Shown here: piece by piece, positions 1 through 64,000 of the stretch
Layout: every line of letters starts with the position of its first letter
Position numbering within the stretch: position 1 is the stretch's first letter
Source of the DNA: a virus
IMG/VR virus record: IMGVR_UViG_3300022868_000014
Span: 32,453-96,452 of that record
Direction: 5' to 3' (one strand)
Length of the DNA: 64,000 nucleotides
Notes under the pieces: model-generated
The model's database searches: none
Seen by the model: only the letters and a program-made list of their open reading frames with translations
Told to the model about the DNA's origin: nothing
Program-made: the position numbers and the translations under genes

Positions 1-1
1 A

Positions 2-1744
2 CGTAATGGGATCTATTCTCAGGCCATTAAAAAATGTGTTCGTTACTTCCTTAACGACATAGACCTGACAGGGGACGACCTAAGCCATGACACACGTAAG
101 AAATACCAAACCTTCCTAATGGAACAGATGAATATACTGGACCAGCTTGGGCAGGTAGGTGATGATGTAATCGCCTATGGTAACAGCTTCACATCAGTAT
201 CAGTACCGTTAAGGCGGTCCTTGGTATGTCCTAATAAAGATTGTGGACTATCCCGACCTCTTGAAACACTGAAGTTAGATGAAGACTACAAGTGGAAAGA
301 TTATAGCTTTGTAGGGGACTGTCCTCAGTGTAAAATGAAAGCACAAACCTTTAGACGCATTGATGCCAGCGGTGTCAGTAAGCATTCAAAAATTAAAATC
401 ATTAGATGGGCACCTCAGTATGTTTCTATTAAACATTGCTCTATCACTGGTGAATCCGATTACTACTATGAGATCCCGGCGGAAGAGAAAAGACGTATCA
501 AGGACGGTGACCCTGTGTTTATACGTTCTATGCCGTGGGAACTTATAGAGTCTGTTAAGAACGACAGGCCATTTAAGTTTAATAAGGAAACATTTTATCA
601 TCTAAAATGTAATACTGCAGCAAATCTTGTCCCTATGTTGAAGGGTTGGGGCTTACCTCTGTTTATGTCTAACTTCTCACAAGTTGTTCACCTCCAAATA
701 CTTGAGAGATTTAATGAGGCGATTGCGATGGATTACATCGTACCATTCAGAGTTCTGACTCCTCCGACAACTGGGGGCGCTTCAAAAACAGATCCTATGT
801 TATCTAATAACATGGGTAACTTTATGGGAGCTGTAAGACGTATGGTCAAACAGCATCGCCAGGACCCGACTTCTTGGCATACATTACCATTCCCTCTAGA
901 ATATCAGGCAATCGGTGGAGAAGCTAAATCACTGGTACCTGTTGAACTTATTGACAGAGCACAAGACGTACTGTTAACTAGTATGGGTGTTCCACAAGAG
1001 TTCTATCGTGGGTCTATCACTATGGGAGGCAGTGGTCCTCCAATCTCTCTTCGTATGTTCGAAAAGACTTGGACGCATTATACCACTATGCTTGACGACT
1101 GGTTAGGTTGGTTTCTAGTCCAGTGCGGTCGTATCATGGGATGGGAAGGTAACATTACCGGAAAACTTGAACGTACTAGTATTGTTGAAGACGAAATGGG
1201 TAAACAAGTTAAGCTTAATCTAGCTAGCGCTAAAGTCATCTCTAACCGTACAGCCCTTAAAGCATTCGGTATTGATATGGACCGTGAACGCGAACAGATC
1301 ATCGAAGAAGACCGTATTATGAACGAGTTAATGCGCGAAGAACAGAAGAAGGATGAACAGACTATGATGCTCACGGAGCAGATGGCTACTATTCCTCCAG
1401 ACGCAGCAGCTCAGAATATGGGTATGCCTCCGGGCGCAGAAGGTGGAGCACCACCTGCAGGCGGACCAGTAGGCGCAGCACCTATGCCTCCAGCAGGAGC
1501 AGCTCCTATGGGCGGTGGTACACCTTCTATGGATGATATGATGGCACAAGCTGAGCAGACAGCTCAGCAGATTATGTCTATGGACCCAACAACTAGACGT
1601 AATGAGCTCACTAATCTCAAGAAGAGCAATCCTACATTACACGCTCAAGTTAAGCAAATGATATCAGACATGGAGCAGGGTGTTAAATCAAACGCCCTAG
1701 CCCAAGCTAAGCAACAAGCGTCACAAGGCGGCGGTGCTATGTAA
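2..1744 (+). CDS. portal protein (5'-truncated by window edge)
   Basis: The frame is open from base 2 (RNGIYSQAIKK...), upstream of the tracked Met at 119. Portal-like segments (YHLK..GWGLPLF, LLTSMGVPQEF, ISNRTALKAFGIDMDRE), position at the start of the head module, Pro/Met-rich tail. Confidence 0.65.
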   Translation, partial: RNGIYSQAIKKCVRYFLNDIDLTGDDLSHDTRKKYQTFLMEQMNILDQLGQVGDDVIAYGNSFTSVSVPLRRSLVCPNKDCGLSRPLETLKLDEDYKWKDYSFVGDCPQCKMKAQTFRRIDASGVSKHSKIKIIRWAPQYVSIKHCSITGESDYYYEIPAEEKRRIKDGDPVFIRSMPWELIESVKNDRPFKFNKETFYHLKCNTAANLVPMLKGWGLPLFMSNFSQVVHLQILERFNEAIAMDYIVPFRVLTPPTTGGASKTDPMLSNNMGNFMGAVRRMVKQHRQDPTSWHTLPFPLEYQAIGGEAKSLVPVELIDRAQDVLLTSMGVPQEFYRGSITMGGSGPPISLRMFEKTWTHYTTMLDDWLGWFLVQCGRIMGWEGNITGKLERTSIVEDEMGKQVKLNLASAKVISNRTALKAFGIDMDREREQIIEEDRIMNELMREEQKKDEQTMMLTEQMATIPPDAAAQNMGMPPGAEGGAPPAGGPVGAAPMPPAGAAPMGGGTPSMDDMMAQAEQTAQQIMSMDPTTRRNELTNLKKSNPTLHAQVKQMISDMEQGVKSNALAQAKQQASQGGGAM

Positions 1745-1752
1745 TCACGGAA

Positions 1753-1781
1753 TGGCCAATAGTGCTTTCTGAGGTTATATT
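1753..1781 (+). promoter_or_regulatory. sigma70-like promoter
   Basis: TGGCCA-N17-TATATT in the intergenic gap, followed by an AGGAG RBS before 1810. Confidence 0.45.
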
Positions 1782-1809
1782 AATAGTATAAATATGTAGG
1801 AGTAAAACT

Positions 1810-2634
1810 ATGAACAGCATTCAATTTGTTGAATATATGAATAAACAGGCAGGACCTGGTTACACAGATGACACTATAAAAGCCGCTAAGGGTATATATG
1901 GTGATGATAAACCGGGTGCATTGGATGCCCTCAAAGGCAGAGCAAAGGCTCAGTGGCAGATGCAGCGCGCTGCTCCATCGGCCGCCCAGGCCAGAGAACA
2001 GGGAAACCTTATATCATCTTCTGATGCAGGTCTTTCTATGGACCAGCTCAAAGCAAAACGTGAACGCGTAGCCCGTGTTGATAAACCCTTCAGAGCTCAA
2101 TCCAAAGTTTCACTTACAACCCCCGCCCAGTCACGATACACATCAGGCGTTGCTAGTCGTATGGGCAAGCACCTAGGAAAAGAAGACAGCACGTTTGATA
2201 AGTTTCTAGGATGGGCAACAGGGTCTCAGAATAGGAAAGCAACGGAAATGGATGCCCTATTAAAAGATATCAAAGCCAACCCTGACGGAGAAGCAGCCCG
2301 GCAGGCAGGGTTTACACCCGGCTCCCTCTGGAATCCCAGTACGTGGGGTTCAAGTGCTATTAATAGAGGAATTGTAGATAAGTCAGTAGCCGCCAATATA
2401 CCAGCCGCTGTAAAGCAACAGCAGCAAGAAGCTTTAGCAGCCTTCTGGGCTAAGAATAAAGAGTGGTTAATTGCAGCAGGTATCGGCGTAGGTGGATTAG
2501 GTCTATTACTCACAACCCTCATGATGTCAGGCGGGCAACAACAAGCCCAACAACAGCAGCAACAACCACAAGCACCCTCACCGTGGTGGGCTAATAAAAA
2601 CTTTAGAGGCTATAACTTCAGAGGTAGAGCATAA
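1810..2634 (+). CDS. putative internal virion protein with C-terminal hydrophobic helix
   Basis: AGGAG RBS; N-terminal MNKQA motif; LIAAGIGVGGLGLLLTTLMM helix; Gln-rich tail. Confidence 0.55.
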   Translation: MNSIQFVEYMNKQAGPGYTDDTIKAAKGIYGDDKPGALDALKGRAKAQWQMQRAAPSAAQAREQGNLISSSDAGLSMDQLKAKRERVARVDKPFRAQSKVSLTTPAQSRYTSGVASRMGKHLGKEDSTFDKFLGWATGSQNRKATEMDALLKDIKANPDGEAARQAGFTPGSLWNPSTWGSSAINRGIVDKSVAANIPAAVKQQQQEALAAFWAKNKEWLIAAGIGVGGLGLLLTTLMMSGGQQQAQQQQQQPQAPSPWWANKNFRGYNFRGRA

Positions 2635-3473
2635 TGGATGATAGGTTAGCAAAAGAAGCATTTGTGGATGATATGTTGGACCAAGTCGGTAAATTCGACT
2701 TAGCATCTATTCCTAAGACATGGCGCAAGATGACTGGGAATCCACTAGGGTCCGCACTTGCCACAGGAGCAGCTGTTGCTTTGCCTGCTTACTTCATGGC
2801 TAGACCAATGGCTAGAGGGCTCACAAATTTAAAAGGTAGACTACTAAGGCAGTCACCTGAACAGATCCAAGCTGAATTAGCTAAGGTAAACAATGCAGGA
2901 GACTTCAGAGGTCGCCTAGCTACTATCTTAGGTTTACTAGCAGCAGGTGGGTCTTTAGCACACAATTATGTACCTAAGTCAGTGCAGCCAGACAGTGGAG
3001 GGCTTAAGAGCCTTCTAACCTGGGATCACAAGTGGCCTGACGATGGTACGATGTCTCCAGACGAGTTTAATAAGAGGAAGGACGCTATCCCAAAGATACC
3101 GCCTAACTATCTTCAGAAGCAACAGATGGCTAAAGAAGCAGGCTACAATGCAGCTTATATGAATCCTTTACACGACCATCCTGGTATTCCTGTTGATTAC
3201 TCGCTTGACCTTATATGGGGAGACAAGTATCTTAATGGTAAAGAGAAGATCAATGCCAGCAAACCATTTGAGAATGCTGGGGAAGGTAAATCAGGTATGA
3301 TCTCCACAGGGGATCTCGCACGAGGCGCACTACGGGCCGGGTTCGGAGCAGGCGCAGGTTATCTTCTAGCCAATACAATGGGTAAAGTATTAAGTGCACC
3401 ACAGGCAGTCACCCAAACACTGTCAGCAACAGGTGCCTTAGCAGGTATGTTAAAGAATACAGGAGTAATTTAA
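2634..3473 (+). CDS. putative internal virion protein with Gly/Ala-rich hydrophobic helices
   Basis: TAATG coupling to the upstream gene; LAKEA and MAKEA motifs; several glycine-zipper-like segments. Confidence 0.55.
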   Translation: MDDRLAKEAFVDDMLDQVGKFDLASIPKTWRKMTGNPLGSALATGAAVALPAYFMARPMARGLTNLKGRLLRQSPEQIQAELAKVNNAGDFRGRLATILGLLAAGGSLAHNYVPKSVQPDSGGLKSLLTWDHKWPDDGTMSPDEFNKRKDAIPKIPPNYLQKQQMAKEAGYNAAYMNPLHDHPGIPVDYSLDLIWGDKYLNGKEKINASKPFENAGEGKSGMISTGDLARGALRAGFGAGAGYLLANTMGKVLSAPQAVTQTLSATGALAGMLKNTGVI

Positions 3474-3809
3474 ATGTCAAAACCAATAGAACAATATTGT
3501 AACTATATGCATAAAGAGGCGGTTAATCCATTAGCAGCCTTATATATAGCTTATACATCTGGAGAAGCACTCTCAGGACAGGCTATGTCCATGGGGCTCG
3601 CTCTAGCTGCACTAGCAGGAGGAACCGGAGGTTATGTCGCGTCTAAACTCACCTCTCCAGGTAAGAGAGATGTTAAGAACGTACAAAAAGCTTTCCTTCG
3701 GGATAAATTGCAGAGTGAACTGTCGAGGTCTAATCGCGAGGAACAGCTCTCTCAGTTAAAAGAACAGAGTTTACCTGGGGCTCCCAAACCTAAGAGTTTA
3801 CATATATGA
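3474..3809 (+). CDS. putative internal virion protein
   Basis: Abuts the upstream stop; MHKEA motif; hydrophobic Gly/Ala helix. Confidence 0.55.
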   Translation: MSKPIEQYCNYMHKEAVNPLAALYIAYTSGEALSGQAMSMGLALAALAGGTGGYVASKLTSPGKRDVKNVQKAFLRDKLQSELSRSNREEQLSQLKEQSLPGAPKPKSLHI

Positions 3810-4141
3810 GTGACACAATTAAGGAGGTAGAAGAACCCACATCTATCAAGATAACAGGGGACTTCGAGGGAATACCATATAGAGGTGTTCCAATCAATCT
3901 GAAGAAGACGGATAAGCCCGAAGACTTCATGAAGTTGAACACGGTATTATACGTCAAACGGTTTGAGCTGTCTGATGAGAAACAGCTTAAAGAATATGAA
4001 GAAGTATGTCAAAAAATACAGGATGGCCACGCACAACAATCCTATGAGAAAATGGAGTACATACCTGATGAAAAGCATTGGGTAGCTTTAGTACGATGGA
4101 TAGACTACTGGTACAGTCCACTGGGAGAACCTGAAAAATGA
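3806..4141 (+). CDS. hypothetical protein
   Basis: ATGA overlaps at both ends; 111 aa. Confidence 0.6.
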   Translation: MSDTIKEVEEPTSIKITGDFEGIPYRGVPINLKKTDKPEDFMKLNTVLYVKRFELSDEKQLKEYEEVCQKIQDGHAQQSYEKMEYIPDEKHWVALVRWIDYWYSPLGEPEK

Positions 4142-5226
4142 TAAAGAAACAAGCCGAGTCCACATCAGAGATGACTCCCGGTACACTCGCGAATCTCGCA
4201 CTGAATCCGTGGGCATCAGTACTGCCGGGTTCTAAATACTTTATACCCGAGTTTATTGAGAATATGAAGGCTAAGTATAGGGATAACCCTCCAATACCCT
4301 TTACAGGTAATGCATCTTTTGATAAGAATCTGTTTCATGGTATGGCAACAGGTGGTACAGCTATGGCTCTAGCAGCATTGGCTCGGTACATCATGCATAC
4401 ATCGCAGGATAAAGAGCTAGACAAAACACTTAGAACAGACTCACGTGAGGCGACCGTAGGCGCTACTAATCCTATATTCTCACCAGACCCCTACTTAGAT
4501 GATTTAGCAGAAGAGCAGGCCCAGCAGGGCATAGGCATCGATAAGTCTGCGGAAGAAGCTGTCAAAGAAGAACCCAAGCCTGATACAGGCGGCGTCGATA
4601 TCAGCCCATGGCTCAAAGCTATAGTTCCTTTATCCATGATGATAGGCGGCGGTATGATAGGATATCAAGGTGTTGATAAAATATTAGAGCGTAATCGTAA
4701 AAGTGAACTAGACACTGACATTGATGAGCTTAGTAATAAATTAGATAAGGCCAACTATACTAAATTAATGAGAGCACGGGGCCTAGATCCAGATGAGCTA
4801 CCACCTCCTGTACCACCTGGACAAGAGATGAGCGCAGACGGGCAGGTATCTCCTATACCTAAACAAGCCCTTGAGGATTCAGCTAAAAATGCAATTAAAT
4901 CTATGGCAGCATTAGTTATGCTAAGTGTTGCAGCGAGTAGTGGTGTACTTACGAAACGATATTTCGACGGAGAAGATCCACAGAGAGCAGAGTACAGCGA
5001 AATGCAGCAGGCTCTTAAAGAGTTAAAGATGAGAGAACAGCGTAAAACTCCTATATCAATAGCTCCAATAGCACCAGCGCTCGAACAGAACCTTAACAAA
5101 CACCTGGGTAGCCCACAATCAGCAGTAAGCCATAGTTTACCGTCCAAAATCGAAGAGACCCCTGTAGACATGCCTGTCTCAGGTCTCAACAAAGATAAGT
5201 CGGACAGAACAATGGCATTACTATGA
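4138..5226 (+). CDS. putative internal virion protein
   Basis: IKKQA, IDKSA and IPKQA motifs, each followed by a hydrophobic helix. Confidence 0.55.
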   Translation: MIKKQAESTSEMTPGTLANLALNPWASVLPGSKYFIPEFIENMKAKYRDNPPIPFTGNASFDKNLFHGMATGGTAMALAALARYIMHTSQDKELDKTLRTDSREATVGATNPIFSPDPYLDDLAEEQAQQGIGIDKSAEEAVKEEPKPDTGGVDISPWLKAIVPLSMMIGGGMIGYQGVDKILERNRKSELDTDIDELSNKLDKANYTKLMRARGLDPDELPPPVPPGQEMSADGQVSPIPKQALEDSAKNAIKSMAALVMLSVAASSGVLTKRYFDGEDPQRAEYSEMQQALKELKMREQRKTPISIAPIAPALEQNLNKHLGSPQSAVSHSLPSKIEETPVDMPVSGLNKDKSDRTMALL

Positions 5227-8200
5227 CCCAAACATTTTTATCGGAATTAAAGAAGCAACCTACGTACAGGTATGACATTTTAGATTTTGATGGCATAAGA
5301 AACGCCACAATGGATAATGTCAAAGCTGCTGTATCGCAACGTTTCCCTTTAGAGAATGATGATTATACTCTAGCTGTAGATGAAGTGGATTACGATGGCC
5401 CGGATAGTTATTCCCTAAAGGAGCAGAAAGAAGCAATCCTAAAAGGTAGAAGCCTAGGTCGTAGACTTAAGGGTAGATGGACACTTACCGATAAACTCAC
5501 AGGCAAACCAGTAAGCCAGACTAAGAAAGTTACTTTACTTAATGTTCCTTATATTACTCCACGTGGTACTTATATCCGTAATGGCCATGAGATGACTATT
5601 GGACACGTGCTGCGCCTAAACCCGGGTGTTTACTCGCGGGTAAAGGCTAATGGATTATATGAGGCCCATGTTAATGTAGAACAAGGTACAGGTTCCCAGT
5701 TTAAGATGGAGATCGACCCAGAGACTGGTGTATTTAATATTCGTAAGGGTAATGTCAATGCAAGGCTTTATCCTATTCTCAGATCCATGGGTATCCCTGA
5801 TAAGAAAATAGAGGAGATGTGGGGCACTGAATTGCTCAATACCAACAGGCTGGCAAGTTCCGGAACTATGGTAACACGTAATCTTCAAAAGCTACTACCC
5901 AAGGAAGCCTCTGACGGCACGAAAGCCAATTACGTGACTCTGAGTCCGGATGATGCTAAAGCGCTCTTAGAATCGTTTGGAACGATGCGACTAGACCCTG
6001 TATCCACAGAAGCCACTCTTGGCAAGCCTTATGACAGAGTATCACCTGATATGCTGTTAGGTACATCGGATAAACTATTAAGATTAGCTAAAGGCACATC
6101 AAAGGCAGATAATAGGGATAGCATGCAGTTTCAGAAAGTATATGGACCTGCTGAGATTTTTGCAGAACGTATTGTCAAAGATGGTGGCCGACTAGGCCGT
6201 GCCCTCTTATGGAAGGCTACAAACAAAAAGAACCTGGACTTTATGTCATCTGGTGCACTTAATGCACATGTTGACGGAGTCTTTAATGAATCAAAATTAG
6301 CACAGTACATTGACGGGTCAAGCCCTTTTGATGCTATTGACTCAGCTACACGTATTACACGTCTAGGCGAGGGAGGCTTGAGCAGCCAACGTTTAGCATC
6401 TGATGAGATGAGATTGGTACAGAACTCCTTTAAAGGATACATAGACCCGATCAGATCACCAGAGTCTCTCGCCGTGGGACTACAAATGTTCATGACACAG
6501 AATACACGTAAAGGACATGATGGCCTACTATATACACAGTTATTCAACCCACGCACAGGTAAGAAAGAATGGGTAGACTCTAAGACAGCAGCAACAGCCA
6601 ATATAGCTACTTCGGAGTACATGGATACTAAAGACCCTTATATCCCTCTAGTGGGTGGAGAGCGTGGTGTACATATAGCACCCCGTAAAGATGTGGACTA
6701 CTATCTTAGTGATGATAATAACATGTTCTCATTGGGTTCTAACATGGTACCATTCAAGGGCGGTGTTAAAGGTATGAGATTATTGATGGGGTGCCTGGCT
6801 CCTGATACTAATATTATAATTAAAAAAGCTGATAATAGTATATTTTATGGTCATATAGAGAATTACGAATGGCACCAAGGAGACCAAGCGCACTCAGTTG
6901 ATCAGACTACTGGAAAGACAACCTGGAGAGGGGTTGAGCGATTGGTGCCTAATTATAATAAAATAGATATGTTAGAAGTTAAATTAAAAAGTGGTAGAAA
7001 ACTAACTACAACTGTTAATCATAAATGGGTGACTATGAGTGAACAAGGAACTTTAGAAAAGATCACAGCTCAGAATCTAGTTATGGGTACACCCATCCCC
7101 AGAGAAGGTTGGTTAGACTTCCCCATGGAAGAAGGCATCACATCTGTGACCATAGGGAAGGGGGCCAAGCATAATAGTTTTTCGGGCTTTGAGATGGAGC
7201 TCACAGAGGGCGTGGGATACATGCTGGGTTTATATACTGCAGAGGGCTGGTTACAAGGAGATAGGGGCCATGGATATGGTACAACAAGCTGGGCAGTTGA
7301 TAGACCGGAATTGCAGAAGAGATTATGTGCTGTATTAGATGACTTGGATCTTAAGTATAAAATAAGACGCAATGGTGCCGACCCTCATAAGAAGGTAGTG
7401 GTCAATCACTCAGGGTTTGCACGTTGGTTACATGCTAATTTGGAAACGGGTTCTTACAAGAAGAAGGTTGCGGGACTGATCCTGCAGGCCCCCTTAGGGT
7501 GTAGGGAAGGTTTTATAGCTGGATTTTTTGACGGAGATGGTACTGTGATGGATAGAAGAGGCTACGCCAGGCTAATTACAGGTGTGAGAAGTTATGACCT
7601 TATAGAGGGTTTGTCGAACCTATTCAGCACACTACAGATTGATACAGTGGTTAGAGAAACCACAGCCCTCGATAAACCTATCTACTTACTCGAAGTAAGG
7701 TCCCAGCATTTACATAAAGTCCCGGTGCTTACTCATAACGAAAAAGCTAAGAGGATGTCTACGCTGAAACTGTGGTCCGGTAAAAAGAATATAGATTACA
7801 TACCTATGTATAAAGATCTTCATGCCAGCGTACTACAGCGATCTACCCGTAAGGAGCACTTTAGACATCGCGCATATGTTAATCAACATACGAAACAATC
7901 ATTACAAGAGCGCATATCCTCCGAGGAATGCATCTGGTTAGATAGTGAGATAAGGTGGGATAGCGTGGTTGGTATAAAGGACGTAGACCCTGTAGCCATT
8001 ACATATGATCTGGATCTCAATGACCACACATTCTCAGTAGGTCAAGGTATATTTGTACATAATAGTAAATACGCTACACAGGCTTTACCCTTAGTTAATA
8101 GAGAAGCAGCACTAACACGTAGCGCAGATGGTACAGGTACCGGTTCTGTAGAAAGATTAGCAGGTAAATACACAGGAGCGGTCCAGGCACCTAAAGCAGG

Positions 8201-11200
8201 TGTCGTAAAACAAGTACGTAAAGATAAAATAATCGTTGAATATATAGACGGGGAACAAGCAGAGCATGAGCTTTATGATAACTTCCCGGCCAACCAGAAG
8301 GGTTACCTAAGGAGCCATGCTGAAGTTAAAGCTGGTGATACGTTTAAGAAAGGTCAAGCACTAGCCTCAAGCAACTACACAGCTAATGATGGTGTGTTCG
8401 CGGGTGGTTTGAATCTTCGTACAGCTTTCATGAACTTTAAAGGCTCTAACTATGAGGATGCTATCGTAATATCAGAGGCAGCAGCTAAGAGATTAACATC
8501 CGAGTATATGTACAATACAAAGCTACCTAAAGAAAAACATCTATCCACAGATACCAAACGATATGTTAACATGTTCCCGGGCAAGTATACGGCAGATCAA
8601 TTTGATAAGATGGATCCTAACGGTATGATTAAAACGGGTTCAGTTGTTGACAAAGGTGATCCACTTATACTAGGTATCAGAGAGAACCAGCCATCCCCCG
8701 GTACCGCGGGTCGTCGTACATTTACAGATGTCTCCGAGAAGTGGGAACATGATTACCCGGGAGTTATAACAGATGTAGTTACAGGTCGCGAGAATCACAC
8801 AGTCTTCTCCAGAGCCAATGTACCTATGAAGGTAGGCGATAAGATGTGTTACTCTGAGGATACAGATCTGCTAACCTCAAAGGGGTGGAAGAATATTACG
8901 ACTGTAACACTGGCTGATGAATTGGCCACCCTAGATCCTGATACAAAAAACATACAATACATCAACCCTTCAGCATTGCATAGCTACGACCACTCTGGTA
9001 GTATGCATGTAGTAGAAACAACACAGGTCAGCCTGTGTGTTACTGAGGAGCATAAACATTATGCAGCCCTTAGAAAGGGTAAAGAAGCAAGGTGGGAATA
9101 TGGTCTTCATAAGGCCTCTGATTTATATGGTAAAAAGTACAGGCTGGAAAAAACGGGTAAGTGGAAAGGCATACACCAGGATACGTTCAAATTACCACCC
9201 GTTGTTATGGGTGTAGGTAGAACCATGAAACTTGTTGAGGGGCCTGAGGTTTCGATAGAGGCTTATCTGACTATAATGGGCATCTACCTATCCGACGGCA
9301 ATTCAGTGTGGCAGCCTAGTAGTGGTTCTTATGGTTTTGATATAAGCCAAACAAAAGGTAATAATAAATATATACTGCAAAAGGCCTTTACCAGATTAGG
9401 TGTGAAGTGGTGTGAAGGGTCTCATTCTGAAAAAATAAGAGTGTATAGTAAGCACTGGGCTTCTTATCTCAAACAATTTGGAAAAGCACCCGAAAAGTAC
9501 ATACCTGATAACATACTGACCCTGTCACCTGATCTTTTGGCCATTTTTTATGAGTGGTTCATGTTCGGCGACGGGCACAGAACCCAAGCAGGACACGGAA
9601 TAACTACAGTCTCCAGCCGTCTCGCAGGGGATTGGCAAAGATTATGTCTTCATATGGGAATGTCCGCCACTGTAAGACTTACAGATAAAGGTGGACCACG
9701 CATTATATGCGGACGAAATTGTTTTGCTAAACCATCCTACACGGTAAGCACATACCGATATAAAAACCAACCCACGATCAACCACGGGCATGCCAAGACA
9801 CAGAAGGGTCAGACGGAATACTGGGATGAAAACTATTCAGGAAAGGTCTATTGCCCTGAGATGCCTTTTAATCACATAGTCTATACGAGACGTAATGGTA
9901 AAACAGTGTGGTCCGGTAATTCAAATAGATATGGTTCAAAGGGAGTAGTAGCAGAGGTTGTACCTGATAACCAAATGCCTTTAGATAAGAAGGGTAAACC
10001 ATTCGAAATATTAATGAGTCCTCTAAGCGTCGTTTCCCGTACTAATCCGGCCCAGTTAATTGAAGTTGCCTATGGTAAGATAGCCCAGAAAAGAGGTAAA
10101 GCCATAGATCTACCGGCCTTTATGACTGAAGATGCGGCGGAGAAGGCGATGGCTGATCTAAAAGAAAACGGACTATCAGATACAGATGATCTGCTTGATC
10201 CTGAAACTGGTAAGACTATTCCTAAGGTATTTAACGGGATGGCTTACTATTATAAATTAAAACATACAGCTGAATCTAAAGAGTCAGGCCGTGGTACAGC
10301 TGGATATACAATGGATAACGTCCCAGCGTCAGGTGGCTATGAAGGTAGCAAACGGCTTGGTGGCTTAGAAACCTCAGCTTTAATAGGTCACTCTGTTATG
10401 GAAGTCCTTAAAGATGCTAAGATAGTTAAAGGGCAGGCCAACGATGAGTTCTGGCGTGCATTTAAATTTGGTAAGACTCCTACTATGCCTGGTACACCTT
10501 TAGTACATAGCAAGTTCTTTGAACACCTAAAGGGTGCTGGTATTAATGTACGTAAAGGCAAAAGCAGTATTGATATCTTCGGTATGAACAATGATGATGT
10601 AGGCCGTCTCAGCCAGGGTCGACAGGTTAAGTCAGCTGATACATTTGAGACTAACACATACAGACCAATTGATGGTGGCTTGTTCGGTAAAGATGTATTT
10701 GGACCGGACGGTAACCAGTGGGGTTATATCCCATTAGATGAACCTATCCCTAATCCTGTAATGGCTGATAGCTTACGCAGATCCTTAGATATGACATTAA
10801 AAGATTTCGAAGCAGTAGCAGAGGGCCGTAAAGAGTTGAATGGTGATACAGGGGGTAACGCATTAAAGAAAGCCCTAGGTAAGATCGACCTTACCAGAGA
10901 GGTCAAGTATGCCATGGAAGATATAAAGCGTAGCACGGGTACGCGTAGGGACAATGCGATTAAGAAGTATAGAGCATTAGCCAGCATCAAACTGCAGAAG
11001 ATGCACCCTAAAGACTTCATGCTTGATAGAATACCAGTCCTACCACCTAAGTACAGACCTATTACATCTGTAGATGGTATGACAATGGTTGCTGATGCTA
11101 ACTACCTCTATAAAGCACTGATAGATGCTAACAAAGATTTTAAAGACGCCAGAGAACAACTACCTGATGATATGCTGGGAGATGCTAGAGCTCAGATCTA

Positions 11201-11960
11201 TAGAGGCTTTAAAGCAATAACAGGATTACACGACCCAGATGGAATTAAGCTACAGCAGAAGAATGTAGGTGGATTACTTAAGTGGGTATTCGGTAAGAGT
11301 TCCCCTAAGTATGGTGCCTTCCAACGCCGTGTTGTAGGATCTGCTGTTGACATGGTGGGCAGAGGAACAGTCACACCTAACCCAGCATTAAAGCTTAATC
11401 AGATCGGACTCCCAGAGGAACAGGCTTGGAACATCTATGAACCATTTGTTGTTAAAGCACTCATACAGGGTGGATATAAAGCAACAGACGCAGTTAAGAT
11501 GACAGCTGAGAAACACCCAGCGGCTTATTCTCTACTACAAAAGGCAGTTGAGGAACGTCCTGTAATTCTGAACAGAGCACCTTCACTCCATAAGTTTAGC
11601 TTAATGGGTTTCTGGCCAGTACTGACAAAGGGTAGCACTATACAGGTTAGTCCTAGTATTGTAGGACCATTCAATATGGATTTTGATGGAGATGCAGCAA
11701 ACTTCCACGTACCTGTATCACGTAAGGCGGCACAAGAAGTTGCGAGCAAGATGATGCCCGAACAGAACCTTTTGGATATAAAAGACTTTAAAGCTCATTA
11801 TAAACCAATGAGGGAATATTTGCAGGGCCTTAACATAGCAACAAGACAAAAACCAGGTCCACCTGTTAAAGTTTTTAAGAGTAAGGCAGACGCCAAAGAA
11901 GCTTACAGGAAAGGCGAGATAGACGTAGATGATCCTATTCGTATAGTGGACAAAAGCTAA
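5223..11960 (+). CDS. rpoBC: phage multisubunit DNA-directed RNA polymerase, beta fused to N-terminal half of beta', with 2 inteins
   Basis: beta motifs: RLGEGGL, GYIDPIRSPES, RLLMG|SKYATQALPL, GSNYEDAIVISE, GDKM|SNRYGSKGVV, YYYKLKH, GSKRLGGLE. beta' motifs: GLFGKDVFGP, PVLPPKYRP, ILNRAPSLHK, catalytic NMDFDGD at 11673-11693. Confidence 0.95.
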   Translation: MTQTFLSELKKQPTYRYDILDFDGIRNATMDNVKAAVSQRFPLENDDYTLAVDEVDYDGPDSYSLKEQKEAILKGRSLGRRLKGRWTLTDKLTGKPVSQTKKVTLLNVPYITPRGTYIRNGHEMTIGHVLRLNPGVYSRVKANGLYEAHVNVEQGTGSQFKMEIDPETGVFNIRKGNVNARLYPILRSMGIPDKKIEEMWGTELLNTNRLASSGTMVTRNLQKLLPKEASDGTKANYVTLSPDDAKALLESFGTMRLDPVSTEATLGKPYDRVSPDMLLGTSDKLLRLAKGTSKADNRDSMQFQKVYGPAEIFAERIVKDGGRLGRALLWKATNKKNLDFMSSGALNAHVDGVFNESKLAQYIDGSSPFDAIDSATRITRLGEGGLSSQRLASDEMRLVQNSFKGYIDPIRSPESLAVGLQMFMTQNTRKGHDGLLYTQLFNPRTGKKEWVDSKTAATANIATSEYMDTKDPYIPLVGGERGVHIAPRKDVDYYLSDDNNMFSLGSNMVPFKGGVKGMRLLMGCLAPDTNIIIKKADNSIFYGHIENYEWHQGDQAHSVDQTTGKTTWRGVERLVPNYNKIDMLEVKLKSGRKLTTTVNHKWVTMSEQGTLEKITAQNLVMGTPIPREGWLDFPMEEGITSVTIGKGAKHNSFSGFEMELTEGVGYMLGLYTAEGWLQGDRGHGYGTTSWAVDRPELQKRLCAVLDDLDLKYKIRRNGADPHKKVVVNHSGFARWLHANLETGSYKKKVAGLILQAPLGCREGFIAGFFDGDGTVMDRRGYARLITGVRSYDLIEGLSNLFSTLQIDTVVRETTALDKPIYLLEVRSQHLHKVPVLTHNEKAKRMSTLKLWSGKKNIDYIPMYKDLHASVLQRSTRKEHFRHRAYVNQHTKQSLQERISSEECIWLDSEIRWDSVVGIKDVDPVAITYDLDLNDHTFSVGQGIFVHNSKYATQALPLVNREAALTRSADGTGTGSVERLAGKYTGAVQAPKAGVVKQVRKDKIIVEYIDGEQAEHELYDNFPANQKGYLRSHAEVKAGDTFKKGQALASSNYTANDGVFAGGLNLRTAFMNFKGSNYEDAIVISEAAAKRLTSEYMYNTKLPKEKHLSTDTKRYVNMFPGKYTADQFDKMDPNGMIKTGSVVDKGDPLILGIRENQPSPGTAGRRTFTDVSEKWEHDYPGVITDVVTGRENHTVFSRANVPMKVGDKMCYSEDTDLLTSKGWKNITTVTLADELATLDPDTKNIQYINPSALHSYDHSGSMHVVETTQVSLCVTEEHKHYAALRKGKEARWEYGLHKASDLYGKKYRLEKTGKWKGIHQDTFKLPPVVMGVGRTMKLVEGPEVSIEAYLTIMGIYLSDGNSVWQPSSGSYGFDISQTKGNNKYILQKAFTRLGVKWCEGSHSEKIRVYSKHWASYLKQFGKAPEKYIPDNILTLSPDLLAIFYEWFMFGDGHRTQAGHGITTVSSRLAGDWQRLCLHMGMSATVRLTDKGGPRIICGRNCFAKPSYTVSTYRYKNQPTINHGHAKTQKGQTEYWDENYSGKVYCPEMPFNHIVYTRRNGKTVWSGNSNRYGSKGVVAEVVPDNQMPLDKKGKPFEILMSPLSVVSRTNPAQLIEVAYGKIAQKRGKAIDLPAFMTEDAAEKAMADLKENGLSDTDDLLDPETGKTIPKVFNGMAYYYKLKHTAESKESGRGTAGYTMDNVPASGGYEGSKRLGGLETSALIGHSVMEVLKDAKIVKGQANDEFWRAFKFGKTPTMPGTPLVHSKFFEHLKGAGINVRKGKSSIDIFGMNNDDVGRLSQGRQVKSADTFETNTYRPIDGGLFGKDVFGPDGNQWGYIPLDEPIPNPVMADSLRRSLDMTLKDFEAVAEGRKELNGDTGGNALKKALGKIDLTREVKYAMEDIKRSTGTRRDNAIKKYRALASIKLQKMHPKDFMLDRIPVLPPKYRPITSVDGMTMVADANYLYKALIDANKDFKDAREQLPDDMLGDARAQIYRGFKAITGLHDPDGIKLQQKNVGGLLKWVFGKSSPKYGAFQRRVVGSAVDMVGRGTVTPNPALKLNQIGLPEEQAWNIYEPFVVKALIQGGYKATDAVKMTAEKHPAAYSLLQKAVEERPVILNRAPSLHKFSLMGFWPVLTKGSTIQVSPSIVGPFNMDFDGDAANFHVPVSRKAAQEVASKMMPEQNLLDIKDFKAHYKPMREYLQGLNIATRQKPGPPVKVFKSKADAKEAYRKGEIDVDDPIRIVDKS
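6792..8063 (+). mobile_element. intein 1 (424 aa, LAGLIDADG endonuclease) in RNAP beta
   Basis: Starts CLAPDT, block B TVNHKW, LGLYTAEG and IAGFFDGDG motifs, ends FVHN|S. Removal restores RLLMG-SKYATQA. Confidence 0.92.
8847..9920 (+). mobile_element. intein 2 (358 aa, LAGLIDADG endonuclease) in RNAP beta
   Basis: Starts CYSEDT, TEEHKH, MGIYLSDG and FMFGDG motifs, ends WSGN|S. Removal restores GDKM-SNRYGSKG. Confidence 0.9.
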
Positions 11961-11975
11961 ATACCCACGTATATT
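11947..11975 (+). promoter_or_regulatory. sigma70-like promoter
   Basis: TGGACA-N17-TATATT upstream of ORF 12036. Confidence 0.5.
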
Positions 11976-11993
11976 TAAGGATGTATCTAAAAA

Positions 11994-12009
11994 GTCTAAC
12001 GCGTTAGAC
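11994..12009. promoter_or_regulatory. 16-bp perfect palindrome GTCTAACGCGTTAGAC, copy 1
   Basis: Intergenic, between the promoter and the RBS; identical copies at 32368 and 44045. Confidence 0.7.
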
Positions 12010-12035
12010 ATTTCAAATATAAACAGGAGAATACA

Positions 12036-12773
12036 ATGATTGATAGAAAACTGCTTAAAGGAGCGCGAGAAAGCCTCAAAAAAGAAGCCTTCGTACCCCT
12101 CACACCAGAAGCACAAGCGGCAGCAGCCGGCGGAGCACCTCCAATGGACCCAGCTATGATGGGCGGAGCACCTCCAATGGACCCAGCTATGATGGGTGGA
12201 GCACCTCCAATGCCACCAATGGACCCAGCAGCTATGGGCGGAGCCCCTCCAATGGATCCAGCTATGATGGGCGGAATGCCTCCAATAGACCCAGCAACAG
12301 GAATGCCAATAGACCCAGCAACAGGAATGCCGATGGACCCAGCTATGCTGGGCGGAGCACCTCCAATGCCCCCGGAAGAAGAAGGTGACGATGTCGTTAA
12401 AGTAAGTATGGATGATCTTAAAGCACTGATGGAAGAAGTAGCAGGCGCCAAAGCAGGCGACGCTGAAAAACCACGTCGTGCAACCAATGCAGAGATCATG
12501 GACAAATTAACAGAGTTGGAAACGTCACTTTCGGCCCTCGTGGGCGGAGAACCGACTCCAGCTGATACAGGTATGATGCCTCCTGAATTAGAGGGCGCAC
12601 CAATGCCTCCAGGATCCCCTGAAGAAATCTCAGCATTACTACAGAGCACAGGAATGGGAATGCCCCCAGAAGGAGCAGCTCCACCTATGCCTCCAGGAAT
12701 GCCTGTACAAGCAGCAGCCAAGTCTAACACTATTGCTAGCCTAGTTAGCTCTTTAAAGGAGAAACAGAGATGA
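12036..12773 (+). CDS. Pro/Met-rich low-complexity head-associated protein
   Basis: ACAGGAG RBS; LKKEA motif; GGAPPMDPAMM repeats. Confidence 0.65.
   Translation: MIDRKLLKGARESLKKEAFVPLTPEAQAAAAGGAPPMDPAMMGGAPPMDPAMMGGAPPMPPMDPAAMGGAPPMDPAMMGGMPPIDPATGMPIDPATGMPMDPAMLGGAPPMPPEEEGDDVVKVSMDDLKALMEEVAGAKAGDAEKPRRATNAEIMDKLTELETSLSALVGGEPTPADTGMMPPELEGAPMPPGSPEEISALLQSTGMGMPPEGAAPPMPPGMPVQAAAKSNTIASLVSSLKEKQR
12129..12370 (+). repeat. imperfect ~33-nt coding tandem repeats (GGAPPMDPAMM)
   Basis: ggcggagcacctccaatggacccagctatgatg and variants recur about 5 times, plus 21-nt IDPATGM repeats. Confidence 0.85.
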
Positions 12774-13567
12774 GCCAGAAACTTAGAGATGAATTACATA
12801 AACTAGCCAATATACAAGTGACCAAGCTACAGAAAGAAGCAGCTGAAGGGGACGCCCCAGCACCAGTAGGTGCTGCTCCTGTAACACGTGAGCTTAGCAA
12901 GGGTGAGATTATTAAGTTTATGCTTCTCTATGGTGGCGGAGGTGCAGCACTCGGCGCAGGTCTAGGCGCTGTAACAGGTGGTATGGATAATGTCGGCGCG
13001 ATAGCAGGCGGCGGCATCGCAGGCCTAGCAGGCGGATCTTTACTTGGAGTAATGGCTTTGAACGCTCGTAGAATCAGAGAACACTCTGCAGCGCGCGAAC
13101 AAGGAGCAGGGACAGAGCTTATGAATAGAAGCTGGAACTTAGGGGAAGGTGGTTTACTAGAAAGCACTCCAAGTGCGGCAGCATTAGGAGCCGGAACAGG
13201 CGTAGCTGCCCAAATGTTAAGTAGTGGATCTTTAAACAAGGTGCCCGGGGCTGTAACCAAGATACCTGGGGCCTTAAAAAAGGTACCTAAACTCTTCAAG
13301 ATGCCTAACTTTAAAAAATTCAAGATGCCTAGTTTCTCTAAACCCAATCTTAAACCTGGTAATCTACAAATGGGTGCTAACGCCGGTAAGTACGTGAAAG
13401 GTGGCAGTAAAGGTAGCATTAATGGTGCTAGTATCTATAAAAACCTCCAGGGAGGAGCGAAGAAGGCCGCTTTGTTTGCACTAATGGGTATAGGTGCACA
13501 AATCGGCATCAATGAGTACAGAGGCCAGGCAAGGCATAAACGTCTTTCAAAACTACCCCCTGAATAA
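12770..13567 (+). CDS. putative internal virion protein with glycine-zipper helices
   Basis: LHKLA and LQKEA motifs; GAALGAGLGAVTGG segments; ATGA overlap. Confidence 0.55.
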   Translation: MSQKLRDELHKLANIQVTKLQKEAAEGDAPAPVGAAPVTRELSKGEIIKFMLLYGGGGAALGAGLGAVTGGMDNVGAIAGGGIAGLAGGSLLGVMALNARRIREHSAAREQGAGTELMNRSWNLGEGGLLESTPSAAALGAGTGVAAQMLSSGSLNKVPGAVTKIPGALKKVPKLFKMPNFKKFKMPSFSKPNLKPGNLQMGANAGKYVKGGSKGSINGASIYKNLQGGAKKAALFALMGIGAQIGINEYRGQARHKRLSKLPPE

Positions 13568-13569
13568 AC

Positions 13570-16548
13570 ATGATCACGACAGTAGGCAAAGAACTAGTTA
13601 AAGATGCTTTACCTGCTGCTTATCGTTCTTATGCCGAAGAGGCTATAGATGGTAAGCGGATCGGTGATCTTATGACTGATCTTGCTAAGAAAGATCCAGG
13701 TAAGTATAACGACACCCTCCAAAAACTTAATAACATAGGTCGTAATGTAGCAACTACATATGGCCGTGAAGCTAGTATTAGTCTCAAAGATTTAACAGTC
13801 CCTGCCTCCATCAGGAATAAGAAGCAAGAACTCAAGCAAAGAATACACCTTATAACAAATAGCACAGGCCTTACATCTGAGCAGAAGCTTGATGAGATTA
13901 CGAAGGTAACCAATAAAGCCTCCAAGAACTTATCCGAAACAGTATATAGGGATCTCTTGGCCCGTAACAACTCTATGGCCAGACAAATAGAAAGTGGCTC
14001 CAGAGGGAATAAGACACAGCTTATGCAGACTGTCTTCGGTGATATGCTTATGGCAGATTCTACAGGCAAGACAATACCATTCCCAGGACTGGACTCCTAT
14101 GGTAGTGGTGTATCTCCTTTACCTTATTGGCTTGGTGCTCAATCCTCCAGAAAGGGCATGTGCCTCGCAGGAAGCACATTGGTTAGAATGGCTGATTTCT
14201 CCGTTAAAGCTATAAAAGACATAACCAAAGGTGAGAGGGTAATAGGAGCCGATACTGAAGGAAATACTTTTCCGGTAGAGGTTATCGACACTTTTGATAA
14301 TGGGGAACGAAAAGTTAATGATTACACGTTCAGGGTAGGAAGGATGGATAATCTTGTAACACTAACAGCTACAGAAAACCATAAAGTCCTCTCTGTCATT
14401 AAGAATGGACAGGCAACACCTCATCTAAGAATCCCTTCTAAGCTACCTCTCAGCCAGGCATGGCGTTGTTTTGGCATGACACCGGCCGGCACCTATCAAT
14501 GTAAGGCAGAAACCTCACAGCCGTATGCTCGTTTATTGGGCTTATTATTAGGCGATGGACATTTAAGCGAGAAATATAGTGTTACGTTATCTTCAATAGA
14601 TGTTGATCTAATAGAGAAGCTTAACAAGGATCTAAACAATGTTCAGCTTAAACATATAAAGAGGAATAGAACGTCCGGAGAGCCCTCCTTAGAGTACGTA
14701 GTAATTGGAAAAGGGATTAGAGACCAAGCAAAACACAGAAACCCTATAAAAAGATGGCTTGATACCTTTGGATTACTGGGCACACATTCCCATACTAAGT
14801 TTATACCAGAGGAGAGTAAGAGATGGTCAAATGCTGATATAGCTAATTTGATACATGGGTTATATGAGTCGGACGGTTGGTGCCGCAAAGGTAGTAATAC
14901 ATCTAACTTACCAGGTGTAGGCTGGTCGATGTCTTCAGAAATATTATTGAACCAACTAAAAGAACTGTTACAAACCAGGTTTGGCATCTACACAACAACT
15001 GTAAGCCCTGTTAAACTTTCAAAGACCAGATCCTTTAATAAGAGTGGAAAAGAGATAATACACAGACTTGATATGTACACCCTTAGAGTAACTAATGAGT
15101 CTTCTATTTATAAATTTAATAAACTACTGGCGTATGGAAGAAAATCAGATGAATTTAGAGAACTACTTAGTAAGCATACCCCTAATAACAGGGACGATAG
15201 TCTTGTTTTCGGGTATACAGGTAAATCAGACTCCTATAAAATAAATACGTATGATTTATCAGTGAACCACCCTGATCATCTATTTGTACTAGCTAATGGA
15301 ATGGTAGTATCTAACTCCGATACACAATTCAGTACAGCTGAGTCAGGCTATTTAAGCAAACAATTAACAAACGTAGCCCATCGTAATATAGTAACTATGC
15401 CCGACTGCGGAGTTACACAAGGCCTTAAAGTAGAAGGTGACGACTCTGACAATGTAGGCAGTATACTACTGCAGCCTGTCGGTACCCTTAAAGCCGGTAC
15501 AATTATACAAGCAGAACACTTACCCCTTATGACCGACAAGAAAGTAACAGTACGTAGCCCTTTAACATGTGAAGCACCAGAAGGCGTATGCCAACAGTGC
15601 ACAGGTGTAAGAGAGAAAGGTACCTTACCTGATATAGGCGAGGCTGTGGGCATCAATGCTGTACGTTCCTTTGTAGAGGCACTAACACAATCCGGTCTTG
15701 GTTCGAAGCACATAGGCGGAGTAGGCGGTAAAGACGAAGAGGAAGTAGGTCTAACAGGTTTCAAAGAAGTAAATCAATTTGTACAAGTCCCTAAAGAGTT
15801 TGTAGGTGGTGCAATATTATCAGAAGCTGATGGTAAGGTGGCAAAGATACAAGACGCCCCTCAGGGTGGTAAATACATCATGGTCAGCGGTAAGCAGTAT
15901 CATATTCCACGAGAACTCCACACAGCAGTAAAGATAGGCGATAATGTAGAAGCAGGTGATGTCCTTAGCAACGGAGTACCCAACCCTTCAGAGATTGTAA
16001 AGTATAAAGGTATAGGCAGTGGCAGACGTTACTTCATGGAACAGTATCATAAAATATTAAAGAAGAATGGAGCAGGTACTAACAGGCGCAATCTGGAACT
16101 CTTTGCCCGTAGTTTCATATCCAAAATTAAGATAAATGATCCCGAGGGTTACAATGGCCATATGGTAGGTGACGTTGTGGATTATGATTATTTAGCATCC
16201 AGATGGCAACCTAGAGAGGGTTCTAAGTTGAAATCAGTCACAAGTGCAAGTAATTTATATCTAGAGAAACCCTATTTACATTATAGTATAGGGACACGAA
16301 TTACGCCGAAGGTATCTAAGGAACTGAGGAGTAACGGAGTAGGACTGGTTGCAACGCATCCTAAACCACCTCCCTTTGAACCGTTTGTCGTTCGTGCTCA
16401 GGATTTTACACAACATGATAAGGATTGGATGACTCGCTTAGGCGGAGAAAATCTCAAACGTTCAACATTAGGGGCCGCTGCACGCGGGGGCACTAGCGAA
16501 CGTAAGAGTACATCATACTACCCAGCAATAACAAATATTGGAGATTAA
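13570..16548 (+). CDS. rpoC: RNA polymerase beta' C-terminal subunit, with intein
   Basis: TTVGK start, ESGSRGN, bridge helix RKGM|SDTQFSTAESGYLSKQL, Zn site DCG...RSPLTC..GVCQQC, trigger loop GEAVGINA...KHIGG. Confidence 0.92.
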   Translation: MITTVGKELVKDALPAAYRSYAEEAIDGKRIGDLMTDLAKKDPGKYNDTLQKLNNIGRNVATTYGREASISLKDLTVPASIRNKKQELKQRIHLITNSTGLTSEQKLDEITKVTNKASKNLSETVYRDLLARNNSMARQIESGSRGNKTQLMQTVFGDMLMADSTGKTIPFPGLDSYGSGVSPLPYWLGAQSSRKGMCLAGSTLVRMADFSVKAIKDITKGERVIGADTEGNTFPVEVIDTFDNGERKVNDYTFRVGRMDNLVTLTATENHKVLSVIKNGQATPHLRIPSKLPLSQAWRCFGMTPAGTYQCKAETSQPYARLLGLLLGDGHLSEKYSVTLSSIDVDLIEKLNKDLNNVQLKHIKRNRTSGEPSLEYVVIGKGIRDQAKHRNPIKRWLDTFGLLGTHSHTKFIPEESKRWSNADIANLIHGLYESDGWCRKGSNTSNLPGVGWSMSSEILLNQLKELLQTRFGIYTTTVSPVKLSKTRSFNKSGKEIIHRLDMYTLRVTNESSIYKFNKLLAYGRKSDEFRELLSKHTPNNRDDSLVFGYTGKSDSYKINTYDLSVNHPDHLFVLANGMVVSNSDTQFSTAESGYLSKQLTNVAHRNIVTMPDCGVTQGLKVEGDDSDNVGSILLQPVGTLKAGTIIQAEHLPLMTDKKVTVRSPLTCEAPEGVCQQCTGVREKGTLPDIGEAVGINAVRSFVEALTQSGLGSKHIGGVGGKDEEEVGLTGFKEVNQFVQVPKEFVGGAILSEADGKVAKIQDAPQGGKYIMVSGKQYHIPRELHTAVKIGDNVEAGDVLSNGVPNPSEIVKYKGIGSGRRYFMEQYHKILKKNGAGTNRRNLELFARSFISKIKINDPEGYNGHMVGDVVDYDYLASRWQPREGSKLKSVTSASNLYLEKPYLHYSIGTRITPKVSKELRSNGVGLVATHPKPPPFEPFVVRAQDFTQHDKDWMTRLGGENLKRSTLGAAARGGTSERKSTSYYPAITNIGD
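14161..15315 (+). mobile_element. intein 3 (385 aa, LAGLIDADG endonuclease) in beta' bridge helix
   Basis: Starts CLAGST, TENHKV, LGLLLGDG and IHGLYESDG motifs, ends VVSN|S. Confidence 0.9.
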
Positions 16549-16549
16549 A

Positions 16550-16822
16550 ATGACAGACAGTAAAAGACACGGATACCTAGCAGGCTACTTGGCGAAGGAA
16601 GCAGTAGATCCTTTAACAGGCCTTTACCAGGCTTATACTAAAGGAGGCGTTAAAGCAAAACCAGCCCTGGGTAAAGCTATGACCCCGTCACAGAGTGCAC
16701 ATTTCGAGGCGGATAAGCCCATAGCTAAGAAGCTGGGCCCTGTTGATTTGGAAACACTTAAGGGAAGTTTTAAACCCGTAAGAGCAACAGGAAAAGGATG
16801 TTCTAAAAAACATGGCTCCTAA
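16550..16822 (+). CDS. small basic putative internal head protein
   Basis: GGAG RBS before ATG 16550; LAKEA motif. Confidence 0.55.
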   Translation: MTDSKRHGYLAGYLAKEAVDPLTGLYQAYTKGGVKAKPALGKAMTPSQSAHFEADKPIAKKLGPVDLETLKGSFKPVRATGKGCSKKHGS

Positions 16823-16921
16823 TAAAGTCTTGAGATGGTACATGAATAAACTAGGCCTATAAACAACATTGATGCCTAGATATAAGTAAAGTAAGTACAA
16901 CATTAACACAAGGAAATTACC

Positions 16922-18988
16922 ATGGCAGGTTCAAATTTCGAAGTTCAACTAGGGCAGCTGGCCGACTCGCAAATTGCGCAGGACGCCCCAGCATTAACCC
17001 CTTATAAGGTCGGCTTTCAGCTCATCGATAAAGATGATGATGAGACTCGAGGAGTCGGTGTATCAGTATTCCAATTGAATGATCAATGGATTTACATCCC
17101 AATCTTTTATCTCAATGGACGGATCAAAGGACTCGATCTCATGTTCTTACCGAACAGAGGACAGTTTGTTCCAACCAAAGAAACTTGGATCTCATATCTC
17201 AAAGGACAGCAACCGCTGGAATTAGGAGAATCAGGAGAACAGGAAGAAGAAGAAAGCGCTAAGACAATGCAGGGTAAACCTGGTTCAGTCAATCTCACAG
17301 AAACTGATCCTTTCCTTAAAGGTGCAGCACTCTTAGAGAAGGACGCGTGGGAGAACATGCAGACACCTGTTAAATTCGACCGAGACGTATTTGACCTGAA
17401 AGAATGGGTACCTAGGCTGGGTAAAGAAGCATCTTTCCAGTTTACAGCCACCATGATTAAACACCCTGAATTCGCTAACGCAATTCTCAAGTATTATTCT
17501 GCGGATGATTTACGCGGATTAGCTAAGACAGCTGACGAAGTAGGAGTAGATGAGTTGGACATACCTGCCGCCGACGGATCTTCTCAAGGTCAGACTGTAC
17601 TTAAAGTAATCACACCTGATTCCCCAGACGCATCTGAATTAGAAGATGCAGAGAAAGAAGTGTTAATGCGTGACCGGGTCTTCTTTGTAGACAACCGTAA
17701 GGAAACATCCACTGTATTTAAAGGTGAAGTAGATCATACGAAACTAAGCACTCCTACGTGCACAGGTCTCTATGATGTTCTTATGGCTGATGGTACATTT
17801 GATCGTTTCTATGTTTTGTTTCCAAACAAGATGGAAAATAAACCGGACAACAGTGTACTGAATACACGTGATGCTAAATTCTTATTGGTTCCTTTGAACC
17901 ATAAAGATAAGTATCTCGCAGGCAAAGGATGTATCCAAGCTAAGCAGCTAACTATCACCAATGATGAAGATACAACTCTTCTTAAATCACTTGGTAGGGA
18001 TCTCAAACGTATCATCAGAGAACGCTCCAATGATGCAGTGATTGTAGACCCTTATGCTAATAGCTACCAGGTTTACTTCAATGGACCTAAGACAGCCTAT
18101 GGCAATAAGATTAAAATCAGCCTAGGACTTGGAACAGCAGCTTGTATGGATCTTGGTCGTAAAGTAGATTGCATGCAGTTCACTGATAAACCTGGTAAAC
18201 TCTTCATTGGTGCGGATACATTATATGTTCCTAACAATGCTAAAGTTATTGACAGAGCAGATTACAAACTTAATCAGAAGTATGGTTTCGGTAATCCTAA
18301 TACTCTAGTTAACAGCCTGATCAATAAGGTACAGCTCACTCCTGTTAAAGTATACAGCGATGGAGCATCTATTACACTTAGTAATGCTGACGTATCTGAC
18401 GGCCCTATCAATAAGACAGCAGCCATGATTAAGTTAGTTAGAGATTACGGTATCGCAGCACCTACTGCTAAGAAAATGGTTAAGGAAGCAGCTTCTCAAC
18501 ATAGACCAAACTCTATGCGGTATCTTGTTAAACTGGCCAAAGACCCGTTCATCAATACAGCTGAGAACTCTATAGGAGCAGCAGCTGCACCTAATGATGT
18601 AGAAGAAGTAACAGCCCCTCAAGATGGGCTTGATGATATAGACACAGCAGTTAAGGCATCCGAGAACGGTGTCAAAGAAGTTATGGACGTATCCGTACTC
18701 CGTACATTGGCAATGAACAGTAAAGCAATCGACATGGTTGAGGATTACCTCCCTGACCTACTTCGTGGTCTCGACCGCGTAGGTAGACTGTTGTTCCTGT
18801 TCTACTGGCACAATGATGACTTCCAGGACCGTTATGGTACTGATGAGCTGACTGAGTTAGAAGAAAGCCTTCGTGATGTATTCCAGTCCTTAAGTGACTT
18901 GGTATTGTTCCTCAGTAAAAAGACTGTGGCACCTGATACATCCACCGAAGCCTTAGCAGGAGATCTTTCAGAAGATCTAGGTGCATGA
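16922..18988 (+). CDS. large head-module protein of unknown function
   Basis: 688-aa ORF with RBS; LGKEA, LAKTA, INKTA, MVKEA and LVKLA motifs. Confidence 0.6.
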   Translation: MAGSNFEVQLGQLADSQIAQDAPALTPYKVGFQLIDKDDDETRGVGVSVFQLNDQWIYIPIFYLNGRIKGLDLMFLPNRGQFVPTKETWISYLKGQQPLELGESGEQEEEESAKTMQGKPGSVNLTETDPFLKGAALLEKDAWENMQTPVKFDRDVFDLKEWVPRLGKEASFQFTATMIKHPEFANAILKYYSADDLRGLAKTADEVGVDELDIPAADGSSQGQTVLKVITPDSPDASELEDAEKEVLMRDRVFFVDNRKETSTVFKGEVDHTKLSTPTCTGLYDVLMADGTFDRFYVLFPNKMENKPDNSVLNTRDAKFLLVPLNHKDKYLAGKGCIQAKQLTITNDEDTTLLKSLGRDLKRIIRERSNDAVIVDPYANSYQVYFNGPKTAYGNKIKISLGLGTAACMDLGRKVDCMQFTDKPGKLFIGADTLYVPNNAKVIDRADYKLNQKYGFGNPNTLVNSLINKVQLTPVKVYSDGASITLSNADVSDGPINKTAAMIKLVRDYGIAAPTAKKMVKEAASQHRPNSMRYLVKLAKDPFINTAENSIGAAAAPNDVEEVTAPQDGLDDIDTAVKASENGVKEVMDVSVLRTLAMNSKAIDMVEDYLPDLLRGLDRVGRLLFLFYWHNDDFQDRYGTDELTELEESLRDVFQSLSDLVLFLSKKTVAPDTSTEALAGDLSEDLGA

Positions 18989-19845
18989 GTAAACAATCAG
19001 ATCAGAGTTGCGTTCTCGATAATGCGCCTGATTGGCGTTGGAAGCGAGCACTGTATGAGCGGAAGAACGAGAAGGAAAGTAATAAAGACTTCGTCGCCTA
19101 CGCTGATGCAACAGTTAAACTGGCTAAGCGATTCTTAGAGGTATGGGAAGACGACCGATTCCAAGGTGCCCCAGCAAGAGAGCTTATGCCCGCAATGGCA
19201 TTCTTATACGACCTACATCAGGAGAATTCTCCGGGTTGTACGAAGCATGCACTTGAAGCAGCTCTAGTGGCGAAAGCAAAGCCACAGTTCATACAATCAA
19301 ATATTCATAAGAAACTGACACCTTTCATGATCAGAACTTATGAGCTTTTGTTTTATGATGTGAGAACTAAATTAGATTCACCCTTTTGGGTAGAGAAGTA
19401 CATATTCGCACCGGCAGCCACACATAAGAAGGATGACTATCTGAACTCAGATTTGATCTGGAAAGTTGTGGGGTGGTCCGGAGGACCAGAGCGTCTACTT
19501 ATGGATTGCATAAGAGGCCATACATATAAAGGCAAGACTGCCGACTGGATTATAGACCATGTGGTAAGCCAGAACGCGAGGGAAACTTTGAAATACGTGC
19601 ACACTAGTGGTAAATTACCAAAAGAGCTTACTATACCTACGCAGCAACGCACATTGAGTGTTTGGGAAGATAGAACATACAAGCTTGATGAGCTCGCTGC
19701 TCAAGATGACGACGGGTTAATACCTGATAGTTTAGCTACATTTCATGGTAGAATCAAACTGAAAGATGCAGAAGCAGTAGTAAAGAAGATAGAGAAGTTA
19801 GACGCGAACATACATAAATATGAAGATGGAGATTTAGACAAATGA
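18985..19845 (+). CDS. hypothetical protein
   Basis: 286 aa; ATGA overlaps at both ends. Confidence 0.65.
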   Translation: MSKQSDQSCVLDNAPDWRWKRALYERKNEKESNKDFVAYADATVKLAKRFLEVWEDDRFQGAPARELMPAMAFLYDLHQENSPGCTKHALEAALVAKAKPQFIQSNIHKKLTPFMIRTYELLFYDVRTKLDSPFWVEKYIFAPAATHKKDDYLNSDLIWKVVGWSGGPERLLMDCIRGHTYKGKTADWIIDHVVSQNARETLKYVHTSGKLPKELTIPTQQRTLSVWEDRTYKLDELAAQDDDGLIPDSLATFHGRIKLKDAEAVVKKIEKLDANIHKYEDGDLDK

Positions 19846-21467
19846 TCGACAAACTATCCGCCAGTCAAGAGCGTCGAATCATGCGAGGCATCGAGAAAGC
19901 AGTAGCTTCAACGAGGTCTGGTAGTTCACCCAATGATGCGCTTATAAAGATGGCAACTGAGTTGGAATTCACGCCGGAAATCACTAAGCGTGCATGTGAA
20001 GCCTTTAATAAATCCAAAACTGTACACGTACTATCTAGTCGTAAGTCGAGTGACCGGGCGGAATCATTCGAGCACGCAGACCCTAAAGAAGTCGTTAAGG
20101 CTATCTTTGGTGGAACAGAAAAGGCAGCTTCAATTACACTACCCAAACAAGATTTCTCTGAAATAGGTCTTAAGCTGGAAATGTCCTTCGAGAAGGCAGC
20201 AGCTGAGAAACCTGTAGAAGAACCCATCGACAGAGATGCTATGCTTAAAACAGCTAGTGATGTCGAATATCGTAGAGATATGAATAAACGCATGGAAGTA
20301 CTTGATAACTTTGATCGTCAGAAGAGCACAGTTAATCAGTTACGCCTATCTACACAGGACTCCCTGATGAAAGCGGCTGAGCATATGCGTTATACTAAAG
20401 ATAAAGAATTACAGAAGATTGCTCATGTTATAGTCAATCGTTTCGGTGACCAAGGCGCTAAGATGCTCCAGGTTATCGGTGCTAAGATTCAACGTGACCT
20501 TCCCCTAGAGAAGACAGCCAATGGTGCTGTACTTCCTTTCAACTCCCCTTATCCTGAGATTGATCAAGCTATCAGACATGCCCGCGAGTACGCCGACGAG
20601 AAGGCTGAGCTCACGAAGCTGGCAGAAGATGCTAGAGATTTTTTTTTTGAAAAAGACGCTGCTCCCTTAGATACAAAAAGTATATTAGAGAGCGGTAAAT
20701 TCATGGGAGCAACTGCCCCAGGTTTCGCAGCAGGCGCAGTAAAAGGCGGTGTTAAGAAAGGCTTAGACACTATCTCCGACGAAGTCCAGAAATGGTCTGA
20801 CATTACAAGCGCCAATCCAGATCCTAAAATGTTAAAAGTAATGGACCCGGCATTTATGGGCAACATTGATAGTATCGACAATATGCAGGGCTGGGTAGCT
20901 ATTGCATCTGATCAGTCTATTAAGAACTATCCTATAGAAGACATAACAGAAGCCTATAACAATATTATTAATGTCTCACCTATGATGCGCGATAAAGCAA
21001 TGCAACCAGCTTTAAAATCTATGGTTAAACGTCAACTGGCCCAGAAACAATTAATGGACCCAGCTGAAATCTCTCAATTAGTTGACCTGGAGAAATCCTA
21101 TACAGCTAGTGAGAAGACTCGTAGAGAACTTGACGAAGCTCAGAACATGGCAACAGTTGGCGGAGACACTGGACCATCTGCAGATCTCTTGGATGTTCTA
21201 CGCATGGGTGGTAAAGACAAGGACGGCGAGGCTAAAGAGAAGAAGATGCCTATAATTACACAGCTTGCTGAGCTCCTTGATAAACATAATGCCGAGAAAG
21301 GAAGATCCCCTCAAGAGCCTGCTAATGATCAAGGCTATAACGAGGAGACAACCGACAAAGCAGGCCCCGGTGATAGTAGACAAGGTAGTTCAGGTTCAGA
21401 AAGTCTTTCAAGATATCTAGGTCAACGTAAACCTAAGAAGGATACAAACGCTAGATTAGGATTTTAA
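19842..21467 (+). CDS. helical head-module (core/internal) protein
   Basis: 541 aa with at least 8 hydrophobic-x-K-x-A motifs. Confidence 0.6.
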   Translation: MIDKLSASQERRIMRGIEKAVASTRSGSSPNDALIKMATELEFTPEITKRACEAFNKSKTVHVLSSRKSSDRAESFEHADPKEVVKAIFGGTEKAASITLPKQDFSEIGLKLEMSFEKAAAEKPVEEPIDRDAMLKTASDVEYRRDMNKRMEVLDNFDRQKSTVNQLRLSTQDSLMKAAEHMRYTKDKELQKIAHVIVNRFGDQGAKMLQVIGAKIQRDLPLEKTANGAVLPFNSPYPEIDQAIRHAREYADEKAELTKLAEDARDFFFEKDAAPLDTKSILESGKFMGATAPGFAAGAVKGGVKKGLDTISDEVQKWSDITSANPDPKMLKVMDPAFMGNIDSIDNMQGWVAIASDQSIKNYPIEDITEAYNNIINVSPMMRDKAMQPALKSMVKRQLAQKQLMDPAEISQLVDLEKSYTASEKTRRELDEAQNMATVGGDTGPSADLLDVLRMGGKDKDGEAKEKKMPIITQLAELLDKHNAEKGRSPQEPANDQGYNEETTDKAGPGDSRQGSSGSESLSRYLGQRKPKKDTNARLGF

Positions 21468-21468
21468 T

Positions 21469-24090
21469 ATGATACCCAAGATTATACATCCAGACGCATT
21501 TGATTTCGGAATGCCCACAGTGGCATTGATTGATACATATTCTAAAGGCTTCCGTATGGAGACCCTACAGAAACGTGCAGCAGAGTTCGACACTGACCTA
21601 AATGAAATTGAACGTAAACCCGGGTATACATACCTGCATCTTATAACTACAGGTGCCCAAGAGACTTATGGTTTTAATAATAATGGAGATGGCTTCCCCC
21701 GTGAAAGTTACATGTTTACTCCTTTCTTGAATAAGTCAGCTGCTCCCTATAGAACAGGGGGCGGTATGTTGGAATATCATAACCCTACATTTATGGAATT
21801 TGGTAAGGTATATAAAAATCACTGCTTTCCGGGGAGGACCCTGGTTCAGAGTGGTGAGGGCTCTTATAAGCCAATTGAGTCCTATGCTCAGGGGGATGCT
21901 GTCAATACTAGAAAAGGCCCTCGTGCAGTGAGTCATATTTTTAAAAGACCTTATAAAGGAGCAGGAGTGAGCGTAGACTGCTCAGATCTCAGATCCTTCA
22001 AATGTACAGTAGATCATCCTGTTTTTGTATTACGAGCAGTTGATACATGTTGTAAGCACAAGTATACAATATTAAATAAACAAAAATATCAAGGGCACAG
22101 TACACATTGTAGAGAGTGGGCTTCTAAGAATAAAAAAGAAATTACATCCCTTATAACCGAGGTACCCGCATATAGCCTGCAGAAAGGTGATTGGTTGGTA
22201 TCCCACGCTGTTAGCGGAGGCACAACTTCTTTACCGACTTACATGGCCCGTTTAATAGGTTGGACGGCCGCTGAGGGCTATCTAGCTAAGAATGGCTGTC
22301 ACATACAATATACAATAAGCCAGAAAGATCAGTATGCTATAGATGATATATGTGACTGCATAAAGAAAGCAGGCTACAATGTCACGCTTACACCTACTAA
22401 ATACGGGTGCATAGCAATAAATACAGGCTCCAAATTGCTACATCATGAGCTTTCACAATATATAAAAGGCACATACTCTGATAAAACACTGACAGCCGAG
22501 TTATTCAAACTGGATAATGAATCCAAATTACATTTACTGGGAGCATATGTTGATGGTGACGGGTGTTACACCAAGCCCGAAGGTCCCACGCCAGGCTATC
22601 TTCGTATAAGAAGCTCCTCACCCTCCATGCTCAGGATGTTATCCGACCTAGTTAGCTCCTTAGGCATAGCGGCAAACACCTTATGGGACAACAACTCGTC
22701 TACTATGATATCCCCTACCAACGGTAAGACTTATAAATCAAATGGCAGTGGCTACGTTAGCGTGGCCTCGTCTGATAATCTTGATATGACTGATTATAGT
22801 AATAAATATGTAAGGGTAAGCATTGGACGGAGACGTTCCGCCTTCGTTACAGTTATGTTGGATGATATGCGTTTACATAAAATAAAAGACGTAAGCCCTT
22901 GTGAACTGGATGAGTTGGTATATAATCTCGAGGTGGAGGATGCACCTGAATATTTTGTAGAGGGTTTACTGGTTCATAACTGTAATAGACATAAGAACGG
23001 TACACCTTCCGGTTATATCGTAAAGGCGGCTTATAATAATGATATGAACCGAGGGGAACTTATTGTAGGTGTCGAAAATGATAAATGGGATAAAGAACTG
23101 CAGAAAGTTGCAAATGAGAAGCCCATCTTTTTTTCAATGGCGGCGGATGTTAAGTACGACATTTGTACAGCCTGTGGGAATAAGGCCTCTAAATTATCTG
23201 ATTATTGTGATCACCTGAAGAATGATATGCTTACTATTACTAAAGAAGGGCACCAGATAGGTGCTATAAATGATAAACCTTTATTTCACGATATCAGCGG
23301 TGTATTCAAACCTGCAGATAAGATCGCATTTGCTCTCCGTAAGGTAGCATCTGATCGTGTCCTGTCTTCAGCTGAGTTAGCTGACCTTCACGGGTTAGCC
23401 CCACGTGTTGATATAATGAGAAAGTATGCCGGCGTCAAATCCTCAAATCGTATAGCGCTTTTAAGTAAGCTTGCTGCGATAGAGAAGGAGATACTGACTG
23501 CTACATCTGATTCACCCATGAACTCTCTAACTGTTCCCTTCCGTTCTGACGACGGTAAAGTGAAGGAGCTAGAGAACTCTACGGTGAGTGCAATGAAGAA
23601 CCAAGATCCCGGTGCTCTATTTGGGTCACTTAAGGATAAGATGGTTGTTCTGCCAATGGAATCTTTTTATAAGGTTACCACAGGGGACAACTTTGACAAG
23701 GTAGCCAGTCTTCTACCAGGTGCTAAGAACGCTCTTAACGGCGTATTCGGACGCATGCTTAATGATCCATGTATTGAATCATTACTGGAAGATGGAAGCT
23801 ATGAACCCTCCGGCTCGTACGGAGGCCAGGAACTTGAAAGTGAAGTCAGTCGCCTTATTGGGTCCCACTCCTTGGCGGCAAGTCCTATAAACGATCGCGT
23901 GATACGTAATTCAATCAGCGGTTGTACTGGACTTGATGGTGGGATGCTGAAATGTGCCTCAGAAATACATGATGCCGCGGCTGATTTCCTTGCCAGGGAG
24001 TATGCGAGATACGTTATCTCGTTCGTTGATGGTTTACCCGAAGACAAGTTGAACTTGACAGTAGGTCAAACTATCGCTAATAGTATATAA
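21469..24090 (+). CDS. putative prohead maturation protease with intein
   Basis: NNNGDGF, VYKNH|CN (putative catalytic His), FSMA (putative catalytic Ser), CTACGN...CDH Zn motif; lies upstream of the scaffold and capsid genes. Confidence 0.7.
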   Translation: MIPKIIHPDAFDFGMPTVALIDTYSKGFRMETLQKRAAEFDTDLNEIERKPGYTYLHLITTGAQETYGFNNNGDGFPRESYMFTPFLNKSAAPYRTGGGMLEYHNPTFMEFGKVYKNHCFPGRTLVQSGEGSYKPIESYAQGDAVNTRKGPRAVSHIFKRPYKGAGVSVDCSDLRSFKCTVDHPVFVLRAVDTCCKHKYTILNKQKYQGHSTHCREWASKNKKEITSLITEVPAYSLQKGDWLVSHAVSGGTTSLPTYMARLIGWTAAEGYLAKNGCHIQYTISQKDQYAIDDICDCIKKAGYNVTLTPTKYGCIAINTGSKLLHHELSQYIKGTYSDKTLTAELFKLDNESKLHLLGAYVDGDGCYTKPEGPTPGYLRIRSSSPSMLRMLSDLVSSLGIAANTLWDNNSSTMISPTNGKTYKSNGSGYVSVASSDNLDMTDYSNKYVRVSIGRRRSAFVTVMLDDMRLHKIKDVSPCELDELVYNLEVEDAPEYFVEGLLVHNCNRHKNGTPSGYIVKAAYNNDMNRGELIVGVENDKWDKELQKVANEKPIFFSMAADVKYDICTACGNKASKLSDYCDHLKNDMLTITKEGHQIGAINDKPLFHDISGVFKPADKIAFALRKVASDRVLSSAELADLHGLAPRVDIMRKYAGVKSSNRIALLSKLAAIEKEILTATSDSPMNSLTVPFRSDDGKVKELENSTVSAMKNQDPGALFGSLKDKMVVLPMESFYKVTTGDNFDKVASLLPGAKNALNGVFGRMLNDPCIESLLEDGSYEPSGSYGGQELESEVSRLIGSHSLAASPINDRVIRNSISGCTGLDGGMLKCASEIHDAAADFLAREYARYVISFVDGLPEDKLNLTVGQTIANSI
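21823..22980 (+). mobile_element. intein 4 (386 aa, LAGLIDADG endonuclease) in prohead protease
   Basis: Starts CFPGRT, TVDHPV, IGWTAAEG and LGAYVDGDG motifs, ends LVHN|C. Confidence 0.92.
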
Positions 24091-24123
24091 TAGGAATAGA
24101 CATAACTCAACACAGGAATAGTT

Positions 24124-25275
24124 ATGAAGAATTATGGTGATGTAGTAACAATGATGGGCGACTTTCTACATTCAGTAGAAGAAGAAAAGTCCATGGCTAA
24201 AACAGCAGCTGACGCAGCAGCAGAAGCAGTTGTTGAAAAAACAGCCGAAGCTCCGACTCCAGGACCCAACGATAACGCCAAGACTGAGCCAGAAGGCAAG
24301 ACTAGCGAAAACGTAGCCGACACCCCAGCGGGACAAGGCGCAGCGGGCAAAGAGAAGCAGCAAGATATGGAAGCCGGTATCGCAGGCGTTGAAGCAGACT
24401 CTCCTGAAGCCACCAATAATGATGGTGACGGTGAAGAACCTACAGACGACCAGGGACCAAAATCTCTTGATGCCAGTGAAACAGTGACAGAAAATATAAC
24501 TGTTGAAACCACTCCGGAAAAAGTAGCGCGTGCAGAACGCCTTGGTAATGCAATTCTTAGTAGGGTCGCAGACCTTCAGAAGAACGCAACCGAAGCAACC
24601 CCAGAGGCAACCCCTGAAGCAAAGCCAAAACAGGAAGCTAGTATTCTTGAAAAATTGGCTTCCGAGAACCCGGAAATGGCAGCCCACATCTCTCAGTCAT
24701 ATCATGACTTTGCGACTGGTTGGCTAGAAGGTTTTAACCAACGTCAAGATGACCTCCAGGAATGTATGGAAAGCGGTATCTTCAAGTCAGCTGCGGAAGC
24801 AGATGCAATGCTTGATGCTGTAGCAGCAGAAGATCCTGGCGCGATTGCACCTCCAGGTATGGAAGCTCCAATGGGAGAAGCTCCTATGGAAGAAGCTCCT
24901 GTAGAAGGCGGTGATTTGGGAATGGGTGCACCTGAAGAAGGTGGCGAAATGGACCCAGAAACAGCAGCGCAGTTAGATCAACTCGCGGACGAAATGGAAG
25001 CAGCTGGTGTTTCTCCAGAGGATTTAGTCCAAGCGGCTAAGCAATTGGAAGAACTGACAGCAGCAGGCGTTAGTCCTGATGAGATCATCCAAGCAGCTGG
25101 CGAAGTAGAAGGCGAAGGCGGTGGAATGGGAGAAGCTCCCTTAGAAGAAGCACCGATGGCTGAAGAAGCCCCGATGGAAGCAGCTCCAGAAGTTCTTCCT
25201 GAAGAAGCTGAAAAACTCGCAGCAGAACGTAAAGAGCACATCAAAGATTATATCCGCGGTCTACAACAAGACTAA
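24124..25275 (+). CDS. acidic scaffolding-like protein
   Basis: Very acidic and low-complexity; between protease and capsid genes; MAKTA, VEKTA, LQKNA, LEKLA and IFKSA motifs. Confidence 0.6.
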   Translation: MKNYGDVVTMMGDFLHSVEEEKSMAKTAADAAAEAVVEKTAEAPTPGPNDNAKTEPEGKTSENVADTPAGQGAAGKEKQQDMEAGIAGVEADSPEATNNDGDGEEPTDDQGPKSLDASETVTENITVETTPEKVARAERLGNAILSRVADLQKNATEATPEATPEAKPKQEASILEKLASENPEMAAHISQSYHDFATGWLEGFNQRQDDLQECMESGIFKSAAEADAMLDAVAAEDPGAIAPPGMEAPMGEAPMEEAPVEGGDLGMGAPEEGGEMDPETAAQLDQLADEMEAAGVSPEDLVQAAKQLEELTAAGVSPDEIIQAAGEVEGEGGGMGEAPLEEAPMAEEAPMEAAPEVLPEEAEKLAAERKEHIKDYIRGLQQD

Positions 25276-25286
25276 GGAGGTATACT

Positions 25287-25628
25287 ATGAATGAAGCACT
25301 TTATAATGAAGTAGTAGATTACATTGATCTCACTGATACAGTTATTAGTGAGTTAAAGGATCAACCTAAGTTTTCTGAAGAAGCTTTAACAAAGGCAGCT
25401 TCTGCATTAGCAGACGCGTCTATGATTAAGGCCGAAGAACAGGATGAATTGGTTGAATTATTTCGCACAGACCCTGATAAGGCTCTTGAAAGTATTGCGA
25501 AGGTTGCAGCAAGCCTACCTAAGGCACCAAGTGATTACTCACTAGGTGAACAGGCCGGCGAAGCACGACCATCAAGATTCACTAAAGAATCCGACCGGGT
25601 TTTATACGAGAAACTGGGGCTAGTATAA
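25287..25628 (+). CDS. small scaffold/head protein
   Basis: AAGGAGG RBS; LTKAA and IAKVA motifs. Confidence 0.6.
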   Translation: MNEALYNEVVDYIDLTDTVISELKDQPKFSEEALTKAASALADASMIKAEEQDELVELFRTDPDKALESIAKVAASLPKAPSDYSLGEQAGEARPSRFTKESDRVLYEKLGLV

Positions 25629-25678
25629 TACTGGTTCCACAAGACAGTGTTAAGTAACACTTAACAGGAGAATATTTA

Positions 25679-26275
25679 ATGGGTACATTAACTCCAGCTC
25701 AAATGTTCGATACATCGTTGAATGTCATTAAAGGACCTTCATTGATGCATAGACTCGACTTTAGAGCTGCACCAGCTGTAGGAGAAACCATCTACGCGGG
25801 TTCTGTTTGCTCTATCAACGCTGCAGGCACATTAGTTGCCGGCTGTGGTGTTGGAGCTGCAATGAATAGGCCTATGCCTATGTTTGCAATTCAGAACATC
25901 GACGATTTTGATACTAACTCTGATGTTGGTAATATCAGCGGAGGCGTGATGAGCGCAATCGTTGCGACGGGTGGTTTCGAAATTGAAACTACAGAGTATG
26001 ATGCTACTGGAACTTACAATCCTAATGATCTTCTTACCGCAGACGGCGTCAATACTGGCGATGTCAAACGTATGGGCGAAAACCCTTACGGTGGTCAAGT
26101 AGCAGTAGGATGTGTCAGCGAGGGTGTAAGCACCAACGCAGACGGTAAATCAGTAGTTCGTTTTTGGACAGTTTACTTGCCAGGCGGCGCAGCAGGACAT
26201 GACGAAAGTAGCACTAGTGAATCTAGTACTAGCGAATCTAGTGCCAGCACAGCAGCCATGAGCACAAGTAGTTAA
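25679..26275 (+). CDS. putative capsid decoration/cement protein, copy A (short Ser/Thr tail)
   Basis: Immediately upstream of the MCP; small beta-rich protein; close paralog at 39338. Confidence 0.6.
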   Translation: MGTLTPAQMFDTSLNVIKGPSLMHRLDFRAAPAVGETIYAGSVCSINAAGTLVAGCGVGAAMNRPMPMFAIQNIDDFDTNSDVGNISGGVMSAIVATGGFEIETTEYDATGTYNPNDLLTADGVNTGDVKRMGENPYGGQVAVGCVSEGVSTNADGKSVVRFWTVYLPGGAAGHDESSTSESSTSESSASTAAMSTSS

Positions 26276-26289
26276 CACAGGAGATAGTT

Positions 26290-27249
26290 ATGAGAATGGA
26301 TCCCGATGTTCGTTTGCTGAACGAAACCATTGTTAATGGACTTACCTCCACTGACGATGTGTTGCGCAAGCAAGCTAAAGAAGGTGTTGATGATTGGCTT
26401 CGTATTAAGATGCGTGAAGATGGCTTCGCCCGTAGGATTCTTCCTCCGGTCCCAGTTACACCCGCAGACCTTGATCGCCAGGTCGACACACCGAAACCTG
26501 TTATTGTAAAGGACCAGGAACCTAATTCCGCTGGAGCATATACTGTTCCCTTCGGAACTACTCCTATGGACCATTACATCATGGGCCCAAGATACCGCGT
26601 CATGTTTGACCGTATCCTGAGTCGTAGATATAACAGCGATGTTAACAACCTCTTAACTTATGACATGGACATCCGTCAGATCCTTAATGACTTTCTTTTG
26701 AAAGACATTATGGCTGAAGAAGACAGAAAGTTCATGGCTGTAGTTGACTCTATCGTAGGCGTAGCCAACACTGTTGACGCGACTCTCGAAAGTTGTCAGA
26801 ATATTACAGTAGGTCCGTTGACTCGTCAATCGTTGGCACATTCCCGTAAGGGCCTGCCATCAACCAACCGTCACTTGAATGCATCAGTTGCACTCGTGAA
26901 TAACATCACTATTTGGGATGTTGTTGCATTAGGCAGAGATGACATTGGTGGTGACCTTGCTGAAGAACTACTGGTTAACGGTTTCGCCGAACGCCAGATC
27001 ATGGGACTCAAATGGGCCATTACTATCAAGACTGACTTGGTAAGCGATGACGAATTGTACATGTTCGCAGAGCCTAAGTACACTGGGGACTTCTTTGTTC
27101 TCGATGACGTTACGATCAGTACTAAGCATGAGGATTATTTTATCGAGTTCTTTGCGTATGAGTGCATAGGAGCTACTATCCAGAATACGGCTAGTTGTGC
27201 CAAAGTTTCCTTCGTGGGAAGTCAGGTCGATTGGCGGACTGGGGTGTAA
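26290..27249 (+). CDS. major capsid protein (probable HK97 fold)
   Basis: 319 aa; follows protease, scaffold and decoration genes; ACAGGAG RBS; followed by a strong terminator; REDGFARRILPP motif and spine-helix-like KDIMAEEDRKF. Confidence 0.75.
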   Translation: MRMDPDVRLLNETIVNGLTSTDDVLRKQAKEGVDDWLRIKMREDGFARRILPPVPVTPADLDRQVDTPKPVIVKDQEPNSAGAYTVPFGTTPMDHYIMGPRYRVMFDRILSRRYNSDVNNLLTYDMDIRQILNDFLLKDIMAEEDRKFMAVVDSIVGVANTVDATLESCQNITVGPLTRQSLAHSRKGLPSTNRHLNASVALVNNITIWDVVALGRDDIGGDLAEELLVNGFAERQIMGLKWAITIKTDLVSDDELYMFAEPKYTGDFFVLDDVTISTKHEDYFIEFFAYECIGATIQNTASCAKVSFVGSQVDWRTGV

Positions 27250-27281
27250 GCACCTATTCATAAGTAAGTTATGATATATTT

Positions 27282-27315
27282 AAAACCTCCGGTCTAAGGG
27301 CCGGGGGTTTTTTTT
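27282..27315 (+). terminator. intrinsic terminator after MCP
   Basis: AAAACCTCCGGTC-TAAG-GGCCGGGGG-T8 hairpin with U-tract. Confidence 0.85.
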
Positions 27316-27328
27316 CGCCCATAGCCAC

Positions 27329-27356
27329 TTGACATATCTGAAAAGCACGTTATATT
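27329..27356 (+). promoter_or_regulatory. sigma70-like promoter for HNH gene
   Basis: TTGACA-N16-TATATT, 6 nt before the ATG. Confidence 0.6.
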
Positions 27357-27362
27357 GGTAGT

Positions 27363-28127
27363 ATGGCGAAAAGAAATACATATAATGATAAGCAACAGCG
27401 CAGTAAGAAATATGGGCGGTTGCAGCCTCTTAAGAGCATACTTAAGGGTAAAAACATTTACTGGGAATGTGAGTGTGATTGTGGTCAGATGGTTACTAAA
27501 CGTAAAAACCATCTGATATCCGGAGCAACCACCAGCTGTGGGTGCTTCAATAAAGAAGCATTAATTAAAAGACATGGTGATGCTAATAAAGATTTCGTTG
27601 GAACAGTATTTGGTAGACTAACAGTATTAGAGAGGGCTGAGAATGCCCCTGATGATGCAACGAGATGGCACTGTCGTTGTGTGTGTGGGGAAAAAACTGT
27701 TGTTCTAAAGAACAGTTTGTTGAGGGGTAATACGAGATCGTGTGGGTGTCTGTCTGTTGAGAAGTCCTCAGAACGCATTAAAAAACTTATTGCTAATTAT
27801 AAGGGGGCGAAGCATCCCAGGTGGAACCCCGCCCTAACGGACGAAGACCGTACAGCACGTAGGCACATCCCAGGCTATAAGGAGTTCGTAAAAGAAGCAA
27901 TGGTCAGGGATGATTACACATGCCAGGTATGCACCAAGCATGGAGGTGATCTAGCAGTCCACCACCTGAACTCTTACTCTCAGCACCCGGAGGAGCGCAC
28001 AGAGCTCTCTAATGGTACCACCCTATGCGCAGGATGCCATTCGGCCTTTCATGCGCTCCATGGCTACGCGGAGGCCTCTAAAGAGGACTTCCAGGGATGG
28101 ATCAAAACTAACGCCATTTGTAAATAA
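27363..28127 (+). CDS. HNH homing endonuclease
   Basis: Two WxCxCxCG...SCGC repeats and a C-terminal RDDYTCQVC...VHH...NGTTLCAGCH HNH domain. Confidence 0.85.
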   Translation: MAKRNTYNDKQQRSKKYGRLQPLKSILKGKNIYWECECDCGQMVTKRKNHLISGATTSCGCFNKEALIKRHGDANKDFVGTVFGRLTVLERAENAPDDATRWHCRCVCGEKTVVLKNSLLRGNTRSCGCLSVEKSSERIKKLIANYKGAKHPRWNPALTDEDRTARRHIPGYKEFVKEAMVRDDYTCQVCTKHGGDLAVHHLNSYSQHPEERTELSNGTTLCAGCHSAFHALHGYAEASKEDFQGWIKTNAICK

Positions 28128-28145
28128 CAATATGTTGTGTATAGT
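28118..28145 (+). promoter_or_regulatory. sigma70-like promoter for tRNA cluster
   Basis: TTGTAA-N16-TATAGT, 10 nt before tRNA-Glu. Confidence 0.5.
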
Positions 28146-28155
28146 AATTATGTAA

Positions 28156-28231
28156 GAGGCGGTCGTCTATCGGTAGGACACCTGGTTTTCATCCAGGCAA
28201 GCGCTGGGTTCGATTCCCCGTCGCCTTACCA
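28156..28231 (+). tRNA. trnE: tRNA-Glu(TTC)
   Basis: Cloverleaf; anticodon arm cctgg-tt-TTC-at-ccagg; TTCGA loop; encoded CCA. Confidence 0.88.
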
Positions 28232-28235
28232 ATGA

Positions 28236-28311
28236 TGCGGGATGGACAAGCGGTTAAGTCGTTGGTCTCATAATCCAAAGATCGGTGGTTCGAATCCACC
28301 TCCCGCAACCA
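28236..28311 (+). tRNA. trnM: tRNA-Met(CAT), initiator-like
   Basis: TGCGGGA/TCCCGCA acceptor; CAT anticodon; A11-U24 pair; encoded CCA. Confidence 0.88.
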
Positions 28312-28331
28312 ATTAAATAGGAGGACTTAGT

Positions 28332-28520
28332 ATGAGTAAGGCATACATCGAAGAGTATTCGGTAGAGACAGCAAGAGCACTTATGTCTAGTAATTGTGAT
28401 AGATGCGGTTGGAAGGGGAAAGGCGACTGCGATGAGACTATAGGCTCAATAGCCTGCCTCGATGTTGCAGAGAGATGTGGTTATAAGATTATAGGATTAG
28501 ATGCATTAAAGGAGGACTAG
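28332..28520 (+). CDS. small Cys-rich hypothetical protein
   Basis: AGGAGG RBS; 62 aa. Confidence 0.6.
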   Translation: MSKAYIEEYSVETARALMSSNCDRCGWKGKGDCDETIGSIACLDVAERCGYKIIGLDALKED

Positions 28521-28521
28521 T

Positions 28522-28593
28522 ATGCCGGAAGCTATTATAGTAGGATCAGTCATTGTATTTTTTGGATTAATATTCAACGCAGTAATGAGATAA
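28522..28593 (+). CDS. 23-aa hydrophobic microprotein (MPEAIIVGSVIVFFGLIFNAVMR)
   Basis: AAGGAGG RBS; fills the gap between two genes; single transmembrane-like helix; below the ORF track cutoff. Confidence 0.5.
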   Translation: MPEAIIVGSVIVFFGLIFNAVMR

Positions 28594-28602
28594 GGAGTAT
28601 TT

Positions 28603-28899
28603 ATGACTAGAAGACCCGACTTAAAAGATTTAACAGTGTTGGTAAGGAAGACCTGCCCCAAGTGTGAGGGTACCGGCTTTTATGGACCAGCAGGCGCGTT
28701 GTGCTCCTGCCCTAACTGCAGGGGAGTAGCGGGTTGCAGGGTGGATGAAGAGGTACCCCTGTTAGAGCTTATATGTATGATTGAGCAGTATAAACAGGAT
28801 AATGCCTTAGAGCTTTCTGATGGCCTTAGGGAACTCTTTGATGCTAAAGCAGCACGCTTGAACCCAGGGCGTAAAAGGCCTTACAACGGAGAACTATAA
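28603..28899 (+). CDS. small protein with DnaJ-type CxxCxGxG zinc finger
   Basis: CPKCEGTG...CPNCRG; AAGGAG RBS. Confidence 0.6.
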   Translation: MTRRPDLKDLTVLVRKTCPKCEGTGFYGPAGALCSCPNCRGVAGCRVDEEVPLLELICMIEQYKQDNALELSDGLRELFDAKAARLNPGRKRPYNGEL

Positions 28900-29102
28900 T
28901 GCCTAAGCCTAAGATAAAGACAAGAGAGGATGAACAGATTGAAAAGTTCGTTGAGCACTTAGCAGCAGAGGACATTGTTATTATGGACCCAGAGGTGTGG
29001 ACGAATATAATTATGAGGGATATAATGAAGGAAGAGGACCAGAAGTTCATAGACGCAACAAATGCAATACTGGAGGGTAGTACTAAAGATGACATTGACT
29101 AA
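28899..29102 (+). CDS. mini-protein containing a major-capsid-like segment
   Basis: RDIMKEEDQKF aligns with MCP KDIMAEEDRKF; shares DEQIEKFVxHLxAED with the next gene. Confidence 0.65.
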   Translation: MPKPKIKTREDEQIEKFVEHLAAEDIVIMDPEVWTNIIMRDIMKEEDQKFIDATNAILEGSTKDDID

Positions 29103-29493
29103 AGATGAAATAGACCTAATAGCAACGTCCTTATGCGAAGAGGAGGCTAATAAGCCAGTCGATGAACAGATTGAGAAGTTCGTTAAGCACCTTGAAGCTG
29201 AGGATAAGAAGCGATACGAGGTTAAGTTTGATAGCAAGGTGACAGCCAGATACAGTGCTGATAGCATGGTGACAGCCAGATACAGTGCTGAGGATAAGAA
29301 GCGATACGAGGTTAAGTTTGATAGCAAGGTGACAGCCAGATACAGTGCTGATAGCATGGTGACAGCCAGATACAGTGCTGATGTTGAGATGATCCAAACC
29401 TATGACATGGATATAAGAAAGATACTGGAAGACCAGATACTTAAAGATATGGATATACCAAAGGAGCTGATGCATGGCAGGCAAAACAGATAA
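29089..29493 (+). CDS. mini-protein containing a repeated major-capsid-like segment
   Basis: GGAGG RBS before ATG 29089; TYDMDIRKILEDQILKD aligns with MCP TYDMDIRQILNDFLLKD. Confidence 0.7.
   Translation: MTLTKDEIDLIATSLCEEEANKPVDEQIEKFVKHLEAEDKKRYEVKFDSKVTARYSADSMVTARYSAEDKKRYEVKFDSKVTARYSADSMVTARYSADVEMIQTYDMDIRKILEDQILKDMDIPKELMHGRQNR
29197..29381 (+). repeat. exact 90-nt tandem duplication with nested 30-nt repeats
   Basis: A-B-B'-A-B-B' pattern; B = tgatagca(a/t)ggtgacagccagatacagtgc; stays in frame. Confidence 0.9.
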
Positions 29494-29653
29494 ACGTAGA
29501 CCGGCAAGGATAACAGAGAAAGAGTGGTCTGATAACTGGGCTTTAGCATTTAAAACTGCAAAGAAGAACCATGGTAAGTGGACAGCAGTACACCCTAAGT
29601 GGCGGAACAAACAATCAGACATAACTAATTTACCGGAGATTGAAGATGAGTAA
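29474..29653 (+). CDS. 59-aa hypothetical protein (MAGKTDKRRPARITEKEWSDNW...)
   Basis: AAGGAG RBS at 29461; fills the gap between genes; below the ORF track cutoff. Confidence 0.55.
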   Translation: MAGKTDKRRPARITEKEWSDNWALAFKTAKKNHGKWTAVHPKWRNKQSDITNLPEIEDE

Positions 29654-29855
29654 GCGGACAATAAAGCTTAAAGGCACGGACAAGGAACTTAAACTTACTA
29701 AGGTATCTATGGTAAAATTTGAGCATAGTAAGAGCGAGTTTATATACTTGGAGAAGATTAAAGGCACCGAGGATGAGTGGCGCCTTACATACACGGAGAA
29801 GACTATACCAGAGATCAAAGAGTTAACAGCCATGGAGATTATAAGAGATGAGTAA
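29646..29855 (+). CDS. hypothetical protein
   Basis: GGAG RBS; overlaps both neighbours by 8 nt. Confidence 0.55.
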   Translation: MSKRTIKLKGTDKELKLTKVSMVKFEHSKSEFIYLEKIKGTEDEWRLTYTEKTIPEIKELTAMEIIRDE

Positions 29856-30567
29856 CACACTTAGAGACGGTACAATGACTGAAGACATACGCCTTGACCG
29901 TATAGAAGAATTTGATGAACGCAGTAAGGAGTACCCTTTAATGCTTGCACCCAGCAAGAAAGCCAGATCATATACATGGCGCTGCAATGCCCACCTCGAC
30001 CAGGGCACAGAAGGGAGTTGTGTCGGCCACGGCATTGCCCATGAGCTGGCAGCCAGACCGGCAGAGGTGGTAGGCATGACACATACGTATGCTAAGGAAA
30101 CTATCTACTGGGCAGCACAGCGCATTGATAGATGGCCAGGCGGGGCATACCCGGGCGCGAAGAACGACGGGCGCTTCTATGAAGGCACCGCTGTACTAGC
30201 AGGAGTAAAGATAGCTCATAAGCTTGGTTGGTTCGATAGCTACAGATGGGCCTTTGGCATAGACGACCTTATTATGGGAGTTGGCCATAACGGCCCAGCT
30301 GTGATGGGACTTAAATGGTACGAAGGAATGATAAACCCAGATACTAATAACTTTATACAGCCAACAGGAAAGACCATAGGAGGCCATTGCTTGCTCTGTA
30401 ACGCAATAAACGTTAAAGAGTCATACTTCACCCTACATAATAGCTGGGGTGCTCAGTGGGGCTTTAAAGGGGAATGTAAGATAACATTTGATGATATGGA
30501 TAAGTTATTGAAGCAACGAGGAGAAGCAGTCTTCTTCCAAAAGAGGCATAGAAATGCTCAACCATAA
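29848..30567 (+). CDS. papain-like (C1) cysteine peptidase
   Basis: DQGTEGSCVGHG (oxyanion Gln and catalytic Cys), GGHC (His), NSWGAQWG (Asn). Confidence 0.85.
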   Translation: MSNTLRDGTMTEDIRLDRIEEFDERSKEYPLMLAPSKKARSYTWRCNAHLDQGTEGSCVGHGIAHELAARPAEVVGMTHTYAKETIYWAAQRIDRWPGGAYPGAKNDGRFYEGTAVLAGVKIAHKLGWFDSYRWAFGIDDLIMGVGHNGPAVMGLKWYEGMINPDTNNFIQPTGKTIGGHCLLCNAINVKESYFTLHNSWGAQWGFKGECKITFDDMDKLLKQRGEAVFFQKRHRNAQP

Positions 30568-30742
30568 GATGGGTGGTAGTTACCTTTCATGTAATAAGTG
30601 CCACAGCTATATATGTAAGGTTAATATATTAGGCATTAAGCAGCTGACAAAGATGGAGGTTAAGCGCCACTATTGTGGTGACTGTATACTTAAACGACTA
30701 GAGAAGTACGCAGATAAGAAGGGGTGTAAGTATGTATTTTAG
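30554..30742 (+). CDS. small zinc-finger-like hypothetical protein
   Basis: CNKC...CGDC; ends at the start of tRNA-Gly. Confidence 0.45.
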   Translation: MLNHKMGGSYLSCNKCHSYICKVNILGIKQLTKMEVKRHYCGDCILKRLEKYADKKGCKYVF

Positions 30743-30817
30743 CGGGTGTAGCTCAATTGATAGAGCATTACGTTGCCAACGTAAATGTCATCGGTTTGAA
30801 CCCGGTCTCCCGCACCA
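30742..30817 (+). tRNA. trnG: tRNA-Gly(GCC)
   Basis: ttacg-tt-GCC-aa-cgtaa anticodon arm; cloverleaf; encoded CCA. Confidence 0.85.
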
Positions 30818-30848
30818 TATGGTTGACGGTAGCAATATGGTATCTTAT

Positions 30849-30926
30849 GGTGGACGTAGCCAAGTGGCCTAAGGCGTGCGGATGTGGCCCGCATTATCGA
30901 GAGTTCGAATCTCTCCGTCCACACCA
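30849..30926 (+). tRNA. trnH: tRNA-His(GTG)
   Basis: Encoded G-1; GTGGACG/CGTCCAC acceptor; tgcgg-at-GTG-gc-ccgca; CCA. Confidence 0.88.
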
Positions 30927-30989
30927 GTATCCGGAAATTTCCGGATAGATTCCGGTTAGAGACAATTTAAGCGACATAGTGTCGCGAAT

Positions 30990-31066
30990 GGGATGTTAGC
31001 TCAATTGGTTAGAGTATCTGATTGTCTATCAGAAAGTTGCGGATTCGAGTTCCGCACATCCCGCCA
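30990..31066 (+). tRNA. trnD: tRNA-Asp(GTC)
   Basis: tctga-tt-GTC-ta-tcaga; G73; CCA. Confidence 0.9.
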
Positions 31067-31075
31067 GTAAGATGA

Positions 31076-31151
31076 AGTCGTATAGCTCAGTCGGTAGAGC
31101 GCGATCCTGATATGGTCGATGTCCTAGGTTCAAATCCTAGTGCGACTACCA
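31076..31151 (+). tRNA. trnI: tRNA-Ile(GAT)
   Basis: cgatc-ct-GAT-at-ggtcg; cloverleaf; CCA. Confidence 0.9.
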
Positions 31152-31159
31152 GTAAGTAA

Positions 31160-31235
31160 TCGGAAGTAGTTCAGTTGGAAGAACAGTGTCCTGTTAAGGC
31201 ACATGTCCCTGGTTCGAGCCCAGGCTTCCGAGCCA
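31160..31235 (+). tRNA. trnN: tRNA-Asn(GTT)
   Basis: gtgtc-ct-GTT-aa-ggcac; U1-A72; G73; CCA. Confidence 0.9.
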
Positions 31236-31237
31236 AT

Positions 31238-31311
31238 AGGCCTATCGTCCAATGGCAGGACAGCGGTTTTTGATACCGCTAATCTAGGTTCGAATCCTAG
31301 TGGGCCTACCA
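31238..31311 (+). tRNA. trnQ: tRNA-Gln(TTG)
   Basis: gcggt-tt-TTG-at-accgc; cloverleaf; CCA. Confidence 0.9.
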
Positions 31312-31330
31312 ATAACAACAGGAGAACAAT

Positions 31331-31672
31331 ATGAGTAGTAGAGCAGCACACAACAGAGAATGTATGGAGAAGCTGGGCGAGGACTTTGACCATGTCAACG
31401 CCTGGATCGATGGATGCGCAGCAGTAAAGAACTTGGAGGGTGTATCATGCCTGGACATAAATCACAGGATACACAGGCACCACAAGGAAGGCGTGGAGTA
31501 CATACGGCAGGAACACGGTGACCGTGCAGCGGAAGCCGCCGAACTCCATATTATTAATGATATGGGTGAGGTAATGAGCGAAGAAGATATGATACAGCTC
31601 TATGGTACTACAAAGAGACCTGTACCATGGGCAGATATCTTCGGTAAAGAATGGGAAGAAGGAAAGAGCTAA
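31331..31672 (+). CDS. His-rich hypothetical protein (possibly metal-binding)
   Basis: ACAGGAG RBS; HRIHRHH and AELHIINDMG motifs. Confidence 0.65.
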   Translation: MSSRAAHNRECMEKLGEDFDHVNAWIDGCAAVKNLEGVSCLDINHRIHRHHKEGVEYIRQEHGDRAAEAAELHIINDMGEVMSEEDMIQLYGTTKRPVPWADIFGKEWEEGKS

Positions 31673-31872
31673 TGGATGATGAATTTAAAATAGAACTGGG
31701 TGACAACTTCGGTACCGCAATATGGGTAACCTCCACTAGTGAGGACGATCATTTTGTTGTAATGAGGTCTGATTCCGTAGGCGCAGCACACGCCACCATC
31801 AGGGTTAAGAGCTTTGAAGATGGCGTTAAGCTTGCACAGCTTATGGCACAAGTCACCATAGTTAAAGCATAA
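31672..31872 (+). CDS. hypothetical protein
   Basis: TAATG coupling to the upstream gene; 66 aa. Confidence 0.55.
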   Translation: MDDEFKIELGDNFGTAIWVTSTSEDDHFVVMRSDSVGAAHATIRVKSFEDGVKLAQLMAQVTIVKA

Positions 31873-31873
31873 G

Positions 31874-31947
31874 GGGCTAATAGTATAACGGTATTACTCC
31901 CGGTTTGCATCCGGGCAATTAGAGTTCGATTCTCTATTGGTCCACCA
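31874..31947 (+). tRNA. trnA: tRNA-Ala(TGC)
   Basis: cccgg-tt-TGC-at-ccggg; G3-U70 identity pair; CCA. Confidence 0.88.
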
Positions 31948-31952
31948 CTTAA

Positions 31953-32030
31953 CGGAGTGTAGATCAGTCTGAATAGATCGTTGCGTTTGGGACGCAAAAG
32001 TCGCAGGTTTGAATCCTGCCACTCCGACCA
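31953..32030 (+). tRNA. trnP: tRNA-Pro(TGG)
   Basis: CGGAGTG/CACTCCG acceptor; ttgcg-tt-TGG-ga-cgcaa; CCA. Confidence 0.9.
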
Positions 32031-32197
32031 CTTTGAAGATATAAAACGTAGACGGTAGAATGGCAAGTACAATAAAAACCGAACTTACACGTAATGCGAG
32101 CAGACCGCGAAATAATGTCTGATCGAACGCTTGTCTATCTTCATCCTTGTAATTACCTGAACCTATGTATATGTTATTAACATAAAGGAGAAGTATT

Positions 32198-32365
32198 ATG
32201 GAAGACCCAAATGTATCTGCAGAGTTTGCCGGCACCTGTCGAGGATGTGGCGGTAATGTTAATGTGCTTATTGAGGATGAAGAGCACACCTATCAATGTG
32301 AAAACAATAAATGTGAGTATAGCGAAGGGGAAATTAATGACGCAGAACCTGAGTGGGTAGACTAA
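32198..32365 (+). CDS. 55-aa zinc-ribbon protein
   Basis: AAGGAG RBS; CRGC...CENNKC; TTGTAA-N17-TATGTT upstream; below the ORF track cutoff. Confidence 0.6.
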   Translation: MEDPNVSAEFAGTCRGCGGNVNVLIEDEEHTYQCENNKCEYSEGEINDAEPEWVD

Positions 32366-32367
32366 TT

Positions 32368-32383
32368 GTCTAACGCGTTAGAC
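32368..32383. promoter_or_regulatory. 16-bp perfect palindrome GTCTAACGCGTTAGAC, copy 2
   Basis: Intergenic, 4 nt before tRNA-Ser. Confidence 0.7.
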
Positions 32384-32387
32384 TTTT

Positions 32388-32477
32388 GGAGGGGTGGCTC
32401 AATGGTACAGCACCGCACTGCTAATGCGGCATTCGCTTTATAGCGATCTCCCCGTTCAAGTCGGGGTCCCTCCGCCA
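32388..32477 (+). tRNA. trnS: tRNA-Ser(GCT)
   Basis: ccgca-ct-GCT-aa-tgcgg; long variable arm; G73; CCA. Confidence 0.9.
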
Positions 32478-32484
32478 GTAAGAA

Positions 32485-32740
32485 TTGAAAGATTGTAGTA
32501 AGAGTTCTCCTCCTCTCTTACTACATAGCATGATCGAGGTTAACGATTTAAAAACCGGATTTTAATTCGGTGTACATGCAACGGAGCTGGTAGCGCCCGT
32601 TTAACTAAGCTACCACCAATTTCAGCCCTGGCCCATGGGCGAGAACCAAAACATGGGCTACGGATGGCCGACCAAATTAAAACAGACACCAAGTGTGTGT
32701 ATAAAGGATCCAGGCCGCCCTGGTTAGATAAAAAGGGTCC
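32485..32740 (+). ncRNA. candidate structured non-coding RNA
   Basis: About 260 nt between two tRNAs with no convincing ORF and at least four hairpins. Confidence 0.45.
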
Positions 32741-32744
32741 TTCT

Positions 32745-32819
32745 GCTCTGGAAGCATAAATGGTGATGCAATCGGTTTGTACCCGATTTAAGGGAGTTCG
32801 ATTCTTCCCCGGAGCTCCA
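32745..32819 (+). tRNA. trnT: tRNA-Thr(TGT)
   Basis: GCTCTGG/CCGGAGC acceptor; atcgg-tt-TGT-ac-ccgat; CCA. Confidence 0.85.
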
Positions 32820-32837
32820 GTTTAATAAGGAGAGAAT

Positions 32838-33359
32838 ATGAAGACACTACAACAGGTGATTAAAAAGGTTAAACCCGGACAGCTCCGTAAACTAGCCTTT
32901 AAATACTATGATGAAACCCACGATGGCTACGAGAAACTTCTTAAGCTACTACAGACCGTTCCTCCCGAAGACTCAAAGTTCTCTATTAGTATCTCTTATA
33001 TAGAGGAGGAATTTGATAGAACCCTTGAAGACTACGAGAAATACCACAATGTATCAGGCCATACCCCTGATGATCCTGACAATACTTACAGCATGAGCTT
33101 CTCTACATGGGCAGAGTGGGCAGGCATGGAAGTGGAGAAGGCTACCATTAAAAACTACAAAGCAGTGGAGATTGCTGTTCATTGTATTTATGAAATGACC
33201 TTCTATGGGTGGGACCCTAAAAAGATAGATGAAGTTAAGGTCGATTTAAAGGAGCGTTGTGATGAACTTGATAAGTGGATAGAGGAAGGGACACTTGACG
33301 AGCACACTATTACAATGGATGAGCTTTTTGATGAATTGGAATTGAAAAAAGACAAGTAG
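32838..33359 (+). CDS. acidic hypothetical protein
   Basis: AAGGAG RBS; 173 aa. Confidence 0.7.
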   Translation: MKTLQQVIKKVKPGQLRKLAFKYYDETHDGYEKLLKLLQTVPPEDSKFSISISYIEEEFDRTLEDYEKYHNVSGHTPDDPDNTYSMSFSTWAEWAGMEVEKATIKNYKAVEIAVHCIYEMTFYGWDPKKIDEVKVDLKERCDELDKWIEEGTLDEHTITMDELFDELELKKDK

Positions 33360-33370
33360 TGTTTTATATT
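33342..33370 (+). promoter_or_regulatory. sigma70-like promoter
   Basis: TTGAAA-N17-TATATT upstream of the 33425-38704 operon. Confidence 0.5.
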
Positions 33371-33424
33371 ACCAATAACAACATATTGTTATAATTTAAT
33401 TAAACTAAATAACAGGAGGATGCA

Positions 33425-34183
33425 ATGGCTGCCATTACACCTATCGTAAGAACCCACGTAAGCAACGTAACAAGAACAGATGTTAAATATGGTTGGTACC
33501 CACCACACGGATTGTATGTACCCGCCCGCGGCTGTGTAGTCGTAGATGGTGATGTTATGTCACTCTGCACTAAAGACACATTTAAACAGCTTCTACTTAA
33601 TGACCTTAGTAACAGGAGAGTCAAACTGTCACTCGAAGTGATTGCACAGAAAGGCGTATCCCTTAGAGCCGGCGACAAGACTGTTGCCCCTAAGATCCCT
33701 AAGGTTAAACCTGTAGAGAAGCCTGAGGTTAAGAAAGCCCAGCAAGAAGCAGACCTTAACGAAGAAGCCATTATAGACAAGCTAGCGAAGCTTGAAACCG
33801 GAGAAGAACCAGTGGAACCATTTTCAGAAACATTCAAGAACAAGACTATCGAAGAGATGAAACCCCCAATAACTAATATGTTCGGGGATGATTGGGAAAA
33901 GCAAAGCTCTAAGAAAGCTGACGTAGAGACTGTTGATATGTTCGGTGCCGACGCATTCGGTGACAAGGCTGACACAGTAGCAGACAAAGCCAGAGCAGTA
34001 GCTGCAGAGAAAGTAGCAGCCGTAGCAGCTGAGACAGAAGCGAAAGCAGCAGCCGTAGAGGCCGTAGCAGCAGCTAAAGATAAGAAAGCAGCTAGTATTG
34101 CTAAAGGTTTAGCTACCCGTAAAGCCAATGCAGCAAAGAAGGCCGCCGCATTAGCAGCAGATAAATTCGGAGACATGGAGTAA
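33425..34183 (+). CDS. hypothetical protein with Ala/Lys-rich C-terminus
   Basis: AGGAGG RBS; first gene of the glycosyltransferase operon. Confidence 0.65.
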   Translation: MAAITPIVRTHVSNVTRTDVKYGWYPPHGLYVPARGCVVVDGDVMSLCTKDTFKQLLLNDLSNRRVKLSLEVIAQKGVSLRAGDKTVAPKIPKVKPVEKPEVKKAQQEADLNEEAIIDKLAKLETGEEPVEPFSETFKNKTIEEMKPPITNMFGDDWEKQSSKKADVETVDMFGADAFGDKADTVADKARAVAAEKVAAVAAETEAKAAAVEAVAAAKDKKAASIAKGLATRKANAAKKAAALAADKFGDME

Positions 34184-34187
34184 ACTT

Positions 34188-35690
34188 ATGACACAGGGAA
34201 TTATATATCTGAATCAGGGCGAGAAGTGCATGATCCGAATACTAGTGTCTGTGTTTTCATTACGCAAGCACTATGACGGACCTGTCTCTGTAATAGCTGT
34301 TGACGAGCAGAAACAATGGTTCGTTGATATCCTTAAGGACATGAACGTTGATATAGTGCCAGTCAAGAATATCCCGAAGATCCGGCCCCTAGTACGTAAA
34401 GCACGTTTACAGGAGAACAGTCCTTATGATGTTACCATGTTTATTGATGCTGACACCCTTATACTCCAGCCTATCGATGAGTACTTTGAGAAGATCAAAG
34501 AGTACAAGTTTTGTACAGGCGAGTTTGCAGGTTGGAAGACCAGCGGTGGTACTATGTCAAAGCGCATTAGGGGTTTTGGTAAAGTAGTACCTGACTATGT
34601 GAAGGGTGCCCTTTCCTACGGTAAAGCTACTAACACAGGTATCTTCGGCTTCACTAAAGATGCTGAGATACTTGATGAATGGAAATGGATTGCAGAAGAA
34701 GGTTGTAAGCAGAACTGCTCCCGCATACCTGATGAGGTAGGGTGCCAAATGCTCTTACATAAATATAGACACTGGCTTGCTCCTGTAGAGTGGGGTACAA
34801 GTGTTAAGTATGGTGCGCTTGGTGATAAGATTAAGATTGTTCATTACCATGGACGCAAACACGTAGCCCCTTTCCCTTTATGCAATCTATGGATACAGCA
34901 TTACTGGGAATTAAGATACAAGCTTAAAGGGAAACTACAGGAAGAGTTTAGTAAACCATGGCATGACCGGAGACTTAAGAGATATCTTGGTACGATCGGA
35001 TCTAATGTAACAGTGGTTACTGCTGTGAACGAGAAGTACCTTAATAGACTCGAGGCTAACCTCCCTCTATGGTTAAAGACTCAGGGTATCTATGAACACC
35101 CCATGGTCATATACGTAAACGGGATAGACATCGCGGATCCGAAATTGGACTTCGCGCGCAACCGGGCGACCCTCATCCCTTGGGACTTCCCTCAGGCAGC
35201 TAATACACGTGAGCTTATGCTTACAGCATTCGTATTAGGTACAGCCAAGGATATTAAGACCAAGTGGTGGTTGAAAGTCGATTGTGACACAACACCCAAA
35301 GAATCAGGTTATAAAGATTTCCAGTACACACTAGATATGCCTGATGAAGCCTGGGATAGGTCTATCTTCGGGAATAAGTGCGGTTATACTAAGAGCAAAC
35401 AATGCTATAACGAAAAACACTTTCTCAATACCTTGGATGAATGGTGGGAGGAGAAGACAGGCGAACCGCCTATGTTCCCACTTAATATTCCTTGGAGAGA
35501 AAAACATGGTCATTCAAGGCTTGCATCATTCATATGCCTACATAAAACGGTATTTGTGCAGAAGTATGCAGCTATGTGTGACGGTCGTTTACCTATCCCA
35601 AGTCACGACACGTTTTTATTTTACTGTGCGGAGCGTGGTAAGAGGGATAAGTGGGGTAGCACAAATTTTAAAAAGAGGTTTCAACCATGA
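34188..35690 (+). CDS. two-domain GT-A fold glycosyltransferase
   Basis: N-domain GIIY...SLRKH...FIDAD...NTGIFGF...IVHYHG (GT8-like); second domain VVTAV...KVDCD. Confidence 0.75.
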   Translation: MTQGIIYLNQGEKCMIRILVSVFSLRKHYDGPVSVIAVDEQKQWFVDILKDMNVDIVPVKNIPKIRPLVRKARLQENSPYDVTMFIDADTLILQPIDEYFEKIKEYKFCTGEFAGWKTSGGTMSKRIRGFGKVVPDYVKGALSYGKATNTGIFGFTKDAEILDEWKWIAEEGCKQNCSRIPDEVGCQMLLHKYRHWLAPVEWGTSVKYGALGDKIKIVHYHGRKHVAPFPLCNLWIQHYWELRYKLKGKLQEEFSKPWHDRRLKRYLGTIGSNVTVVTAVNEKYLNRLEANLPLWLKTQGIYEHPMVIYVNGIDIADPKLDFARNRATLIPWDFPQAANTRELMLTAFVLGTAKDIKTKWWLKVDCDTTPKESGYKDFQYTLDMPDEAWDRSIFGNKCGYTKSKQCYNEKHFLNTLDEWWEEKTGEPPMFPLNIPWREKHGHSRLASFICLHKTVFVQKYAAMCDGRLPIPSHDTFLFYCAERGKRDKWGSTNFKKRFQP

Positions 35691-35782
35691 AGTTATGCAG
35701 AATAGAGAGTTGTGCAGGTTCTTTTTATGCAAAAGATTTATGTAAGAAGCATTATACTAGATTACTCACAAGAGGCCTATAG
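35687..35782 (+). CDS. 31-aa C-x4-C...C-x2-H zinc-finger microprotein
   Basis: MKLCRIESCAGSFYAKDLCKKHYTRLLTRGL; ATGA overlap upstream; stop abuts the next ATG. Confidence 0.55.
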   Translation: MKLCRIESCAGSFYAKDLCKKHYTRLLTRGL

Positions 35783-36385
35783 ATGCGTTATAACAAACAT
35801 TTCCACCAAAAGCGAGTCGGACATCCACGTTACCCTATTATGGCTGACGCGGTGCTTAAAAGCTATGCAACGGCGTTTCCTGATTTAATACTACCGGACA
35901 AGGTAGCGGATGTAGGCTGTTCAGTAGGTGCACACCTTAAAGCTATTAAAGATCTTGGCTTTGATTGTGAGACCCTGGGAATAGATTACAGCGTCAATAT
36001 AGATGACGTACTAGAAGAGGTTGATGTTTATTATAACTTAGATCTTACAAAGGCTATTAAGCATTCGGCATATGGTCATAGTGACATAGTAATATGCCAG
36101 GAAGTAGCAGAACATATTGAAGCAGAGCATACAGGTAAAGTATTGGATTTTATAACATCACTTGCCTTTGCTGCAGAAAGTCTGCTGGTATTCGGGGCTG
36201 CCCACCCAGGACAACCAGGTCGCCATCATGTAAATTGTCGAACAAAGGAGTTTTGGGCTAAGTGCTTAAAGAAACGAGGATGGGAATTAGATGAGGCAGC
36301 TACGGCAGTCTATTTGGAAGTATTAGCTAAAGGTGGAATTATAAAAGGATGTTACGTGGATAACACACAATGTTTCACAAGGTAG
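35783..36385 (+). CDS. class I SAM-dependent methyltransferase
   Basis: VADVGCSVG motif I, GIDY, ICQEVAEHI, PGQPGRHHVNC. Confidence 0.85.
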   Translation: MRYNKHFHQKRVGHPRYPIMADAVLKSYATAFPDLILPDKVADVGCSVGAHLKAIKDLGFDCETLGIDYSVNIDDVLEEVDVYYNLDLTKAIKHSAYGHSDIVICQEVAEHIEAEHTGKVLDFITSLAFAAESLLVFGAAHPGQPGRHHVNCRTKEFWAKCLKKRGWELDEAATAVYLEVLAKGGIIKGCYVDNTQCFTR

Positions 36386-36394
36386 GAGGATACC

Positions 36395-36742
36395 ATGATA
36401 AAGTCCGGAAAGTTCTGGGGCGAGACTAGCCCTATATTTAATAAGAACAATGTAGAGATACACCGCCTAACAGGTAAGCAGGGAGGATACTCTTCTGTGC
36501 ATAAGCATCATGCTAAGTACAATATGTTCCTTGTTGAAGAAGGGGAGATAAAGATTACAACATGGAAGGACGACTCAGGTAAACCAGATGAGACTATTCT
36601 CAACACAGGTGATACCTGCATAGTGCCTCCGGGATTGTTCCATAAGTTTGATGTAATGCATCACTGTGTAGTTTATGAGATCTATTGGGTAGAACTAGCG
36701 GTGGATGATATTGAACGTAAGGACCATGGAGGCGTAAAATGA
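36395..36742 (+). CDS. cupin-domain protein (sugar isomerase-like)
   Basis: SSVHKHHAKYNMFLVEEG...GDTCIVPPGLFHKF cupin motifs. Confidence 0.8.
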   Translation: MIKSGKFWGETSPIFNKNNVEIHRLTGKQGGYSSVHKHHAKYNMFLVEEGEIKITTWKDDSGKPDETILNTGDTCIVPPGLFHKFDVMHHCVVYEIYWVELAVDDIERKDHGGVK

Positions 36743-37473
36743 AGATTGAAATCGCAGTACAGACACATTTCTTCCAGCAGAGACTATGCTGGATGCTTTC
36801 ATCTATAAGGCAGCAGATCCTACCTGACGATTTGGAGCTGAGTGTATCTGTTGCATACATCCCAGGGCTTGGTACCCCGACAACAGAAGCTGTTACAGGC
36901 TTGTTTAAAGCTTTAGGTATGAAAATTAATGACTGCACCTATCCAGACCAATCTGAATTCCAATATAGAGGTTGGACACGCAATAGGCAGTTAGATGAGT
37001 GCGAAGCAGACTGGATCGTATACGCAGACACTGATATGGTGTACCCTCCTAGCTTCTTCGCCAAGACGGCCGAGAAGCTTAAGAACGAGTACAAGGATAA
37101 CCCCCACTGCCTATACAGCAGAAGGTTCTCTACAACATTACCGGAGACTAAGGAGCTTATGGGTAAATATAGTTATCCCTGTATAGTCCGTCAGGCGCAC
37201 GCGTATGCAACAAGACTTCCCGGTAAACTCAAGGGTAATGTAGGGGCAGGCTACTTCCAGATGGCTAATGTTAAACTATTAAAAGAAAACCATGGCTACT
37301 ACCAGATCCCCGGTAAGAAATTAGACCGCAGCTGGGATAGGGGTCAAAAAGCAAAGAGTGATATGCACTTCCGTAAAATGCTCGGTAGGGAGGCAATAGA
37401 TCTCCCCCTACAAATACATCTTCAACATGAAAGGGACTCCGACTTCGGAGAACATGTGGAGATACAAAGGTGA
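36739..37473 (+). CDS. GT2-like glycosyltransferase
   Basis: LSSIRQQ, RGWTRN, WIVYADTD (DxD), GYFQM, HLQH. Confidence 0.75.
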   Translation: MKIEIAVQTHFFQQRLCWMLSSIRQQILPDDLELSVSVAYIPGLGTPTTEAVTGLFKALGMKINDCTYPDQSEFQYRGWTRNRQLDECEADWIVYADTDMVYPPSFFAKTAEKLKNEYKDNPHCLYSRRFSTTLPETKELMGKYSYPCIVRQAHAYATRLPGKLKGNVGAGYFQMANVKLLKENHGYYQIPGKKLDRSWDRGQKAKSDMHFRKMLGREAIDLPLQIHLQHERDSDFGEHVEIQR

Positions 37474-37477
37474 CCAT

Positions 37478-37693
37478 ATGAACTGTCCGGACTGTAAAGA
37501 CAGATGTAAATGTATTGACTCCCGTGACGCCTTGACCTATGGTCTGGGTGACGAGGATCTCCTTGATGATTCCCCTGTTAAGGAGAGGAAGTACGTTTGT
37601 AAGAATTGTGAACGTGTGTATATTACACAAGAATACATAGCGACTTCCTATAAAGGAAAGTCGAAAGATAAGAGACTTCAACCATCAAGGTGA
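37478..37693 (+). CDS. NrdR-like N-terminal zinc-ribbon protein
   Basis: MNCPDC...IDSR...RKYVCKNC...TQE. Confidence 0.6.
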   Translation: MNCPDCKDRCKCIDSRDALTYGLGDEDLLDDSPVKERKYVCKNCERVYITQEYIATSYKGKSKDKRLQPSR

Positions 37694-37744
37694 TGGCGGT
37701 GCACTTGTTATGCATCGAGAAACAATAACAAACAGGAGATTATT

Positions 37745-38704
37745 ATGCCTAGAATGACCCCTATGGGTAACGACAAGAACGACGAGACCTTCCTAAGGAA
37801 CTCACCCCGCGAATTCGGCCATGCAAACTTTGGATCAACTGTTCCGATGTTCTTCACGCGCTATGGTGCGCCTGTTGATATGATAGGACAATACTATGGA
37901 GCAACCTGCTTCCTGGTATCTAATGGTCCAAGCCTACTTAAGCTAGACCTTGAAAAGCTTAAACAACCCGGAGTTATGCTTATGTCCCTTAATAATGGTG
38001 CATCAACACTATTACAGAATGGTATCATACCTGACTTCTGGACATGCGTCGATCAACCAAGTAGATTCGTTAAGCAGATCTGGCTTAACCCTGCGATAAA
38101 GAAGTTTATTCCTACAGCAACCTTTGAGAAGGAACTATGGGATAACGAGGAATGGAAAACACTAAAGGACAGTATTGGTATTAAGTTCCCTAAGGACTGC
38201 CCCAATGTCATAGGGATTAAACGTAACGAGAAGTTCGCAGCACATAGGTTCTTCACAGAAGCCAGCTTTAATTGGGGGTGCCATAAAAAGTGGGGTGGTT
38301 GCCGTACGGTATTACTACCAGCTATACGTTTACCATATGTACTTGGTTTCCGTAAACTATGCCTGCTTGGTGTGGACATGAGTATGAACGAGACTGATAA
38401 GTATCACTTCGATGAAGGGCGTACTAAATCAGCTATTAACAATAATAATAATACATATAAGCGTATTATTACTGAATATGGCCCAGGTATACAGAAAGCC
38501 GCAAAGGAACTAGACTACCGTATAGTAAACTGTAACCCTGATAGTGGCTTAGATTGCTTCGAGCAGCAGTCCTTTGATGATGCCCTCAAAGAAGCAGTAA
38601 TACCATCCAACCCTATCAGCACAGCTGGTATGTATGTTGAATGGACCAAAAAGGTAGGTATGACTAAGGACCAGGCCCTCAAATCAACAGGCCATAGCAG
38701 TTGA
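37745..38704 (+). CDS. Maf/DUF115-like (sialyltransferase-like) sugar transferase
   Basis: CFLVSNGPSL, SLNN, PDFWTCVD, LGFRKLCLLGVDM, YHF, IVNC motifs. Confidence 0.7.
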   Translation: MPRMTPMGNDKNDETFLRNSPREFGHANFGSTVPMFFTRYGAPVDMIGQYYGATCFLVSNGPSLLKLDLEKLKQPGVMLMSLNNGASTLLQNGIIPDFWTCVDQPSRFVKQIWLNPAIKKFIPTATFEKELWDNEEWKTLKDSIGIKFPKDCPNVIGIKRNEKFAAHRFFTEASFNWGCHKKWGGCRTVLLPAIRLPYVLGFRKLCLLGVDMSMNETDKYHFDEGRTKSAINNNNNTYKRIITEYGPGIQKAAKELDYRIVNCNPDSGLDCFEQQSFDDALKEAVIPSNPISTAGMYVEWTKKVGMTKDQALKSTGHSS

Positions 38705-38729
38705 AAAGTCCCCCTTCATACGATATAGT
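38701..38729 (+). promoter_or_regulatory. sigma70-like promoter
   Basis: TTGAAA-N17-TATAGT. Confidence 0.5.
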
Positions 38730-38784
38730 AGTGTAGATGATTATATGCATTTACAATTAATATTAGAATTAACAGGAGAAAAAT

Positions 38785-39102
38785 ATGGGTAACTCATTAA
38801 TATCCCACGGCGGTAACCCACCTGAGGGCTACGATGTAGCTACAACAGGTACAAGAGTCGCCACAAGACAGGTGCTCAGGAAATACTGGGCTGCTGTGAA
38901 CACATCAGATACAGCAATCTATTTAGCTTTATACCAGGTCGGTACAGGCGACACCAACACAGCTGTCGTAGGCAGTGGTATCTATCTTGCACCCAATGGC
39001 GGATCCTTTGAACTGAACAATGTCAATATGTACTATGACGAAATATGGGCAATCCATGATGGAACAGGTACAAAGAGACTCAGTGTACAACAGGGCCGGT
39101 AA
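38785..39102 (+). CDS. small beta-rich hypothetical protein (possibly virion)
   Basis: ACAGGAG RBS; 105 aa. Confidence 0.65.
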   Translation: MGNSLISHGGNPPEGYDVATTGTRVATRQVLRKYWAAVNTSDTAIYLALYQVGTGDTNTAVVGSGIYLAPNGGSFELNNVNMYYDEIWAIHDGTGTKRLSVQQGR

Positions 39103-39254
39103 TTAAAATCCAATAACGGAGCCTATTGTGCTTAAAAGTGAAGATAAAGACGAGCTCAGCTTTACAGTGAGTGATGATTTATCAGGACTTTTACACCTAA
39201 GGATCAGCGCAGGCAGTAAGATAGAAGAACGAGAACTATAGTAGACACCTTTAT

Positions 39255-39283
39255 TTGAACTACGCGCCTACAACGTGTATTAT
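39255..39283 (+). promoter_or_regulatory. sigma70-like promoter
   Basis: TTGAAC-N17-TATTAT upstream of decoration copy B. Confidence 0.45.
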
Positions 39284-39337
39284 ATAGATATGACGAAATA
39301 AACTTTAATATCCAGTAATTTAACAGGAGAAATAATA

Positions 39338-40123
39338 ATGGGTACACTAACACCAGCTCAAATGTTTGATCATACTTTGAACGTCATAAAAGGACCTTCA
39401 CTTATGCACAGACTAGACTTTAGAGCAGCACCGGCCGCTAGCGAAGCAATCGCTGCCGGATCTGTTTGTTCGATCAACGCCGCAGGGCAACTAATTGCTG
39501 GTTGTACCGTCGGAGCCGCAATGAATAGGCCTATGCCTATGTTCTCAATTCAGAACGTCGATGACTTTGATGCCAACTCGGACGTAGGCAATATAAGTGG
39601 TGGTGTTATGAGTGCGATCGTAGCAACAGGTGGATTTGAAATTGAAACTACAGAATATGATACAGCAGGTACATATAACCCCAATGACTTTCTAACAGCA
39701 GACGGAGTCAATACTGGCGACGTTAAACGCATGGTCGAGGCACCTTATGGAGGCCAAGTAGGCGTTGGTGTTGTAAGTGAAGGTACTAGTACCAATGCAG
39801 ACGGCAAATCAGTAATTCGCTTCTGGACAGTTTATCTACCAGGCGGAGCCGGTGGCTATGATAACAGCAGCTCAAGTAGCTCAGACATTCTGAATTACAG
39901 CTCAAGCAGCAGCAGCTCAAGTAGCACACTAGCTAAGAGTACAAGTAGCTTAAGCAGCTCAAGCAGCTCAAGCAGCTCAAGCAGTAGCACAGATGTTCTA
40001 GACTACAGCACAAGCAGTGTTAACAGCTCAAGCAGTACTTCAGAGGTCTTAGACTACAGTACAAGCAGTGATAACAGTGCAAGTACAGTAGGCAAGAGTA
40101 CAAGCAGTACTAGCGTACCATAA
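39338..40123 (+). CDS. putative capsid decoration protein, copy B (long Ser-rich tail)
   Basis: First ~170 aa nearly identical to ORF 25679; ~83-aa Ser/Thr tail. Confidence 0.7.
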   Translation: MGTLTPAQMFDHTLNVIKGPSLMHRLDFRAAPAASEAIAAGSVCSINAAGQLIAGCTVGAAMNRPMPMFSIQNVDDFDANSDVGNISGGVMSAIVATGGFEIETTEYDTAGTYNPNDFLTADGVNTGDVKRMVEAPYGGQVGVGVVSEGTSTNADGKSVIRFWTVYLPGGAGGYDNSSSSSSDILNYSSSSSSSSSTLAKSTSSLSSSSSSSSSSSSTDVLDYSTSSVNSSSSTSEVLDYSTSSDNSASTVGKSTSSTSVP

Positions 40124-40195
40124 GCCAACAGATTAACAGTTAATGCCCGGGTAAAACCGGGCAACTAGCTTAAAGTGTTTAAGAGGGATATTGAG

Positions 40196-40648
40196 ATGGC
40201 ACCAAAAAAGCAACAAATAGTAACCACTGAAACCCAACTATTTGCTATAATGACCAAATTAGCGGACGCCCGAACTGACGCAGACGAGTCAGCCCATGAA
40301 GATATTAAGGATGCCCTTGCTAAACTTGATGAGAAGGTTGTTACATTAGATAAGTCTATAAGAGGCAATGGCGCCCCAGGAATTAAACAGGAACTGGTCT
40401 TATTACGTAAAGACGTAGATACCCACCTAGACGACTGTAAACAAAACGCAATGTCTACTAGATGGAAGGTCGGAATAATACTGGCCTCTATACTGGCCTC
40501 CATACCCGCTGTAGCTGCTTTCCGCCAATTACTCAGTATGGGTGATGCGGATGAAAAGATACACACAAAGGCGCTAGTACTGGAGATTATAAGAGATGTT
40601 ACTCGTTTACCTGTAGAGCTTGACCCTCCGAACCCCGACACACCATGA
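40196..40648 (+). CDS. coiled-coil protein with a transmembrane helix (holin-like?)
   Basis: Coiled coil followed by VGIILASILASIPAVAAF. Confidence 0.5.
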   Translation: MAPKKQQIVTTETQLFAIMTKLADARTDADESAHEDIKDALAKLDEKVVTLDKSIRGNGAPGIKQELVLLRKDVDTHLDDCKQNAMSTRWKVGIILASILASIPAVAAFRQLLSMGDADEKIHTKALVLEIIRDVTRLPVELDPPNPDTP

Positions 40649-40878
40649 AGAAACTTTATTTAGGTATATTAGTACTCATACCCTTCTTACTGGTAGGGTG
40701 TATGGCTAATCCCCTTTATAAACCTTCCCTAAGACTAAACAAGCATGTATTACCTGAATATTATAAATATGTCCAAGATGATCCGAAACTAACCCAAGAA
40801 CAGAAAACGCGTAGACACAACGCATGTGATGATTATGGCAGATTACTCAAAGATTACGGAGAGACTGAAGGAGATTGA
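40645..40878 (+). CDS. small lipoprotein (spanin-like?)
   Basis: MKK, hydrophobic core, LLVG-C lipobox. Confidence 0.65.
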   Translation: MKKLYLGILVLIPFLLVGCMANPLYKPSLRLNKHVLPEYYKYVQDDPKLTQEQKTRRHNACDDYGRLLKDYGETEGD

Positions 40879-41185
40879 TTGGAAGCCTATAGCTGACAAA
40901 GCCCTGGATGTTCTTAAAGACACAAGCTCTGATGAGCTGACTGAGCTCTCCCCTGAAGATAGAACCCGCTATGAAGCGGCCGTAATGGATGTTGCACGCC
41001 TTACTATCCTACACATGACAGCTAACCAAGAAGAACGTGAACTCATAGAGAATGAAATGGGATTCGTTAAGATATCCATGGAGAGCATGGAAGCACGTAA
41101 TAATCTCTTTTCTTATCGTAAAACTGTAGAGATTATAGGTGCAATACTGGCCGCTACCATCGCTGTAGCACTTGCAGTAGCCTAA
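40835..41185 (+). CDS. helical protein with C-terminal hydrophobic anchor
   Basis: Overlaps the 3' end of the lipoprotein gene; IIGAILAATIAVALAVA. Confidence 0.55.
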   Translation: MADYSKITERLKEIDWKPIADKALDVLKDTSSDELTELSPEDRTRYEAAVMDVARLTILHMTANQEERELIENEMGFVKISMESMEARNNLFSYRKTVEIIGAILAATIAVALAVA

Positions 41186-41365
41186 GAACTAGCCTCAAAA
41201 AAACAATCCGTTGTAATTTAATTTGCTTTTTTTCTTTTTTATGCTATTTTATACTTGTGGACAAAAAAGATCTTCGAGTGTCTTTTAATAGTTAAGGAGG
41301 AATTATTATAATCGAGTTCTATGATTGTCCTCAGAAGCAATTTATAATATAACAGGAGTACGTTT

Positions 41366-42136
41366 ATGAAAAAGCGACTAATAGTAATTGGAGATCTTCA
41401 TTGTGGGCATAGAGGAGGACTAACACCCCCAGCTTGGCAGATAAGTGGAGGTAAGAGCCCTAAGATTAACGCCCTTCAATCAGAGATGTGGAAGAAGTAT
41501 AGAGAACTTGTACGTAAGTATAAGGCCTTTGACGGGAAATTAATGCTAGTATGTAATGGTGATGCCATTGACGGTGACGTAGCAAGAGGCGAACTAACAG
41601 AGTCCGACTTGCTACAACAGGTTAAGATGGCGCAAACGTGTATTGATGTATGGGGAGCAAAGGAGCATTTCTTCATGGAAGGAACACCATTCCATACAGG
41701 TAAGGTAGTACGCTTCGAGGAAGTGTTAGCTGATAAATATGACGAAGAGCTCCTCGAGGAAGAATTCCTCACAATAAATGGTCACGTGTTTTATTTCAGA
41801 CATAAGGTAGGTCGTAGTGGTTTACCACACGGTAGGCATACAGCACCCGCTAAAGAAAGTATGCTTAATAGACTGGAATACGAACGAGGCCAATGCCCTA
41901 AAGCAGACACTCTTTGTTTTAGTCACGTTCATTATCACACGTTTTGCGGGTACCCGGGTACCACAGCTATGACGCTACCCGCGTTGCAGACCATATCTAA
42001 TTATGGCGGAAGAGAATGCAGCGGACAGATTGACTGGGGTATTACTGTCTTTGATGTGGACAACAGCGGCAGCTGCTCATGGGTAGCAGATACTCAAATA
42101 ATCGAAGGAACTAAAAAAGTAGCGAGGAAAGCATAA
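41366..42136 (+). CDS. calcineurin-like metallophosphoesterase
   Basis: GDLH, NGDAIDG, GTPFH, FRH and SHVH motifs. Confidence 0.85.
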   Translation: MKKRLIVIGDLHCGHRGGLTPPAWQISGGKSPKINALQSEMWKKYRELVRKYKAFDGKLMLVCNGDAIDGDVARGELTESDLLQQVKMAQTCIDVWGAKEHFFMEGTPFHTGKVVRFEEVLADKYDEELLEEEFLTINGHVFYFRHKVGRSGLPHGRHTAPAKESMLNRLEYERGQCPKADTLCFSHVHYHTFCGYPGTTAMTLPALQTISNYGGRECSGQIDWGITVFDVDNSGSCSWVADTQIIEGTKKVARKA

Positions 42137-42420
42137 TGAGGCATACAACACACAAGGTAAAAAAGATGACGATCGATCCCGGTCTCAAGAAGGAGCTTGA
42201 TGCTCTTGTGGTACAGGAACAGCACTCAAAACGCTGGACGGATGAAGCGGAAGCTGTTCTGATTCATTATTATACCGAGACGGATGTCTCGGTGACAACT
42301 GTCTGTAAGATACTAGCGAAGGCCTTTCCTAAGAAGGATTGGCCTTATGCTATCGTTAACGGTAAGATACAGTACTTAAGGCGACAAGGTTGTTTCGGGT
42401 CTGTAAAGGGTGTAAAGTAA
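42136..42420 (+). CDS. hypothetical protein
   Basis: TAATG coupling; 94 aa. Confidence 0.55.
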   Translation: MRHTTHKVKKMTIDPGLKKELDALVVQEQHSKRWTDEAEAVLIHYYTETDVSVTTVCKILAKAFPKKDWPYAIVNGKIQYLRRQGCFGSVKGVK

Positions 42421-42434
42421 CATAGGAGGATAGT

Positions 42435-42830
42435 ATGGAAGAGAAAGATCCCAAAGAGGGTTTTAACATGGTGGGCGCAAGCCCTCCACCAGAAGATCCA
42501 GGTGCAAGTCTTGGCATGTTCCTACCCAGGTCAGCCATAGAGGCCCTGAACAAGCTCCCCGAAGAGGAGCACAAGTTTTTACAATCTTTACTAGAACGGT
42601 TGAGCGTCGACATGCAAGCGATGCAGACCGCTACGAGTGAGGAAGATATGGAACGGATGATGTCTACAATCGGCAACGATTTAGCCACGGCTGTTAATTT
42701 AAAGTCGTTGGAGAAAGCAGAGGCCGAAGAATTGGCAATTAACATGGTCAGTGCAGTAGCGGCATCCGGTACAAGATGTCTATTCCTTACTCTACTGAAC
42801 CAGGCCAAAATGCCAGAGGAAGAAAAATGA
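42435..42830 (+). CDS. hypothetical protein
   Basis: GGAGG RBS; 131 aa. Confidence 0.6.
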   Translation: MEEKDPKEGFNMVGASPPPEDPGASLGMFLPRSAIEALNKLPEEEHKFLQSLLERLSVDMQAMQTATSEEDMERMMSTIGNDLATAVNLKSLEKAEAEELAINMVSAVAASGTRCLFLTLLNQAKMPEEEK

Positions 42831-43261
42831 AAGATATATTCCCTAAGTTTAGTAATAGACACTTATATAATATAAAAGATGTTTATGAGCAAGCTGGCCT
42901 AGACATGTCAGACGAGCTTAGGGAATTATCTAATTCTGATGCGAAGAAGCTATGGAATGGCATAGGAGCAGTAGCTCACTGGTATAATTGGTTAATACCC
43001 AAGACCTGTGGTTTTCTGAATGTTGAAATATGTAGTGCCGATCATGACATAGCCTACCAGTTCGGGCAGACGCAGGAAGATAAAGAAGCAGCAGATGCTA
43101 GGTTTAAGTATAACATGATAACATGGATACGGTTGCATACGGATCCCGGGTATCGTTGTCTCTTGGCATGGAGAATAAGAAGAGCCCGTGAAAATTACTG
43201 GTTTGTTAAAGAATTTGGAGATGCGGCTTATTGGACCGGTAAAAATAAAAGAGGTAACTAG
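42827..43261 (+). CDS. phospholipase A2-like / DUF1353-like protein
   Basis: NGIG, HDIAY, KEAADARF, VKEFG motifs. Confidence 0.55.
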   Translation: MKDIFPKFSNRHLYNIKDVYEQAGLDMSDELRELSNSDAKKLWNGIGAVAHWYNWLIPKTCGFLNVEICSADHDIAYQFGQTQEDKEAADARFKYNMITWIRLHTDPGYRCLLAWRIRRARENYWFVKEFGDAAYWTGKNKRGN

Positions 43262-43340
43262 GGCATCGAACCCGAACAACAGCGTCACTCACTGTTTGTT
43301 GCCTCTCACTTTAGAGTGCTTAACATAGTAGGAGTGTATT

Positions 43341-44027
43341 ATGTCAAAAAAGATAATTGCCCATGTAGGTGACCGCTTTGGGCGTCTAGTACTAGCAGCA
43401 GAGGTCCCCGAAGGCGTCAGAACCCCTTCCCGTTACAAGTATCCATGTATATGTGATTGTGGTACTAAGGTTGATGTACTCCTTTCATCCTTACGATCAG
43501 ACAACACTACGAGTTGTGGATGCTACGGAAGGGAACAGAGAGCAGCGGCTGCTACAAAACATGGACTAAGAAAACACCCGCTTTATACAGTATGGGATGA
43601 TATAAAAGGGCGTTGCTTCCGTGAAAAGGCCACTGGATATATTTATTATGGTGGGAGAGGTATTCTAATGCACAGACCATGGGCAGACGACTTCAAATGC
43701 TTTTATGATTGGTGCATAGAGAACGGTTGGACCAAAGAACTAGAGCTTGATAGAAGAGAAAATGATGGTAATTATGAGCCCTCTAATTGTCGCTTTGTGA
43801 CGCATAGGCAGAATAGTTTAAATACAAGGGCACAGAAGAGCTTAAGTGGTTATACAGGAGTACATCCCGATAAGAATAGCTGGGCCGCCCGTATTATTGT
43901 TAAAGGGACTTTATTTTTATTAGGTAATTTCCCTACAAAAAGAGATGCTGTAGTTGCTCGCAACACATTCATCAAGTCCCGGGGGCTGGAAAATGAGTAC
44001 GAAATTCAGACTATAAAGGGTATTTAA
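43341..44027 (+). CDS. HNH/AP2-domain homing endonuclease
   Basis: CICDCG...SCGC, YGGRGI, LDRRENDGNYEPSNCRF, C-terminal AP2-like SGYTGV...WAARI...LGNF. Confidence 0.85.
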   Translation: MSKKIIAHVGDRFGRLVLAAEVPEGVRTPSRYKYPCICDCGTKVDVLLSSLRSDNTTSCGCYGREQRAAAATKHGLRKHPLYTVWDDIKGRCFREKATGYIYYGGRGILMHRPWADDFKCFYDWCIENGWTKELELDRRENDGNYEPSNCRFVTHRQNSLNTRAQKSLSGYTGVHPDKNSWAARIIVKGTLFLLGNFPTKRDAVVARNTFIKSRGLENEYEIQTIKGI

Positions 44028-44040
44028 TACCAGCTGTCAG

Positions 44041-44064
44041 AAATGTCTAACGCGTTAGACATTT
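44041..44064. promoter_or_regulatory. palindrome copy 3, extended to 24 bp (AAATGTCTAACGCGTTAGACATTT)
   Basis: Perfect inverted repeat overlapping the -35 of TTGAAA-N17-TACATT (44063-44091). Confidence 0.7.
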
Positions 44065-44109
44065 GAAAATACAGTGCTTTATGGGTACATTATTAACTTA
44101 GGAGGATAC

Positions 44110-44418
44110 ATGTCAGAGAAGGATAATAAAGAGAAGAAAACGTTTAAATATGAATACAATCATTATGATCTCGGTTACGGAATGCATTACGGTATGCACA
44201 GCTTTTTTGGGGAGCATATCGCCTTTGGAAAGGGATCAAATATGGTTCATATCTACCCCTATAAAATATATATTGGGGATGATCAAGAACACGCTATTGA
44301 AATAACACCGGAACAGCAGCGTGTATTAAAAAATGTGTTTAAAATAATAGGTCGTCGGATTGAAGCTGCAAAGCTTAACCCTGAGAAACATCAAGGGGAA
44401 TTGACCGAGGACAAATAG
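44110..44418 (+). CDS. hypothetical protein
   Basis: AGGAGG RBS before ATG 44110. Confidence 0.6.
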   Translation: MSEKDNKEKKTFKYEYNHYDLGYGMHYGMHSFFGEHIAFGKGSNMVHIYPYKIYIGDDQEHAIEITPEQQRVLKNVFKIIGRRIEAAKLNPEKHQGELTEDK

Positions 44419-44427
44419 AGGGTTAAT

Positions 44428-45441
44428 ATGCCACTTCCAGATGTTTGTTTAGGATCAGATGTACCGGGCGCAGGCGGTCCAAGTGGAGGCGCCGGCCCAG
44501 GTGCACCAGTAGATAGTACAGTACCTATAGCCCCGGGAGGGGCCATAGGCGATCCAACTAATAGCGGTCCTGTAGAAGGGCCTTTAACTAATTACAACCC
44601 AGGCTTTGGCTCAGTAACAACAGGCTGGCCCTATATAATGCTTACACAGGAGATGCGTAAAGTCATCTACCTACAGTTAAAGGATTATGTGTGTGGCGGT
44701 GTCAACTCTGATTTTACGCAGGTTGACCATATAGAGTTTGTTGCCAAGGAGTGGCTCAGTGCTCCTGAGGTGTACCTCACCAAGACATGTACAGTTGTAG
44801 ATGCGGATGAGGGTCTTATCTCGATTAACTTCAAACCCAAGAATATTCCCTACGCAGGCATATGGCCATCCGCTATAGTTTGTTATAATGCTTCTAACGA
44901 AGTGATAGCACACTATAAGTGTTACCTATACATCCAACCCAATATTAACTTAGTGGGTACCAATAGATTAATGTCCTATCCTATTCAGGTACATGAGATC
45001 AGGCTTCAGATGCGTGATACCTGTCCTGAAGCTAATACACTCCTAGAGGACGTAGAGTTCTCTGACCTGGAGATCATGTGGGCAATACAACGTCCTATCG
45101 AAGAATGGAACGAAACCTCACCTGACCTAACTGGTAGCGGTTATTCCTTTACACAGAATACATTCCCGTGGAGAGAGCACTGGCGTAGAGCAGCTATGGC
45201 TTACCTCCTACAATCAGCAGCTATACACCAGCAACGTAATAACTTTAAGTATAGTGCAGGTGGCGTCAGCGTTGATGACCTTGATAAGGCTACACCTTAC
45301 TTAGGTATATCTAAGATGCTTATAGATGAGTGGAGAGAATGGTTACTGATGAAGAAGCGTGAGATTAACATAGGACTATGTTACGGATCAATCACATCCG
45401 TTAGTTTTGGAAGTTCCTATAACTATGGTAGACAGTGGTAA
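44428..45441 (+). CDS. putative head-tail adaptor/neck protein with N-terminal Ig-like domain
   Basis: First gene of the tail module; EIRLQMRD..EANTLL..EFSD and YSAGGVSVD neck-like segments. Confidence 0.5.
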   Translation: MPLPDVCLGSDVPGAGGPSGGAGPGAPVDSTVPIAPGGAIGDPTNSGPVEGPLTNYNPGFGSVTTGWPYIMLTQEMRKVIYLQLKDYVCGGVNSDFTQVDHIEFVAKEWLSAPEVYLTKTCTVVDADEGLISINFKPKNIPYAGIWPSAIVCYNASNEVIAHYKCYLYIQPNINLVGTNRLMSYPIQVHEIRLQMRDTCPEANTLLEDVEFSDLEIMWAIQRPIEEWNETSPDLTGSGYSFTQNTFPWREHWRRAAMAYLLQSAAIHQQRNNFKYSAGGVSVDDLDKATPYLGISKMLIDEWREWLLMKKREINIGLCYGSITSVSFGSSYNYGRQW

Positions 45442-46298
45442 TGGATTATTTTGACAGAGTATCAGTGGTTGCTAACCCAGCCAACTATAAAATAGTGACG
45501 TGGAAGATGCGTACCCTACAGGGTTTACCGTCTTCCGTTGACTTCTTTGTAGACAAAGCCCGTAGTGGTGGAGACTGGAAGGAGATAGCTGGCCCCCTTA
45601 CCGACACATGCCAATTTGTAGACACCCTTAAATGGAACTGGAACAAAGATAAGAATACCTTCTACCGTACACGCTTCTTGCTTGACGGCGAATGGCAACT
45701 ATCAACACCAGCCCAGGCCATAGGTGAATGGAACCACAGTGACTACCTCAAAGCTAAAGAGATCTGCCGTAAGGAATATCTCCGCATGAGGGTCGCGGGC
45801 GAGAGCGGAATCCTTCTTAAACGTAAGGAGTGGGGTGCTAGATGTGGCTGCACCGATTTCGACACAGGTGAGGTGGTTAGCAGTAGATGCCGTAATTGCC
45901 TAGGGACAGGTATTATAGGGGGCTACTATGCACCTATAACTCTTCCTATGGTTGGAGACCCCAACGAAAAGTCTACCAGCTTTAAGCAACAAGGCCTTGT
46001 TCACGACGAAGTCAGATCTGGCAGAGTAGTTGCTTATCCTCTTATATCAAATGATGACATATGGATCAACTCCAGGTCCAACGAAAGATGGCAAGTGAGG
46101 AAGCTAAGTACTGTCGCAGAGATCAGACGAATACCGATAGTTCAGAAGCTACAGTTGCATTTGATACCACAAACTGATATTATTTATAGTGAAGAGGCAA
46201 ACGAGAAGGCCTTAGAAGAACCATCCGAACAAATAGACAATGAGTATGGGTGGGAAACCGATGATAATGCTGATTGTATTAACGACTTTGATTTTTGA
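45441..46298 (+). CDS. putative head-closure/neck protein with Zn finger
   Basis: RCGC...CRNCLGTGIIGGY; gene order. Confidence 0.5.
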   Translation: MDYFDRVSVVANPANYKIVTWKMRTLQGLPSSVDFFVDKARSGGDWKEIAGPLTDTCQFVDTLKWNWNKDKNTFYRTRFLLDGEWQLSTPAQAIGEWNHSDYLKAKEICRKEYLRMRVAGESGILLKRKEWGARCGCTDFDTGEVVSSRCRNCLGTGIIGGYYAPITLPMVGDPNEKSTSFKQQGLVHDEVRSGRVVAYPLISNDDIWINSRSNERWQVRKLSTVAEIRRIPIVQKLQLHLIPQTDIIYSEEANEKALEEPSEQIDNEYGWETDDNADCINDFDF

Positions 46299-46307
46299 GG
46301 AAACTAA

Positions 46308-47003
46308 ATGGCACTAATAGATGAACCAACCTGGGAAGTAGACGAAGAGCTCATACAGAAAGCGTTTGAGGACCCTGCTGCCTTATGTAACATGAGGTTT
46401 ACACCGAGCATTGTTACAGGTATAATCCTAAGGCTAGTGCAAGCACATTTTGAGAATCCTGATAATATAAGAGACCATAAACTTAAACAATTGGTCTGGG
46501 TAGATGATAAAGTATCAAACGACTCTATCCAGTCTAATATTCTAATAGGACCGTTATATAAGTATGATAAGAGACAACTGCAGAACCGACCCGCAGTCCT
46601 GGTATTCAGGCAAGCGGCTGTTGCGCAGAAGTTTCCCCTAGACAGTAAGACACTGACTACTCTGCGTGATAATGGTAATTTCGAAGGTGAAAGATACGTA
46701 GTACCTATAAGCTGTACCCATGTGGTGCGATGCATCGCCAAAGGCGCATTCGCAGCAGATCGTATTGGAGAGGAGGTCTTTTACAGGCTTCTGGAATACT
46801 TCCCAGCTATTAAACAGGACTTCCCTTTCAGTAACATAGGGATAACGAACTTAAACGAACCAAAGAAGATCGGAGACGAATCAAATGAGAATTTCGTAGT
46901 CGACATCGCGGTACAGTGGGTTCATATCCATGGTTGGACATTGGCTCCGATTGCACCTATATTAAAGAAAGTGCGATTCGAAGATAGCACATTCAATCAA
47001 TAA
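46308..47003 (+). CDS. putative tail terminator/completion protein
   Basis: Immediately upstream of the sheath gene; size and RPAVLV motif. Confidence 0.45.
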   Translation: MALIDEPTWEVDEELIQKAFEDPAALCNMRFTPSIVTGIILRLVQAHFENPDNIRDHKLKQLVWVDDKVSNDSIQSNILIGPLYKYDKRQLQNRPAVLVFRQAAVAQKFPLDSKTLTTLRDNGNFEGERYVVPISCTHVVRCIAKGAFAADRIGEEVFYRLLEYFPAIKQDFPFSNIGITNLNEPKKIGDESNENFVVDIAVQWVHIHGWTLAPIAPILKKVRFEDSTFNQ

Positions 47004-47032
47004 ATAAACAGTAACAAACAGGAGTAACAGCG

Positions 47033-49840
47033 ATGGCTTATTCACCTCCTTCATTGAAGGTATATCAAGAGTTTGTACCGCAGCTGGCTGGAAACACTCT
47101 TCCTCTCTATGCATGTATTATTGCACCGCAATATGGATTACATAGATTTACGGACGAGAGCGAGAAGGCATTGCTGGGAGCTTACAACTCAACTATTGGT
47201 AATACCTACACGTCATGGCCTGACAAGACAGCAGGCAGCACGGTAGATGTTAGTTCGTCCGAAATATGGGTCGAAGATGGCATTCTAGAGTATTATAGTT
47301 TCACCTTAACCGGTGCAGTCGGCGATGGCTTAACAGTCAACGGCGGTAACAAGATCCGATCAAACGCATTGGTGTTTAGAACACTCAACGGGACAGCCCG
47401 TAGTAGTGTCTATGGCACACGTGACGTTGCACTCGGAGATTATGTAAAAGTACAATATGGCTCAACTACATTGGAAACAACTGTTTCTGGAGTAGAAGTC
47501 GAAGAAGCAGCGGCTGTAGTGGGAACACTAAGGGCGTCTTCAACAAATCAGGCAGCTATTGTAGCAGCTAGTGCGACAGTAACAGAGAATATCGCGTCAA
47601 CCGCGTTTGCTGTGACTGGTAGTGCAGCCGCTTATGATGGTATTGCTGAAGGTGATGCTACAGAAACATATACTGTAGTTGTTATCGCAACAGATGGGAC
47701 AGTCGATAATACGAGTCTCTCCGTCACATCAGCTTCCGGTAACGATGATGTAGCAACCAAGGCATTAAGTGCCAGTGGAGTAGCTACAGCATGTGGTACT
47801 CGTGGAGCAACCTTCACATTAACAGCCGACGGAGGCCTCGCTAGCACAAGTAGCAGTAATAGCAGCAGTAGCGTAAGCGAAAGCAGCAGCAGCTCAGTAG
47901 CGAACAGTCTAACAAGTAGTAGCAGTAGTCTTTTCAGTAGCTCCAGTGAAACACTGAGTTCTACATCTGACAGTTCTGTTACGAATAGTTCAAGCTCCTC
48001 ATCAGAGTCTTCTAATATTGATAGACAACTGGTTGTAGGTGATTATTGGACAGTGGCTGTAGCACAAGCATATGTATTGCCAATACCTACATCAGGTGGC
48101 ACATATGTTGGAACACGTGATACAACATACCTCGGTACAATAACTCAAGGTGGAGTTATTGGAACAGATACAGTTAAGGTTCAGCCTTCTACCACAAACG
48201 GGTATGATGGTGGATCTGAAGTTTCTGTCACAGTTGCGGGCGCAATTAGCCTCGGTAACTACGGCGTGACAATGACCCTCAATACTGCTGAGCAGTATGT
48301 TGCAGGTGACGTGTTTACAATTGCATCAACAGCAGCAGCTGATGGCGCGGTTAAAACACTTATTCTCGCTGATAAATTGACAGGTGCTTTGACTACTGAT
48401 ACGATTCTCGTAACACAAGGTCTAACTGCTACATTTGAACTGGATGACGTAAACTGGACAGCTTCTAGCAGTCAGTTGGTTGTCGCAGCAAGTGCAACTC
48501 AAGTCGGTACATACCTCGGGACAAGTCAATCATTTGACATTCTGTCCGGTGACCTGTACGTAGATTACAGAGAACTGTTAGTTGCTAACACAACTGTAGC
48601 AAGTTCACTGAGTAGTATTTCAGATGTTGAAGATGCTTTAGGACCTGTTCATCCTGATAATCCTCTTTCAATGATGGTTTACACAGCACTGTTGGGTTCC
48701 AATGGTACATCTGTATACTATATTGCAACTACAAGCACAACTGCCGCGGGTTATACTGATGCACTTGATCGCTTAACAGAGGTTAGCGAAGCCTATAGTT
48801 TGGTACCGCATGATACATCACGGACTATTGCAGATCTGATAGAGGCTCATGTAGATGAGATGTCGGCTCCTGACAATGCTCTTTTCCGTATCTTATGGCG
48901 CGGGCTTGACATCAAAAGGCTTACATCACTGTACGCAGCACTCGCTGATACTACTGAGATCCTAGCAACAGTAACCGGGACACAGCTTCTGGCAACTGGC
49001 GCTAAGTTTATTACCAACGGAGTAGCAGCAGCAGATATCGTAAGGATCAACTACCACCAAGATGGTGTAGGTAATATCATTTATGATAGTTACATTGTTG
49101 ATTCGGTTATTTCCGAAGATGAGATAAAACTCCTCACCGGACCTACAACTCCGATTGCAATTGCTATTAAGATGGAAGTATGGCGTAATGCATCACTGAA
49201 TCAGTATGCAGCTAATATCTCCGCTGAAGCAATTCATCATGATAACAGACGCGTAACAGCAGTCTGGGCAGAGCCTATCTCTTTACTAGGCCATTCAGGA
49301 CTCTCTAACGCTTACCTGGCAGCATTGCTCGCCGGTACTCGTTCAGCAGGTGCGCCTCATCAGCCTATGACCCTGACAGAAGTTTCTTACATCAGTATGA
49401 CTGTAGGAACAAACTTCGGAGCAACGCAGCTCAACAGCATGGCCGGTAACGGTGTATGGCTGGTAGTTCAGGATGTTGACGGGACAATCTACAACAGGCA
49501 TCAGGTAACAACTGATCCGTTTGATGTGTTCACTCGTGAGCAGACTATCACTACAAACTTGGACCACGTTAGCCGTGATTACAAGACAGCAGTATCTGAC
49601 CTATATGGTCAAGGTAATGTGTCTCAATCAATGCTACGCTTGATCGAAGGGCGTATCGATAGTACTACGACCTCTATCATAGGCCGGATCTATTCTGAGA
49701 TCATTGGTCCACAGATGGAGTCTATTAAAATAACAAGACTGGAAGCAGATGCGGTTCTTAGGGATCAAGTCTGGGTCGAAATGGACATCGTACTACCTGT
49801 ACCGTTGAACCATCTCGTACTGAAATTCCGGTTAATATAA
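47033..49840 (+). CDS. tail sheath protein with inserted domains and Ser-rich tract
   Basis: N-terminal YSPPSLKVYQEF; C-terminal sheath-like domain (LNSMAGNGVWLV...RHQVTT...PVPLNHLVL); followed by a tube-sized gene. Confidence 0.75.
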   Translation: MAYSPPSLKVYQEFVPQLAGNTLPLYACIIAPQYGLHRFTDESEKALLGAYNSTIGNTYTSWPDKTAGSTVDVSSSEIWVEDGILEYYSFTLTGAVGDGLTVNGGNKIRSNALVFRTLNGTARSSVYGTRDVALGDYVKVQYGSTTLETTVSGVEVEEAAAVVGTLRASSTNQAAIVAASATVTENIASTAFAVTGSAAAYDGIAEGDATETYTVVVIATDGTVDNTSLSVTSASGNDDVATKALSASGVATACGTRGATFTLTADGGLASTSSSNSSSSVSESSSSSVANSLTSSSSSLFSSSSETLSSTSDSSVTNSSSSSSESSNIDRQLVVGDYWTVAVAQAYVLPIPTSGGTYVGTRDTTYLGTITQGGVIGTDTVKVQPSTTNGYDGGSEVSVTVAGAISLGNYGVTMTLNTAEQYVAGDVFTIASTAAADGAVKTLILADKLTGALTTDTILVTQGLTATFELDDVNWTASSSQLVVAASATQVGTYLGTSQSFDILSGDLYVDYRELLVANTTVASSLSSISDVEDALGPVHPDNPLSMMVYTALLGSNGTSVYYIATTSTTAAGYTDALDRLTEVSEAYSLVPHDTSRTIADLIEAHVDEMSAPDNALFRILWRGLDIKRLTSLYAALADTTEILATVTGTQLLATGAKFITNGVAAADIVRINYHQDGVGNIIYDSYIVDSVISEDEIKLLTGPTTPIAIAIKMEVWRNASLNQYAANISAEAIHHDNRRVTAVWAEPISLLGHSGLSNAYLAALLAGTRSAGAPHQPMTLTEVSYISMTVGTNFGATQLNSMAGNGVWLVVQDVDGTIYNRHQVTTDPFDVFTREQTITTNLDHVSRDYKTAVSDLYGQGNVSQSMLRLIEGRIDSTTTSIIGRIYSEIIGPQMESIKITRLEADAVLRDQVWVEMDIVLPVPLNHLVLKFRLI

Positions 49841-49852
49841 CGGAGATGCGTC

Positions 49853-50335
49853 ATGGCTCAAGATGTATATAATGTACAGATAGGCGATCCAGTTGCATGG
49901 AAACTAGATGGTTTGCTCATCAACTTTGATGATAATAATGCAGACCTTCTGGCTACCGGTTGTAACTTAAGTTACGCTAGGAACCTGACAAGCACTTTTC
50001 CGATTAATACCAATAAGAGATTAATAATCTCAGGGATACCTCAGGGGTCCCTTACTATTGGTAGTATCATCGGTCCAATAGGTGACTTGAAAGCGTTTTT
50101 AGATCGTTACGCTGATGTGTGTAACATCAATCGCAATGTAATAACAATTAGGCCGGGCGGGATTACCCCCTGTGAAGGCGACGACACGAACTTTAAGTTC
50201 TTGAAACTCACCTTAACTGGTTGCTTAATCCAATCCTTCGGTTTAACCGTTGAGAATCGTGATGGCATGGGTATGGTTAACTCTACTATTGCTATGCAGT
50301 TTGTTGGTCTCCAGACCGAAAATACAAACGATTAG
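49853..50335 (+). CDS. tail tube protein
   Basis: 160 aa, beta-rich, directly after the sheath gene; LTGCLIQSFG motif. Confidence 0.65.
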   Translation: MAQDVYNVQIGDPVAWKLDGLLINFDDNNADLLATGCNLSYARNLTSTFPINTNKRLIISGIPQGSLTIGSIIGPIGDLKAFLDRYADVCNINRNVITIRPGGITPCEGDDTNFKFLKLTLTGCLIQSFGLTVENRDGMGMVNSTIAMQFVGLQTENTND

Positions 50336-50369
50336 TTTATTATAATAATTAGTAGAGGGGCTTTTCTAT

Positions 50370-52967
50370 ATGCCACCATCTGTCTATAATGTTCTTGAGG
50401 CTGCGGGTTCCGATTCGCAGCCTCAATTTTTAGAGTTTGATACCGGTATAGTGTGTTATGCTATCCCGGCATTGAATGCCTATTACGTTATACCCTCCCA
50501 GAACATGGGCGGAGCAGGCGATCCTATTATGAACGTGGCCTTTGCCATGAATGGGTCAGCTCTTAAATATGGAGCCACTGTCTCTGAGTATTATCAACCC
50601 GGTACATGTGTACTAATCGCGAAAACAGGAGCAGCGGCTCACGCGGGCACACCCGAGGCTCGTAGATTTTTAGTTATAGTAGGCTCCATACCTAAAGATG
50701 CAATACTGGATCCTACCACATTCCCTACACGATCAATAATGCCAGGAGTAGGCATTGACTATGAAACTAACCCCTTTGCTAATAGTCTTAAAGCTGCCCG
50801 GGAAATCTCCACTATCATAACTGATAGGAGCTATGGACGACACATTGAAGCCTTGGCCGGTGATTGGGCTGTTATTAATGACTTCATGAACTATATACTC
50901 ATGGGTCAGAACTATGTGGGCATTGGTGCTTTGCGTGCTAGAATAGAAGCACACTCTATCCAAAATAAATTAAAACTTACAGCTGATGACTTACGAATAG
51001 AGGGCCTAGGCTCCGAGTCAGCTGACAGACCTGACCTAAAAGAATTACTATTATACAGTAGAAGGGCTCGTACCATACTTGAAGGTATGGGCAGTACCTC
51101 TGCTACCCCAGTTGTCGCTGATGATCTCGGTGACTTTGAACCTATAGAGAAGGACCAGCAAGGTATCTTCCGCCATGAGGATTATGAAGGCGAACTTGTT
51201 GATGGTATATGGAAGACTACTAAACTACCACCTGCTCTAGAGGCCGTACGTACATGGGAAGAGGATAAACCAGAACTAGGCCTTACATCCGAGCAGCTGC
51301 AGTATGATGGCCTATACGAGAGGCGTGGCGCTAACCAGGTTTCATCTGTTAAGAGCCCTTATGTACCGGTTGTCCGGGCACTAATGCCCGAAGAAAAAAA
51401 TGAAGACCCCTTCCCTGATGAAGAGGAAGGCACCAGTTGGCAGGAGAAAGAAGGTATATCTGATGAAGACTATCCTAACATAGCACCAGCTAACAGTACT
51501 GATGAATTTGACCACAACACTGCAGAATACTGGCGTAAACGTCTTCGGTCCAGGACTGATAACTGGAAGGTATACACACCAGAAGAGGTTAAGGATGAGT
51601 ATGGTCTTGACATGGATAGACGTAAAGAGATACCAGGACTGGATGAAACAGAACACGACTACCCCATCCCCGAGGTAGTAGAGATTGAAGACCCTGCAAC
51701 TGGTAAAAAATATAAATATTATGCTGCTGAATCCTTTATTAAACAGCTACCTGATGGTAGCATTTCTATATCAGATGGATACGGAGCAGAGATAAGAATG
51801 GTTAAGGGTCGTATAATCATATCAGCAGCAACTGATATAGAGCAGCGCCCGGGCCGTGACATAGTTAATATGGCGGGTAGGCACCTTGTGAACAATGCAG
51901 GTGACAGCTTATTCATGCAGGCCTCTAATGGCTCTATATACTCAAAGGCAGAGAAAGATTACAGAATACTGGCGGGTAACTCAGGTGAAGGTACTTTAAC
52001 CATAGAATCCAGAGGAAAAGCAGAGGCAGATCCTAACAGTAATGATCCAGAGAAGCGCGTTGATGGTGGTATTGTAATGAAATCCTCCTCTAACATAGGC
52101 ATCGTGGGTAAAGATATGTACATAGGTGTCTATGATAAAGATGATGCCAGCCCTAATGGATTGAAGAGGACTAAGTCCGGTACTATCATAATTGACTCCT
52201 GCGGGGGTGTACTGGGTATGCTCGGTTCATCTATGTACTCAAACTTTAAAACAAATATATCAATGACATGCACAGCAGGTAATGGTTCAGGGCTGTCATT
52301 GGGGTCCGCACGTATAGGACTCTTCGCAACAAGCTTAGACCTGGGAACAGGTAATTGTCTTATCAATGTACCATCCAGCGGGTCAGTAGCCGTCAAGACA
52401 TTAGGAGCATCAGGCGTAGTCAGTGAAAATATATCTGTAACAGGAAGGCCCATACTATCAGTCGGGGGTAACATCCAAGCCTTAACTGGTATTATGGCAG
52501 GTGGGTCCATGGGGGCTGCATCCATGTCGGCGGGTCGCGGGAGCTTTGGTGGAGCATCTAAGCATTATAGCCATAAGGGTGGTAGTACACCTACTATATC
52601 TATACCAGCCTTGGATTCTAGTGCACTTAAAGCAGCTGGTGAAAGTTTTGAAGAGAAAGTCGGAGGAGCATCCGACACATTATATAAAGGAGCTAACCTA
52701 CAAGGCACAGGCTTCGTATATCCTACAGGAGGAGACATGAGAGTTTCCTCTGATTATAAGATGTATGCTGCCAGATGGCAGAATATGATACCCGTAGAGG
52801 AGTCCAAAGCATGGGATGAGAAAATGGTTAAGTCTCCGGACGGAGCCTCAGAATCTTACATTTATCCCGGTAAAGCGCATTGGGAACGGAAGTCTTTCTT
52901 TATGGGAGTCAACAATGGGGTTATATTAAAGGATGAATATGTTATCAACACCACACAGGAGGATTGA
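50370..52967 (+). CDS. putative baseplate central spike (gp5/VgrG-like)
   Basis: N-terminal OB-like region (PGTCVLI) and beta-helix-like repeats (DGSISISDGYGAEIRM...). Confidence 0.5.
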   Translation: MPPSVYNVLEAAGSDSQPQFLEFDTGIVCYAIPALNAYYVIPSQNMGGAGDPIMNVAFAMNGSALKYGATVSEYYQPGTCVLIAKTGAAAHAGTPEARRFLVIVGSIPKDAILDPTTFPTRSIMPGVGIDYETNPFANSLKAAREISTIITDRSYGRHIEALAGDWAVINDFMNYILMGQNYVGIGALRARIEAHSIQNKLKLTADDLRIEGLGSESADRPDLKELLLYSRRARTILEGMGSTSATPVVADDLGDFEPIEKDQQGIFRHEDYEGELVDGIWKTTKLPPALEAVRTWEEDKPELGLTSEQLQYDGLYERRGANQVSSVKSPYVPVVRALMPEEKNEDPFPDEEEGTSWQEKEGISDEDYPNIAPANSTDEFDHNTAEYWRKRLRSRTDNWKVYTPEEVKDEYGLDMDRRKEIPGLDETEHDYPIPEVVEIEDPATGKKYKYYAAESFIKQLPDGSISISDGYGAEIRMVKGRIIISAATDIEQRPGRDIVNMAGRHLVNNAGDSLFMQASNGSIYSKAEKDYRILAGNSGEGTLTIESRGKAEADPNSNDPEKRVDGGIVMKSSSNIGIVGKDMYIGVYDKDDASPNGLKRTKSGTIIIDSCGGVLGMLGSSMYSNFKTNISMTCTAGNGSGLSLGSARIGLFATSLDLGTGNCLINVPSSGSVAVKTLGASGVVSENISVTGRPILSVGGNIQALTGIMAGGSMGAASMSAGRGSFGGASKHYSHKGGSTPTISIPALDSSALKAAGESFEEKVGGASDTLYKGANLQGTGFVYPTGGDMRVSSDYKMYAARWQNMIPVEESKAWDEKMVKSPDGASESYIYPGKAHWERKSFFMGVNNGVILKDEYVINTTQED

Positions 52968-52969
52968 TT

Positions 52970-53515
52970 ATGTCAGAAGAAGAATTGAACGCAGCAGAAG
53001 CTGTAGAAGAGGGGATCAAAGCGGAACCATGCATTAGATGCGGGTTCTCAATTGATCATGAACCGTTACCTTTAGAAGAGGATATGGAAGAGTATCTGCG
53101 ATGTATCCTAGGAGGGCTATCTTTTATGAAAGAGTATTCCCTATATAATGGGAAGATCCAGTTAACCTTCAGGAGTATTAATAACAGAGAAGTAGATCAG
53201 CTTAATGATATTCTGTTTCGTATTGCTGATCATATGGATACCCAGGAAGTACAGGATAGGGGTATTAAGCTTAAGCTTATGTACTTCTTAGCTAAGGTTA
53301 AGCTATCAGACCGCGATGAGGAATATGATATTCCTACATTGACCGAGTTTGCTCAGATCCCTGAAGAGTTTAATAAACGATTCGGTGACTGTGCTGAACC
53401 TATTATAAGACTAATGAGTCAGTCTTTACTTCTTTTCATGGACCTTCAAGGTTTACTCGTATCCCAGGGATTCGATGAAAATTTTTGGAAGGGCGCTGGG
53501 CTACGCTCGCGGTAA
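52970..53515 (+). CDS. tail assembly chaperone (G-like)
   Basis: Upstream of the tape measure gene; slippery A AAT TTT near the 3' end. Confidence 0.65.
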   Translation: MSEEELNAAEAVEEGIKAEPCIRCGFSIDHEPLPLEEDMEEYLRCILGGLSFMKEYSLYNGKIQLTFRSINNREVDQLNDILFRIADHMDTQEVQDRGIKLKLMYFLAKVKLSDRDEEYDIPTLTEFAQIPEEFNKRFGDCAEPIIRLMSQSLLLFMDLQGLLVSQGFDENFWKGAGLRSR

Positions 53516-53814
53516 GGGCACAGCGCACGGGAGTGCTAGATTATCGCACATATGAGCAGGCTGATTCTAAGTGGTTACTTAAAGAACAACTGCTGCTCAA
53601 TGATATAGAGAATAGCGTTATGGCCGAACATTGTAGGGTATTACTCCCTATATTGGACCCGGACCAACGCCTAGACCTCTTCGACCAGATATTAGGTTAT
53701 GAGTTACCGTGGCTACTCAAAGGGATCACTGAAGGCAACTCGGCCGATCACTTGATAGCACAATATAAAGACGCAATGGAAAAGAAACATGGCAGAAGAA
53801 GAAAAGAAGCGTGA
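53485..53814 (+). CDS. tail assembly chaperone -1 frameshift extension (T-like)
   Basis: -1 frame ORF that begins at the slippery site and has no RBS or ATG of its own. Confidence 0.65.
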   Translation: MEGRWATLAVRAQRTGVLDYRTYEQADSKWLLKEQLLLNDIENSVMAEHCRVLLPILDPDQRLDLFDQILGYELPWLLKGITEGNSADHLIAQYKDAMEKKHGRRRKEA

Positions 53815-56236
53815 ATTCTTTAATCCTAGTTGGAAGTCTAATGACTTAGATCGGGATATGGAAAATAATTTCACCCCGGGTGCCTTGCCTATGGCAGGTG
53901 CTGGGGCTAATAATGCCGTATCTACTCTAATGAGTCAGTTGAGCCCTTTACTAGGGTCCTTAGCCAACCTTGCAGGTATTGATCAAAAGATTGTAGAAGG
54001 TATAACCCGCTCAGTAGGCGGAGTGCTATCCACACGAGGATCCTTCACAGGTGGTTCAAACCTTGCTCACCAGCTTTATAATAGTGAACAGGCTAGTACC
54101 AATGCCAAGTTACTTAAAGGGTTTGACACAGCTTCAACAGATGGGCATACTCGTTTAACCCAGCAGATATATGAAAAGATGGGCCATGACCCTGCTACAG
54201 CCGCTATTAAGGCCAAAGCAGCTATGGATAACCCATTAAAGCCTATGGGCTTAGCCTCTGGGCAGGCCTTTGATTCATATGGTATGGACCAGATGCGGAG
54301 AAGCATGACAGCCAGTAGTCTTATTGGTGGTGTACATGTAAATAACAAAGCTACTCAAGATAGATTTGCTAAATACTCATCAGACCTTGCATCCAATTAC
54401 ATGGAGAATAAGTTTGCGTTTGGAGGGTTAAGCGGTGGTGATGTGGGACAACTACAGACTGCTATGACTCAGAGAGGTCAACTAGACTTTAAGACTGGTG
54501 GTAAAGGTAACAAATCCAGTGATATGGTTAATAAGGTTAAGGACATGGCTAAGGCCATCTCCCCTCTTAAGCAACTCTTTAATGAGAGTATACCCCAATT
54601 AATGGAGAGATTGGATGAGGCTTTCGGGGTAAGCACAGCCACCTTCAGTCCAGATCAAATCTCCAGTAAAATTGCTAGAATGAAGTACACAGCATCTCAG
54701 ACAGGTGTATCTGTGGGTCAGATTATGGGTATGGCAGGTAGTGCACGTCAAATGCTTGGTAGTATGGGCATGTCCGGTATGGGTGCTGACACAGCAGCTG
54801 TACAGGCAGCAGGTATGATGGGATCAGGTGTTAACCTGGCTCGCTTAGATCCCCAGAAGTTCCGCCAACAGGTATTAAGGGATGCTGTAGGGCAACAAGG
54901 TAGCCAAGCAGCTAAAGAATTATCAGGGGCTGCTGCTATAATGATGAGATCGGGTAAACATAAAACACACCAGGCTGCTGTTGATGCTTTGATGGCTGGT
55001 TTAGGTGATGATTTTTCTGTGGGTAATATGGCAAAGGTAGCCGGTGCCTCAAGAGGACAGATAGTAGCAGCTGGTATGTCCGAGACAGCTGAGGATATAA
55101 GAACACAGACAGATGTTGCCACAAACCTCACAGAAAAAAGGTATGGAGACTTCCGAACAGTGATGGGACAGGGTCTTAGGTATAGAGCACGTAAAGCACG
55201 TGATCCTAAGGTTAAGAAAGCCTATGCGACACTCATAGCTGGTCTACGGTCGGGTGCGGTTGACAATGAAGAGAATGCAGCAAAGGCTCTAAGTGGTATG
55301 GGATTAAGTGCGGGCCAGATGGAGGCTGTACTTGGGACATACAAAGCAGAGGGTAACATAGCTGCTGGTTCTGTAGGATTTGAAGGGGGACAGCGCGGAG
55401 CAATAGCCCAATACAATGCGGAACAGAATCGTAAGCTTATCTCAGATAAAACAGAGGAATGGGTTAAAACAGAAAAATCCATCAAAGCAGCCGGGCTAGA
55501 TGAACCCGGTTATGGTCTTATAGGTATGATACAAAATAAAGACGGTAAAGGTACTAAAGTAAGTGATGCCTTCGTAAAAGCTTTTGGGCTGCCTAAACTT
55601 AATATGGATACAAGCACAATTGATGCCTTAAATAAAGAAACAGGTGGAGCATCTAGATTAACTGACTCTGTTAAGATTGCCTTTACTAATATGAATAAGA
55701 AGGGTGTAAGTGCAAAAGCACTTGCCCGTTATAAGGCTATGGGTAAGGCACTGTCCATGGATAAAGGCGCGGATAAGGTAGCAGCGTTGGCTAAAGCCAG
55801 GGATGATATCTTCCTCAATGACACAGATGAAGGTGAAGCAGTACGGAAAGTAGCAGGCTTCTCAGATAATAAGGCCTTTACTACAGATTATCTTAAAGCC
55901 ACAGCACCAGTAAGGGAGCGGATGCTTAAGAAGGCAGGTATAACAAAAGCCTTAGCAGGAATGAAGGGTGACGATGCGAATATTAAAGCATTAAAAGCCA
56001 AGATAGCCGCCGCTTCAGCAACAGATGATACTGTGAACGTTAGGGAGATGATAGCAAACAGTGGCTTAGAAGATTCACAGCAAAAAGCATTAAGCAGGGA
56101 TTACGAGAAGATAATGAAAGACGAAGCGGGAGTAGACGTCTCAGAGACAGCTCCGGACTTCCTTAAACGTATTCTGGCAGCATTGGAAAGTCTAGCTAAG
56201 GCTCCCATACTTGGCGGCAAAGCAGAAACAGATTAA
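53789..56236 (+). CDS. tape measure protein
   Basis: 815 aa, Ala/Gly/Met-rich and helical; follows the chaperone pair. Confidence 0.7.
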   Translation: MAEEEKKREFFNPSWKSNDLDRDMENNFTPGALPMAGAGANNAVSTLMSQLSPLLGSLANLAGIDQKIVEGITRSVGGVLSTRGSFTGGSNLAHQLYNSEQASTNAKLLKGFDTASTDGHTRLTQQIYEKMGHDPATAAIKAKAAMDNPLKPMGLASGQAFDSYGMDQMRRSMTASSLIGGVHVNNKATQDRFAKYSSDLASNYMENKFAFGGLSGGDVGQLQTAMTQRGQLDFKTGGKGNKSSDMVNKVKDMAKAISPLKQLFNESIPQLMERLDEAFGVSTATFSPDQISSKIARMKYTASQTGVSVGQIMGMAGSARQMLGSMGMSGMGADTAAVQAAGMMGSGVNLARLDPQKFRQQVLRDAVGQQGSQAAKELSGAAAIMMRSGKHKTHQAAVDALMAGLGDDFSVGNMAKVAGASRGQIVAAGMSETAEDIRTQTDVATNLTEKRYGDFRTVMGQGLRYRARKARDPKVKKAYATLIAGLRSGAVDNEENAAKALSGMGLSAGQMEAVLGTYKAEGNIAAGSVGFEGGQRGAIAQYNAEQNRKLISDKTEEWVKTEKSIKAAGLDEPGYGLIGMIQNKDGKGTKVSDAFVKAFGLPKLNMDTSTIDALNKETGGASRLTDSVKIAFTNMNKKGVSAKALARYKAMGKALSMDKGADKVAALAKARDDIFLNDTDEGEAVRKVAGFSDNKAFTTDYLKATAPVRERMLKKAGITKALAGMKGDDANIKALKAKIAAASATDDTVNVREMIANSGLEDSQQKALSRDYEKIMKDEAGVDVSETAPDFLKRILAALESLAKAPILGGKAETD

Positions 56237-56248
56237 TAAGGAATAATT

Positions 56249-56746
56249 ATGGCAGGAAACAATATTTTTTTAGGACCCAACAATAAGGCACAGAACGCTG
56301 TTGCTATTAAGGATCCGTTTCGGGGCAGTAACGTATGCGATATACAGGTCAACGGACGGTCTCTTAATAATAAATTATATCTACTAACCGTAGCAGGTAG
56401 TGGTGCGGTTAACCTTCAGATAGATGTTAACTTTAATAATGCACTTTTTGTTACAGTATTTGGTGATAAATTAACACCATTGACCTTTAAAGGTCTAGCA
56501 ATACCTACAGTTTGTGATGGCACAGATGATGGTAGTGCTATAATAACATTCTTTAATGATTACAAGGCTGGTGCTAAGAAGTCTGATATAGATGTTATTA
56601 CCATAGCATATAACAGAGGTGACTTTGTATTTAAAGGCATTCTAACACAGATGTCCCTTAACCCTTATTCACAAGCGGGTGCTGATGCCTTCACATTTGA
56701 TATGACCCTACAAGGAAGGGTAGTCTCCAAGAACACAGGTTCTTGA
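56249..56746 (+). CDS. putative tube-initiator/baseplate protein
   Basis: Tube-like size and beta pattern; follows the tape measure gene. Confidence 0.45.
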   Translation: MAGNNIFLGPNNKAQNAVAIKDPFRGSNVCDIQVNGRSLNNKLYLLTVAGSGAVNLQIDVNFNNALFVTVFGDKLTPLTFKGLAIPTVCDGTDDGSAIITFFNDYKAGAKKSDIDVITIAYNRGDFVFKGILTQMSLNPYSQAGADAFTFDMTLQGRVVSKNTGS

Positions 56747-56766
56747 TCTTAATAAAGGATTATAAA

Positions 56767-57438
56767 ATGAACAGAGTATATTCAATCTTAACTAAAGGGC
56801 AGAATAAAGATGCTCAAGGATACCAACGAAAGGTAGATACCACTGTAGGTTATAGCGGACTGGAAAGTGTTGCTGATATCCTGGTAACGGATAGTACTGA
56901 CAACTCCTACTACAACTACCAAGCAGATCAATTAGTCCAGGTATGCCGTAAATCGCTTTTAAAGGCCTCTCTCGCTGCAGTTGATCCTTTAAACACCTAC
57001 GAGTATACCTTCGGTGTTGTTGAGCCCTCCACGTTAATAGGAGCGCTCCCCGCTGGAGTGGCGTTGGATCTACTGGAACCGGACATGCGCCATACATGGA
57101 CATATCAGTCCTTGGTTATAGTGGTTAACCCCTCAGGGTTGGTTACTGTTAATGGTCTGCCACAGACCTTTACAGTGGCTGAGGGACTAACAACAGCTAT
57201 TATATTGGCCGATGGACTTTCCATGAAACTCAGAGGAACGCTTCCTGCTGCATCATTCAGCACCATTGTAACAGTGGTTAGACAACCGACAAGAGACCTT
57301 AAACCTGTTATAACTGCTTTAAAAGAATTCGACACTAAATGGCTACCAAAATACTCTGACTATAGACATAGTTATGATGTTAATGATTGGTTAGCCGCAT
57401 TCATTCTAAACTATTGCGAGACTGTAGATGGATCTTGA
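56767..57438 (+). CDS. putative baseplate protein
   Basis: AAGGA RBS before ATG 56767; gene order. Confidence 0.45.
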   Translation: MNRVYSILTKGQNKDAQGYQRKVDTTVGYSGLESVADILVTDSTDNSYYNYQADQLVQVCRKSLLKASLAAVDPLNTYEYTFGVVEPSTLIGALPAGVALDLLEPDMRHTWTYQSLVIVVNPSGLVTVNGLPQTFTVAEGLTTAIILADGLSMKLRGTLPAASFSTIVTVVRQPTRDLKPVITALKEFDTKWLPKYSDYRHSYDVNDWLAAFILNYCETVDGS

Positions 57439-59026
57439 TTCAGTAATTATTAATAGCTTAACTATGAGTGGTGCCGGTAAGACATACGACATTACCGACT
57501 TCTCAGCAAGCTGGGCAATTGACAGGGTACCACAGGCCAGATGCCGTGTGATCACAGGTCAAGGGGTCCTTGGCTCCACTAAGAACGTGGAGTGGGAAGA
57601 TCCCGATCCTGGTAAGCTGTGGACTATCAAGGTAAAGACAAGTGACGGCACAGAGACGCTCTTTAAAGGTTATATACTATCCGTAGCAGAGTCTGAAAGG
57701 TTATCACCAATGGGTAGTAAGGTCTCTTTATTGGTAACACTAGGAGCTGAGGCAGTTGTGCTATCCTCATTACAGTCAGCATCTTATTCCTACTGGGACC
57801 TGGAAGCCCTGGACACACAAGAGTCGAGTACACGTCAAAGACCCGTCATCAACTCGCGGTATCGCGCGCTGGCGATGAGTCTTGCTTCGATTATGGATGA
57901 ACCTGAGACTCGTAAAGATGTACAGGCGTTAACAGGGTATGGTGAGGTGAAATCCTATGATGCTCTTAATAAGTATATCATAAGCATGGCTGCTTATATG
58001 CATGACTGGGTAACTCTTGGTGAAGGCACATACAAAATATCGGATTTCTTCAAAGCTGATAGGGATATCGCATTCAAACCAGAGGACTCTGGTTTTTCCA
58101 AGACTGATAACTTCAACGCTCTTATTACCACATCCATGGGTTTAGCCTATCAAAAGATGTGGCAGTCTGGCAGTGTATGGTCTGCGGTTGTAGGGACAGC
58201 TCGTATGTTTTACTTATCAGTGATACCCCGTAAGAATAATACAGTAGAGATCGTACCTACCTTTGCATGGCTAAAGAAACCACACATAACTATCAGTAAT
58301 AGTCTTATATTAGGTGTCCAGGATACAACTAACAAAAGTAAACTCCTATACGCACCAGATCAGGTTAGGGTTGTGTCTCATCTACCAATGAACAGTAATG
58401 GTGCGAAAGCCAGTTCAGCCGGTATGTATGTGGGGTTATACCCAGAGGAACAGGGTGCAGATAAAGGTAAGACCGTATCTATGAGTATCCCTGATTGGTT
58501 GGCTGAGCATGTTAAATCTGAATTTGATGATGTACCTGCTGATAAGAAGACAAGGGTTAAAAGCGGAGAAAAGCCTGATGAGAAGAGGGACGAGCTCTCA
58601 ACTAACCAGCGTAACCTAGAGAGTACAGCCGACAGCTTAGCCAAAGTATTTTATGCCCAGAGAAAGAGTGCAGACCGTACAGTGTCCCTTAGGATACCAT
58701 GGAATAGATTCTCTATGATAAACTCTCTTGGTTATGTGGCTAAGATACCTAATCTATCCTTATACATTACCAGTGACAAACAAACACTATACGGAATGGT
58801 ACAATCAGTCGGCTTGACCATAAGCAGATCAGCAACAGGAGGTACAGCTTCTATGAATATTAATATATCTCACGTGCGTGATGAGGCTTCAAATACAAAA
58901 TTTGGGCTTGATGATAACCCTCTATACTCTTTTGACTTTGCATCAGGTGCATCAAAAATAAAGTCAGCAGTTGGACTTGGGGGCGGTAGTGGAGTAAGTT
59001 TAGGAGATAGACTTAAGCCCGGCTGA
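57428..59026 (+). CDS. putative baseplate hub protein
   Basis: 532 aa; hub-like N-terminus (ITDFSASW...LFKGYI); gene order. Confidence 0.5.
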   Translation: MDLDSVIINSLTMSGAGKTYDITDFSASWAIDRVPQARCRVITGQGVLGSTKNVEWEDPDPGKLWTIKVKTSDGTETLFKGYILSVAESERLSPMGSKVSLLVTLGAEAVVLSSLQSASYSYWDLEALDTQESSTRQRPVINSRYRALAMSLASIMDEPETRKDVQALTGYGEVKSYDALNKYIISMAAYMHDWVTLGEGTYKISDFFKADRDIAFKPEDSGFSKTDNFNALITTSMGLAYQKMWQSGSVWSAVVGTARMFYLSVIPRKNNTVEIVPTFAWLKKPHITISNSLILGVQDTTNKSKLLYAPDQVRVVSHLPMNSNGAKASSAGMYVGLYPEEQGADKGKTVSMSIPDWLAEHVKSEFDDVPADKKTRVKSGEKPDEKRDELSTNQRNLESTADSLAKVFYAQRKSADRTVSLRIPWNRFSMINSLGYVAKIPNLSLYITSDKQTLYGMVQSVGLTISRSATGGTASMNINISHVRDEASNTKFGLDDNPLYSFDFASGASKIKSAVGLGGGSGVSLGDRLKPG

Positions 59027-59143
59027 GGGACAGATAGCAGCGATGATTTCCCATCTTTATACGGTGGGGAAGGTACAACAGGTGCAACAACCTCGGCTGG
59101 TGATTCCTATGGCGGATTCGCAGATTAATAAAGGAAAAGCATA

Positions 59144-59905
59144 ATGGCCAAACTAAAAGCAAATGATATGTGGATGAAGGGCACTCCGAAGGAGCTTAAC
59201 AATGCTCAGCGTGATACACCCACTACCCATGCATATGATAACTGGAAGAAGGAGCCTAACCCATTAAATGTTAAGGCCGTGCTCACAGAGCTTAAACCTA
59301 CCATAGAATCTGCTCTAACATCTTATGCCCCAGAAGATAAGGATATTCTACGCACAAGAGCCAATATAATGGCAGTAAACGCCATCAATATGTATGATCC
59401 TACTCAACGTACTAAACTAAGCTCATATGTATTTAATCATCTGAAAGGACTGAACAGGGAGAAAGCCCGTCGTAAGAATGTTGTACATGTCCCTGAGAAC
59501 ATACTACTTGAGCGTAACAAAATACAAAAGGCTACCGATTCCTTCCAATCTGAGTACGGAAGGGAACCTACCTTGGACGAATTAGCCGACGACACAGGTC
59601 TCTCTATTAAACGTATTGAATATGCATCGAAGAAGAAAGCAGCACGTAGTGGTTCACAATTACTATCTGAGAAGGGTGATTCACTCTTTACTAAAGCAGA
59701 GGATCCTCAACGTGTATGGGCTGACTATGTCTACCATGACTTAGACGGGCCAGATAAGAAGATATTTGAATGGAGTACAGGCTACGGTGGCACAGATAAG
59801 ATTCAGAAAATGGACATAGCTAAGAGGCTCAACATCAGCCCGGCAGCTGTTAGTCGTCGTATTAACAAAATAGTCTATCTATTGGAGCAAGGATACAATG
59901 TCTGA
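59144..59905 (+). CDS. sigma70-family RNA polymerase sigma factor (group 3-like)
   Basis: Region 2 (AINMYDP..TKLSSYV), region 3 (VHVP...YGREPTLDELADDTG), region 4 HTH (DIAKRLNISPAAVSRR). Confidence 0.85.
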   Translation: MAKLKANDMWMKGTPKELNNAQRDTPTTHAYDNWKKEPNPLNVKAVLTELKPTIESALTSYAPEDKDILRTRANIMAVNAINMYDPTQRTKLSSYVFNHLKGLNREKARRKNVVHVPENILLERNKIQKATDSFQSEYGREPTLDELADDTGLSIKRIEYASKKKAARSGSQLLSEKGDSLFTKAEDPQRVWADYVYHDLDGPDKKIFEWSTGYGGTDKIQKMDIAKRLNISPAAVSRRINKIVYLLEQGYNV

Positions 59906-60266
59906 TAAACCTAATGAAATATATGATAATATAAAAGAGACCCTAGAGAATCGTCGTGATATCCTTAAAGGTGAGGGTGAAGATTATGCCTTCAAACCCA
60001 TAGAGATACTCACAGACCCTGAGCTGGCTAACGAAGATGCACAGGCAGTCATCAATGAGGTCCTCAATGAAGAAGAGGTAAACATTGCAGACGTACTAGT
60101 AGGCTATAAGGTAGCTAATGGTATATGTGGTATAGCTCGGGATAACCTAGCATTAAGCGCTAGTCGTATAGCCAATATCGTAGGCTACTTAAATGAAATT
60201 AATCTAGATATAGAAGATGACCGATTAGGGGCAGCTATCCCTGGTTACGAAGCAAAAGAGGAATAA
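59898..60266 (+). CDS. acidic hypothetical protein
   Basis: 8-nt overlap with the sigma gene; AAGGA RBS. Confidence 0.6.
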   Translation: MSDKPNEIYDNIKETLENRRDILKGEGEDYAFKPIEILTDPELANEDAQAVINEVLNEEEVNIADVLVGYKVANGICGIARDNLALSASRIANIVGYLNEINLDIEDDRLGAAIPGYEAKEE

Positions 60267-60267
60267 C

Positions 60268-60690
60268 ATGACAGTTGACTTATCATTCACAACCAATACG
60301 ACCGAGGTTATCGAGGTACCTTTTACAATAGACGGAAGTTGCACAGGGCGGCAAGTCCTTATGCAGAAGGTACTTATATTTATGTTGACCAGTACAGATG
60401 ACCTTCTTAGAGCAGAGGGTGGCAGGTTGTATGATAACCTCAGAAGTGCTAATGTAACTGAAGATAGTTTAGAAAGAATTGAAAATATTATTAATATCGC
60501 TATTACAGACACCGTGGGGTTCATAAAAGAAGTCCAGGACGAGTTACCTGATGTACCAGATAACGAGCGTCTTAGCAGTATAGCTTTGAAGGAACTTTCT
60601 GTGCCAGAAGCAGGATCCCTTAATGTTGTATTGAATGTTATATCTGTAAGCGGCGAAGAAGAACTTACTGCATTAAACTTGGAGGTTTAA
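60268..60690 (+). CDS. putative baseplate wedge/sheath initiator (gp25-like)
   Basis: LMQKVLIFMLT...GG.L...ERL pattern; precedes a baseplate J-like gene. Confidence 0.55.
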   Translation: MTVDLSFTTNTTEVIEVPFTIDGSCTGRQVLMQKVLIFMLTSTDDLLRAEGGRLYDNLRSANVTEDSLERIENIINIAITDTVGFIKEVQDELPDVPDNERLSSIALKELSVPEAGSLNVVLNVISVSGEEELTALNLEV

Positions 60691-60691
60691 T

Positions 60692-62284
60692 ATGGCTGTA
60701 ACATTTGATGATGTCAGCACAGACCTGCTTAAAGATTATGAAGAAATATTAAAGGCATATTACCTAGAATTAAATCCTACTGCGGATGTATCTAATGGTA
60801 GTGCTATTCATGAACTAGTGATCAGACCTGCTGCTGCTATTTACGCACGTAATGAGGTAGCATTAGAAGACCTAAGGACACAATATTCCCTTAACCTACT
60901 GAGCGCTACTGATGATCCTGACGAAACGCTGGCCACCAACCTGGCTGCTAACTTTAAAGTCGTACGGAAAGACGGAACTCCGGGTACAGGTACCCTAGCT
61001 GTCTATACTAACCAGACTAATGATATATACCTGAACTCAGGTACAACTGTGACTGCTGGTGCTGTAGAGCTTGAGCTGACTAAGACCTATGTAGGTGTTG
61101 CAGACGACTCAGATCGTACGGACACAGATACGGTTAAGTACAGACAGTTCGTAAAGACAGGCGACACCGAATATGCATTCCTAGTACCTGTTAATACTGT
61201 AGATAATACAGCAGCTGTCGTAGAGGAAGGCGCAACAGCCACACTTACTGGCCAGAACACACAGGTAACAAGATTAGAGGTAGCATCAGCTGTAAGCGGA
61301 GGCTCCGCTGAGGAGACTACAACTGAGCTGGTTGATCGCGTTATCAACGGTATAACAGCTAAAGTACCTTCAGGTAAAGCACATATCCAAGCCCTCTTTG
61401 AGGAACAGGATGAGATCAACGTAAGAGACCTTGCCATCTTCGGCATGGGTGATCCTGAGATGCTCAGGGATAAGAACAACGTCTTCCTAATAAGCACAGG
61501 CTCCAGAGTAGATATCTATTGTAAGACAGCACAGCTGCCTGCTACACTGGTAGTACAGAAGACAGCCACCTCAACTGATGGTATAAACTGGTCTATGTTC
61601 TTTGAACGTGACGAGGCCCCCGGTTGGTATTACATATCAAAGGTGTCTCACGTAGGCAACGCAAGAGTAATAACAGATTCAGCTGAGTTTGATATCACCT
61701 TCCTTTATCAGCAGGAAGATGATGGCCCTGAAGTATTCAGTGGACTCACAGCGCGTTACAGCCCCTATCAGACCGCAAAAGTAGATTTTAGCTACGTGGG
61801 CGCAGGATCGACCTCCGCCGTTTTCAATGTATCCCTGGTTTACATGCCCCAACTAGAAGGACTACAGGAGCTGATCAATGCGCCTAGTATCCGTAACAAG
61901 CAACAAGACAATCTGGTCAAGGGAGCTGTACCAGCATATGTTGGTATGGATCTAACCTTGAACTGCCTAAACGATTGCTCAGGTATTGACCTATCTGTCC
62001 TTAAAGATTTTATAGCAGCCTACATCAATGAGCTGCCTATGGGCCGTGGCTTCCTAAGCGTGTCCGATCTGGCTGTTGTTATCAACGCCAATTATTCTAA
62101 CCTAACTCTGAGCTTCCCCTCGAAGCTTAGTTTGACTAATTATATGCCCGACGGATCTGTTTACCAGGAAGAGACACAAGAAGGTGTTCTGAATATGCAT
62201 GAAGACCTCACTCAGAGCGTCTCTGCGGAGAATACATCCTTCTTCTGTAGGCCTGGAGATATTTACATAACCATTGAGGATTAG
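60692..62284 (+). CDS. baseplate J/gp6-like wedge protein
   Basis: GSAIHELVIRP, RKDG..GTG, SGGSAEETTTELVDR, GMGDPEMLRD, VDIY. Confidence 0.7.
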   Translation: MAVTFDDVSTDLLKDYEEILKAYYLELNPTADVSNGSAIHELVIRPAAAIYARNEVALEDLRTQYSLNLLSATDDPDETLATNLAANFKVVRKDGTPGTGTLAVYTNQTNDIYLNSGTTVTAGAVELELTKTYVGVADDSDRTDTDTVKYRQFVKTGDTEYAFLVPVNTVDNTAAVVEEGATATLTGQNTQVTRLEVASAVSGGSAEETTTELVDRVINGITAKVPSGKAHIQALFEEQDEINVRDLAIFGMGDPEMLRDKNNVFLISTGSRVDIYCKTAQLPATLVVQKTATSTDGINWSMFFERDEAPGWYYISKVSHVGNARVITDSAEFDITFLYQQEDDGPEVFSGLTARYSPYQTAKVDFSYVGAGSTSAVFNVSLVYMPQLEGLQELINAPSIRNKQQDNLVKGAVPAYVGMDLTLNCLNDCSGIDLSVLKDFIAAYINELPMGRGFLSVSDLAVVINANYSNLTLSFPSKLSLTNYMPDGSVYQEETQEGVLNMHEDLTQSVSAENTSFFCRPGDIYITIED

Positions 62285-62285
62285 T

Positions 62286-64000
62286 ATGGAAAAGACGGTT
62301 AATGGAATCAAACAAGTCCTGGGGGCTTTCTGGCTTACTATCTGGAAAGACCCTGATTTTATTGATGCCCTGACTAATGGTTATGCACAGGACGCTACAC
62401 AGCTTGAACTTGAAACTGATACCATGTCTGATGTCCTTAGTAGATATGATGTGCGATTGACTAAGGCGCGTAGATGGGACTTCTTCGAATTCAAAGAAAC
62501 AGACCTTAACTCTGAGCTGACCGCTGTTGGTGAGTTTGCAGTTGGTGATGGTTTCCGGGTAGGTGAAGACCAGACAGCTCCTAATCTATTCTACATAGAG
62601 ACGGACAAAGAGGATTGCATATTCATTACAGATAACCCCACTAATCCCACTATCATATGGAACAAGTGGCAGGACTTCTACTTTGATGATGGTAAGCTCT
62701 ACTTCTATGAGGATCCTTTTAATAAGGCCTTTAACTTCATTGCTAACGATAACGAGGGTGAGGTAGATCTAAAGGCCCAGCTCTGGTTAGTATACAGTGA
62801 AATAAGTACAACTGAATTAAAAGACTTCTTTACCGTTTATCTAAATCTTACGTTCCCCTCTGAGCCTCATTACAGGGACCTCTTCAATAGTATATGGGAT
62901 CTTTTAGTAGAGGGCGGCACAGTACAGAATATGAATGCCTTCCTTGCACGTATGGCCGATGCGGACGTCGCGCTGGCAGATGAAGATGTCCTTGATATGT
63001 GGTCTGAAAATGATCGTTGGTACATTAAAACAGCAACTAATTTATATAGCTGTGCCCAACCTGGTGTACCTATTGTACAAGTAGGCGCTACCTTGATAAA
63101 AGGGCAGATGCTCTTTGACTCTGTCGAGCTAGTTATATTGGACGAGAACACAGCAGCCACAGAGGTACCCGCGCTACATCTTGGTGCAGGCTACCTTAAT
63201 CCTAAATATGAAGGTGGGCTACTCTTCGAGAACACAGATCATGACGTACCTTTGAATTATGTACAGATAGATGGTACAGCCATACAGTATGACCCAGCAG
63301 GTAATCCTGTACTCCCTGCATCTGCTTGTGAGGGCACCACCTATGATGAGAATCTACATGACAATAGAATCGTACGTATGCCTGACATTCCTTTAGGAGG
63401 GCACGCAAATACAGTTGCCACCTACTTTGAAGACATCAGTACAAAGGCCTGGGAACTAGGCGTTGATGTATGGAACCTTATACCCACTAAAGCAAGCAAT
63501 ACGGTCAACCTAGGAGATAGTGAACTGTGGTATGAGCCCGGCTCTAGTTGGTTTATAGGGGCCCGTAATGATAGTATTAAATGGTACAAAACATCAGTTA
63601 GCAGTACCGACCCCATGCATCTATCTGGTGCAGCATGGACTACCCTTGTAGGGGGCTTACCTCCAGCACCTACTACAGCGTTTGATGGTATAGACGAGGT
63701 GGTGATAGTATCAGGTGCCGGTCGACCAGAAGCTAATGGTCTTTTCTATACTACCGGCTCTTATCAAGATGCTCCTATTTTTACTAAATGGCAAGAGAGC
63801 AGCAGTAGTTCTAGCAGTTCAAGCAGCTCAAGCAGCTCAAGCAGCTCAAGCAGTTCAAGCAGCTCTAGCAGCTCTAGCAGCTCAAGTTCTAGCAGCTCTA
63901 GCAGCTCAAGTTCTAGCAGCTCAAGTTCTAGCAGTTCTAGCAGCTCAAGTTCTAGCAGCTCTAGCAGTTTGGGCATAACAAGTTCAAGTAGCAGCTCTAG
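62286..64000 (+). CDS. baseplate wedge/tail protein with poly-Ser tract (3'-truncated by window edge)
   Basis: GAGG RBS; MEKTVNGIKQVLGAFW...; frame open to the window end, so it is missing from the ORF track. Confidence 0.7.
   Translation, partial: MEKTVNGIKQVLGAFWLTIWKDPDFIDALTNGYAQDATQLELETDTMSDVLSRYDVRLTKARRWDFFEFKETDLNSELTAVGEFAVGDGFRVGEDQTAPNLFYIETDKEDCIFITDNPTNPTIIWNKWQDFYFDDGKLYFYEDPFNKAFNFIANDNEGEVDLKAQLWLVYSEISTTELKDFFTVYLNLTFPSEPHYRDLFNSIWDLLVEGGTVQNMNAFLARMADADVALADEDVLDMWSENDRWYIKTATNLYSCAQPGVPIVQVGATLIKGQMLFDSVELVILDENTAATEVPALHLGAGYLNPKYEGGLLFENTDHDVPLNYVQIDGTAIQYDPAGNPVLPASACEGTTYDENLHDNRIVRMPDIPLGGHANTVATYFEDISTKAWELGVDVWNLIPTKASNTVNLGDSELWYEPGSSWFIGARNDSIKWYKTSVSSTDPMHLSGAAWTTLVGGLPPAPTTAFDGIDEVVIVSGAGRPEANGLFYTTGSYQDAPIFTKWQESSSSSSSSSSSSSSSSSSSSSSSSSSSSSSSSSSSSSSSSSSSSSSSSSSSSSSSSSLGITSSSSSS
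63798..63968 (+). repeat. 57 consecutive Ser codons
   Basis: AGC/AGT/TCA/TCT codons in 9-15-nt recurring units, in the frame of ORF 62286. Confidence 0.9.

Follow-up and report, generated by a model that had tools for sequence, protein, structure and literature searches.

A phage RNA polymerase with beta fused to the N-terminal part of beta' and a separate beta' C-terminal chain, common to a large group of related phages

Assembly of beta and beta' in multisubunit RNA polymerases (RNAPs) is thought to require the alpha dimer, and phiKZ-type phages dispense with alpha. The C-terminus of beta can be joined to the N-terminus of beta' in a working chain, as in the rpoB-rpoC fusions of Helicobacter and Wolbachia and in tethered beta-beta' subunits of E. 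coli, all of which keep a full-length beta' together with alpha and omega. In phiKZ-type phages, beta' is broken after the catalytic barrel, and the virion contains one of the RNAP sets (PMC7598289). Weinheimer and Aylward (2020, PMC7481178) selected the mReC phages, which have T4-type gp23 capsids, for beta and beta' that are separate, reach at least 800 aa and carry NADxDGD. Virion proteomics of Salmonella phage Arash assigned the most spectra to gp206 (3516, above the major capsid protein) and 1210 to gp216, with the sigma factor gp10 also detected in the particles, although the authors noted that abundant enzymes could contaminate particles; in that paper and in the deposited records gp206 is a plain 'beta' or 'hypothetical' protein, its fusion being unmentioned (PMC10585845).

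The present analysis concerns the RNAP genes of an uncultured phage of ~185 kb, contained in a stretch of 64,000 nucleotides (the window) whose source record spans 96 kb, about half a genome (CheckV 52%). Its RNAP belongs to a large family of fused-and-split phage RNAPs that has gone undescribed, in which beta and the N-terminal part of beta' (beta'-N) form one chain and the C-terminal part (beta'-C) another. No description of a phage beta-beta'N fusion was found in the full-text literature, a body of text that mostly excludes subscription journals.

Subunit partition and inteins

The features of the locus are collected in Table 1. The earlier note on this DNA had placed both catalytic barrels in one chain, and Pfam domains of beta (Rpb2_6, E 5.5e-41, above cut-off, and Rpb2_3) and of beta'-N (Rpb1_1 and Rpb1_2, E 3.9e-26) are indeed found in the same open frame, beta covering aa 1 to ~1776 and beta'-N aa ~1782-2245. 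Once two inteins are set aside, the predicted mature length is ~1463 aa and beta is uninterrupted over aa 1-1776, compact and complete; its barrel lysine motif GDKxxxRxGxKG is present, being rejoined as GDKM/SNRYGSKGV across intein 2 (here and below, a slash marks an intein boundary). The beta'-N portion consists of the clamp and the NMDFDGD barrel, the beta' N-terminal Zn ribbon and the first ~17 beta' residues being absent. A PDB sequence search aligned this tail with residues 166-541 of bacterial beta' (E 4e-45) and with residues 188-552 of cyanobacterial gamma, and the closest PHROG families for both RNAP chains (phrog_24349, phrog_25354) are full-length beta-like and beta'-like.

Table 1. 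Position and character of the features discussed, in nucleotides of the window.
Feature	Coordinates	Strand	Characteristics
Portal protein gene	119..1744	+	PHROG 2739; start of head module
Fused RNAP beta-beta'-N gene	5223..11960	+	Single open frame; 2245-aa precursor
Intein 1 (predicted)	6792..8063	+	Fused chain aa 524-947, 424 aa; C1, TVNH block B, LAGLIDADG, ...VHN/S
Intein 2 (predicted)	8847..9920	+	Fused chain aa 1209-1566, 358 aa; C1, TEEH, ...SGN/S
Fusion junction	10524..10610	+	HLKGAGINV, ~5-aa turn (RKGKS), first beta' strand SIDIFGM
Catalytic Mg-binding motif NMDFDGD, beta' barrel	11673..11693	+	aa 2151-2157
Intervening gene 1	12036..12773	+	245 aa; Pro/Met/Gly/Ala-rich repeats; N-terminal ...LKKEAFVP
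Intervening gene 2	12770..13567	+	265 aa; Gly/Ala-rich, Lys-rich tail
beta'-C gene	13570..16548	+	Starts MITTVGK; bridge helix, trigger-loop region, second Zn site
Intein 3 (predicted)	14161..15315	+	beta'-C aa 198-582, 385 aa; C1, TENH, LAGLIDADG, ...VSN/S
Major head protein gene	26290..27249	+	PHROG 2522, E 1.7e-9

The in-frame passage from the beta C-terminus into the beta' start, also read by the earlier note, lies within one ORF and takes a linker of ~5 residues after the beta C-terminal strand HLKGAGINV (aa 1768-1776, nt 10524-10550). In 77 of 79 relatives the junction measures 41-45 aa. When aa 1567-2245 were modelled with AlphaFold (mean pLDDT 76), it took the form of a tight beta-hairpin (block pLDDT 76-92) with no exposed linker, and Foldseek ranked cyanobacterial gamma and plastid RpoC1 highest against this model (TM 0.57-0.61 on target). 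The fused chain terminates at aa 2245, 88 aa past NMDFDGD, close to the ~90 aa first estimated. D2153, D2155 and D2157 are invariant relative to the Arash and D69 orthologues, leaving the DxDGD triad intact, and the comparison with orthologues shows all catalytic residues retained. The Met that had been remarked on in place of Ala falls where the family varies: relatives carry A, M, L or G at position 2 of the motif and keep the three Asp.

The remainder of beta' restarts after two ORFs at the TTVGK that had been pointed out, the beta'-C ATG lying 2 nt past the stop of the upstream gene and the start M-x-TT(V/I)G being kept among relatives. The 992-aa precursor, predicted to give ~607 aa after intein removal, matches Pfam Rpb1_5 (E 1.6e-15), while Rpb1_4 scores 21.9 bits, under its 24.8-bit cut-off; aa 3-197 match Streptomyces beta' 661-855 in the PDB sequence search. 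Relatives with an uninterrupted single chain are colinear with the two chains through the break, where neither flank carries additional residues, which indicates a clean cut without loss of residues. A split intein joining beta'-N to beta'-C was ruled out on the same ground. An intron in the 1.6 kb between the RNAP genes was rejected as well, this interval holding two ORFs, one of them recurrent between split-type RNAP genes. Judged from alignments, the break is in a seemingly permissive linker at which beta' is also divided in cyanobacteria, plastids and phiKZ-type phages.

Intein 1 interrupts the beta motif LMG/S-x-x-TQALP, which we judge to correspond to MG-ANMQRQAVP in bacteria; it matches Pfam Intein_splicing and LAGLIDADG_3, and the orthologues of Arash and D69 lack precisely this segment. 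Intein 2 lies in the beta active-site motif GDKM/SNRYGSKGV, is likewise absent from orthologues, and resembles a Lak megaphage stretch (30% identity, E 2e-33). Intein 3 (Pfam Hint and LAGLIDADG_3) sits in the bridge helix, RKGM/SDTQFSTAESGYL, a motif that is rejoined once the intein is set aside, and is missing from relatives of 610-650 aa. The N-terminal blocks of inteins 1, 2 and 3 are CLAPDT, CYSEDT and CLAGST, and class 1 features (Cys1, a TxxH block B, a terminal Asn, a +1 Ser and precise absence from orthologues) occur in all three. The three inteins are canonical-looking, all within core active-site motifs, and are predicted to splice. The phage family as a whole is very rich in inteins at RNAP active-site motifs and offers a natural catalogue of RNAP intein insertion sites; in phage D181, the RNAP gene is cut by a homing-endonuclease insertion.

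Relatives, gene neighbourhood and accessory subunits

The fused-and-split layout is real and recurs in related phages by the hundred, a few of them in culture. A library of 1.84 billion proteins was searched as 50%-identity clusters, and among the best 150 examined, 135 combine beta and beta'-N with the same stop point and none contains beta'-C. Phage loci numbered 22, of which 13 were of the split type and nine encoded a single chain. Recurrence of the in-frame junction in these 135 independent clusters and 22 loci contradicts an assembly artefact at that point, which the earlier note had named as a possible refutation. Sequence comparison shows a very large clade of phages of ~180-215 kb to have kept this partition. 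The single-chain relatives (IMG/VR L009-L015, L018, L019; 2105-2507 aa) belong to the same clade (98* in the tree) and share the beta-beta' junction and NMDFDGD, but beta'-C continues in frame, making the whole core one polypeptide. The tree gives a three-way fork, and a single switch between the split and single-chain states was not rejected (AU p 0.61). The linker cut, made in the same linker in cyanobacteria, is optional in this large and environmentally common phage clade, kept in some members and dropped in others, with an RNAP core of one or two chains totalling ~2070 residues.

Among cultured phages, the layout is also present in D69, D148 and D181, which infect Vibrio, and in Salmonella phage Arash, whose two chains are gp206 (1525 aa) and gp216 (606 aa). 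Their RNAPs agree with that of the window in having beta and beta'-N in one chain and a separate beta'-C from the TTxG equivalent, in lying downstream of the portal gene, and in aligning colinearly from end to end with 31-32% identity; they differ in lacking inteins and in the motif AADYDGD. Ten genes, most of them on the opposite strand, stand between the two RNAP genes in Arash, versus two in the window. The architecture singled out by the earlier note as unusual thus stands, whereas its peculiarity to this phage does not, the trait being family-wide; its presence in the deposited genomes of these four phages, though unremarked there, lowers the novelty of a single instance. These cultured members, on Salmonella and Vibrio, make the RNAP directly testable.

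As had been proposed, the RNAP genes are inside the head module, flanked by the portal and major head protein genes. The portal is homologous to Arash gp204 and to the D69 protein just upstream of the RNAP genes, and the portal-RNAP-capsid order is common to relatives only ~30% identical. The major head protein gave no match to PF07068 (gp23-type capsid). Neither intervening gene has a Pfam or PHROG match. A protein similar to that of intervening gene 1, with a KKAFVP start and rich in G/A/P/M, is encoded between the RNAP genes in eight loci (L003-L008, L020, L022), and the product of intervening gene 1 is likely a head-internal or scaffold-like protein; intervening gene 2 has no homologue in related loci. 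A helicase gene adjoins beta'-C in Arash (gp217) and in phiKZ-type neighbourhoods; for the window such a neighbour was considered and dropped, the next large gene (16922-18988) showing no Pfam or PHROG match, no Walker A by eye and no similarity to gp217.

The whole 96-kb record contains no match to alpha (PF01000) or omega (PF01192), extending to that record what the earlier note had stated for the window, and neither do five complete or near-complete relatives; the controls of this search were positive in 14 of 14 cellular genomes. Each of these five relatives has one beta' barrel gene (PF00623), and Arash has no second one. One PF00623-bearing gene is likewise present in the record of the window; in the relatives as in the record, a very divergent second set could escape the Pfam model. 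Sigma-70 region 2 is above cut-off in four of the five relatives, and Arash has sigma factors, while neither a sigma gene nor a second barrel gene was found in the window's own record, which is about half a genome.

Proposed function and competing explanations

We consider it probable that the phage owns a bacterial-type two-barrel RNAP core with re-cut subunits, consisting of two chains without alpha or omega, packaged in the virion and driven by a phage sigma factor. The inteins would have to splice out before either chain could work, and the mature chains (~1463 and ~607 aa) would assemble without alpha or omega. Since both barrels are brought together within one molecule, the covalent beta-beta'N tether might conceivably take over some of what the alpha dimer does as an assembly platform; against this idea, phiKZ-type enzymes have no alpha either, yet consist of more pieces, not fewer. 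Gene position and the case of Arash suggest that the RNAP genes may be expressed late alongside the head genes, and the same two lines, with an Arash enzyme ~31% identical, are consistent with packaging in the capsid, injection and transcription of early genes. Extrapolating from the complete relatives, the enzyme would be the sole RNAP of the phage, working with phage sigma-70-type factors.

The RNAP might instead be a late or constitutive enzyme that is not a virion protein here, the early genes being read by host RNAP with a phage sigma factor. Particle proteomics in the clade comes from Arash alone, whose authors allow for carry-over of abundant enzymes (PMC10585845); the sigma-70-type factors of the complete relatives could equally serve a host core, and promoter- and terminator-like consensus sites in the region are not enriched relative to shuffles. 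We nonetheless regard a non-virion enzyme as unlikely, given that the Arash fused chain tops the particle spectra, that gene order around the RNAP is maintained at such low identity, and that the proteins encoded between the RNAP genes look head-internal. It is also conceivable that the fusion exists in a precursor only, a head-maturation or other protease cutting near the beta/beta' junction to leave three ordinary pieces, and in large phages of the phiKZ type, processing is indeed frequent among head proteins, the subunits of the virion RNAP included. A turn of ~5 residues, of near-fixed length and modelled as a hairpin, is hardly an exposed cleavage site, and natural or engineered beta-beta' fusions (Helicobacter rpoBC, tethered E. 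coli subunits) work uncut, so such processing seems decidedly improbable.

An artefact or a decaying gene, in which the junction came from mis-assembly or from loss of a stop codon and inserted DNA recently broke beta', could be imagined for a single metagenomic contig, and mobile DNA does enter RNAP genes, as the three inteins and the D181 endonuclease show. The same junction and stop point in 135 clusters and four cultured phages, the conserved catalytic residues and beta'-C start, and the lack of split-intein halves at the break leave this explanation next to no probability, and both assembly artefact and pseudogene were ruled out.

Beyond the packaged, sigma-driven core favoured here, a bolder interpretation is put forward tentatively, at somewhat less than even confidence: a self-contained minimal machine of two chains, or one in some relatives, in which the tether replaces alpha2/omega, which uses the phage's own sigma-70-type factors, travels inside the capsid, enters the cell with the DNA, and is the sole RNAP of these abundant ~200-kb phages from the first to the last transcript. 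If true, virion RNAPs would be of three kinds, this one joining the single-subunit enzyme of N4 and the multi-piece enzymes of phiKZ, and it would be the simplest natural sigma-dependent core of multisubunit type known. Tying both barrels in one chain would be a different and simpler answer to alpha-free assembly.

Comparison with other polymerase types

The phiKZ/AR9-type enzymes offer a parallel: they are also phage-owned, two-barrelled and free of alpha and omega, and their beta'-N, beta'-C and beta pieces are matched by the window's RNAP chains in PHROG. In these phages, however, beta is in two to three pieces and never fused to beta', and two paralogous sets (vRNAP, nvRNAP) occur without a sigma-70 homologue. 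YerA41 has the gene order beta'N-beta'C-beta and a beta' cut ~40-90 residues further down. Assignment to the phiKZ type was ruled out on the whole beta, the single RNAP set and sigma-70-type genes of relatives, and the differing YerA41 layout. The statement that phiKZ-type enzymes are split differently is right for beta, which is split, and wrong for beta', which is cut in the same post-barrel linker (PMC7598289; YerA41 comparison).

Membership of the mReC group was rejected in view of NMDFDGD, the way in which the chains are joined and cut, and the capsid protein without a PF07068 match. The mReC and Rhizobium phages do share with the window a phage RNAP that can be aligned to bacterial beta and beta', but Rhizobium phage RHph_Y65 has an undivided beta' of 1127 aa. 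The chain also departs from the full fusions of the Helicobacter type in stopping after the barrel and in having lost the beta' Zn ribbon; beta is not followed by a whole beta' in one polypeptide in the window, whereas it is in L009-L015. Cyanobacterial and plastid RNAPs (gamma/RpoC1 and beta'/RpoC2) have beta' cut in the same post-barrel linker, by alignment roughly 10-35 residues downstream of the window's break, after the TTxGR stretch, but they differ in keeping beta as a separate chain and in possessing alpha and omega.

The fused gene and its downstream partner

The earlier note had read the beta subunit of an RNA polymerase (RNAP) as running in frame into beta', in a chain that stops about 90 aa past the catalytic motif, has Met in place of Ala in that motif, and is completed by a beta' remainder restarting at TTVGK two genes on; all of this was borne out by the gene models (see table). 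The C-terminal strand of beta, HLKGAGINV (aa 1768-1776, nt 10524-10550), is followed by five residues (RKGKS) and then by SIDIFGM...GGLFG, which we take to match E. coli beta' ~18-60 residue for residue. The catalytic loop, NMDFDGD, occupies aa 2151-2157 of a chain ending at aa 2245. The Zn ribbon of the beta' N-terminus is absent from the fused chain (translation ...FGPDGNQWGYIPL...), and a second Zn site (CGV...C...C..C) is retained in beta'-C. The ATG of the beta'-C gene lies two bases past the upstream stop, and aa 3-197 of its product align with Streptomyces beta' 661-855 (PDB sequence match).

Features of the window (all on the + strand where given)
Feature	Position	Strand	Remarks
Portal gene	119-1744	+	upstream of RNAP genes
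Fused RNAP ORF	5223-11960	+	uninterrupted, 2245 codons; beta part: Pfam Rpb2_6 (E 5.5e-41), Rpb2_3; downstream beta' part: Rpb1_1, Rpb1_2 (E 3.9e-26)
Intein 1	fused chain aa 524-947	+	in beta motif LMG/S..TQALP
Intein 2	fused chain aa 1209-1566 (nt 8847-9920)	+	in beta lysine motif GDKM/SNRYGSKGV
Palindrome	11994-12009		perfect, 16 nt, GTCTAACGCGTTAGAC
Intervening ORF 1	12036-12773	+	Pro/Met/Gly/Ala-rich
Intervening ORF 2	12770-13567	+	Gly-rich
beta'-C ORF	13570-16548	+	992 codons; start MITTVGK; Rpb1_5 match, Rpb1_4 match below Pfam cut-off
Intein 3	beta'-C aa 198-582	+	in bridge helix RKGM/SDT..TAESGYL
Head-module protein gene (873 aa)	21469-24090	+	fourth intein at aa ~119-504
Major head protein gene	26290-27249	+	downstream of RNAP genes
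HNH homing-endonuclease gene	27363-28127	+	adjoins major head protein gene 3' (PHROG 374, E 6.5e-33)

The palindrome stands in the 75-nt spacer directly past the fused-gene stop and precedes the ribosome-binding site (AGGAG) of intervening ORF 1. The low-complexity protein encoded by this ORF has G/A/P/M-rich counterparts between both RNAP genes in the related loci L003-L008, L020 and L022; within the window's sub-clade its N-terminal start (...L..KKAFVP(M)PGG) is conserved, and this may be an internal protein directed to the capsid, its leader being cleaved off. In the product of intervening ORF 2, LQKEA/AEG lies about equally far from the N-terminus.

Occurrence of the fused layout among phages

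Searching 50,697 phage records with the fused chain by tblastn showed that Salmonella phage Arash (gp206, 1525 aa) and Vibrio phage D69 (1527 aa) each encode its full length in one gene; both have a separate beta'-C gene (606-609 aa) downstream and a portal gene immediately upstream. With the intein-free aa 1567-2245 as query, HMMER was run against all 1.84 billion cluster representatives and returned 1885 matches at E <= 1e-30. Among the best 150 of these 1885 (E <= 1e-164), 135 comprise beta and beta'-N, with a C-terminus no more than a few residues away from the window's stop; the remainder are fragments, and beta'-C is present in none of the 150.

An assembly artefact at the junction, which the earlier note had considered, is contradicted by the recurrence of the layout in these 135 representatives, Arash and D69. 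In 77 of 79 sequences, 41-45 residues separate the GxGI strand of beta from the GGLF motif of beta'. The AlphaFold prediction gives the junction the form of a beta-hairpin (block pLDDT 76-92), and the nearest solved folds are cyanobacterial gamma and plastid RpoC1. The conserved stop and layout, the junction length and the modelled hairpin together rule out both a loose linker and an assembly error; the junction is therefore a constrained structural element. The break between beta'-N and beta'-C could have separated split-intein halves. The window's split layout is shared by 13 of 22 related phage loci, and in the other nine (six distinct) a single ORF of 2105-2507 aa spans beta, beta'-N and beta'-C; these single chains align through the break (...PIRIVDKS / MITTVGKEL...) with no residue gained or lost, which rules out split-intein halves.

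When the tree is rooted with beta' of bacteria and Rhizobium phages, support for the fused clade is high (98*), and the three sub-lineages within it form a polytomy. A topology grouping all single-chain rows is not worse (AU p 0.61), so that one switch between the split and single-chain states, in either direction, is enough for the data. The fused layout is a family trait and not a one-off, and the window adds a new member, laden with inteins, to a large family of phage RNAPs. At the IMG/VR locus L016, a single in-frame stop (9617-9619) breaks the fused gene into same-frame ORFs of 680 and 808 aa, whereas the gene is intact in L020, also from IMG/VR, where it has identical coordinates and BLAST scores close to those of L016.

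Inteins and catalytic motif variation

Intein borders were set by alignment to intein-free orthologues together with Pfam Intein_splicing, Hint and LAGLIDADG_3 matches. All three RNAP inteins have a Cys start, a TxxH block, an Asn end and Ser as the next residue and, since they lie inside two beta motifs and the bridge helix, unspliced precursors should be inactive. The predicted mature chains measure 1463 and 607 aa, compared with 1525 and 606 aa in Arash. Intein 2 shares 30% identity (E 2e-33) with a stretch in Prevotella megaphage Lak-A1 genomes, a sequence likeness suggesting that this type may have been exchanged among very different large phages. The fourth intein matches Intein_splicing, LAGLIDADG_3 and Vint.

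The family is exceptionally intein-rich. Large insertions, one to five per chain, occur in 112 of the 150 best-ranked fused chains (P0005-P0154), comprising inteins, mini-inteins of ~150 aa and larger elements, with hot spots at extein coordinates ~420, ~530, ~600, ~780, ~820, ~930, ~1050-1080, ~1250 and ~1380. In Vibrio phage D181 (L050:5500-6450), and likewise in D148, a ~950-bp insert with a free-standing homing endonuclease cuts the fused gene into ORFs of 514 and 1006 aa, apparently at or near the conserved beta site of the window's intein 1, whereas the gene of the sister phage D69 is intact; the insert could be an intron or mark a true gene-in-pieces.

The Met of NMDFDGD is no special feature of the window's phage, because the second residue of the motif varies among the representatives between A, M, L and G (for example GADFDGD 21, NADFDGD 19, GMDFDGD 12, NMDFDGD 11) and the Asp triad is constant; Arash and D69 have AADYDGD. 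Some relatives (P0011, P0012, P0021, P0035, P0058 and others) carry a ~500-aa intein-like insertion within this motif, found in 27 of the 150 best representatives by pattern and in about 45 by position, with the layout NADFDG-N-CCDFDS...(~500 aa)...IIW-D-TMxxHVP. Canonical borders (Cys1 ... Asp/Thr) would give spliced NADFDGN, with the third Asp lost; the Asp closing the insert stands exactly at the expected third-Asp place. Judged from these sequences, the insertion may be an intein of atypical kind, or else a HINT-like domain that stays in the protein.

Gene content, proposed role and comparison with known RNAPs

The RNAP genes lie inside the head module, as proposed earlier, between the portal and major head protein genes. 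The source IMG/VR record is linear, 96,452 bp long and rated 52% complete, so the genome is probably ~185 kb. Throughout this 52% complete record no match to sigma-70, alpha or omega was obtained, which extends to its full length the earlier statement that no alpha or omega gene is recognisable, and the only beta' barrel gene is that of the fused chain. Each of five complete or nearly complete relatives has one beta' barrel gene, four of the five have sigma-70 region 2 above cut-off, and none has alpha or omega. In Arash particles gp206 yielded more spectra (3516) than any other protein, and gp216, its beta'-C (1210 spectra), and the sigma factor gp10 were also found (PMC10585845). From this proteome and the gene content of the five relatives we infer an RNAP that would be expressed late, packaged in the capsid and injected, acting as the phage's only RNAP under the guidance of phage sigma factors; by analogy with Arash and these relatives, packaging, injection and sigma use may extend to the window's phage. 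The covalent tether between beta and beta'-N might help both barrels to assemble without alpha.

Whether the layout is already common in described phages has a divided answer: it occurs in the cultured Arash and D69, but no description of a beta-beta'N fusion in phages was found in the searchable literature, itself incomplete. Gp206 is labelled 'beta' in the Arash paper (PMC10585845), the mReC paper reports separate full-length subunits and T4-type capsids (PMC7481178), and the fusion is not described in two jumbo-phage reviews (one being PMC7598289) or in the comparative study of Iyer et al. The fused-and-split family is thus apparently undescribed, and is a variant of known multisubunit RNAPs.

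In PDB alignments, the cyanobacterial gamma/beta' boundary comes some 10-35 residues after the phage one. Yersinia phage YerA41 (phiKZ/AR9-type), with the gene order beta'N-beta'C-beta, has its beta' cut ~40-90 residues further down than the window's. The jumbo-phage beta' cut has been placed after the barrel, coincident with the cyanobacterial one (PMC7598289). All these cuts therefore share one linker region, and the distinguishing feature of the window's enzyme is an undivided beta fused to beta'-N.

What the first reader, a model, noticed from the sequence alone, without database searches (positions are those of the whole stretch)
28899..29493. Two mini-genes re-encode consecutive pieces of the phage's own major capsid protein: candidate capsid decoys
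Seen: with its internal repeats collapsed, ORF 29089 reads RYEVKFDSKVTARYSADVEMIQTYDMDIRKILEDQILKDM versus MCP RYRVMFDRILSRRYNSDVNNLLTYDMDIRQILNDFLLKDI (22/40 identical, ungapped). ORF 28899 reads NIIMRDIMKEEDQKFIDATNAIL versus the next MCP stretch DFLLKDIMAEEDRKFMAVVDSIV (9/23 identical, most others conservative). Both are fused to a shared non-MCP leader, DEQIEKFVxHLxAED, have intact frames and RBSs, and lie in the accessory/tRNA region. Known: some defence systems (CapRel SJ46, Lit) are triggered by capsid protein. Inference: these are epitope decoys that titrate a capsid sensor, or dominant-negative inhibitors of capsid assembly by competing phages.
Basis: partly seen in the sequence, partly recalled or inferred. 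Interest (0 to 1): 0.85.

Follow-up and report, generated by a model that had tools for sequence, protein, structure and literature searches.

The report
Split capsid-fragment mini-gene with shared tag
A large uncultured phage keeps, in an optional tRNA island just behind its capsid gene, two tiny genes that each join the same short helix to an old, diverged copy of a slice of the capsid protein; they were once one gene, still look selected, and probably imitate the capsid protein towards an unknown partner.

Summary
ORF 29089-29493 (mini2) and ORF 28899-29102 (mini1) carry diverged copies of MCP residues ~99-141 and ~129-157 (shuffle z 14.8 and 6-7; MCP-family HMM E 6e-14 and 9e-8). Both carry the same non-MCP tag, DEQIEKFVxHLxAED.

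New facts:
- The pieces overlap by about 13 residues and lie in reversed order.
- A 16-nt tandem duplication at the junction (unique in the window) split one 192-codon two-module gene into the two ORFs.
- The locus is polymorphic in near-identical phages, by repeat copy number and by an in-frame fusion between the tags.
- One diverged 64-aa homologue (P0012) shares eight non-MCP residues and the same tail with mini2.
- Synonymous sites against the MCP are saturated (pS 0.84-1.0) while pN is 0.26-0.36, and codon usage is gene-like.
- Relatives with 82-87% identical MCPs lack the whole ~5-kb HNH/tRNA island.
- Mini2 copies the best-conserved MCP block: E-loop return strand to the first half of the spine helix.

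Best reading (about 0.45): selected soluble mimics of that MCP segment, most likely antagonists of capsid-sensing host immunity. No partner, binding or expression was shown, and decay remains a real rival (0.25). This scan noted the same gene class in at least eight other large phages. I found no published description.

The parts
26290..27249 (+). Major capsid protein gene (319 aa, HK97 fold), the source family of the copied segments
   Evidence: tblastn to an annotated MCP of Salmonella phage Arash. PHROG 2522. AF2 model plus Foldseek HK97 hits. 1319 homologues.
27282..27315 (+). Hairpin plus U-run after the MCP stop: intrinsic terminator that closes the head operon
   Evidence: Fold -21.2 kcal/mol, z -4.3, 0 of 200 shuffles as stable. 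The U-run is read.
27329..27356 (+). Sigma-70-like promoter (TTGACA-16-TATATT, 11/12) at the head of the accessory island
   Evidence: Consensus scan only. No terminator-like site was reported between it and 30800.
27363..28127 (+). HNH endonuclease gene, first gene of the island
   Evidence: Pfam PF01844, E 2e-7, above the cut-off.
28603..28899 (+). 98-aa protein with two CxxCxGxG-type motifs. Its stop overlaps the mini1 start (TAATG).
   Evidence: Weak Anti-TRAP / DnaJ zinc-finger match, below the cut-off. The overlap is read.
28899..29102 (+). Mini1, 67 aa: N-terminal tag plus a copy of the MCP spine helix (residues ~129-157)
   Evidence: An identical protein occurs on 16 public contigs.
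28929..28972 (+). Tag (leader) copy 1, DEQIEKFVEHLAAED
   Evidence: Direct repeat D8, 86% identical to copy 2.
28992..29078 (+). MCP-like body of mini1 (residues 32-60, aligned to MCP HMM positions 129-157)
   Evidence: hmmsearch alignment. 70% nt identity to MCP 26696-26735 over 40 nt.
29082..29113 (+). 16-nt tandem duplication (14/16) that shifts the frame and splits one ancestral ORF into mini1 and mini2
   Evidence: It is the only such site in the window. Deleting either copy gives one 192-codon ORF.
29089..29493 (+). Mini2, 134 aa: linker, tag, expanded copies of MCP strands 99-117, then MCP 118-141 and a repeat-derived tail
   Evidence: P0009 occurs on 10 contigs and the one-repeat form P0004 on 15.
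29161..29204 (+). Tag (leader) copy 2, DEQIEKFVKHLEAED
   Evidence: The tag region is predicted helical in the low-confidence AF2 model (H24-43).
29197..29376 (+). Perfect 90-nt tandem repeat (2 copies), each holding two 30-nt sub-repeats that encode (K/M)VTARYSAD
   Evidence: TRF and the repeat finder. Copy number varies between public contigs.
29338..29451 (+). Best-conserved MCP-like core of mini2 (P0009 residues 84-121, aligned to MCP HMM positions 102-139)
   Evidence: hmmsearch. 21 of the last 26 aligned residues are identical to P0012 (counted by eye).
29404..29463 (+). 42-nt-period internal repeat: DMDIRK(IL) and DMDIPK(EL). The non-MCP tail is a copy of the helix start.
   Evidence: the repeat finder D6, 83%. 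P0012 has the same IPK tail.
29474..29653 (+). Next small ORF (59 aa). It overlaps the mini2 end by 20 nt and belongs to the same tightly packed operon.
   Evidence: Gene-like codon usage.

Best explanation
**What it is.** The two ORFs are the halves of one accessory gene built from two modules. Each module is a short amphipathic helical tag (DEQIEKFVxHLxAED) followed by an old, diverged copy of part of the most conserved stretch of an HK97-fold MCP. That stretch runs from the E-loop return strand and P-domain strands into the spine helix.

**How it came to look like this.**
- A 16-nt tandem duplication shifted the frame. Module 1 (mini1, spine helix 129-157) now ends at 29102.
- Module 2 (mini2, strands plus helix 99-141) restarts at an ATG inside the duplication, overlapping mini1 by 14 nt.
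- The gene sits in a lineage-specific island of about 5 kb (HNH, 12 tRNAs, small ORFs, a peptidase). The island has a sigma-70-like promoter of its own behind the MCP terminator.

**How it probably works (inferred, not shown).** The peptides are made as soluble, mostly helical mimics of the MCP segment. They compete with the real MCP for a partner that recognises that segment. The partner I favour is a host immune sensor triggered by capsid protein, so the peptides would act as antagonists or decoys. In-frame repeat expansion and recombination between the tags would vary the number and mix of displayed motifs.

**Shown here.** MCP origin, age, the split, the polymorphism, a constrained homologue, and gene-like codon usage.
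For: **Homology to the MCP.**

**The copies are old but constrained.**
- Nucleotide identity to the MCP is 59%.
- Identity by codon position is 25, 30 and 16 of 40.
- Against the MCP, pS is 0.84-1.0 (saturated) while pN is 0.26-0.36.

**No recent donor.** An exhaustive phmmer of 1.84 billion representatives found no MCP at E<=1e-3, so no MCP on record is a close donor. The best of the 120 closest MCP homologues is 60% identical over this stretch.

**A constrained homologue, P0012 (64 aa).**
- It shares with mini2 eight residues that are absent or rare in 120 MCPs, and the same IPK tail.
- The two form a clade with support 0.91 on long branches.
- It probably lies next to a 98%-identical MCP, because both sit on a JGI contig of 3557 bp. 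This is an inference.

**It looks like a working gene.**
- Codon-usage log-likelihood ratio is 0.25-0.61 per codon, like the phage's real genes.
- Starts and stops overlap along the operon.
- All three internal repeats (30, 42 and 90 nt) are in frame.

**Which piece was copied.**
- Mini2's piece is the 7th most conserved of 277 MCP windows.
- This parallels T4 Gol, a 29-residue stretch from the most conserved region of gp23 that defines the trigger for Lit (PMC3014915).

**Accessory status.** Relatives with 82-87% identical MCPs lack the island. Two complete relatives have no second MCP piece.

**Background.** Many defence systems sense MCPs (PMC13728456).
Against: - No partner, binding, transcript or peptide was observed.
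- The gene is split by a frameshift. Four structural alleles co-exist, and natural variants delete mini1's MCP part, so at least that half is dispensable.
- Only one diverged homologue exists among 1.84 billion representatives, and its DNA could not be fetched, so no true dN/dS between mini-genes is available.
- The tags exchange sequence (variant P0010), so their low dN/dS may reflect gene conversion.
- By the T4 Gol precedent, an MCP peptide made alone could trigger a sensor and not block it.
- The host is unknown.
Confidence: 0.45

Rival explanations
1. Decaying remnant. An MCP fragment was once captured (or a once-useful gene has been abandoned) and is now drifting towards loss in a recombination-prone island. 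The ORFs persist by chance and by the short time elapsed.
For: - A frameshifting 16-nt duplication splits the gene.
- Perfect, copy-number-variable repeats are present.
- Natural deletion/fusion alleles occur on 4 contigs.
- Two non-synonymous variants of mini1 exist (P0006, P0010).
- The mini-genes are absent from all fetched relatives.
- The family is very rare.
Against: - Synonymous sites against the MCP are saturated, yet 55% of residues and most MCP-invariant positions are kept.
- P0012 keeps the same ends after about 45% divergence.
- There is no stop in 201 codons over both ORFs, although the two copies of the 16-nt duplication already differ at 2 sites.
- Codon usage is gene-like.
- Three of the four internal duplications are in frame.
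Confidence: 0.25
2. Weapon against other phages. The fragments act as dominant-negative subunits, or as sponges for scaffold or protease, and poison capsid assembly of co-infecting relatives. The phage's own, differently sequenced MCP would be spared.
For: - The copied stretch is almost invariant in related MCPs, so one mimic could hit many relatives.
- On a 40-column tree the mini clade sits among MCPs of a different sub-lineage, not with the phage's own MCP (supports 0.71-0.87).
- The locus is accessory, variable and island-borne.
Against: - The phage's own MCP carries the same invariant residues, so self-poisoning would be hard to avoid.
- The tree placement rests on 40 columns and is weak.
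- No interaction was demonstrated.
Confidence: 0.15
3. Helper of the phage's own head assembly, for example a chaperone-like peptide that caps the spine-helix or E-loop surface of unassembled MCP, or tunes capsid size.
For: - The locus is close to the head module.
- It is translationally coupled to a DnaJ-type zinc-finger mini-protein.
- The copied region belongs to the part of HK97-fold proteins that rearranges on maturation (own knowledge of the HK97 spine helix).
Against: - Phages with 82-87% identical MCPs, and two complete relatives, lack it.
- It lies outside the head operon, behind a terminator.
- Mini1's MCP part is deleted in natural variants.
Confidence: 0.08
4. DNA-level element. 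The MCP-like DNA serves the neighbouring HNH homing endonuclease as a target look-alike or repair scar, and the ORFs are incidental.
For: - An HNH gene sits directly behind the MCP.
- An earlier scan note describes capsid-site copies beside an HNH promoter in a relative (e1-5754821).
Against: - Nucleotide identity to the MCP gene is only 59% (70% over the best 40 nt), with third positions near random.
- The copies lie 1.5 kb from the HNH promoter.
- The conservation is at the protein level.
Confidence: 0.03

Closest known systems
Gol region of T4 gp23 with the Lit protease and EF-Tu (PMC3014915)
   Same: A short stretch from the most conserved part of a major capsid protein is enough to be recognised by a host exclusion system. 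Mini2 likewise carries the best-conserved block of its MCP family.
   Different: Gol is part of the capsid gene itself and triggers defence. Here the stretch is a separate, diverged gene joined to a tag. No sensor is known, and the proposed effect (blocking) is the opposite and untested.
Full-length MCP paralogues such as T4 gp24 (vertex protein); own knowledge
   Same: Both arose by duplication of the capsid gene and are retained in the same genome.
   Different: gp24 keeps the whole fold and is a building block. The mini-proteins keep only 29-43 residues, cannot form the fold, and are optional.
Phage counter-defence by competition for a sensor, e.g. DSAD1 against DSR2, which senses the tail tube (PMC11087589)
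   Same: A small phage protein would occupy a sensor of a virion protein.
   Different: As far as I know (own knowledge, not checked in the paper), DSAD1 is not derived from the trigger protein. Here the candidate is a slice of the trigger itself, and the function is not shown.
Tagged capsid-fragment mini-genes noted earlier in this scan (e1-5689507, e1-5689486, e1-5693727, e1-5725544, e1-5833741). These are unpublished AI notes.
   Same: Small ORFs each pair a different MCP slice with one shared short helix. They sit behind the MCP gene or in accessory regions of large phages. One case has an MCP of the same PHROG (2522).
   Different: Here the tag is N-terminal and has a different sequence. 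There are only two modules, they were one ORF that a frameshift later split, and the locus is polymorphic in the population.

Membership tests
HK97-fold major capsid protein family (PHROG 2522 relatives) | Significant sequence match to the family profile | tested here: met
   hmmsearch with a 68-sequence MCP profile gives P0004 6e-14, P0003 9e-8 and P0012 1.7e-18. Window-wide values are 7.5e-10 and 2.8e-4.
HK97-fold major capsid protein family (PHROG 2522 relatives) | Complete fold: N-arm, E-loop, P-domain and A-domain | tested here: not met
   Only HMM positions 102-139 (mini2) and 129-157 (mini1) of 318 align. No other MCP piece lies nearby in any frame. The proteins derive from the family but are not capsid subunits.
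Gol-type capsid peptide (T4 gp23 / Lit / EF-Tu) | Short segment taken from the most conserved region of the MCP | tested here: met
   MCP 99-141 ranks 7th of 277 windows of 43 residues for conservation in 120 homologues. The Gol description is from PMC3014915.
Gol-type capsid peptide (T4 gp23 / Lit / EF-Tu) | Binds EF-Tu and activates a Lit-like protease | not testable with these tools
   The host and any sensor are unknown. There is no sequence relation to gp23.
Anti-defence mimic or decoy protein | Binds a host sensor and prevents its activation | not testable with these tools
   No host genome or sensor is available. This requires experiments.
Tagged capsid-fragment mini-genes (class noted earlier in this scan) | Neighbouring small ORFs, each carrying a different MCP slice | tested here: met
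   Mini1 covers 129-157 and mini2 covers 99-141.
Tagged capsid-fragment mini-genes (class noted earlier in this scan) | The same short non-MCP helix on every member | tested here: met
   13/15 aa and 38/44 nt are shared. The tag is not similar to the MCP and is helical in a low-confidence model. The motif occurs nowhere else in the 96-kb contig.
Tagged capsid-fragment mini-genes (class noted earlier in this scan) | Kept by selection in related phages | tested here: inconclusive
   There is one diverged homologue with shared derived residues, and pN is far below pS against the MCP. No DNA of the homologue was available, and fetched relatives lack the genes.
Homing-endonuclease target look-alike (I-TevI-operator-like) | Near-identical DNA copy of the target site next to the nuclease promoter | tested here: not met
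   59% nt identity (70% over the best 40 nt), located 1.5 kb from the promoter.
Pseudogene or recombination debris | Stops or frameshifts and loss of the codon-position pattern | tested here: inconclusive
   One frameshifting 16-nt duplication is present. However, both resulting ORFs are open, codon usage is gene-like, and the codon-position pattern is 25/30/16.

The most novel reading that the evidence does not exclude
The locus is a modular, recombining cassette of capsid-epitope mimics. Each tag-plus-slice module would neutralise a host sensor that recognises the most conserved part of unassembled capsid protein. Slippage (30, 42 and 90-nt repeats) and tag-to-tag recombination would tune valency and specificity. 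It would be one member of a widespread, undescribed class of counter-defence genes in large phages.
Probability: 0.25. Interest if true: 0.85.

Novelty: new variant of a known kind. Interest (0 to 1): 0.62.

Why it matters
Capsid proteins are among the commonest triggers of bacterial immunity, including Lit, CapRel and the capsid-sensing Thoeris and CBASS cases reviewed in PMC13728456. I found no phage countermeasure described that imitates the trigger itself.

If these peptides block such sensors, or poison rival capsids, they would define a new route of counter-defence or inter-phage conflict. They would also point directly at the capsid segment that hosts recognise.

The locus offers ready-made natural variants for testing: the split form, the fused form, and forms with one or two repeat units. 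If instead the locus is decaying, it is still a clear example of how gene fragments are born, tagged, split and lost in phage accessory islands.

Tried and rejected

- Complex prediction of MCP plus P0004 returned no verdict (score 0.00). It counts neither for nor against binding.
- AF2 of mini2 alone gave a low-confidence all-helical model (pLDDT 64, pTM 0.25). It is used only for the helical tendency of the tag and core.
- ESM Atlas with P0012 gave low recognition and uninformative hits.
No DNA of the variant contigs or of P0012 was obtained, and there is no expression evidence.

**Searches for more copies that found none.**
- Viral-contig scans with P0004, P0012 and their alignment.
- A metagenome scan with the mini-gene alignment.
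- tblastn of P0012 against phage records.
- 25 relatives' loci and two complete relatives, which hold only their MCP genes.

**Ideas rejected.**
- The tag is a diverged MCP N-arm or E-loop piece. This is not significant (shuffle z -1.6 and 1.1), and the HMM extension to positions 59-98 has low posterior support.
- The locus is a degraded full-length second MCP gene. No other MCP piece exists in any frame.
- The fragment is a recent capture from a known MCP. None is closer than about 60%.
- The tag is a targeting signal shared with other proteins. The motif is unique to these two ORFs.
- The DNA is a homing-endonuclease target mimic. DNA identity is too low.

**Literature.** Five searches found no description of capsid-fragment mini-genes.

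Full report
**Setting.** The window is the right 64 kb of a 96.4-kb IMG/VR contig, estimated about 52% complete.
- The phage belongs to a large uncultured group with genomes of about 185-200 kb. Its MCP has 1319 homologues.
- The nearest isolates share only about 29% MCP identity: Vibrio phage D69 and Salmonella phage Arash.
- The MCP gene is w26290-27249. Its AF2 model (pLDDT 72.6) has strands at 101-105, 107-110 and 114-117, a short helix at 118-123 and a long helix at 128-156. Foldseek places it among HK97 capsids at probability 1.0.
- The long helix is therefore the spine helix, and residues 101-117 are the E-loop return strand and the P-domain strands.

**Observation.** Both similarities are real.
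- Mini2 (the P0004 form) against the MCP gives BLASTP E 3e-10 and Smith-Waterman z 14.8, with 0 of 3000 shuffles reaching the score.
- Mini1 gives E 5e-5 and z 6.1-6.8.
- A 68-sequence MCP profile matches mini2 at HMM 102-139 (E 6e-14) and mini1 at 129-157 (E 9e-8).
- In a six-frame scan of the whole window, nothing except the MCP and these two ORFs matches.
- The shared leader is 13/15 aa and 38/44 nt identical. It is not significantly MCP-like.
- The two pieces overlap at 129-141, and their genomic order is reversed relative to the MCP.

**One gene, split.**
- A 16-nt tandem duplication (29082-29097 and 29098-29113, 14/16 identical) sits exactly at the junction. It is the only site of that kind in 64 kb.
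- Deleting either copy fuses both ORFs into one 192-codon frame.
- The ancestral gene thus had two modules, each a tag plus an MCP slice.
- Mini1 now stops at 29100-29102. Mini2 restarts at ATG 29089 inside copy 1, 11 nt after a GGAGGG that also encodes Leu-Glu-Gly of mini1.
- The mini1 start overlaps the stop of an upstream zinc-finger mini-protein (TAATG). The next ORF overlaps the mini2 end by 20 nt. The ORFs form a tightly coupled operon.

**Repeats and polymorphism.**
- Mini2 contains a perfect 90-nt repeat in 2 copies, built from 30-nt sub-repeats that encode VTARYSAD. This corresponds to MCP LSRRYNSD.
- Its non-MCP tail, DMDIPKEL, is a 42-nt-period copy of DMDIRKIL.
- Public proteins from near-identical phages show four alleles:

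| Allele | Protein(s) | Contigs |
|---|---|---|
| Split, one 90-nt unit | P0004 | 15 |
| Split, two 90-nt units (this window) | P0009 | 10 |
| In-frame fusion between the two tags, mini1's MCP part removed | P0007, P0005 | 2 + 2 |

- Mini1 itself (P0003) occurs on 16 contigs.
- Variant P0010 carries the mini2 version of one tag residue in mini1. The tags therefore exchange sequence.

**Age and constraint.**
- Nucleotide identity to the MCP is 59%. Identity by codon position is 25, 30 and 16 of 40.
- pS is 0.84-1.0 (saturated) and pN is 0.26-0.36.
- The MCP stretch is nearly invariant among relatives. Almost all replacements therefore lie on the mini-gene branch, yet they are far from saturation.
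- No MCP among 1.84 billion representatives reaches E 1e-3 with mini2. The best of the 120 closest MCP homologues is 60% identical. A recent capture from a known MCP is therefore unlikely.

**The homologue P0012.**
- The same exhaustive search found one diverged homologue, P0012 (64 aa, 52% identical).
- It shares with mini2 eight residues that are absent or rare in 120 MCPs (M109, S115, K130, Q135, M140, I142, P143, K144), the same tail, and part of the tag (KHL).
- The two form a clade with support 0.91 on branches 5-12 times longer than MCP tips.
- P0012 and an MCP 98% identical to this one are each recorded on a JGI contig of 3557 bp. They are probably the same contig. If so, sister phages carry very different alleles of the mini-gene. 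I could not verify this.

**Coding signal.** Codon usage of both ORFs is typical of the phage's genes, and the shifted frames score strongly negative.

**Context.**
- A strong hairpin with a U-run ends the MCP transcript.
- A sigma-70-like promoter (11/12) follows at 27329-27356.
- After it come an HNH gene, 12 tRNAs, small ORFs and a papain-like peptidase.
- In relatives with 82-87% identical MCPs, the MCP is followed directly by homologues of w32198, w32838 and w33425. Roughly 27.3-32.2 kb is therefore a lineage-specific island.
- Two complete relatives (185 and 201 kb) have no second MCP-like piece.

**Interpretation.**
- The data fit an old, selected, optional gene whose product displays MCP motifs on a common helix.
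- Mini2 carries the best-conserved MCP block (rank 7 of 277). T4 Gol, the trigger of Lit, likewise comes from the most conserved region of gp23 (PMC3014915).
- MCPs are frequent immune triggers (PMC13728456).
- I therefore favour mimicry towards a host capsid sensor (0.45). Next come decay (0.25), interference with rival phages (0.15), a role in the phage's own assembly (0.08) and a DNA-level role for the HNH enzyme (0.03).
- The frameshift split, the deletion alleles and the rarity of the family keep decay a serious rival.
- Nothing here shows expression, binding or a partner.

**Earlier work.**
- Earlier notes of this scan describe the same architecture (MCP slices on one shared short helix) in at least eight other large phages. 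They are leads, not evidence.
- Five literature searches found no published description.

Noticed in passing
L031:1900-1960 (G003, a complete 201-kb relative): The MCP gene of this relative is read in two frames that meet near codon 148 (AEEDGK|...). It looks like a one-base loss in a T run. This could be an assembly error or a real frameshift at the end of the stretch that mini2 copies.
   Followed up: partly
window 25679-26275 and 39338-40123: The 198-aa gene just upstream of the MCP has a paralogue 13.7 kb away, 87% identical over 175 aa, with a longer Ser-rich tail. In relatives L003, L004 and L006 two copies lie close together just upstream of the MCP.
   Followed up: partly
outside the window: G000:C1:3400-11800: About 25 paralogous ORFs of roughly 100 aa lie in tandem. 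They share a conserved C-terminal motif of about 20 residues.
   Followed up: no
window 32364-32388 and 44041-44065: A 25-nt element holding the perfect palindrome GTCTAACGCGTTAGAC occurs twice, 92% alike. One copy is at the right edge of the tRNA island. The other lies directly after the second HNH gene (43341-44027).
   Followed up: no
window 28603-28899: A 98-aa protein with two DnaJ/Anti-TRAP-type CxxCxGxG motifs is translationally coupled to mini1. An earlier scan note links four-cysteine mini-proteins with capsid pieces in other phages.
   Followed up: no
window 29848-30567: A 239-aa peptidase (PHROG 16701, E 1e-54) with a papain-like Q...C...H...N/W pattern lies inside the accessory island.
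   Followed up: no
window 27282-27356: A strong terminator hairpin (-21.2 kcal/mol) is followed within 20 nt by a near-consensus sigma-70-type promoter, in a phage that encodes its own multisubunit RNA polymerase. The island may be read by host polymerase.
   Followed up: partly

Follow-up and report, generated by a model that had tools for sequence, protein, structure and literature searches.

Results

Serine tracts of the particle proteins

A large, uncultured tailed phage (G000) was found to carry disordered serine runs on four particle proteins, together with a cassette of five enzyme genes placed among its particle genes, between the head and tail genes. We favour the reading that this soluble cassette glycosylates the disordered poly-Ser tracts on outward-facing particle proteins, which would serve as movable acceptor stalks. 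The particle is probably sugar-coated, because in other phages the cassette enzymes are usually found near proteins with Ser runs. All coordinates refer to the window, a stretch of 64,000 nt (IMG/VR record IMGVR_UViG_3300022868_000014, positions 32,453 to 96,452); the tract proteins, the enzymes and the tRNA described below are encoded on the plus strand.

Among the 102 plus-strand ORFs of at least 100 aa on the 96-kb contig, only four contain a Ser tract. A sequence-only reading of this DNA had located such tracts in four proteins and noticed none in the enzymes or internal proteins; all four were found where it had placed them, and the four ORFs all belong to the particle module. Two additional ORFs scored as well, both in other frames of, or antisense to, real genes, and 200 residue shuffles of the proteome yielded no Ser tract. 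The Ser codons in the tracts are mixed (AGC, AGT, TCT and TCA) and the other reading frames through the tracts contain stops, indicating that serine is kept rather than a trinucleotide. AGY codons make up 73% of the Ser codons in the tracts versus 35% elsewhere. A tRNA-Ser with the anticodon GCU, which reads AGC/AGT, was identified by ARAGORN at 32388..32477 as the sole tRNA-Ser in the 12-tRNA island of the phage. It is a possible helper for tract translation, but the link is weak since this tRNA is absent in G002 and G003.

Two of the tract proteins are paralogues that look like cement (decoration) proteins. The gene of paralogue A (25679..26275) immediately precedes the one for the major capsid protein (26290-27249), and its translation shows a modest C-terminal tract (aa 176-198, nt 26204-26272; 12/23 Ser). 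The nearest ESM-Atlas clusters of paralogue A carry the labels Phage_cement and XM1_gp53_minor_capsid, which we take as a lead only. Paralogue B (39338..40123), 87% identical to A over 175 aa, is encoded just downstream of the enzyme cassette, with a small conserved ORF (38785-39102) in between. It ends in a Ser-rich tail of 88 aa (aa 174-261, nt 39857-40120; 47 Ser) interrupted by xLDYS and GKSTSS motifs, and the same punctuation was found in the tails of both decoration paralogues of G002. The homologues in G001 (171 aa) and G003 (178 aa) have no Ser tail.

The 935-aa protein encoded at 47033..49840 is, judging by its AF2 model, a true contractile tail sheath, and its top Foldseek matches were sheath proteins throughout (prob 1.00). 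Its tract (aa 267-329, nt 47831-48019; 37/63 Ser) is predicted to form a disordered insert between beta-rich insertion domains; the pLDDT of the model is 85.5, with residues 269-329 below 50. Of the 59 homologues on the sheath tree, 22 carry a Ser tract in this position, distributed over three Ser+ clades, and parsimony gave five state changes for the site. The 22 homologues with a tract come from independent assemblies.

The fourth tract is in a conserved protein of the distal tail module (62274..63998, assigned by gene order), for which "baseplate" is a tentative label given by position and gene order. It contains exactly 57 consecutive Ser (nt 63798-63968), followed by LGITSSSSSS up to the contig end, so the ORF is incomplete, the contig stopping within its Ser repeat. 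No family, phage record or atlas entry matched this protein. Homologues of 342-522 aa (461 aa in G001) were found in all eight relatives examined, none with a tract.

Enzyme cassette

The five enzyme genes are co-directional with the head and tail genes. With all genes on one strand, intergenic distances of -4 to 271 nt and AGGAG sites, the cassette is plausibly an operon. All five enzymes lack TM segments. The enzyme calls of the sequence-only reading agreed with our annotation: the double GT-A, Maf/DUF115-like and cupin assignments were confirmed, while those of the GT2-like enzyme and the methyltransferase stayed below threshold.

The first enzyme, GT500 (34188..35690), is a soluble protein of 500 aa predicted to comprise two tandem GT-A domains (AF2 mean pLDDT 95.7). 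Its N domain (aa 1-255), which has a GT8 fold in the model, contains D87-x-D89, N149/G151 and H219-x-H221-G222 in conserved columns, and its C domain (aa ~272-500) contains K363-x-D365-x-D367. The top Foldseek matches were LARGE1, K4CP, PmHS2, GlyE and glycogenin, and the whole model resembles LARGE1 and K4CP. VIA-align using residues 1-255 gave Z scores of 20.3 with LgtC and 19.4 with glycogenin, and GlyE aligned with the N domain over 214 residues (Z 19.0). GT500 has 890 relatives in the representative library and no homologue in 50,697 GenBank phage records. Some relatives are fused to Methyltransf_24 or FkbM methyltransferases, and single-chain fusions of MptE-like, methyltransferase and GT8-like parts also occur among them.

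A putative small class-I SAM-dependent methyltransferase (35783..36385) follows, with sub-threshold matches (Methyltransf_23, E 1.4e-5; 25.3 bits, cut-off 27). Next to it, the Cupin_2 protein (36395..36742) passes the PF07883 cut-off (31.6 versus 27.2 bits) and is weakly WbuC-like (TIGR04366 cupin_WbuC, E 1.4e-5, below the cut-off). A cupin was seen again in the cassette loci L121, L123, L131, L134, L138 and L140, and in L134 and L140 it is fused with the methyltransferase into one protein. The GT2-like (GT-A) glycosyltransferase (36739..37473) is sub-threshold for PF00535 (E 3e-4, 21.2 bits, cut-off 23.3); its G002 orthologue, with 55% identity, passes the GT2 cut-off. A weak PDB match to a PglI-type glucosyltransferase was found, and in many loci its gene adjoins the Maf-like gene and GT500. 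The Maf/DUF115-like (MptE-like) transferase (37745..38704, 319 aa) passes the cut-off of PF01973 (E 7e-12, 45.9 bits, cut-off 34.6) and consists of the DUF115 domain and little else. It falls in PHROG 4603, "alpha-2,3-sialyltransferase", and has weak matches to the Maf structure 5MU5, to PseD and, by profile, to the CMP-Neu5Ac sialyltransferase 9c08 (E 0.037).

In 39 of the 48 cassette clusters, GT500 and the Maf-like gene are no more than 10 kb apart, and this proximity together with the fusions indicates that the cassette enzymes are functionally tied together. They are kin of protein-glycan transferases: GlyE (acting on a serine-rich-repeat adhesin), glycogenin, Skp1 galactosyltransferase, UGGT and LARGE1 are structural kin that act on protein-bound glycans, and the DUF115 kin of the Maf-like enzyme are flagellin Ser/Thr glycosyltransferases. 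Searches of G000 and of the complete G002 genome turned up no gene for nucleotide-sugar synthesis; therefore, the sugar donors would have to be supplied by the host.

Co-occurrence of cassette and tracts

Within the lineage, the trio of GT500, GT2-like and Maf-like genes was found in G000, G002 and G003 with 40-59% identity, and all three have large Ser-tract proteins. The complete G002 genome (185 kb) encodes seven of these, the sheath and the two decoration paralogues among them. Neither the trio nor Ser tracts were found in G001, G004, G006 and G007. In G001, there is no cassette between the homologues of p252 and p105, which are adjacent there, or upstream of the sheath gene, and the sheath has no tract; cassette and tails thus appear or vanish together between G000/G002 and G001. 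G003 has the cassette, yet its sheath and decoration protein are bare of tracts. G005 and G008 have Ser tracts and other sugar genes without the trio, and generic GT2 genes are present in the tract-less G004, G006 and G007. Because the lineage provides only two independent contrasts, no significance can be claimed within it. The portability proposed for the tracts was borne out by conserved homologues that are bare at the same sites, and by the repeated changes at the sheath site.

Outside the lineage, we took cassette loci from IMG/VR and MAG contigs, 48 after dereplication, and compared them with 67 control loci having only a distant GT-A match. A large Ser-tract ORF (150 aa or longer, with 25 or more tract residues) was present within 10 kb in 26/48 cassette loci versus 0/67 control loci (Fisher p 6e-13, kinship ignored), with a shared-host confound remaining because the control loci differ in host range. 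The other 22 cassette loci have no tract within 10 kb. Re-examination of five of these "negative" records located such ORFs in three, at distances of 11-75 kb. The cassette of G015, a record 88% complete, is accompanied by no Ser or Ser/Thr tract anywhere. These results, in the lineage and beyond it, support the link between cassette and tracts suggested by the sequence-only reading.

Discussion

Comparison with known glycosylation systems

Flagellin O-glycosyltransferases of the Maf type glycosylate Ser/Thr residues of a surface filament protein before its assembly. Their central DUF115 domain (PF01973; Magnetospirillum magneticum Maf, PDB ID 5MU5) is shared by the phage Maf-like protein, which also has the sialyltransferase-like G-x-D-F strand motif and, like the Mafs, is cytoplasmic and soluble (predicted for the phage protein). 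However, at 319 aa compared with about 650 aa, it is without the domains that flank DUF115 in the Mafs. Flagellin is absent from the phage, and G000 and G002 yielded no CMP-sugar synthetase. The serine-rich-repeat adhesins of Gram-positive cocci, glycosylated by GtfA/GtfB and GT8/GT2 extenders, are long disordered Ser-rich acceptors, and acceptors of this kind, glycosylated in the cytoplasm with several extending GT-A enzymes, are what we propose for the phage. The N domain of GT500 matches GlyE of the Streptococcus pneumoniae PsrP pathway (PDB ID 5GVV). In contrast to that pathway, the phage cassette showed no initiating GT-B pair of the GtfA/GtfB type, accessory Sec export is lacking and the putative acceptors are virus particle proteins. 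The adhesin repeats are of the SAS[E/V]SAS[T/I] type, whereas those of the phage are nearly pure Ser with LGIT/TEVLTT punctuation.

Two tandem GT-A domains, each with a DxD-type motif, are found in LARGE1, K4CP (E. coli K4 chondroitin polymerase), PmHS2 (Pasteurella heparosan synthase) and WbbM, as in GT500. The polymer made by LARGE1 is built on an O-linked glycan in a mucin-like protein region. GT500 has 10-14% sequence identity with these polymerases and a different domain orientation (rmsd about 15 Å over both domains), and a polymerase role for it is suggested by analogy. According to the summary in PMC11256854, from which we draw the likeness, cluster F1 mycobacteriophages (Che8, Rita) modify capsid proteins with their own glycosyltransferases, giving a glycan shield; for this virion glycosylation, the relevant passages of PMC11256854 and PMC12582341 cite Freeman et al. 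2023. These are siphophages of actinobacteria, so both host and phage type differ.

Alternative explanations

The poly-Ser tracts may instead be unmodified flexible hydrophilic linkers or "bristles", with the cassette directed at host envelope glycans or at other host or phage proteins. In the giant proteins of G002, tracts join folded Laminin_G/ConA-like lectin and beta-propeller domains, resembling the classical polyserine linkers of carbohydrate-active enzymes from marine and soil bacteria, and there a plain linker role suffices. The cassette without tracts in G015, the tracts without the trio in G005 and G008, and the GT2 genes of the tract-less relatives would also agree with such a role. 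However, it leaves unexplained the proximity of tract ORFs to cassette loci and the joint gain or loss of cassette and tails, and the phage tracts differ from polyserine linkers in co-occurring with a dedicated transferase cassette and in including a loop insert and free C-terminal tails, which in the decoration proteins join nothing to anything. Furthermore, phage enzymes that remodel surface glycans of the host usually have membrane segments, and none were found in the cassette enzymes. We therefore consider this explanation unlikely.

Even less probable is sugar hypermodification of the phage DNA by the cassette, as known from T4-like and other phages, with the tracts unrelated to it. Glycosylation of DNA bases by phage GT-A and GT-B enzymes is known (bioRxiv 10.1101/2023.12.21.572611; PMC13326640), and the G002 cassette has two further genes that could point to nucleic-acid chemistry: one for a dNMP kinase, flanked by the GT2-like and Maf-like genes, and, after these, one for a B12-radical-SAM enzyme. 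This reading is weakened by the distance of the dNMP kinase gene from the cassette in G000 and by the location of the cassette amid head and tail genes rather than replication genes, and it does not predict an association with Ser-tract proteins. In the described pathways for DNA sugars, the clustered genes encode either a thymidylate-synthase-like hydroxymethylase or a C5-methyltransferase together with a TET-type oxygenase (bioRxiv 10.1101/2023.12.21.572611). Neither PF00303 nor PF12851 had a credible match in G000, G003 or the complete G002 with a tool that misses divergent genes, and the PF12851 search matched no control genome either, so its negative shows little. It is also very hard to regard the tracts as functionless products of neutral repeat slippage or of assembly artefacts. 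They do contain tandem repeats with periods of 9, 15 and 24 nt, their length differs between homologues, and the contig breaks inside one of them. Nevertheless, serine is maintained by codons of two unrelated families with stops in the other frames, the same sheath site has a tract in homologues from separate assemblies, the punctuation motifs LGIT, xLDYS and GKSTSS are common to G002, whose sheath is only 43% identical, and only particle proteins have tracts.

Proposed glycan coat

The tract/cassette link, the portability of the tracts and the kinship of the enzymes partly support the earlier suggestion that poly-Ser is an acceptor tag for a methylated glycan; the attachment of a sugar, methylated or not, its identity and the order of the steps are what we infer. 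Under glycosylation of the tracts, the likeliest substrates would be those of the two cement/decoration paralogues, the outer-domain loop of the sheath and the distal tail protein. A single-domain enzyme may add the first sugar to Ser hydroxyls in the cytoplasm, for which the Maf-like enzyme is favoured by analogy with flagellin glycosylation. The two-domain GT500 would then lengthen the sugar, perhaps to an alternating chain like those made by LARGE1 or K4CP, and the methyltransferase and cupin may serve in capping the chain or in sugar modification. The outcome would be a glycan coat over the head, sheath and tail tip of the phage particle.

Serine tracts in four particle proteins

The sequence-only reading had placed Ser-rich tracts in four virion proteins, and translation bore out all four. 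The tail of decoration protein A (25679-26275) holds 12 Ser among 23 residues (aa 176-198), that of decoration protein B (39338-40123) 47 among 88 (aa 174-261), and an insert in the tail sheath (47033-49840) 37 among 63 (aa 267-329), while the last ORF (62274-63998) contains 57 Ser in an unbroken row (nt 63798-63968) followed by LGITSSSSSS. No other ORF carries a tract among the 102 of 100 aa or more on the + strand; the remaining tract-scoring ORFs are all minus-strand frames antisense to genes, and 200 residue shuffles yielded no tract. The tract serines are encoded by AGC (45%), AGT (28%), TCA (14%) and TCT (11%), and the other reading frames of these regions are interrupted by stops, which indicates that the amino acid, and not a trinucleotide, is conserved. 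An island of 12 tRNA genes (28156-32819) behind the capsid gene includes a single tRNA-Ser (32388-32477), whose GCU anticodon fits the AGY codons prevalent in the tracts. We rejected this tRNA as a general accessory of the tracts, because the related phages G002 and G003 have no tRNA-Ser.

The 935-aa sheath is a genuine contractile sheath. Because a profile search against PDB sequences gave no match, its identification required a fold search, in which the AlphaFold2 (AF2) model (pLDDT 85.5) matched the sheaths of diffocin, phage 812, AFP, PVC and pyocin with a Foldseek probability of 1.00. Residues 269-329 form the sole long internal low-confidence stretch of the model, flanked by well-folded beta domains. 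Extra insertion domains of contractile sheaths point outward, and by analogy the Ser insert may also face outward. Decoration proteins A and B are 87% identical over 175 aa, and A is encoded immediately upstream of the major capsid gene (phrog_2522). The nearest ESM-Atlas clusters carry phage cement or minor-capsid families, which we take as a lead only. The last ORF had no family or match in Pfam, PHROGs, GenBank phages or the ESM Atlas. It is kept in all eight relatives examined, each time behind the same 530-aa neighbour, and its designation as a baseplate protein is a guess from gene order.

The tracts occupy C-terminal tails, a loop insert and interdomain linkers of unrelated proteins. 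Short punctuation motifs are common to the tracts of our phage (G000) and G002, namely LGIT, EGIT, TEVLTT, xLDYS and GKSTSS, of which xLDYS and GKSTSS belong to the decoration tails; ERIT also recurs. Motif sites lie at 63969-63980 of the window and in G002 proteins at 8299-17360 and 55250-57892. The sheaths of the two phages are only 43% identical, and the proteins in which the motifs recur are not homologous. The motifs may serve as a recognition element, or they may be left over from module exchange. The varied placements and common motifs fit a movable module, in line with the earlier idea of a portable tag.

The window forms the final 64 kb of a 96,452-bp IMG/VR virus record that covers about half of the genome (completeness about 52%, CheckV), and all its large genes are on the + strand. 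No DNA match to this phage was found among GenBank phages, and the closest cultured phages, Salmonella phage Arash and three Vibrio phages, are very distant (about 27% identity, in the C-terminal part of the sheath only). A promoter and terminator scan found no more sites than in shuffled sequence. Because the contig terminates inside the poly-Ser repeat of the last ORF (63798-64000), where the assembly most likely failed, this ORF is truncated and lacks a stop codon. A 100,433-bp contig with an identical sheath was listed in a protein search and might complete this ORF.

Other genes of the head and tail modules were also noted. An 873-aa head-module ORF (21469-24090) has intein-splicing, Hint and LAGLIDADG matches, and its G002 homologue is only 484 aa long, so an intein that includes a homing endonuclease is probably embedded in the ORF. 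An HNH endonuclease gene (27363-28127) lies directly behind the major capsid gene, and a sigma-70 region 3/4-like gene (59144-59905), 50% identical in G002, lies in the middle of the tail/baseplate module.

The glycosyltransferase cassette

The five cassette genes (34188-38704) are closely spaced and have AGGAG sites, and none of the five enzymes has a transmembrane segment. The first encodes GT500, a 500-aa enzyme (34188-35690) whose AF2 model (pLDDT 95.7) consists of two tandem Rossmann-like GT-A domains. GT500 has no Pfam match and does not reach the PF01501 threshold, and a fused relative (P0082) scores 22.8 bits against a cut-off of 24.3; it is therefore GT8-like by fold, and not a curated family member. 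The N-terminal domain (residues 1-255) can be superposed on LgtC (Z 20.3, rmsd 3.1, 234 aligned), on glycogenin (Z 19.4, 20% identity) and on GlyE, which acts in the serine-rich-repeat pathway of pneumococci (Z 19.0), and also on Skp1 galactosyltransferase and the UGGT catalytic domain. With the GT8 enzymes LgtC, glycogenin and GlyE, this domain shares the fold, the DxD motif and the H-x-x-G-x-K motif. Its motifs D87-A-D89, N149-T-G151 and H219-Y-H221-G222-x-K224 are invariant in 14 homologues and nearly so in 52, and a second acidic motif, D365-x-D367, is invariant in the 14-homologue alignment. The top Foldseek matches of the whole chain are LARGE1, K4CP and PmHS2, which likewise have two tandem GT-A domains with acidic metal-binding motifs. 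These polymerases build their chains by adding two sugars in alternation, and GT500 is a putative polymerase. A library of protein-cluster representatives contains 890 relatives of GT500, and none was found in 50,697 GenBank phage records.

The 319-aa Maf-like protein (37745-38704) matches MptE-like/DUF115 (PF01973) at aa 47-216 (45.9 bits against a cut-off of 34.6, E 7e-12), its single Pfam match. Maf itself has about 600-700 aa and domains on both sides of DUF115, whereas the phage protein lacks these flanking domains; some relatives elsewhere are longer (618 aa at locus L174, 947 aa at L184). Weak links were found to Maf (5MU5), PseD and a CMP-Neu5Ac sialyltransferase. Maf attaches O-glycans to Ser/Thr of surface-structure proteins, and the co-occurrence of the Maf-like gene with Ser-tract proteins is indirect evidence that its product may do likewise. 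Maf enzymes use CMP-activated nonulosonic or ulosonic acids as donors, and a CMP-sugar synthetase is usually encoded nearby. In a family search of low sensitivity, PF02348 was absent from G000, G002 and G003 and present in three other virus records (G005, G012 and G014). A CMP-Kdo donor could be supplied by the host.

The cupin (36395-36742) passes the Cupin_2 threshold and is weakly WbuC-like. The GT2-like and methyltransferase matches are sub-threshold in our phage, and the G002 orthologue of the GT2-like protein passes. Methyltransferase and cupin form one ORF in two unrelated cassette loci (L134 15074-16039 and L140 14595-15524), which suggests that the two proteins act together. Single-chain fusions of GT500-like, MptE-like and methyltransferase parts also occur among the GT500 relatives, and such fusions are signs that the cassette components work together. 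The G002 cassette has extra genes at 19749-20963 and 24416-25684 (2749-3963 and 7416-8684 of locus L079). One fuses a kinase-like part to a methyltransferase, and the others encode an unambiguous GT2, a dNMP kinase and a B12-binding radical-SAM enzyme. The kinase-methyltransferase layout presumably resembles that of the chain-terminating enzymes of O-antigen synthesis.

In serine-rich-repeat adhesin systems, glycosylation is initiated by the GtfA/GtfB pair and accompanied by accessory Sec export. No such pair was seen in the phage cassette, and no GT-B family was detected by Pfam, NCBIfam or PHROGs among the ORFs searched (32838-41185). Export is irrelevant for a lytic particle.

Co-occurrence of cassette and tracts

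We collected 38 sheath homologues and took nine related virus records whole. A PF01973 family search missed the 43%-identical Maf-like gene of G002, which was found by local blastp and our own HMM; we therefore treated negative family searches as weak and relied on the local searches. The GT500, GT2-like and Maf-like genes (the trio) accompany the four tract proteins of our phage. They are also present in the complete genome of G002, which has terminal repeats (59, 55 and 43% identity, respectively). Seven G002 proteins carry tracts: both decoration paralogues, the sheath, a 240-aa protein and three giants of 880-1877 aa, in which Ser tracts join lectin-like and beta-propeller domains. G003 (79% complete) has the trio and tracts in three large proteins, its sheath and decoration protein being bare. 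Both trio and tracts are missing from G001 (30% complete), and three further records (G004, G006 and G007; 51-93% complete) have neither the trio nor any real tract. Two complete genomes have tracts and no trio: G005 encodes a CMP-sugar synthetase and a distant Maf-like gene, and in G008 the Ser-tract ORF is about 6 kb away from two GT2 genes.

Among the whole records, G001 is the closest tract-free relative, with a 171-aa decoration protein, a bare sheath and a 461-aa homologue of the last ORF. Two small conserved ORFs of no known family border the cassette in our phage: p252 (33425-34183, 252 aa, with an Ala/Glu/Lys-rich tandem repeat at 33979-34041) on one side and p105 (38785-39102, 105 aa) on the other. 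G001 has no cassette at either syntenic site, and its p252 and p105 homologues are adjacent, whereas the cassette separates them in our phage. They are also adjacent in G002, and the pair thus marks the cassette insertion point. The Ser insert, always at one site of the sheath, is spread over three distinct clades of the sheath tree, which implies five changes of state. For the cassette the tree implies only two such changes, leaving two independent contrasts, both concordant and too few for significance. Metagenome loci around Ser-bearing sheaths mostly reach less than 5.5 kb upstream, too short to show a cassette.

Beyond the lineage, a search for GT500 homologues gave 53 IMG/VR loci and 64 genome or MAG-contig loci with flanks of up to 10 kb; strong MAG matches came mainly from Verrucomicrobiota and Planctomycetota. 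Dereplication at 80% identity left 48 strong-match clusters, and the controls were 67 loci where nothing closer than a distant GT-A match was present. A Maf-like gene lies in the flank of 39 of the 48 clusters, and a Ser-tract ORF (150 aa or longer, with 25 or more tract residues) in that of 26, often with hundreds of tract residues. Neither was present at any of the 67 control loci (Fisher p 6e-13 for clusters against controls, uncorrected for kinship and host range). When five negative records were examined whole, large Ser-tract ORFs turned up in three of them, at distances of 11-75 kb to the cassette. No Ser-tract ORF was found on the whole records of G012 (27% complete) and G015 (88% complete). 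G015 (IMGVR_UViG_3300037225_000932) has a Maf-like/GT2-like/GT500 cassette at 28120-31579 and neither Ser nor Ser/Thr tracts on 173 kb, and is a genuine counter-example to the link. Statistics and synteny together support a link of the cassette to the poly-Ser tracts.

Interpretation

The earlier interpretation, a virion coated with a methylated glycan on Ser tags, is supported in part, namely in the link between cassette and tracts; that the tracts carry sugar at all, that the glycan is methylated and that the last ORF is a baseplate protein is what we infer. We favour O-glycosylation of the Ser tracts on the virion as the probable explanation. Flagellin glycosylation by Maf and the cytoplasmic glycosylation of serine-rich-repeat adhesins may serve as working analogues of such a system, and LARGE1 and K4CP as models for chain extension. 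The phage system belongs to none of these: the domains that flank DUF115 in Maf are missing from its Maf-like protein, the likeness of GT500 to GT8 is one of fold alone, and no GtfA/GtfB pair was seen in the cassette.

That the tracts are unmodified linkers and the cassette has another target seems unlikely: linkers would suit the giant proteins of G002, but leave the free tails of the decoration proteins and the co-occurrence with the cassette unexplained. The main rival for the cassette itself is DNA hypermodification, for which the dNMP kinase and B12-radical-SAM enzyme of the G002 cassette could speak. Described phage DNA-sugar pathways adjoin genes for a base-hydroxymethylating step, either a ThyA-like hydroxymethylase or a C5-MTase with TET/5mYOX (bioRxiv 10.1101/2023.12.21.572611). 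However, PF00303 and PF12851 gave no credible match in G000, G003 or the complete G002, in an insensitive search in which PF12851 matched none of the control genomes, and DNA hypermodification does not predict a link with Ser-tract proteins; we consider it quite improbable. The tracts can hardly be non-functional repeats arising from slippage or artefact, a view contradicted by the codon mix, by the same tract site across independent assemblies and by the motifs common to G000 and G002.

Building on virion O-glycosylation, we tentatively propose, as a possibility we would not yet favour, that uncultured large phages possess a 'glycocalyx kit', modular and horizontally mobile, made up of the Ser tracts and the trio. 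A Ser stalk could be gained by any particle protein that faces outward, and on this stalk the two-domain enzyme would polymerise long, possibly methyl-capped, matriglycan-like heteroglycan chains. Head, sheath and fibres would thereby receive a mucin-like coat, with effects on adsorption, on stability or on escape from attack by the host or the environment.

To our knowledge, self-glycosylation of phage particles has so far been documented for only a few mycobacteriophages. It is reported for cluster F1 mycobacteriophages (PMC11256854). Our literature search (polyserine, serine-rich tracts, and DUF115 with phage) found no description in phages of poly-Ser tracts paired with such a cassette. 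If the kit is real, it would represent a form of protein glycosylation that we did not find described, for viruses or bacteria, in the literature searched, and glyco-engineering would gain new protein O-glycosyltransferases together with a short acceptor tag that can be genetically encoded. In large environmental phages, the capsid, sheath and tail proteins would then bear movable Ser stalks, decorated by another and far more widespread set of enzymes. A frequent type of 'low-complexity' virion protein would be accounted for, and models of the particle surface of uncultured phages would change with regard to adsorption, aggregation, binding to mucus or particles, and protease resistance.
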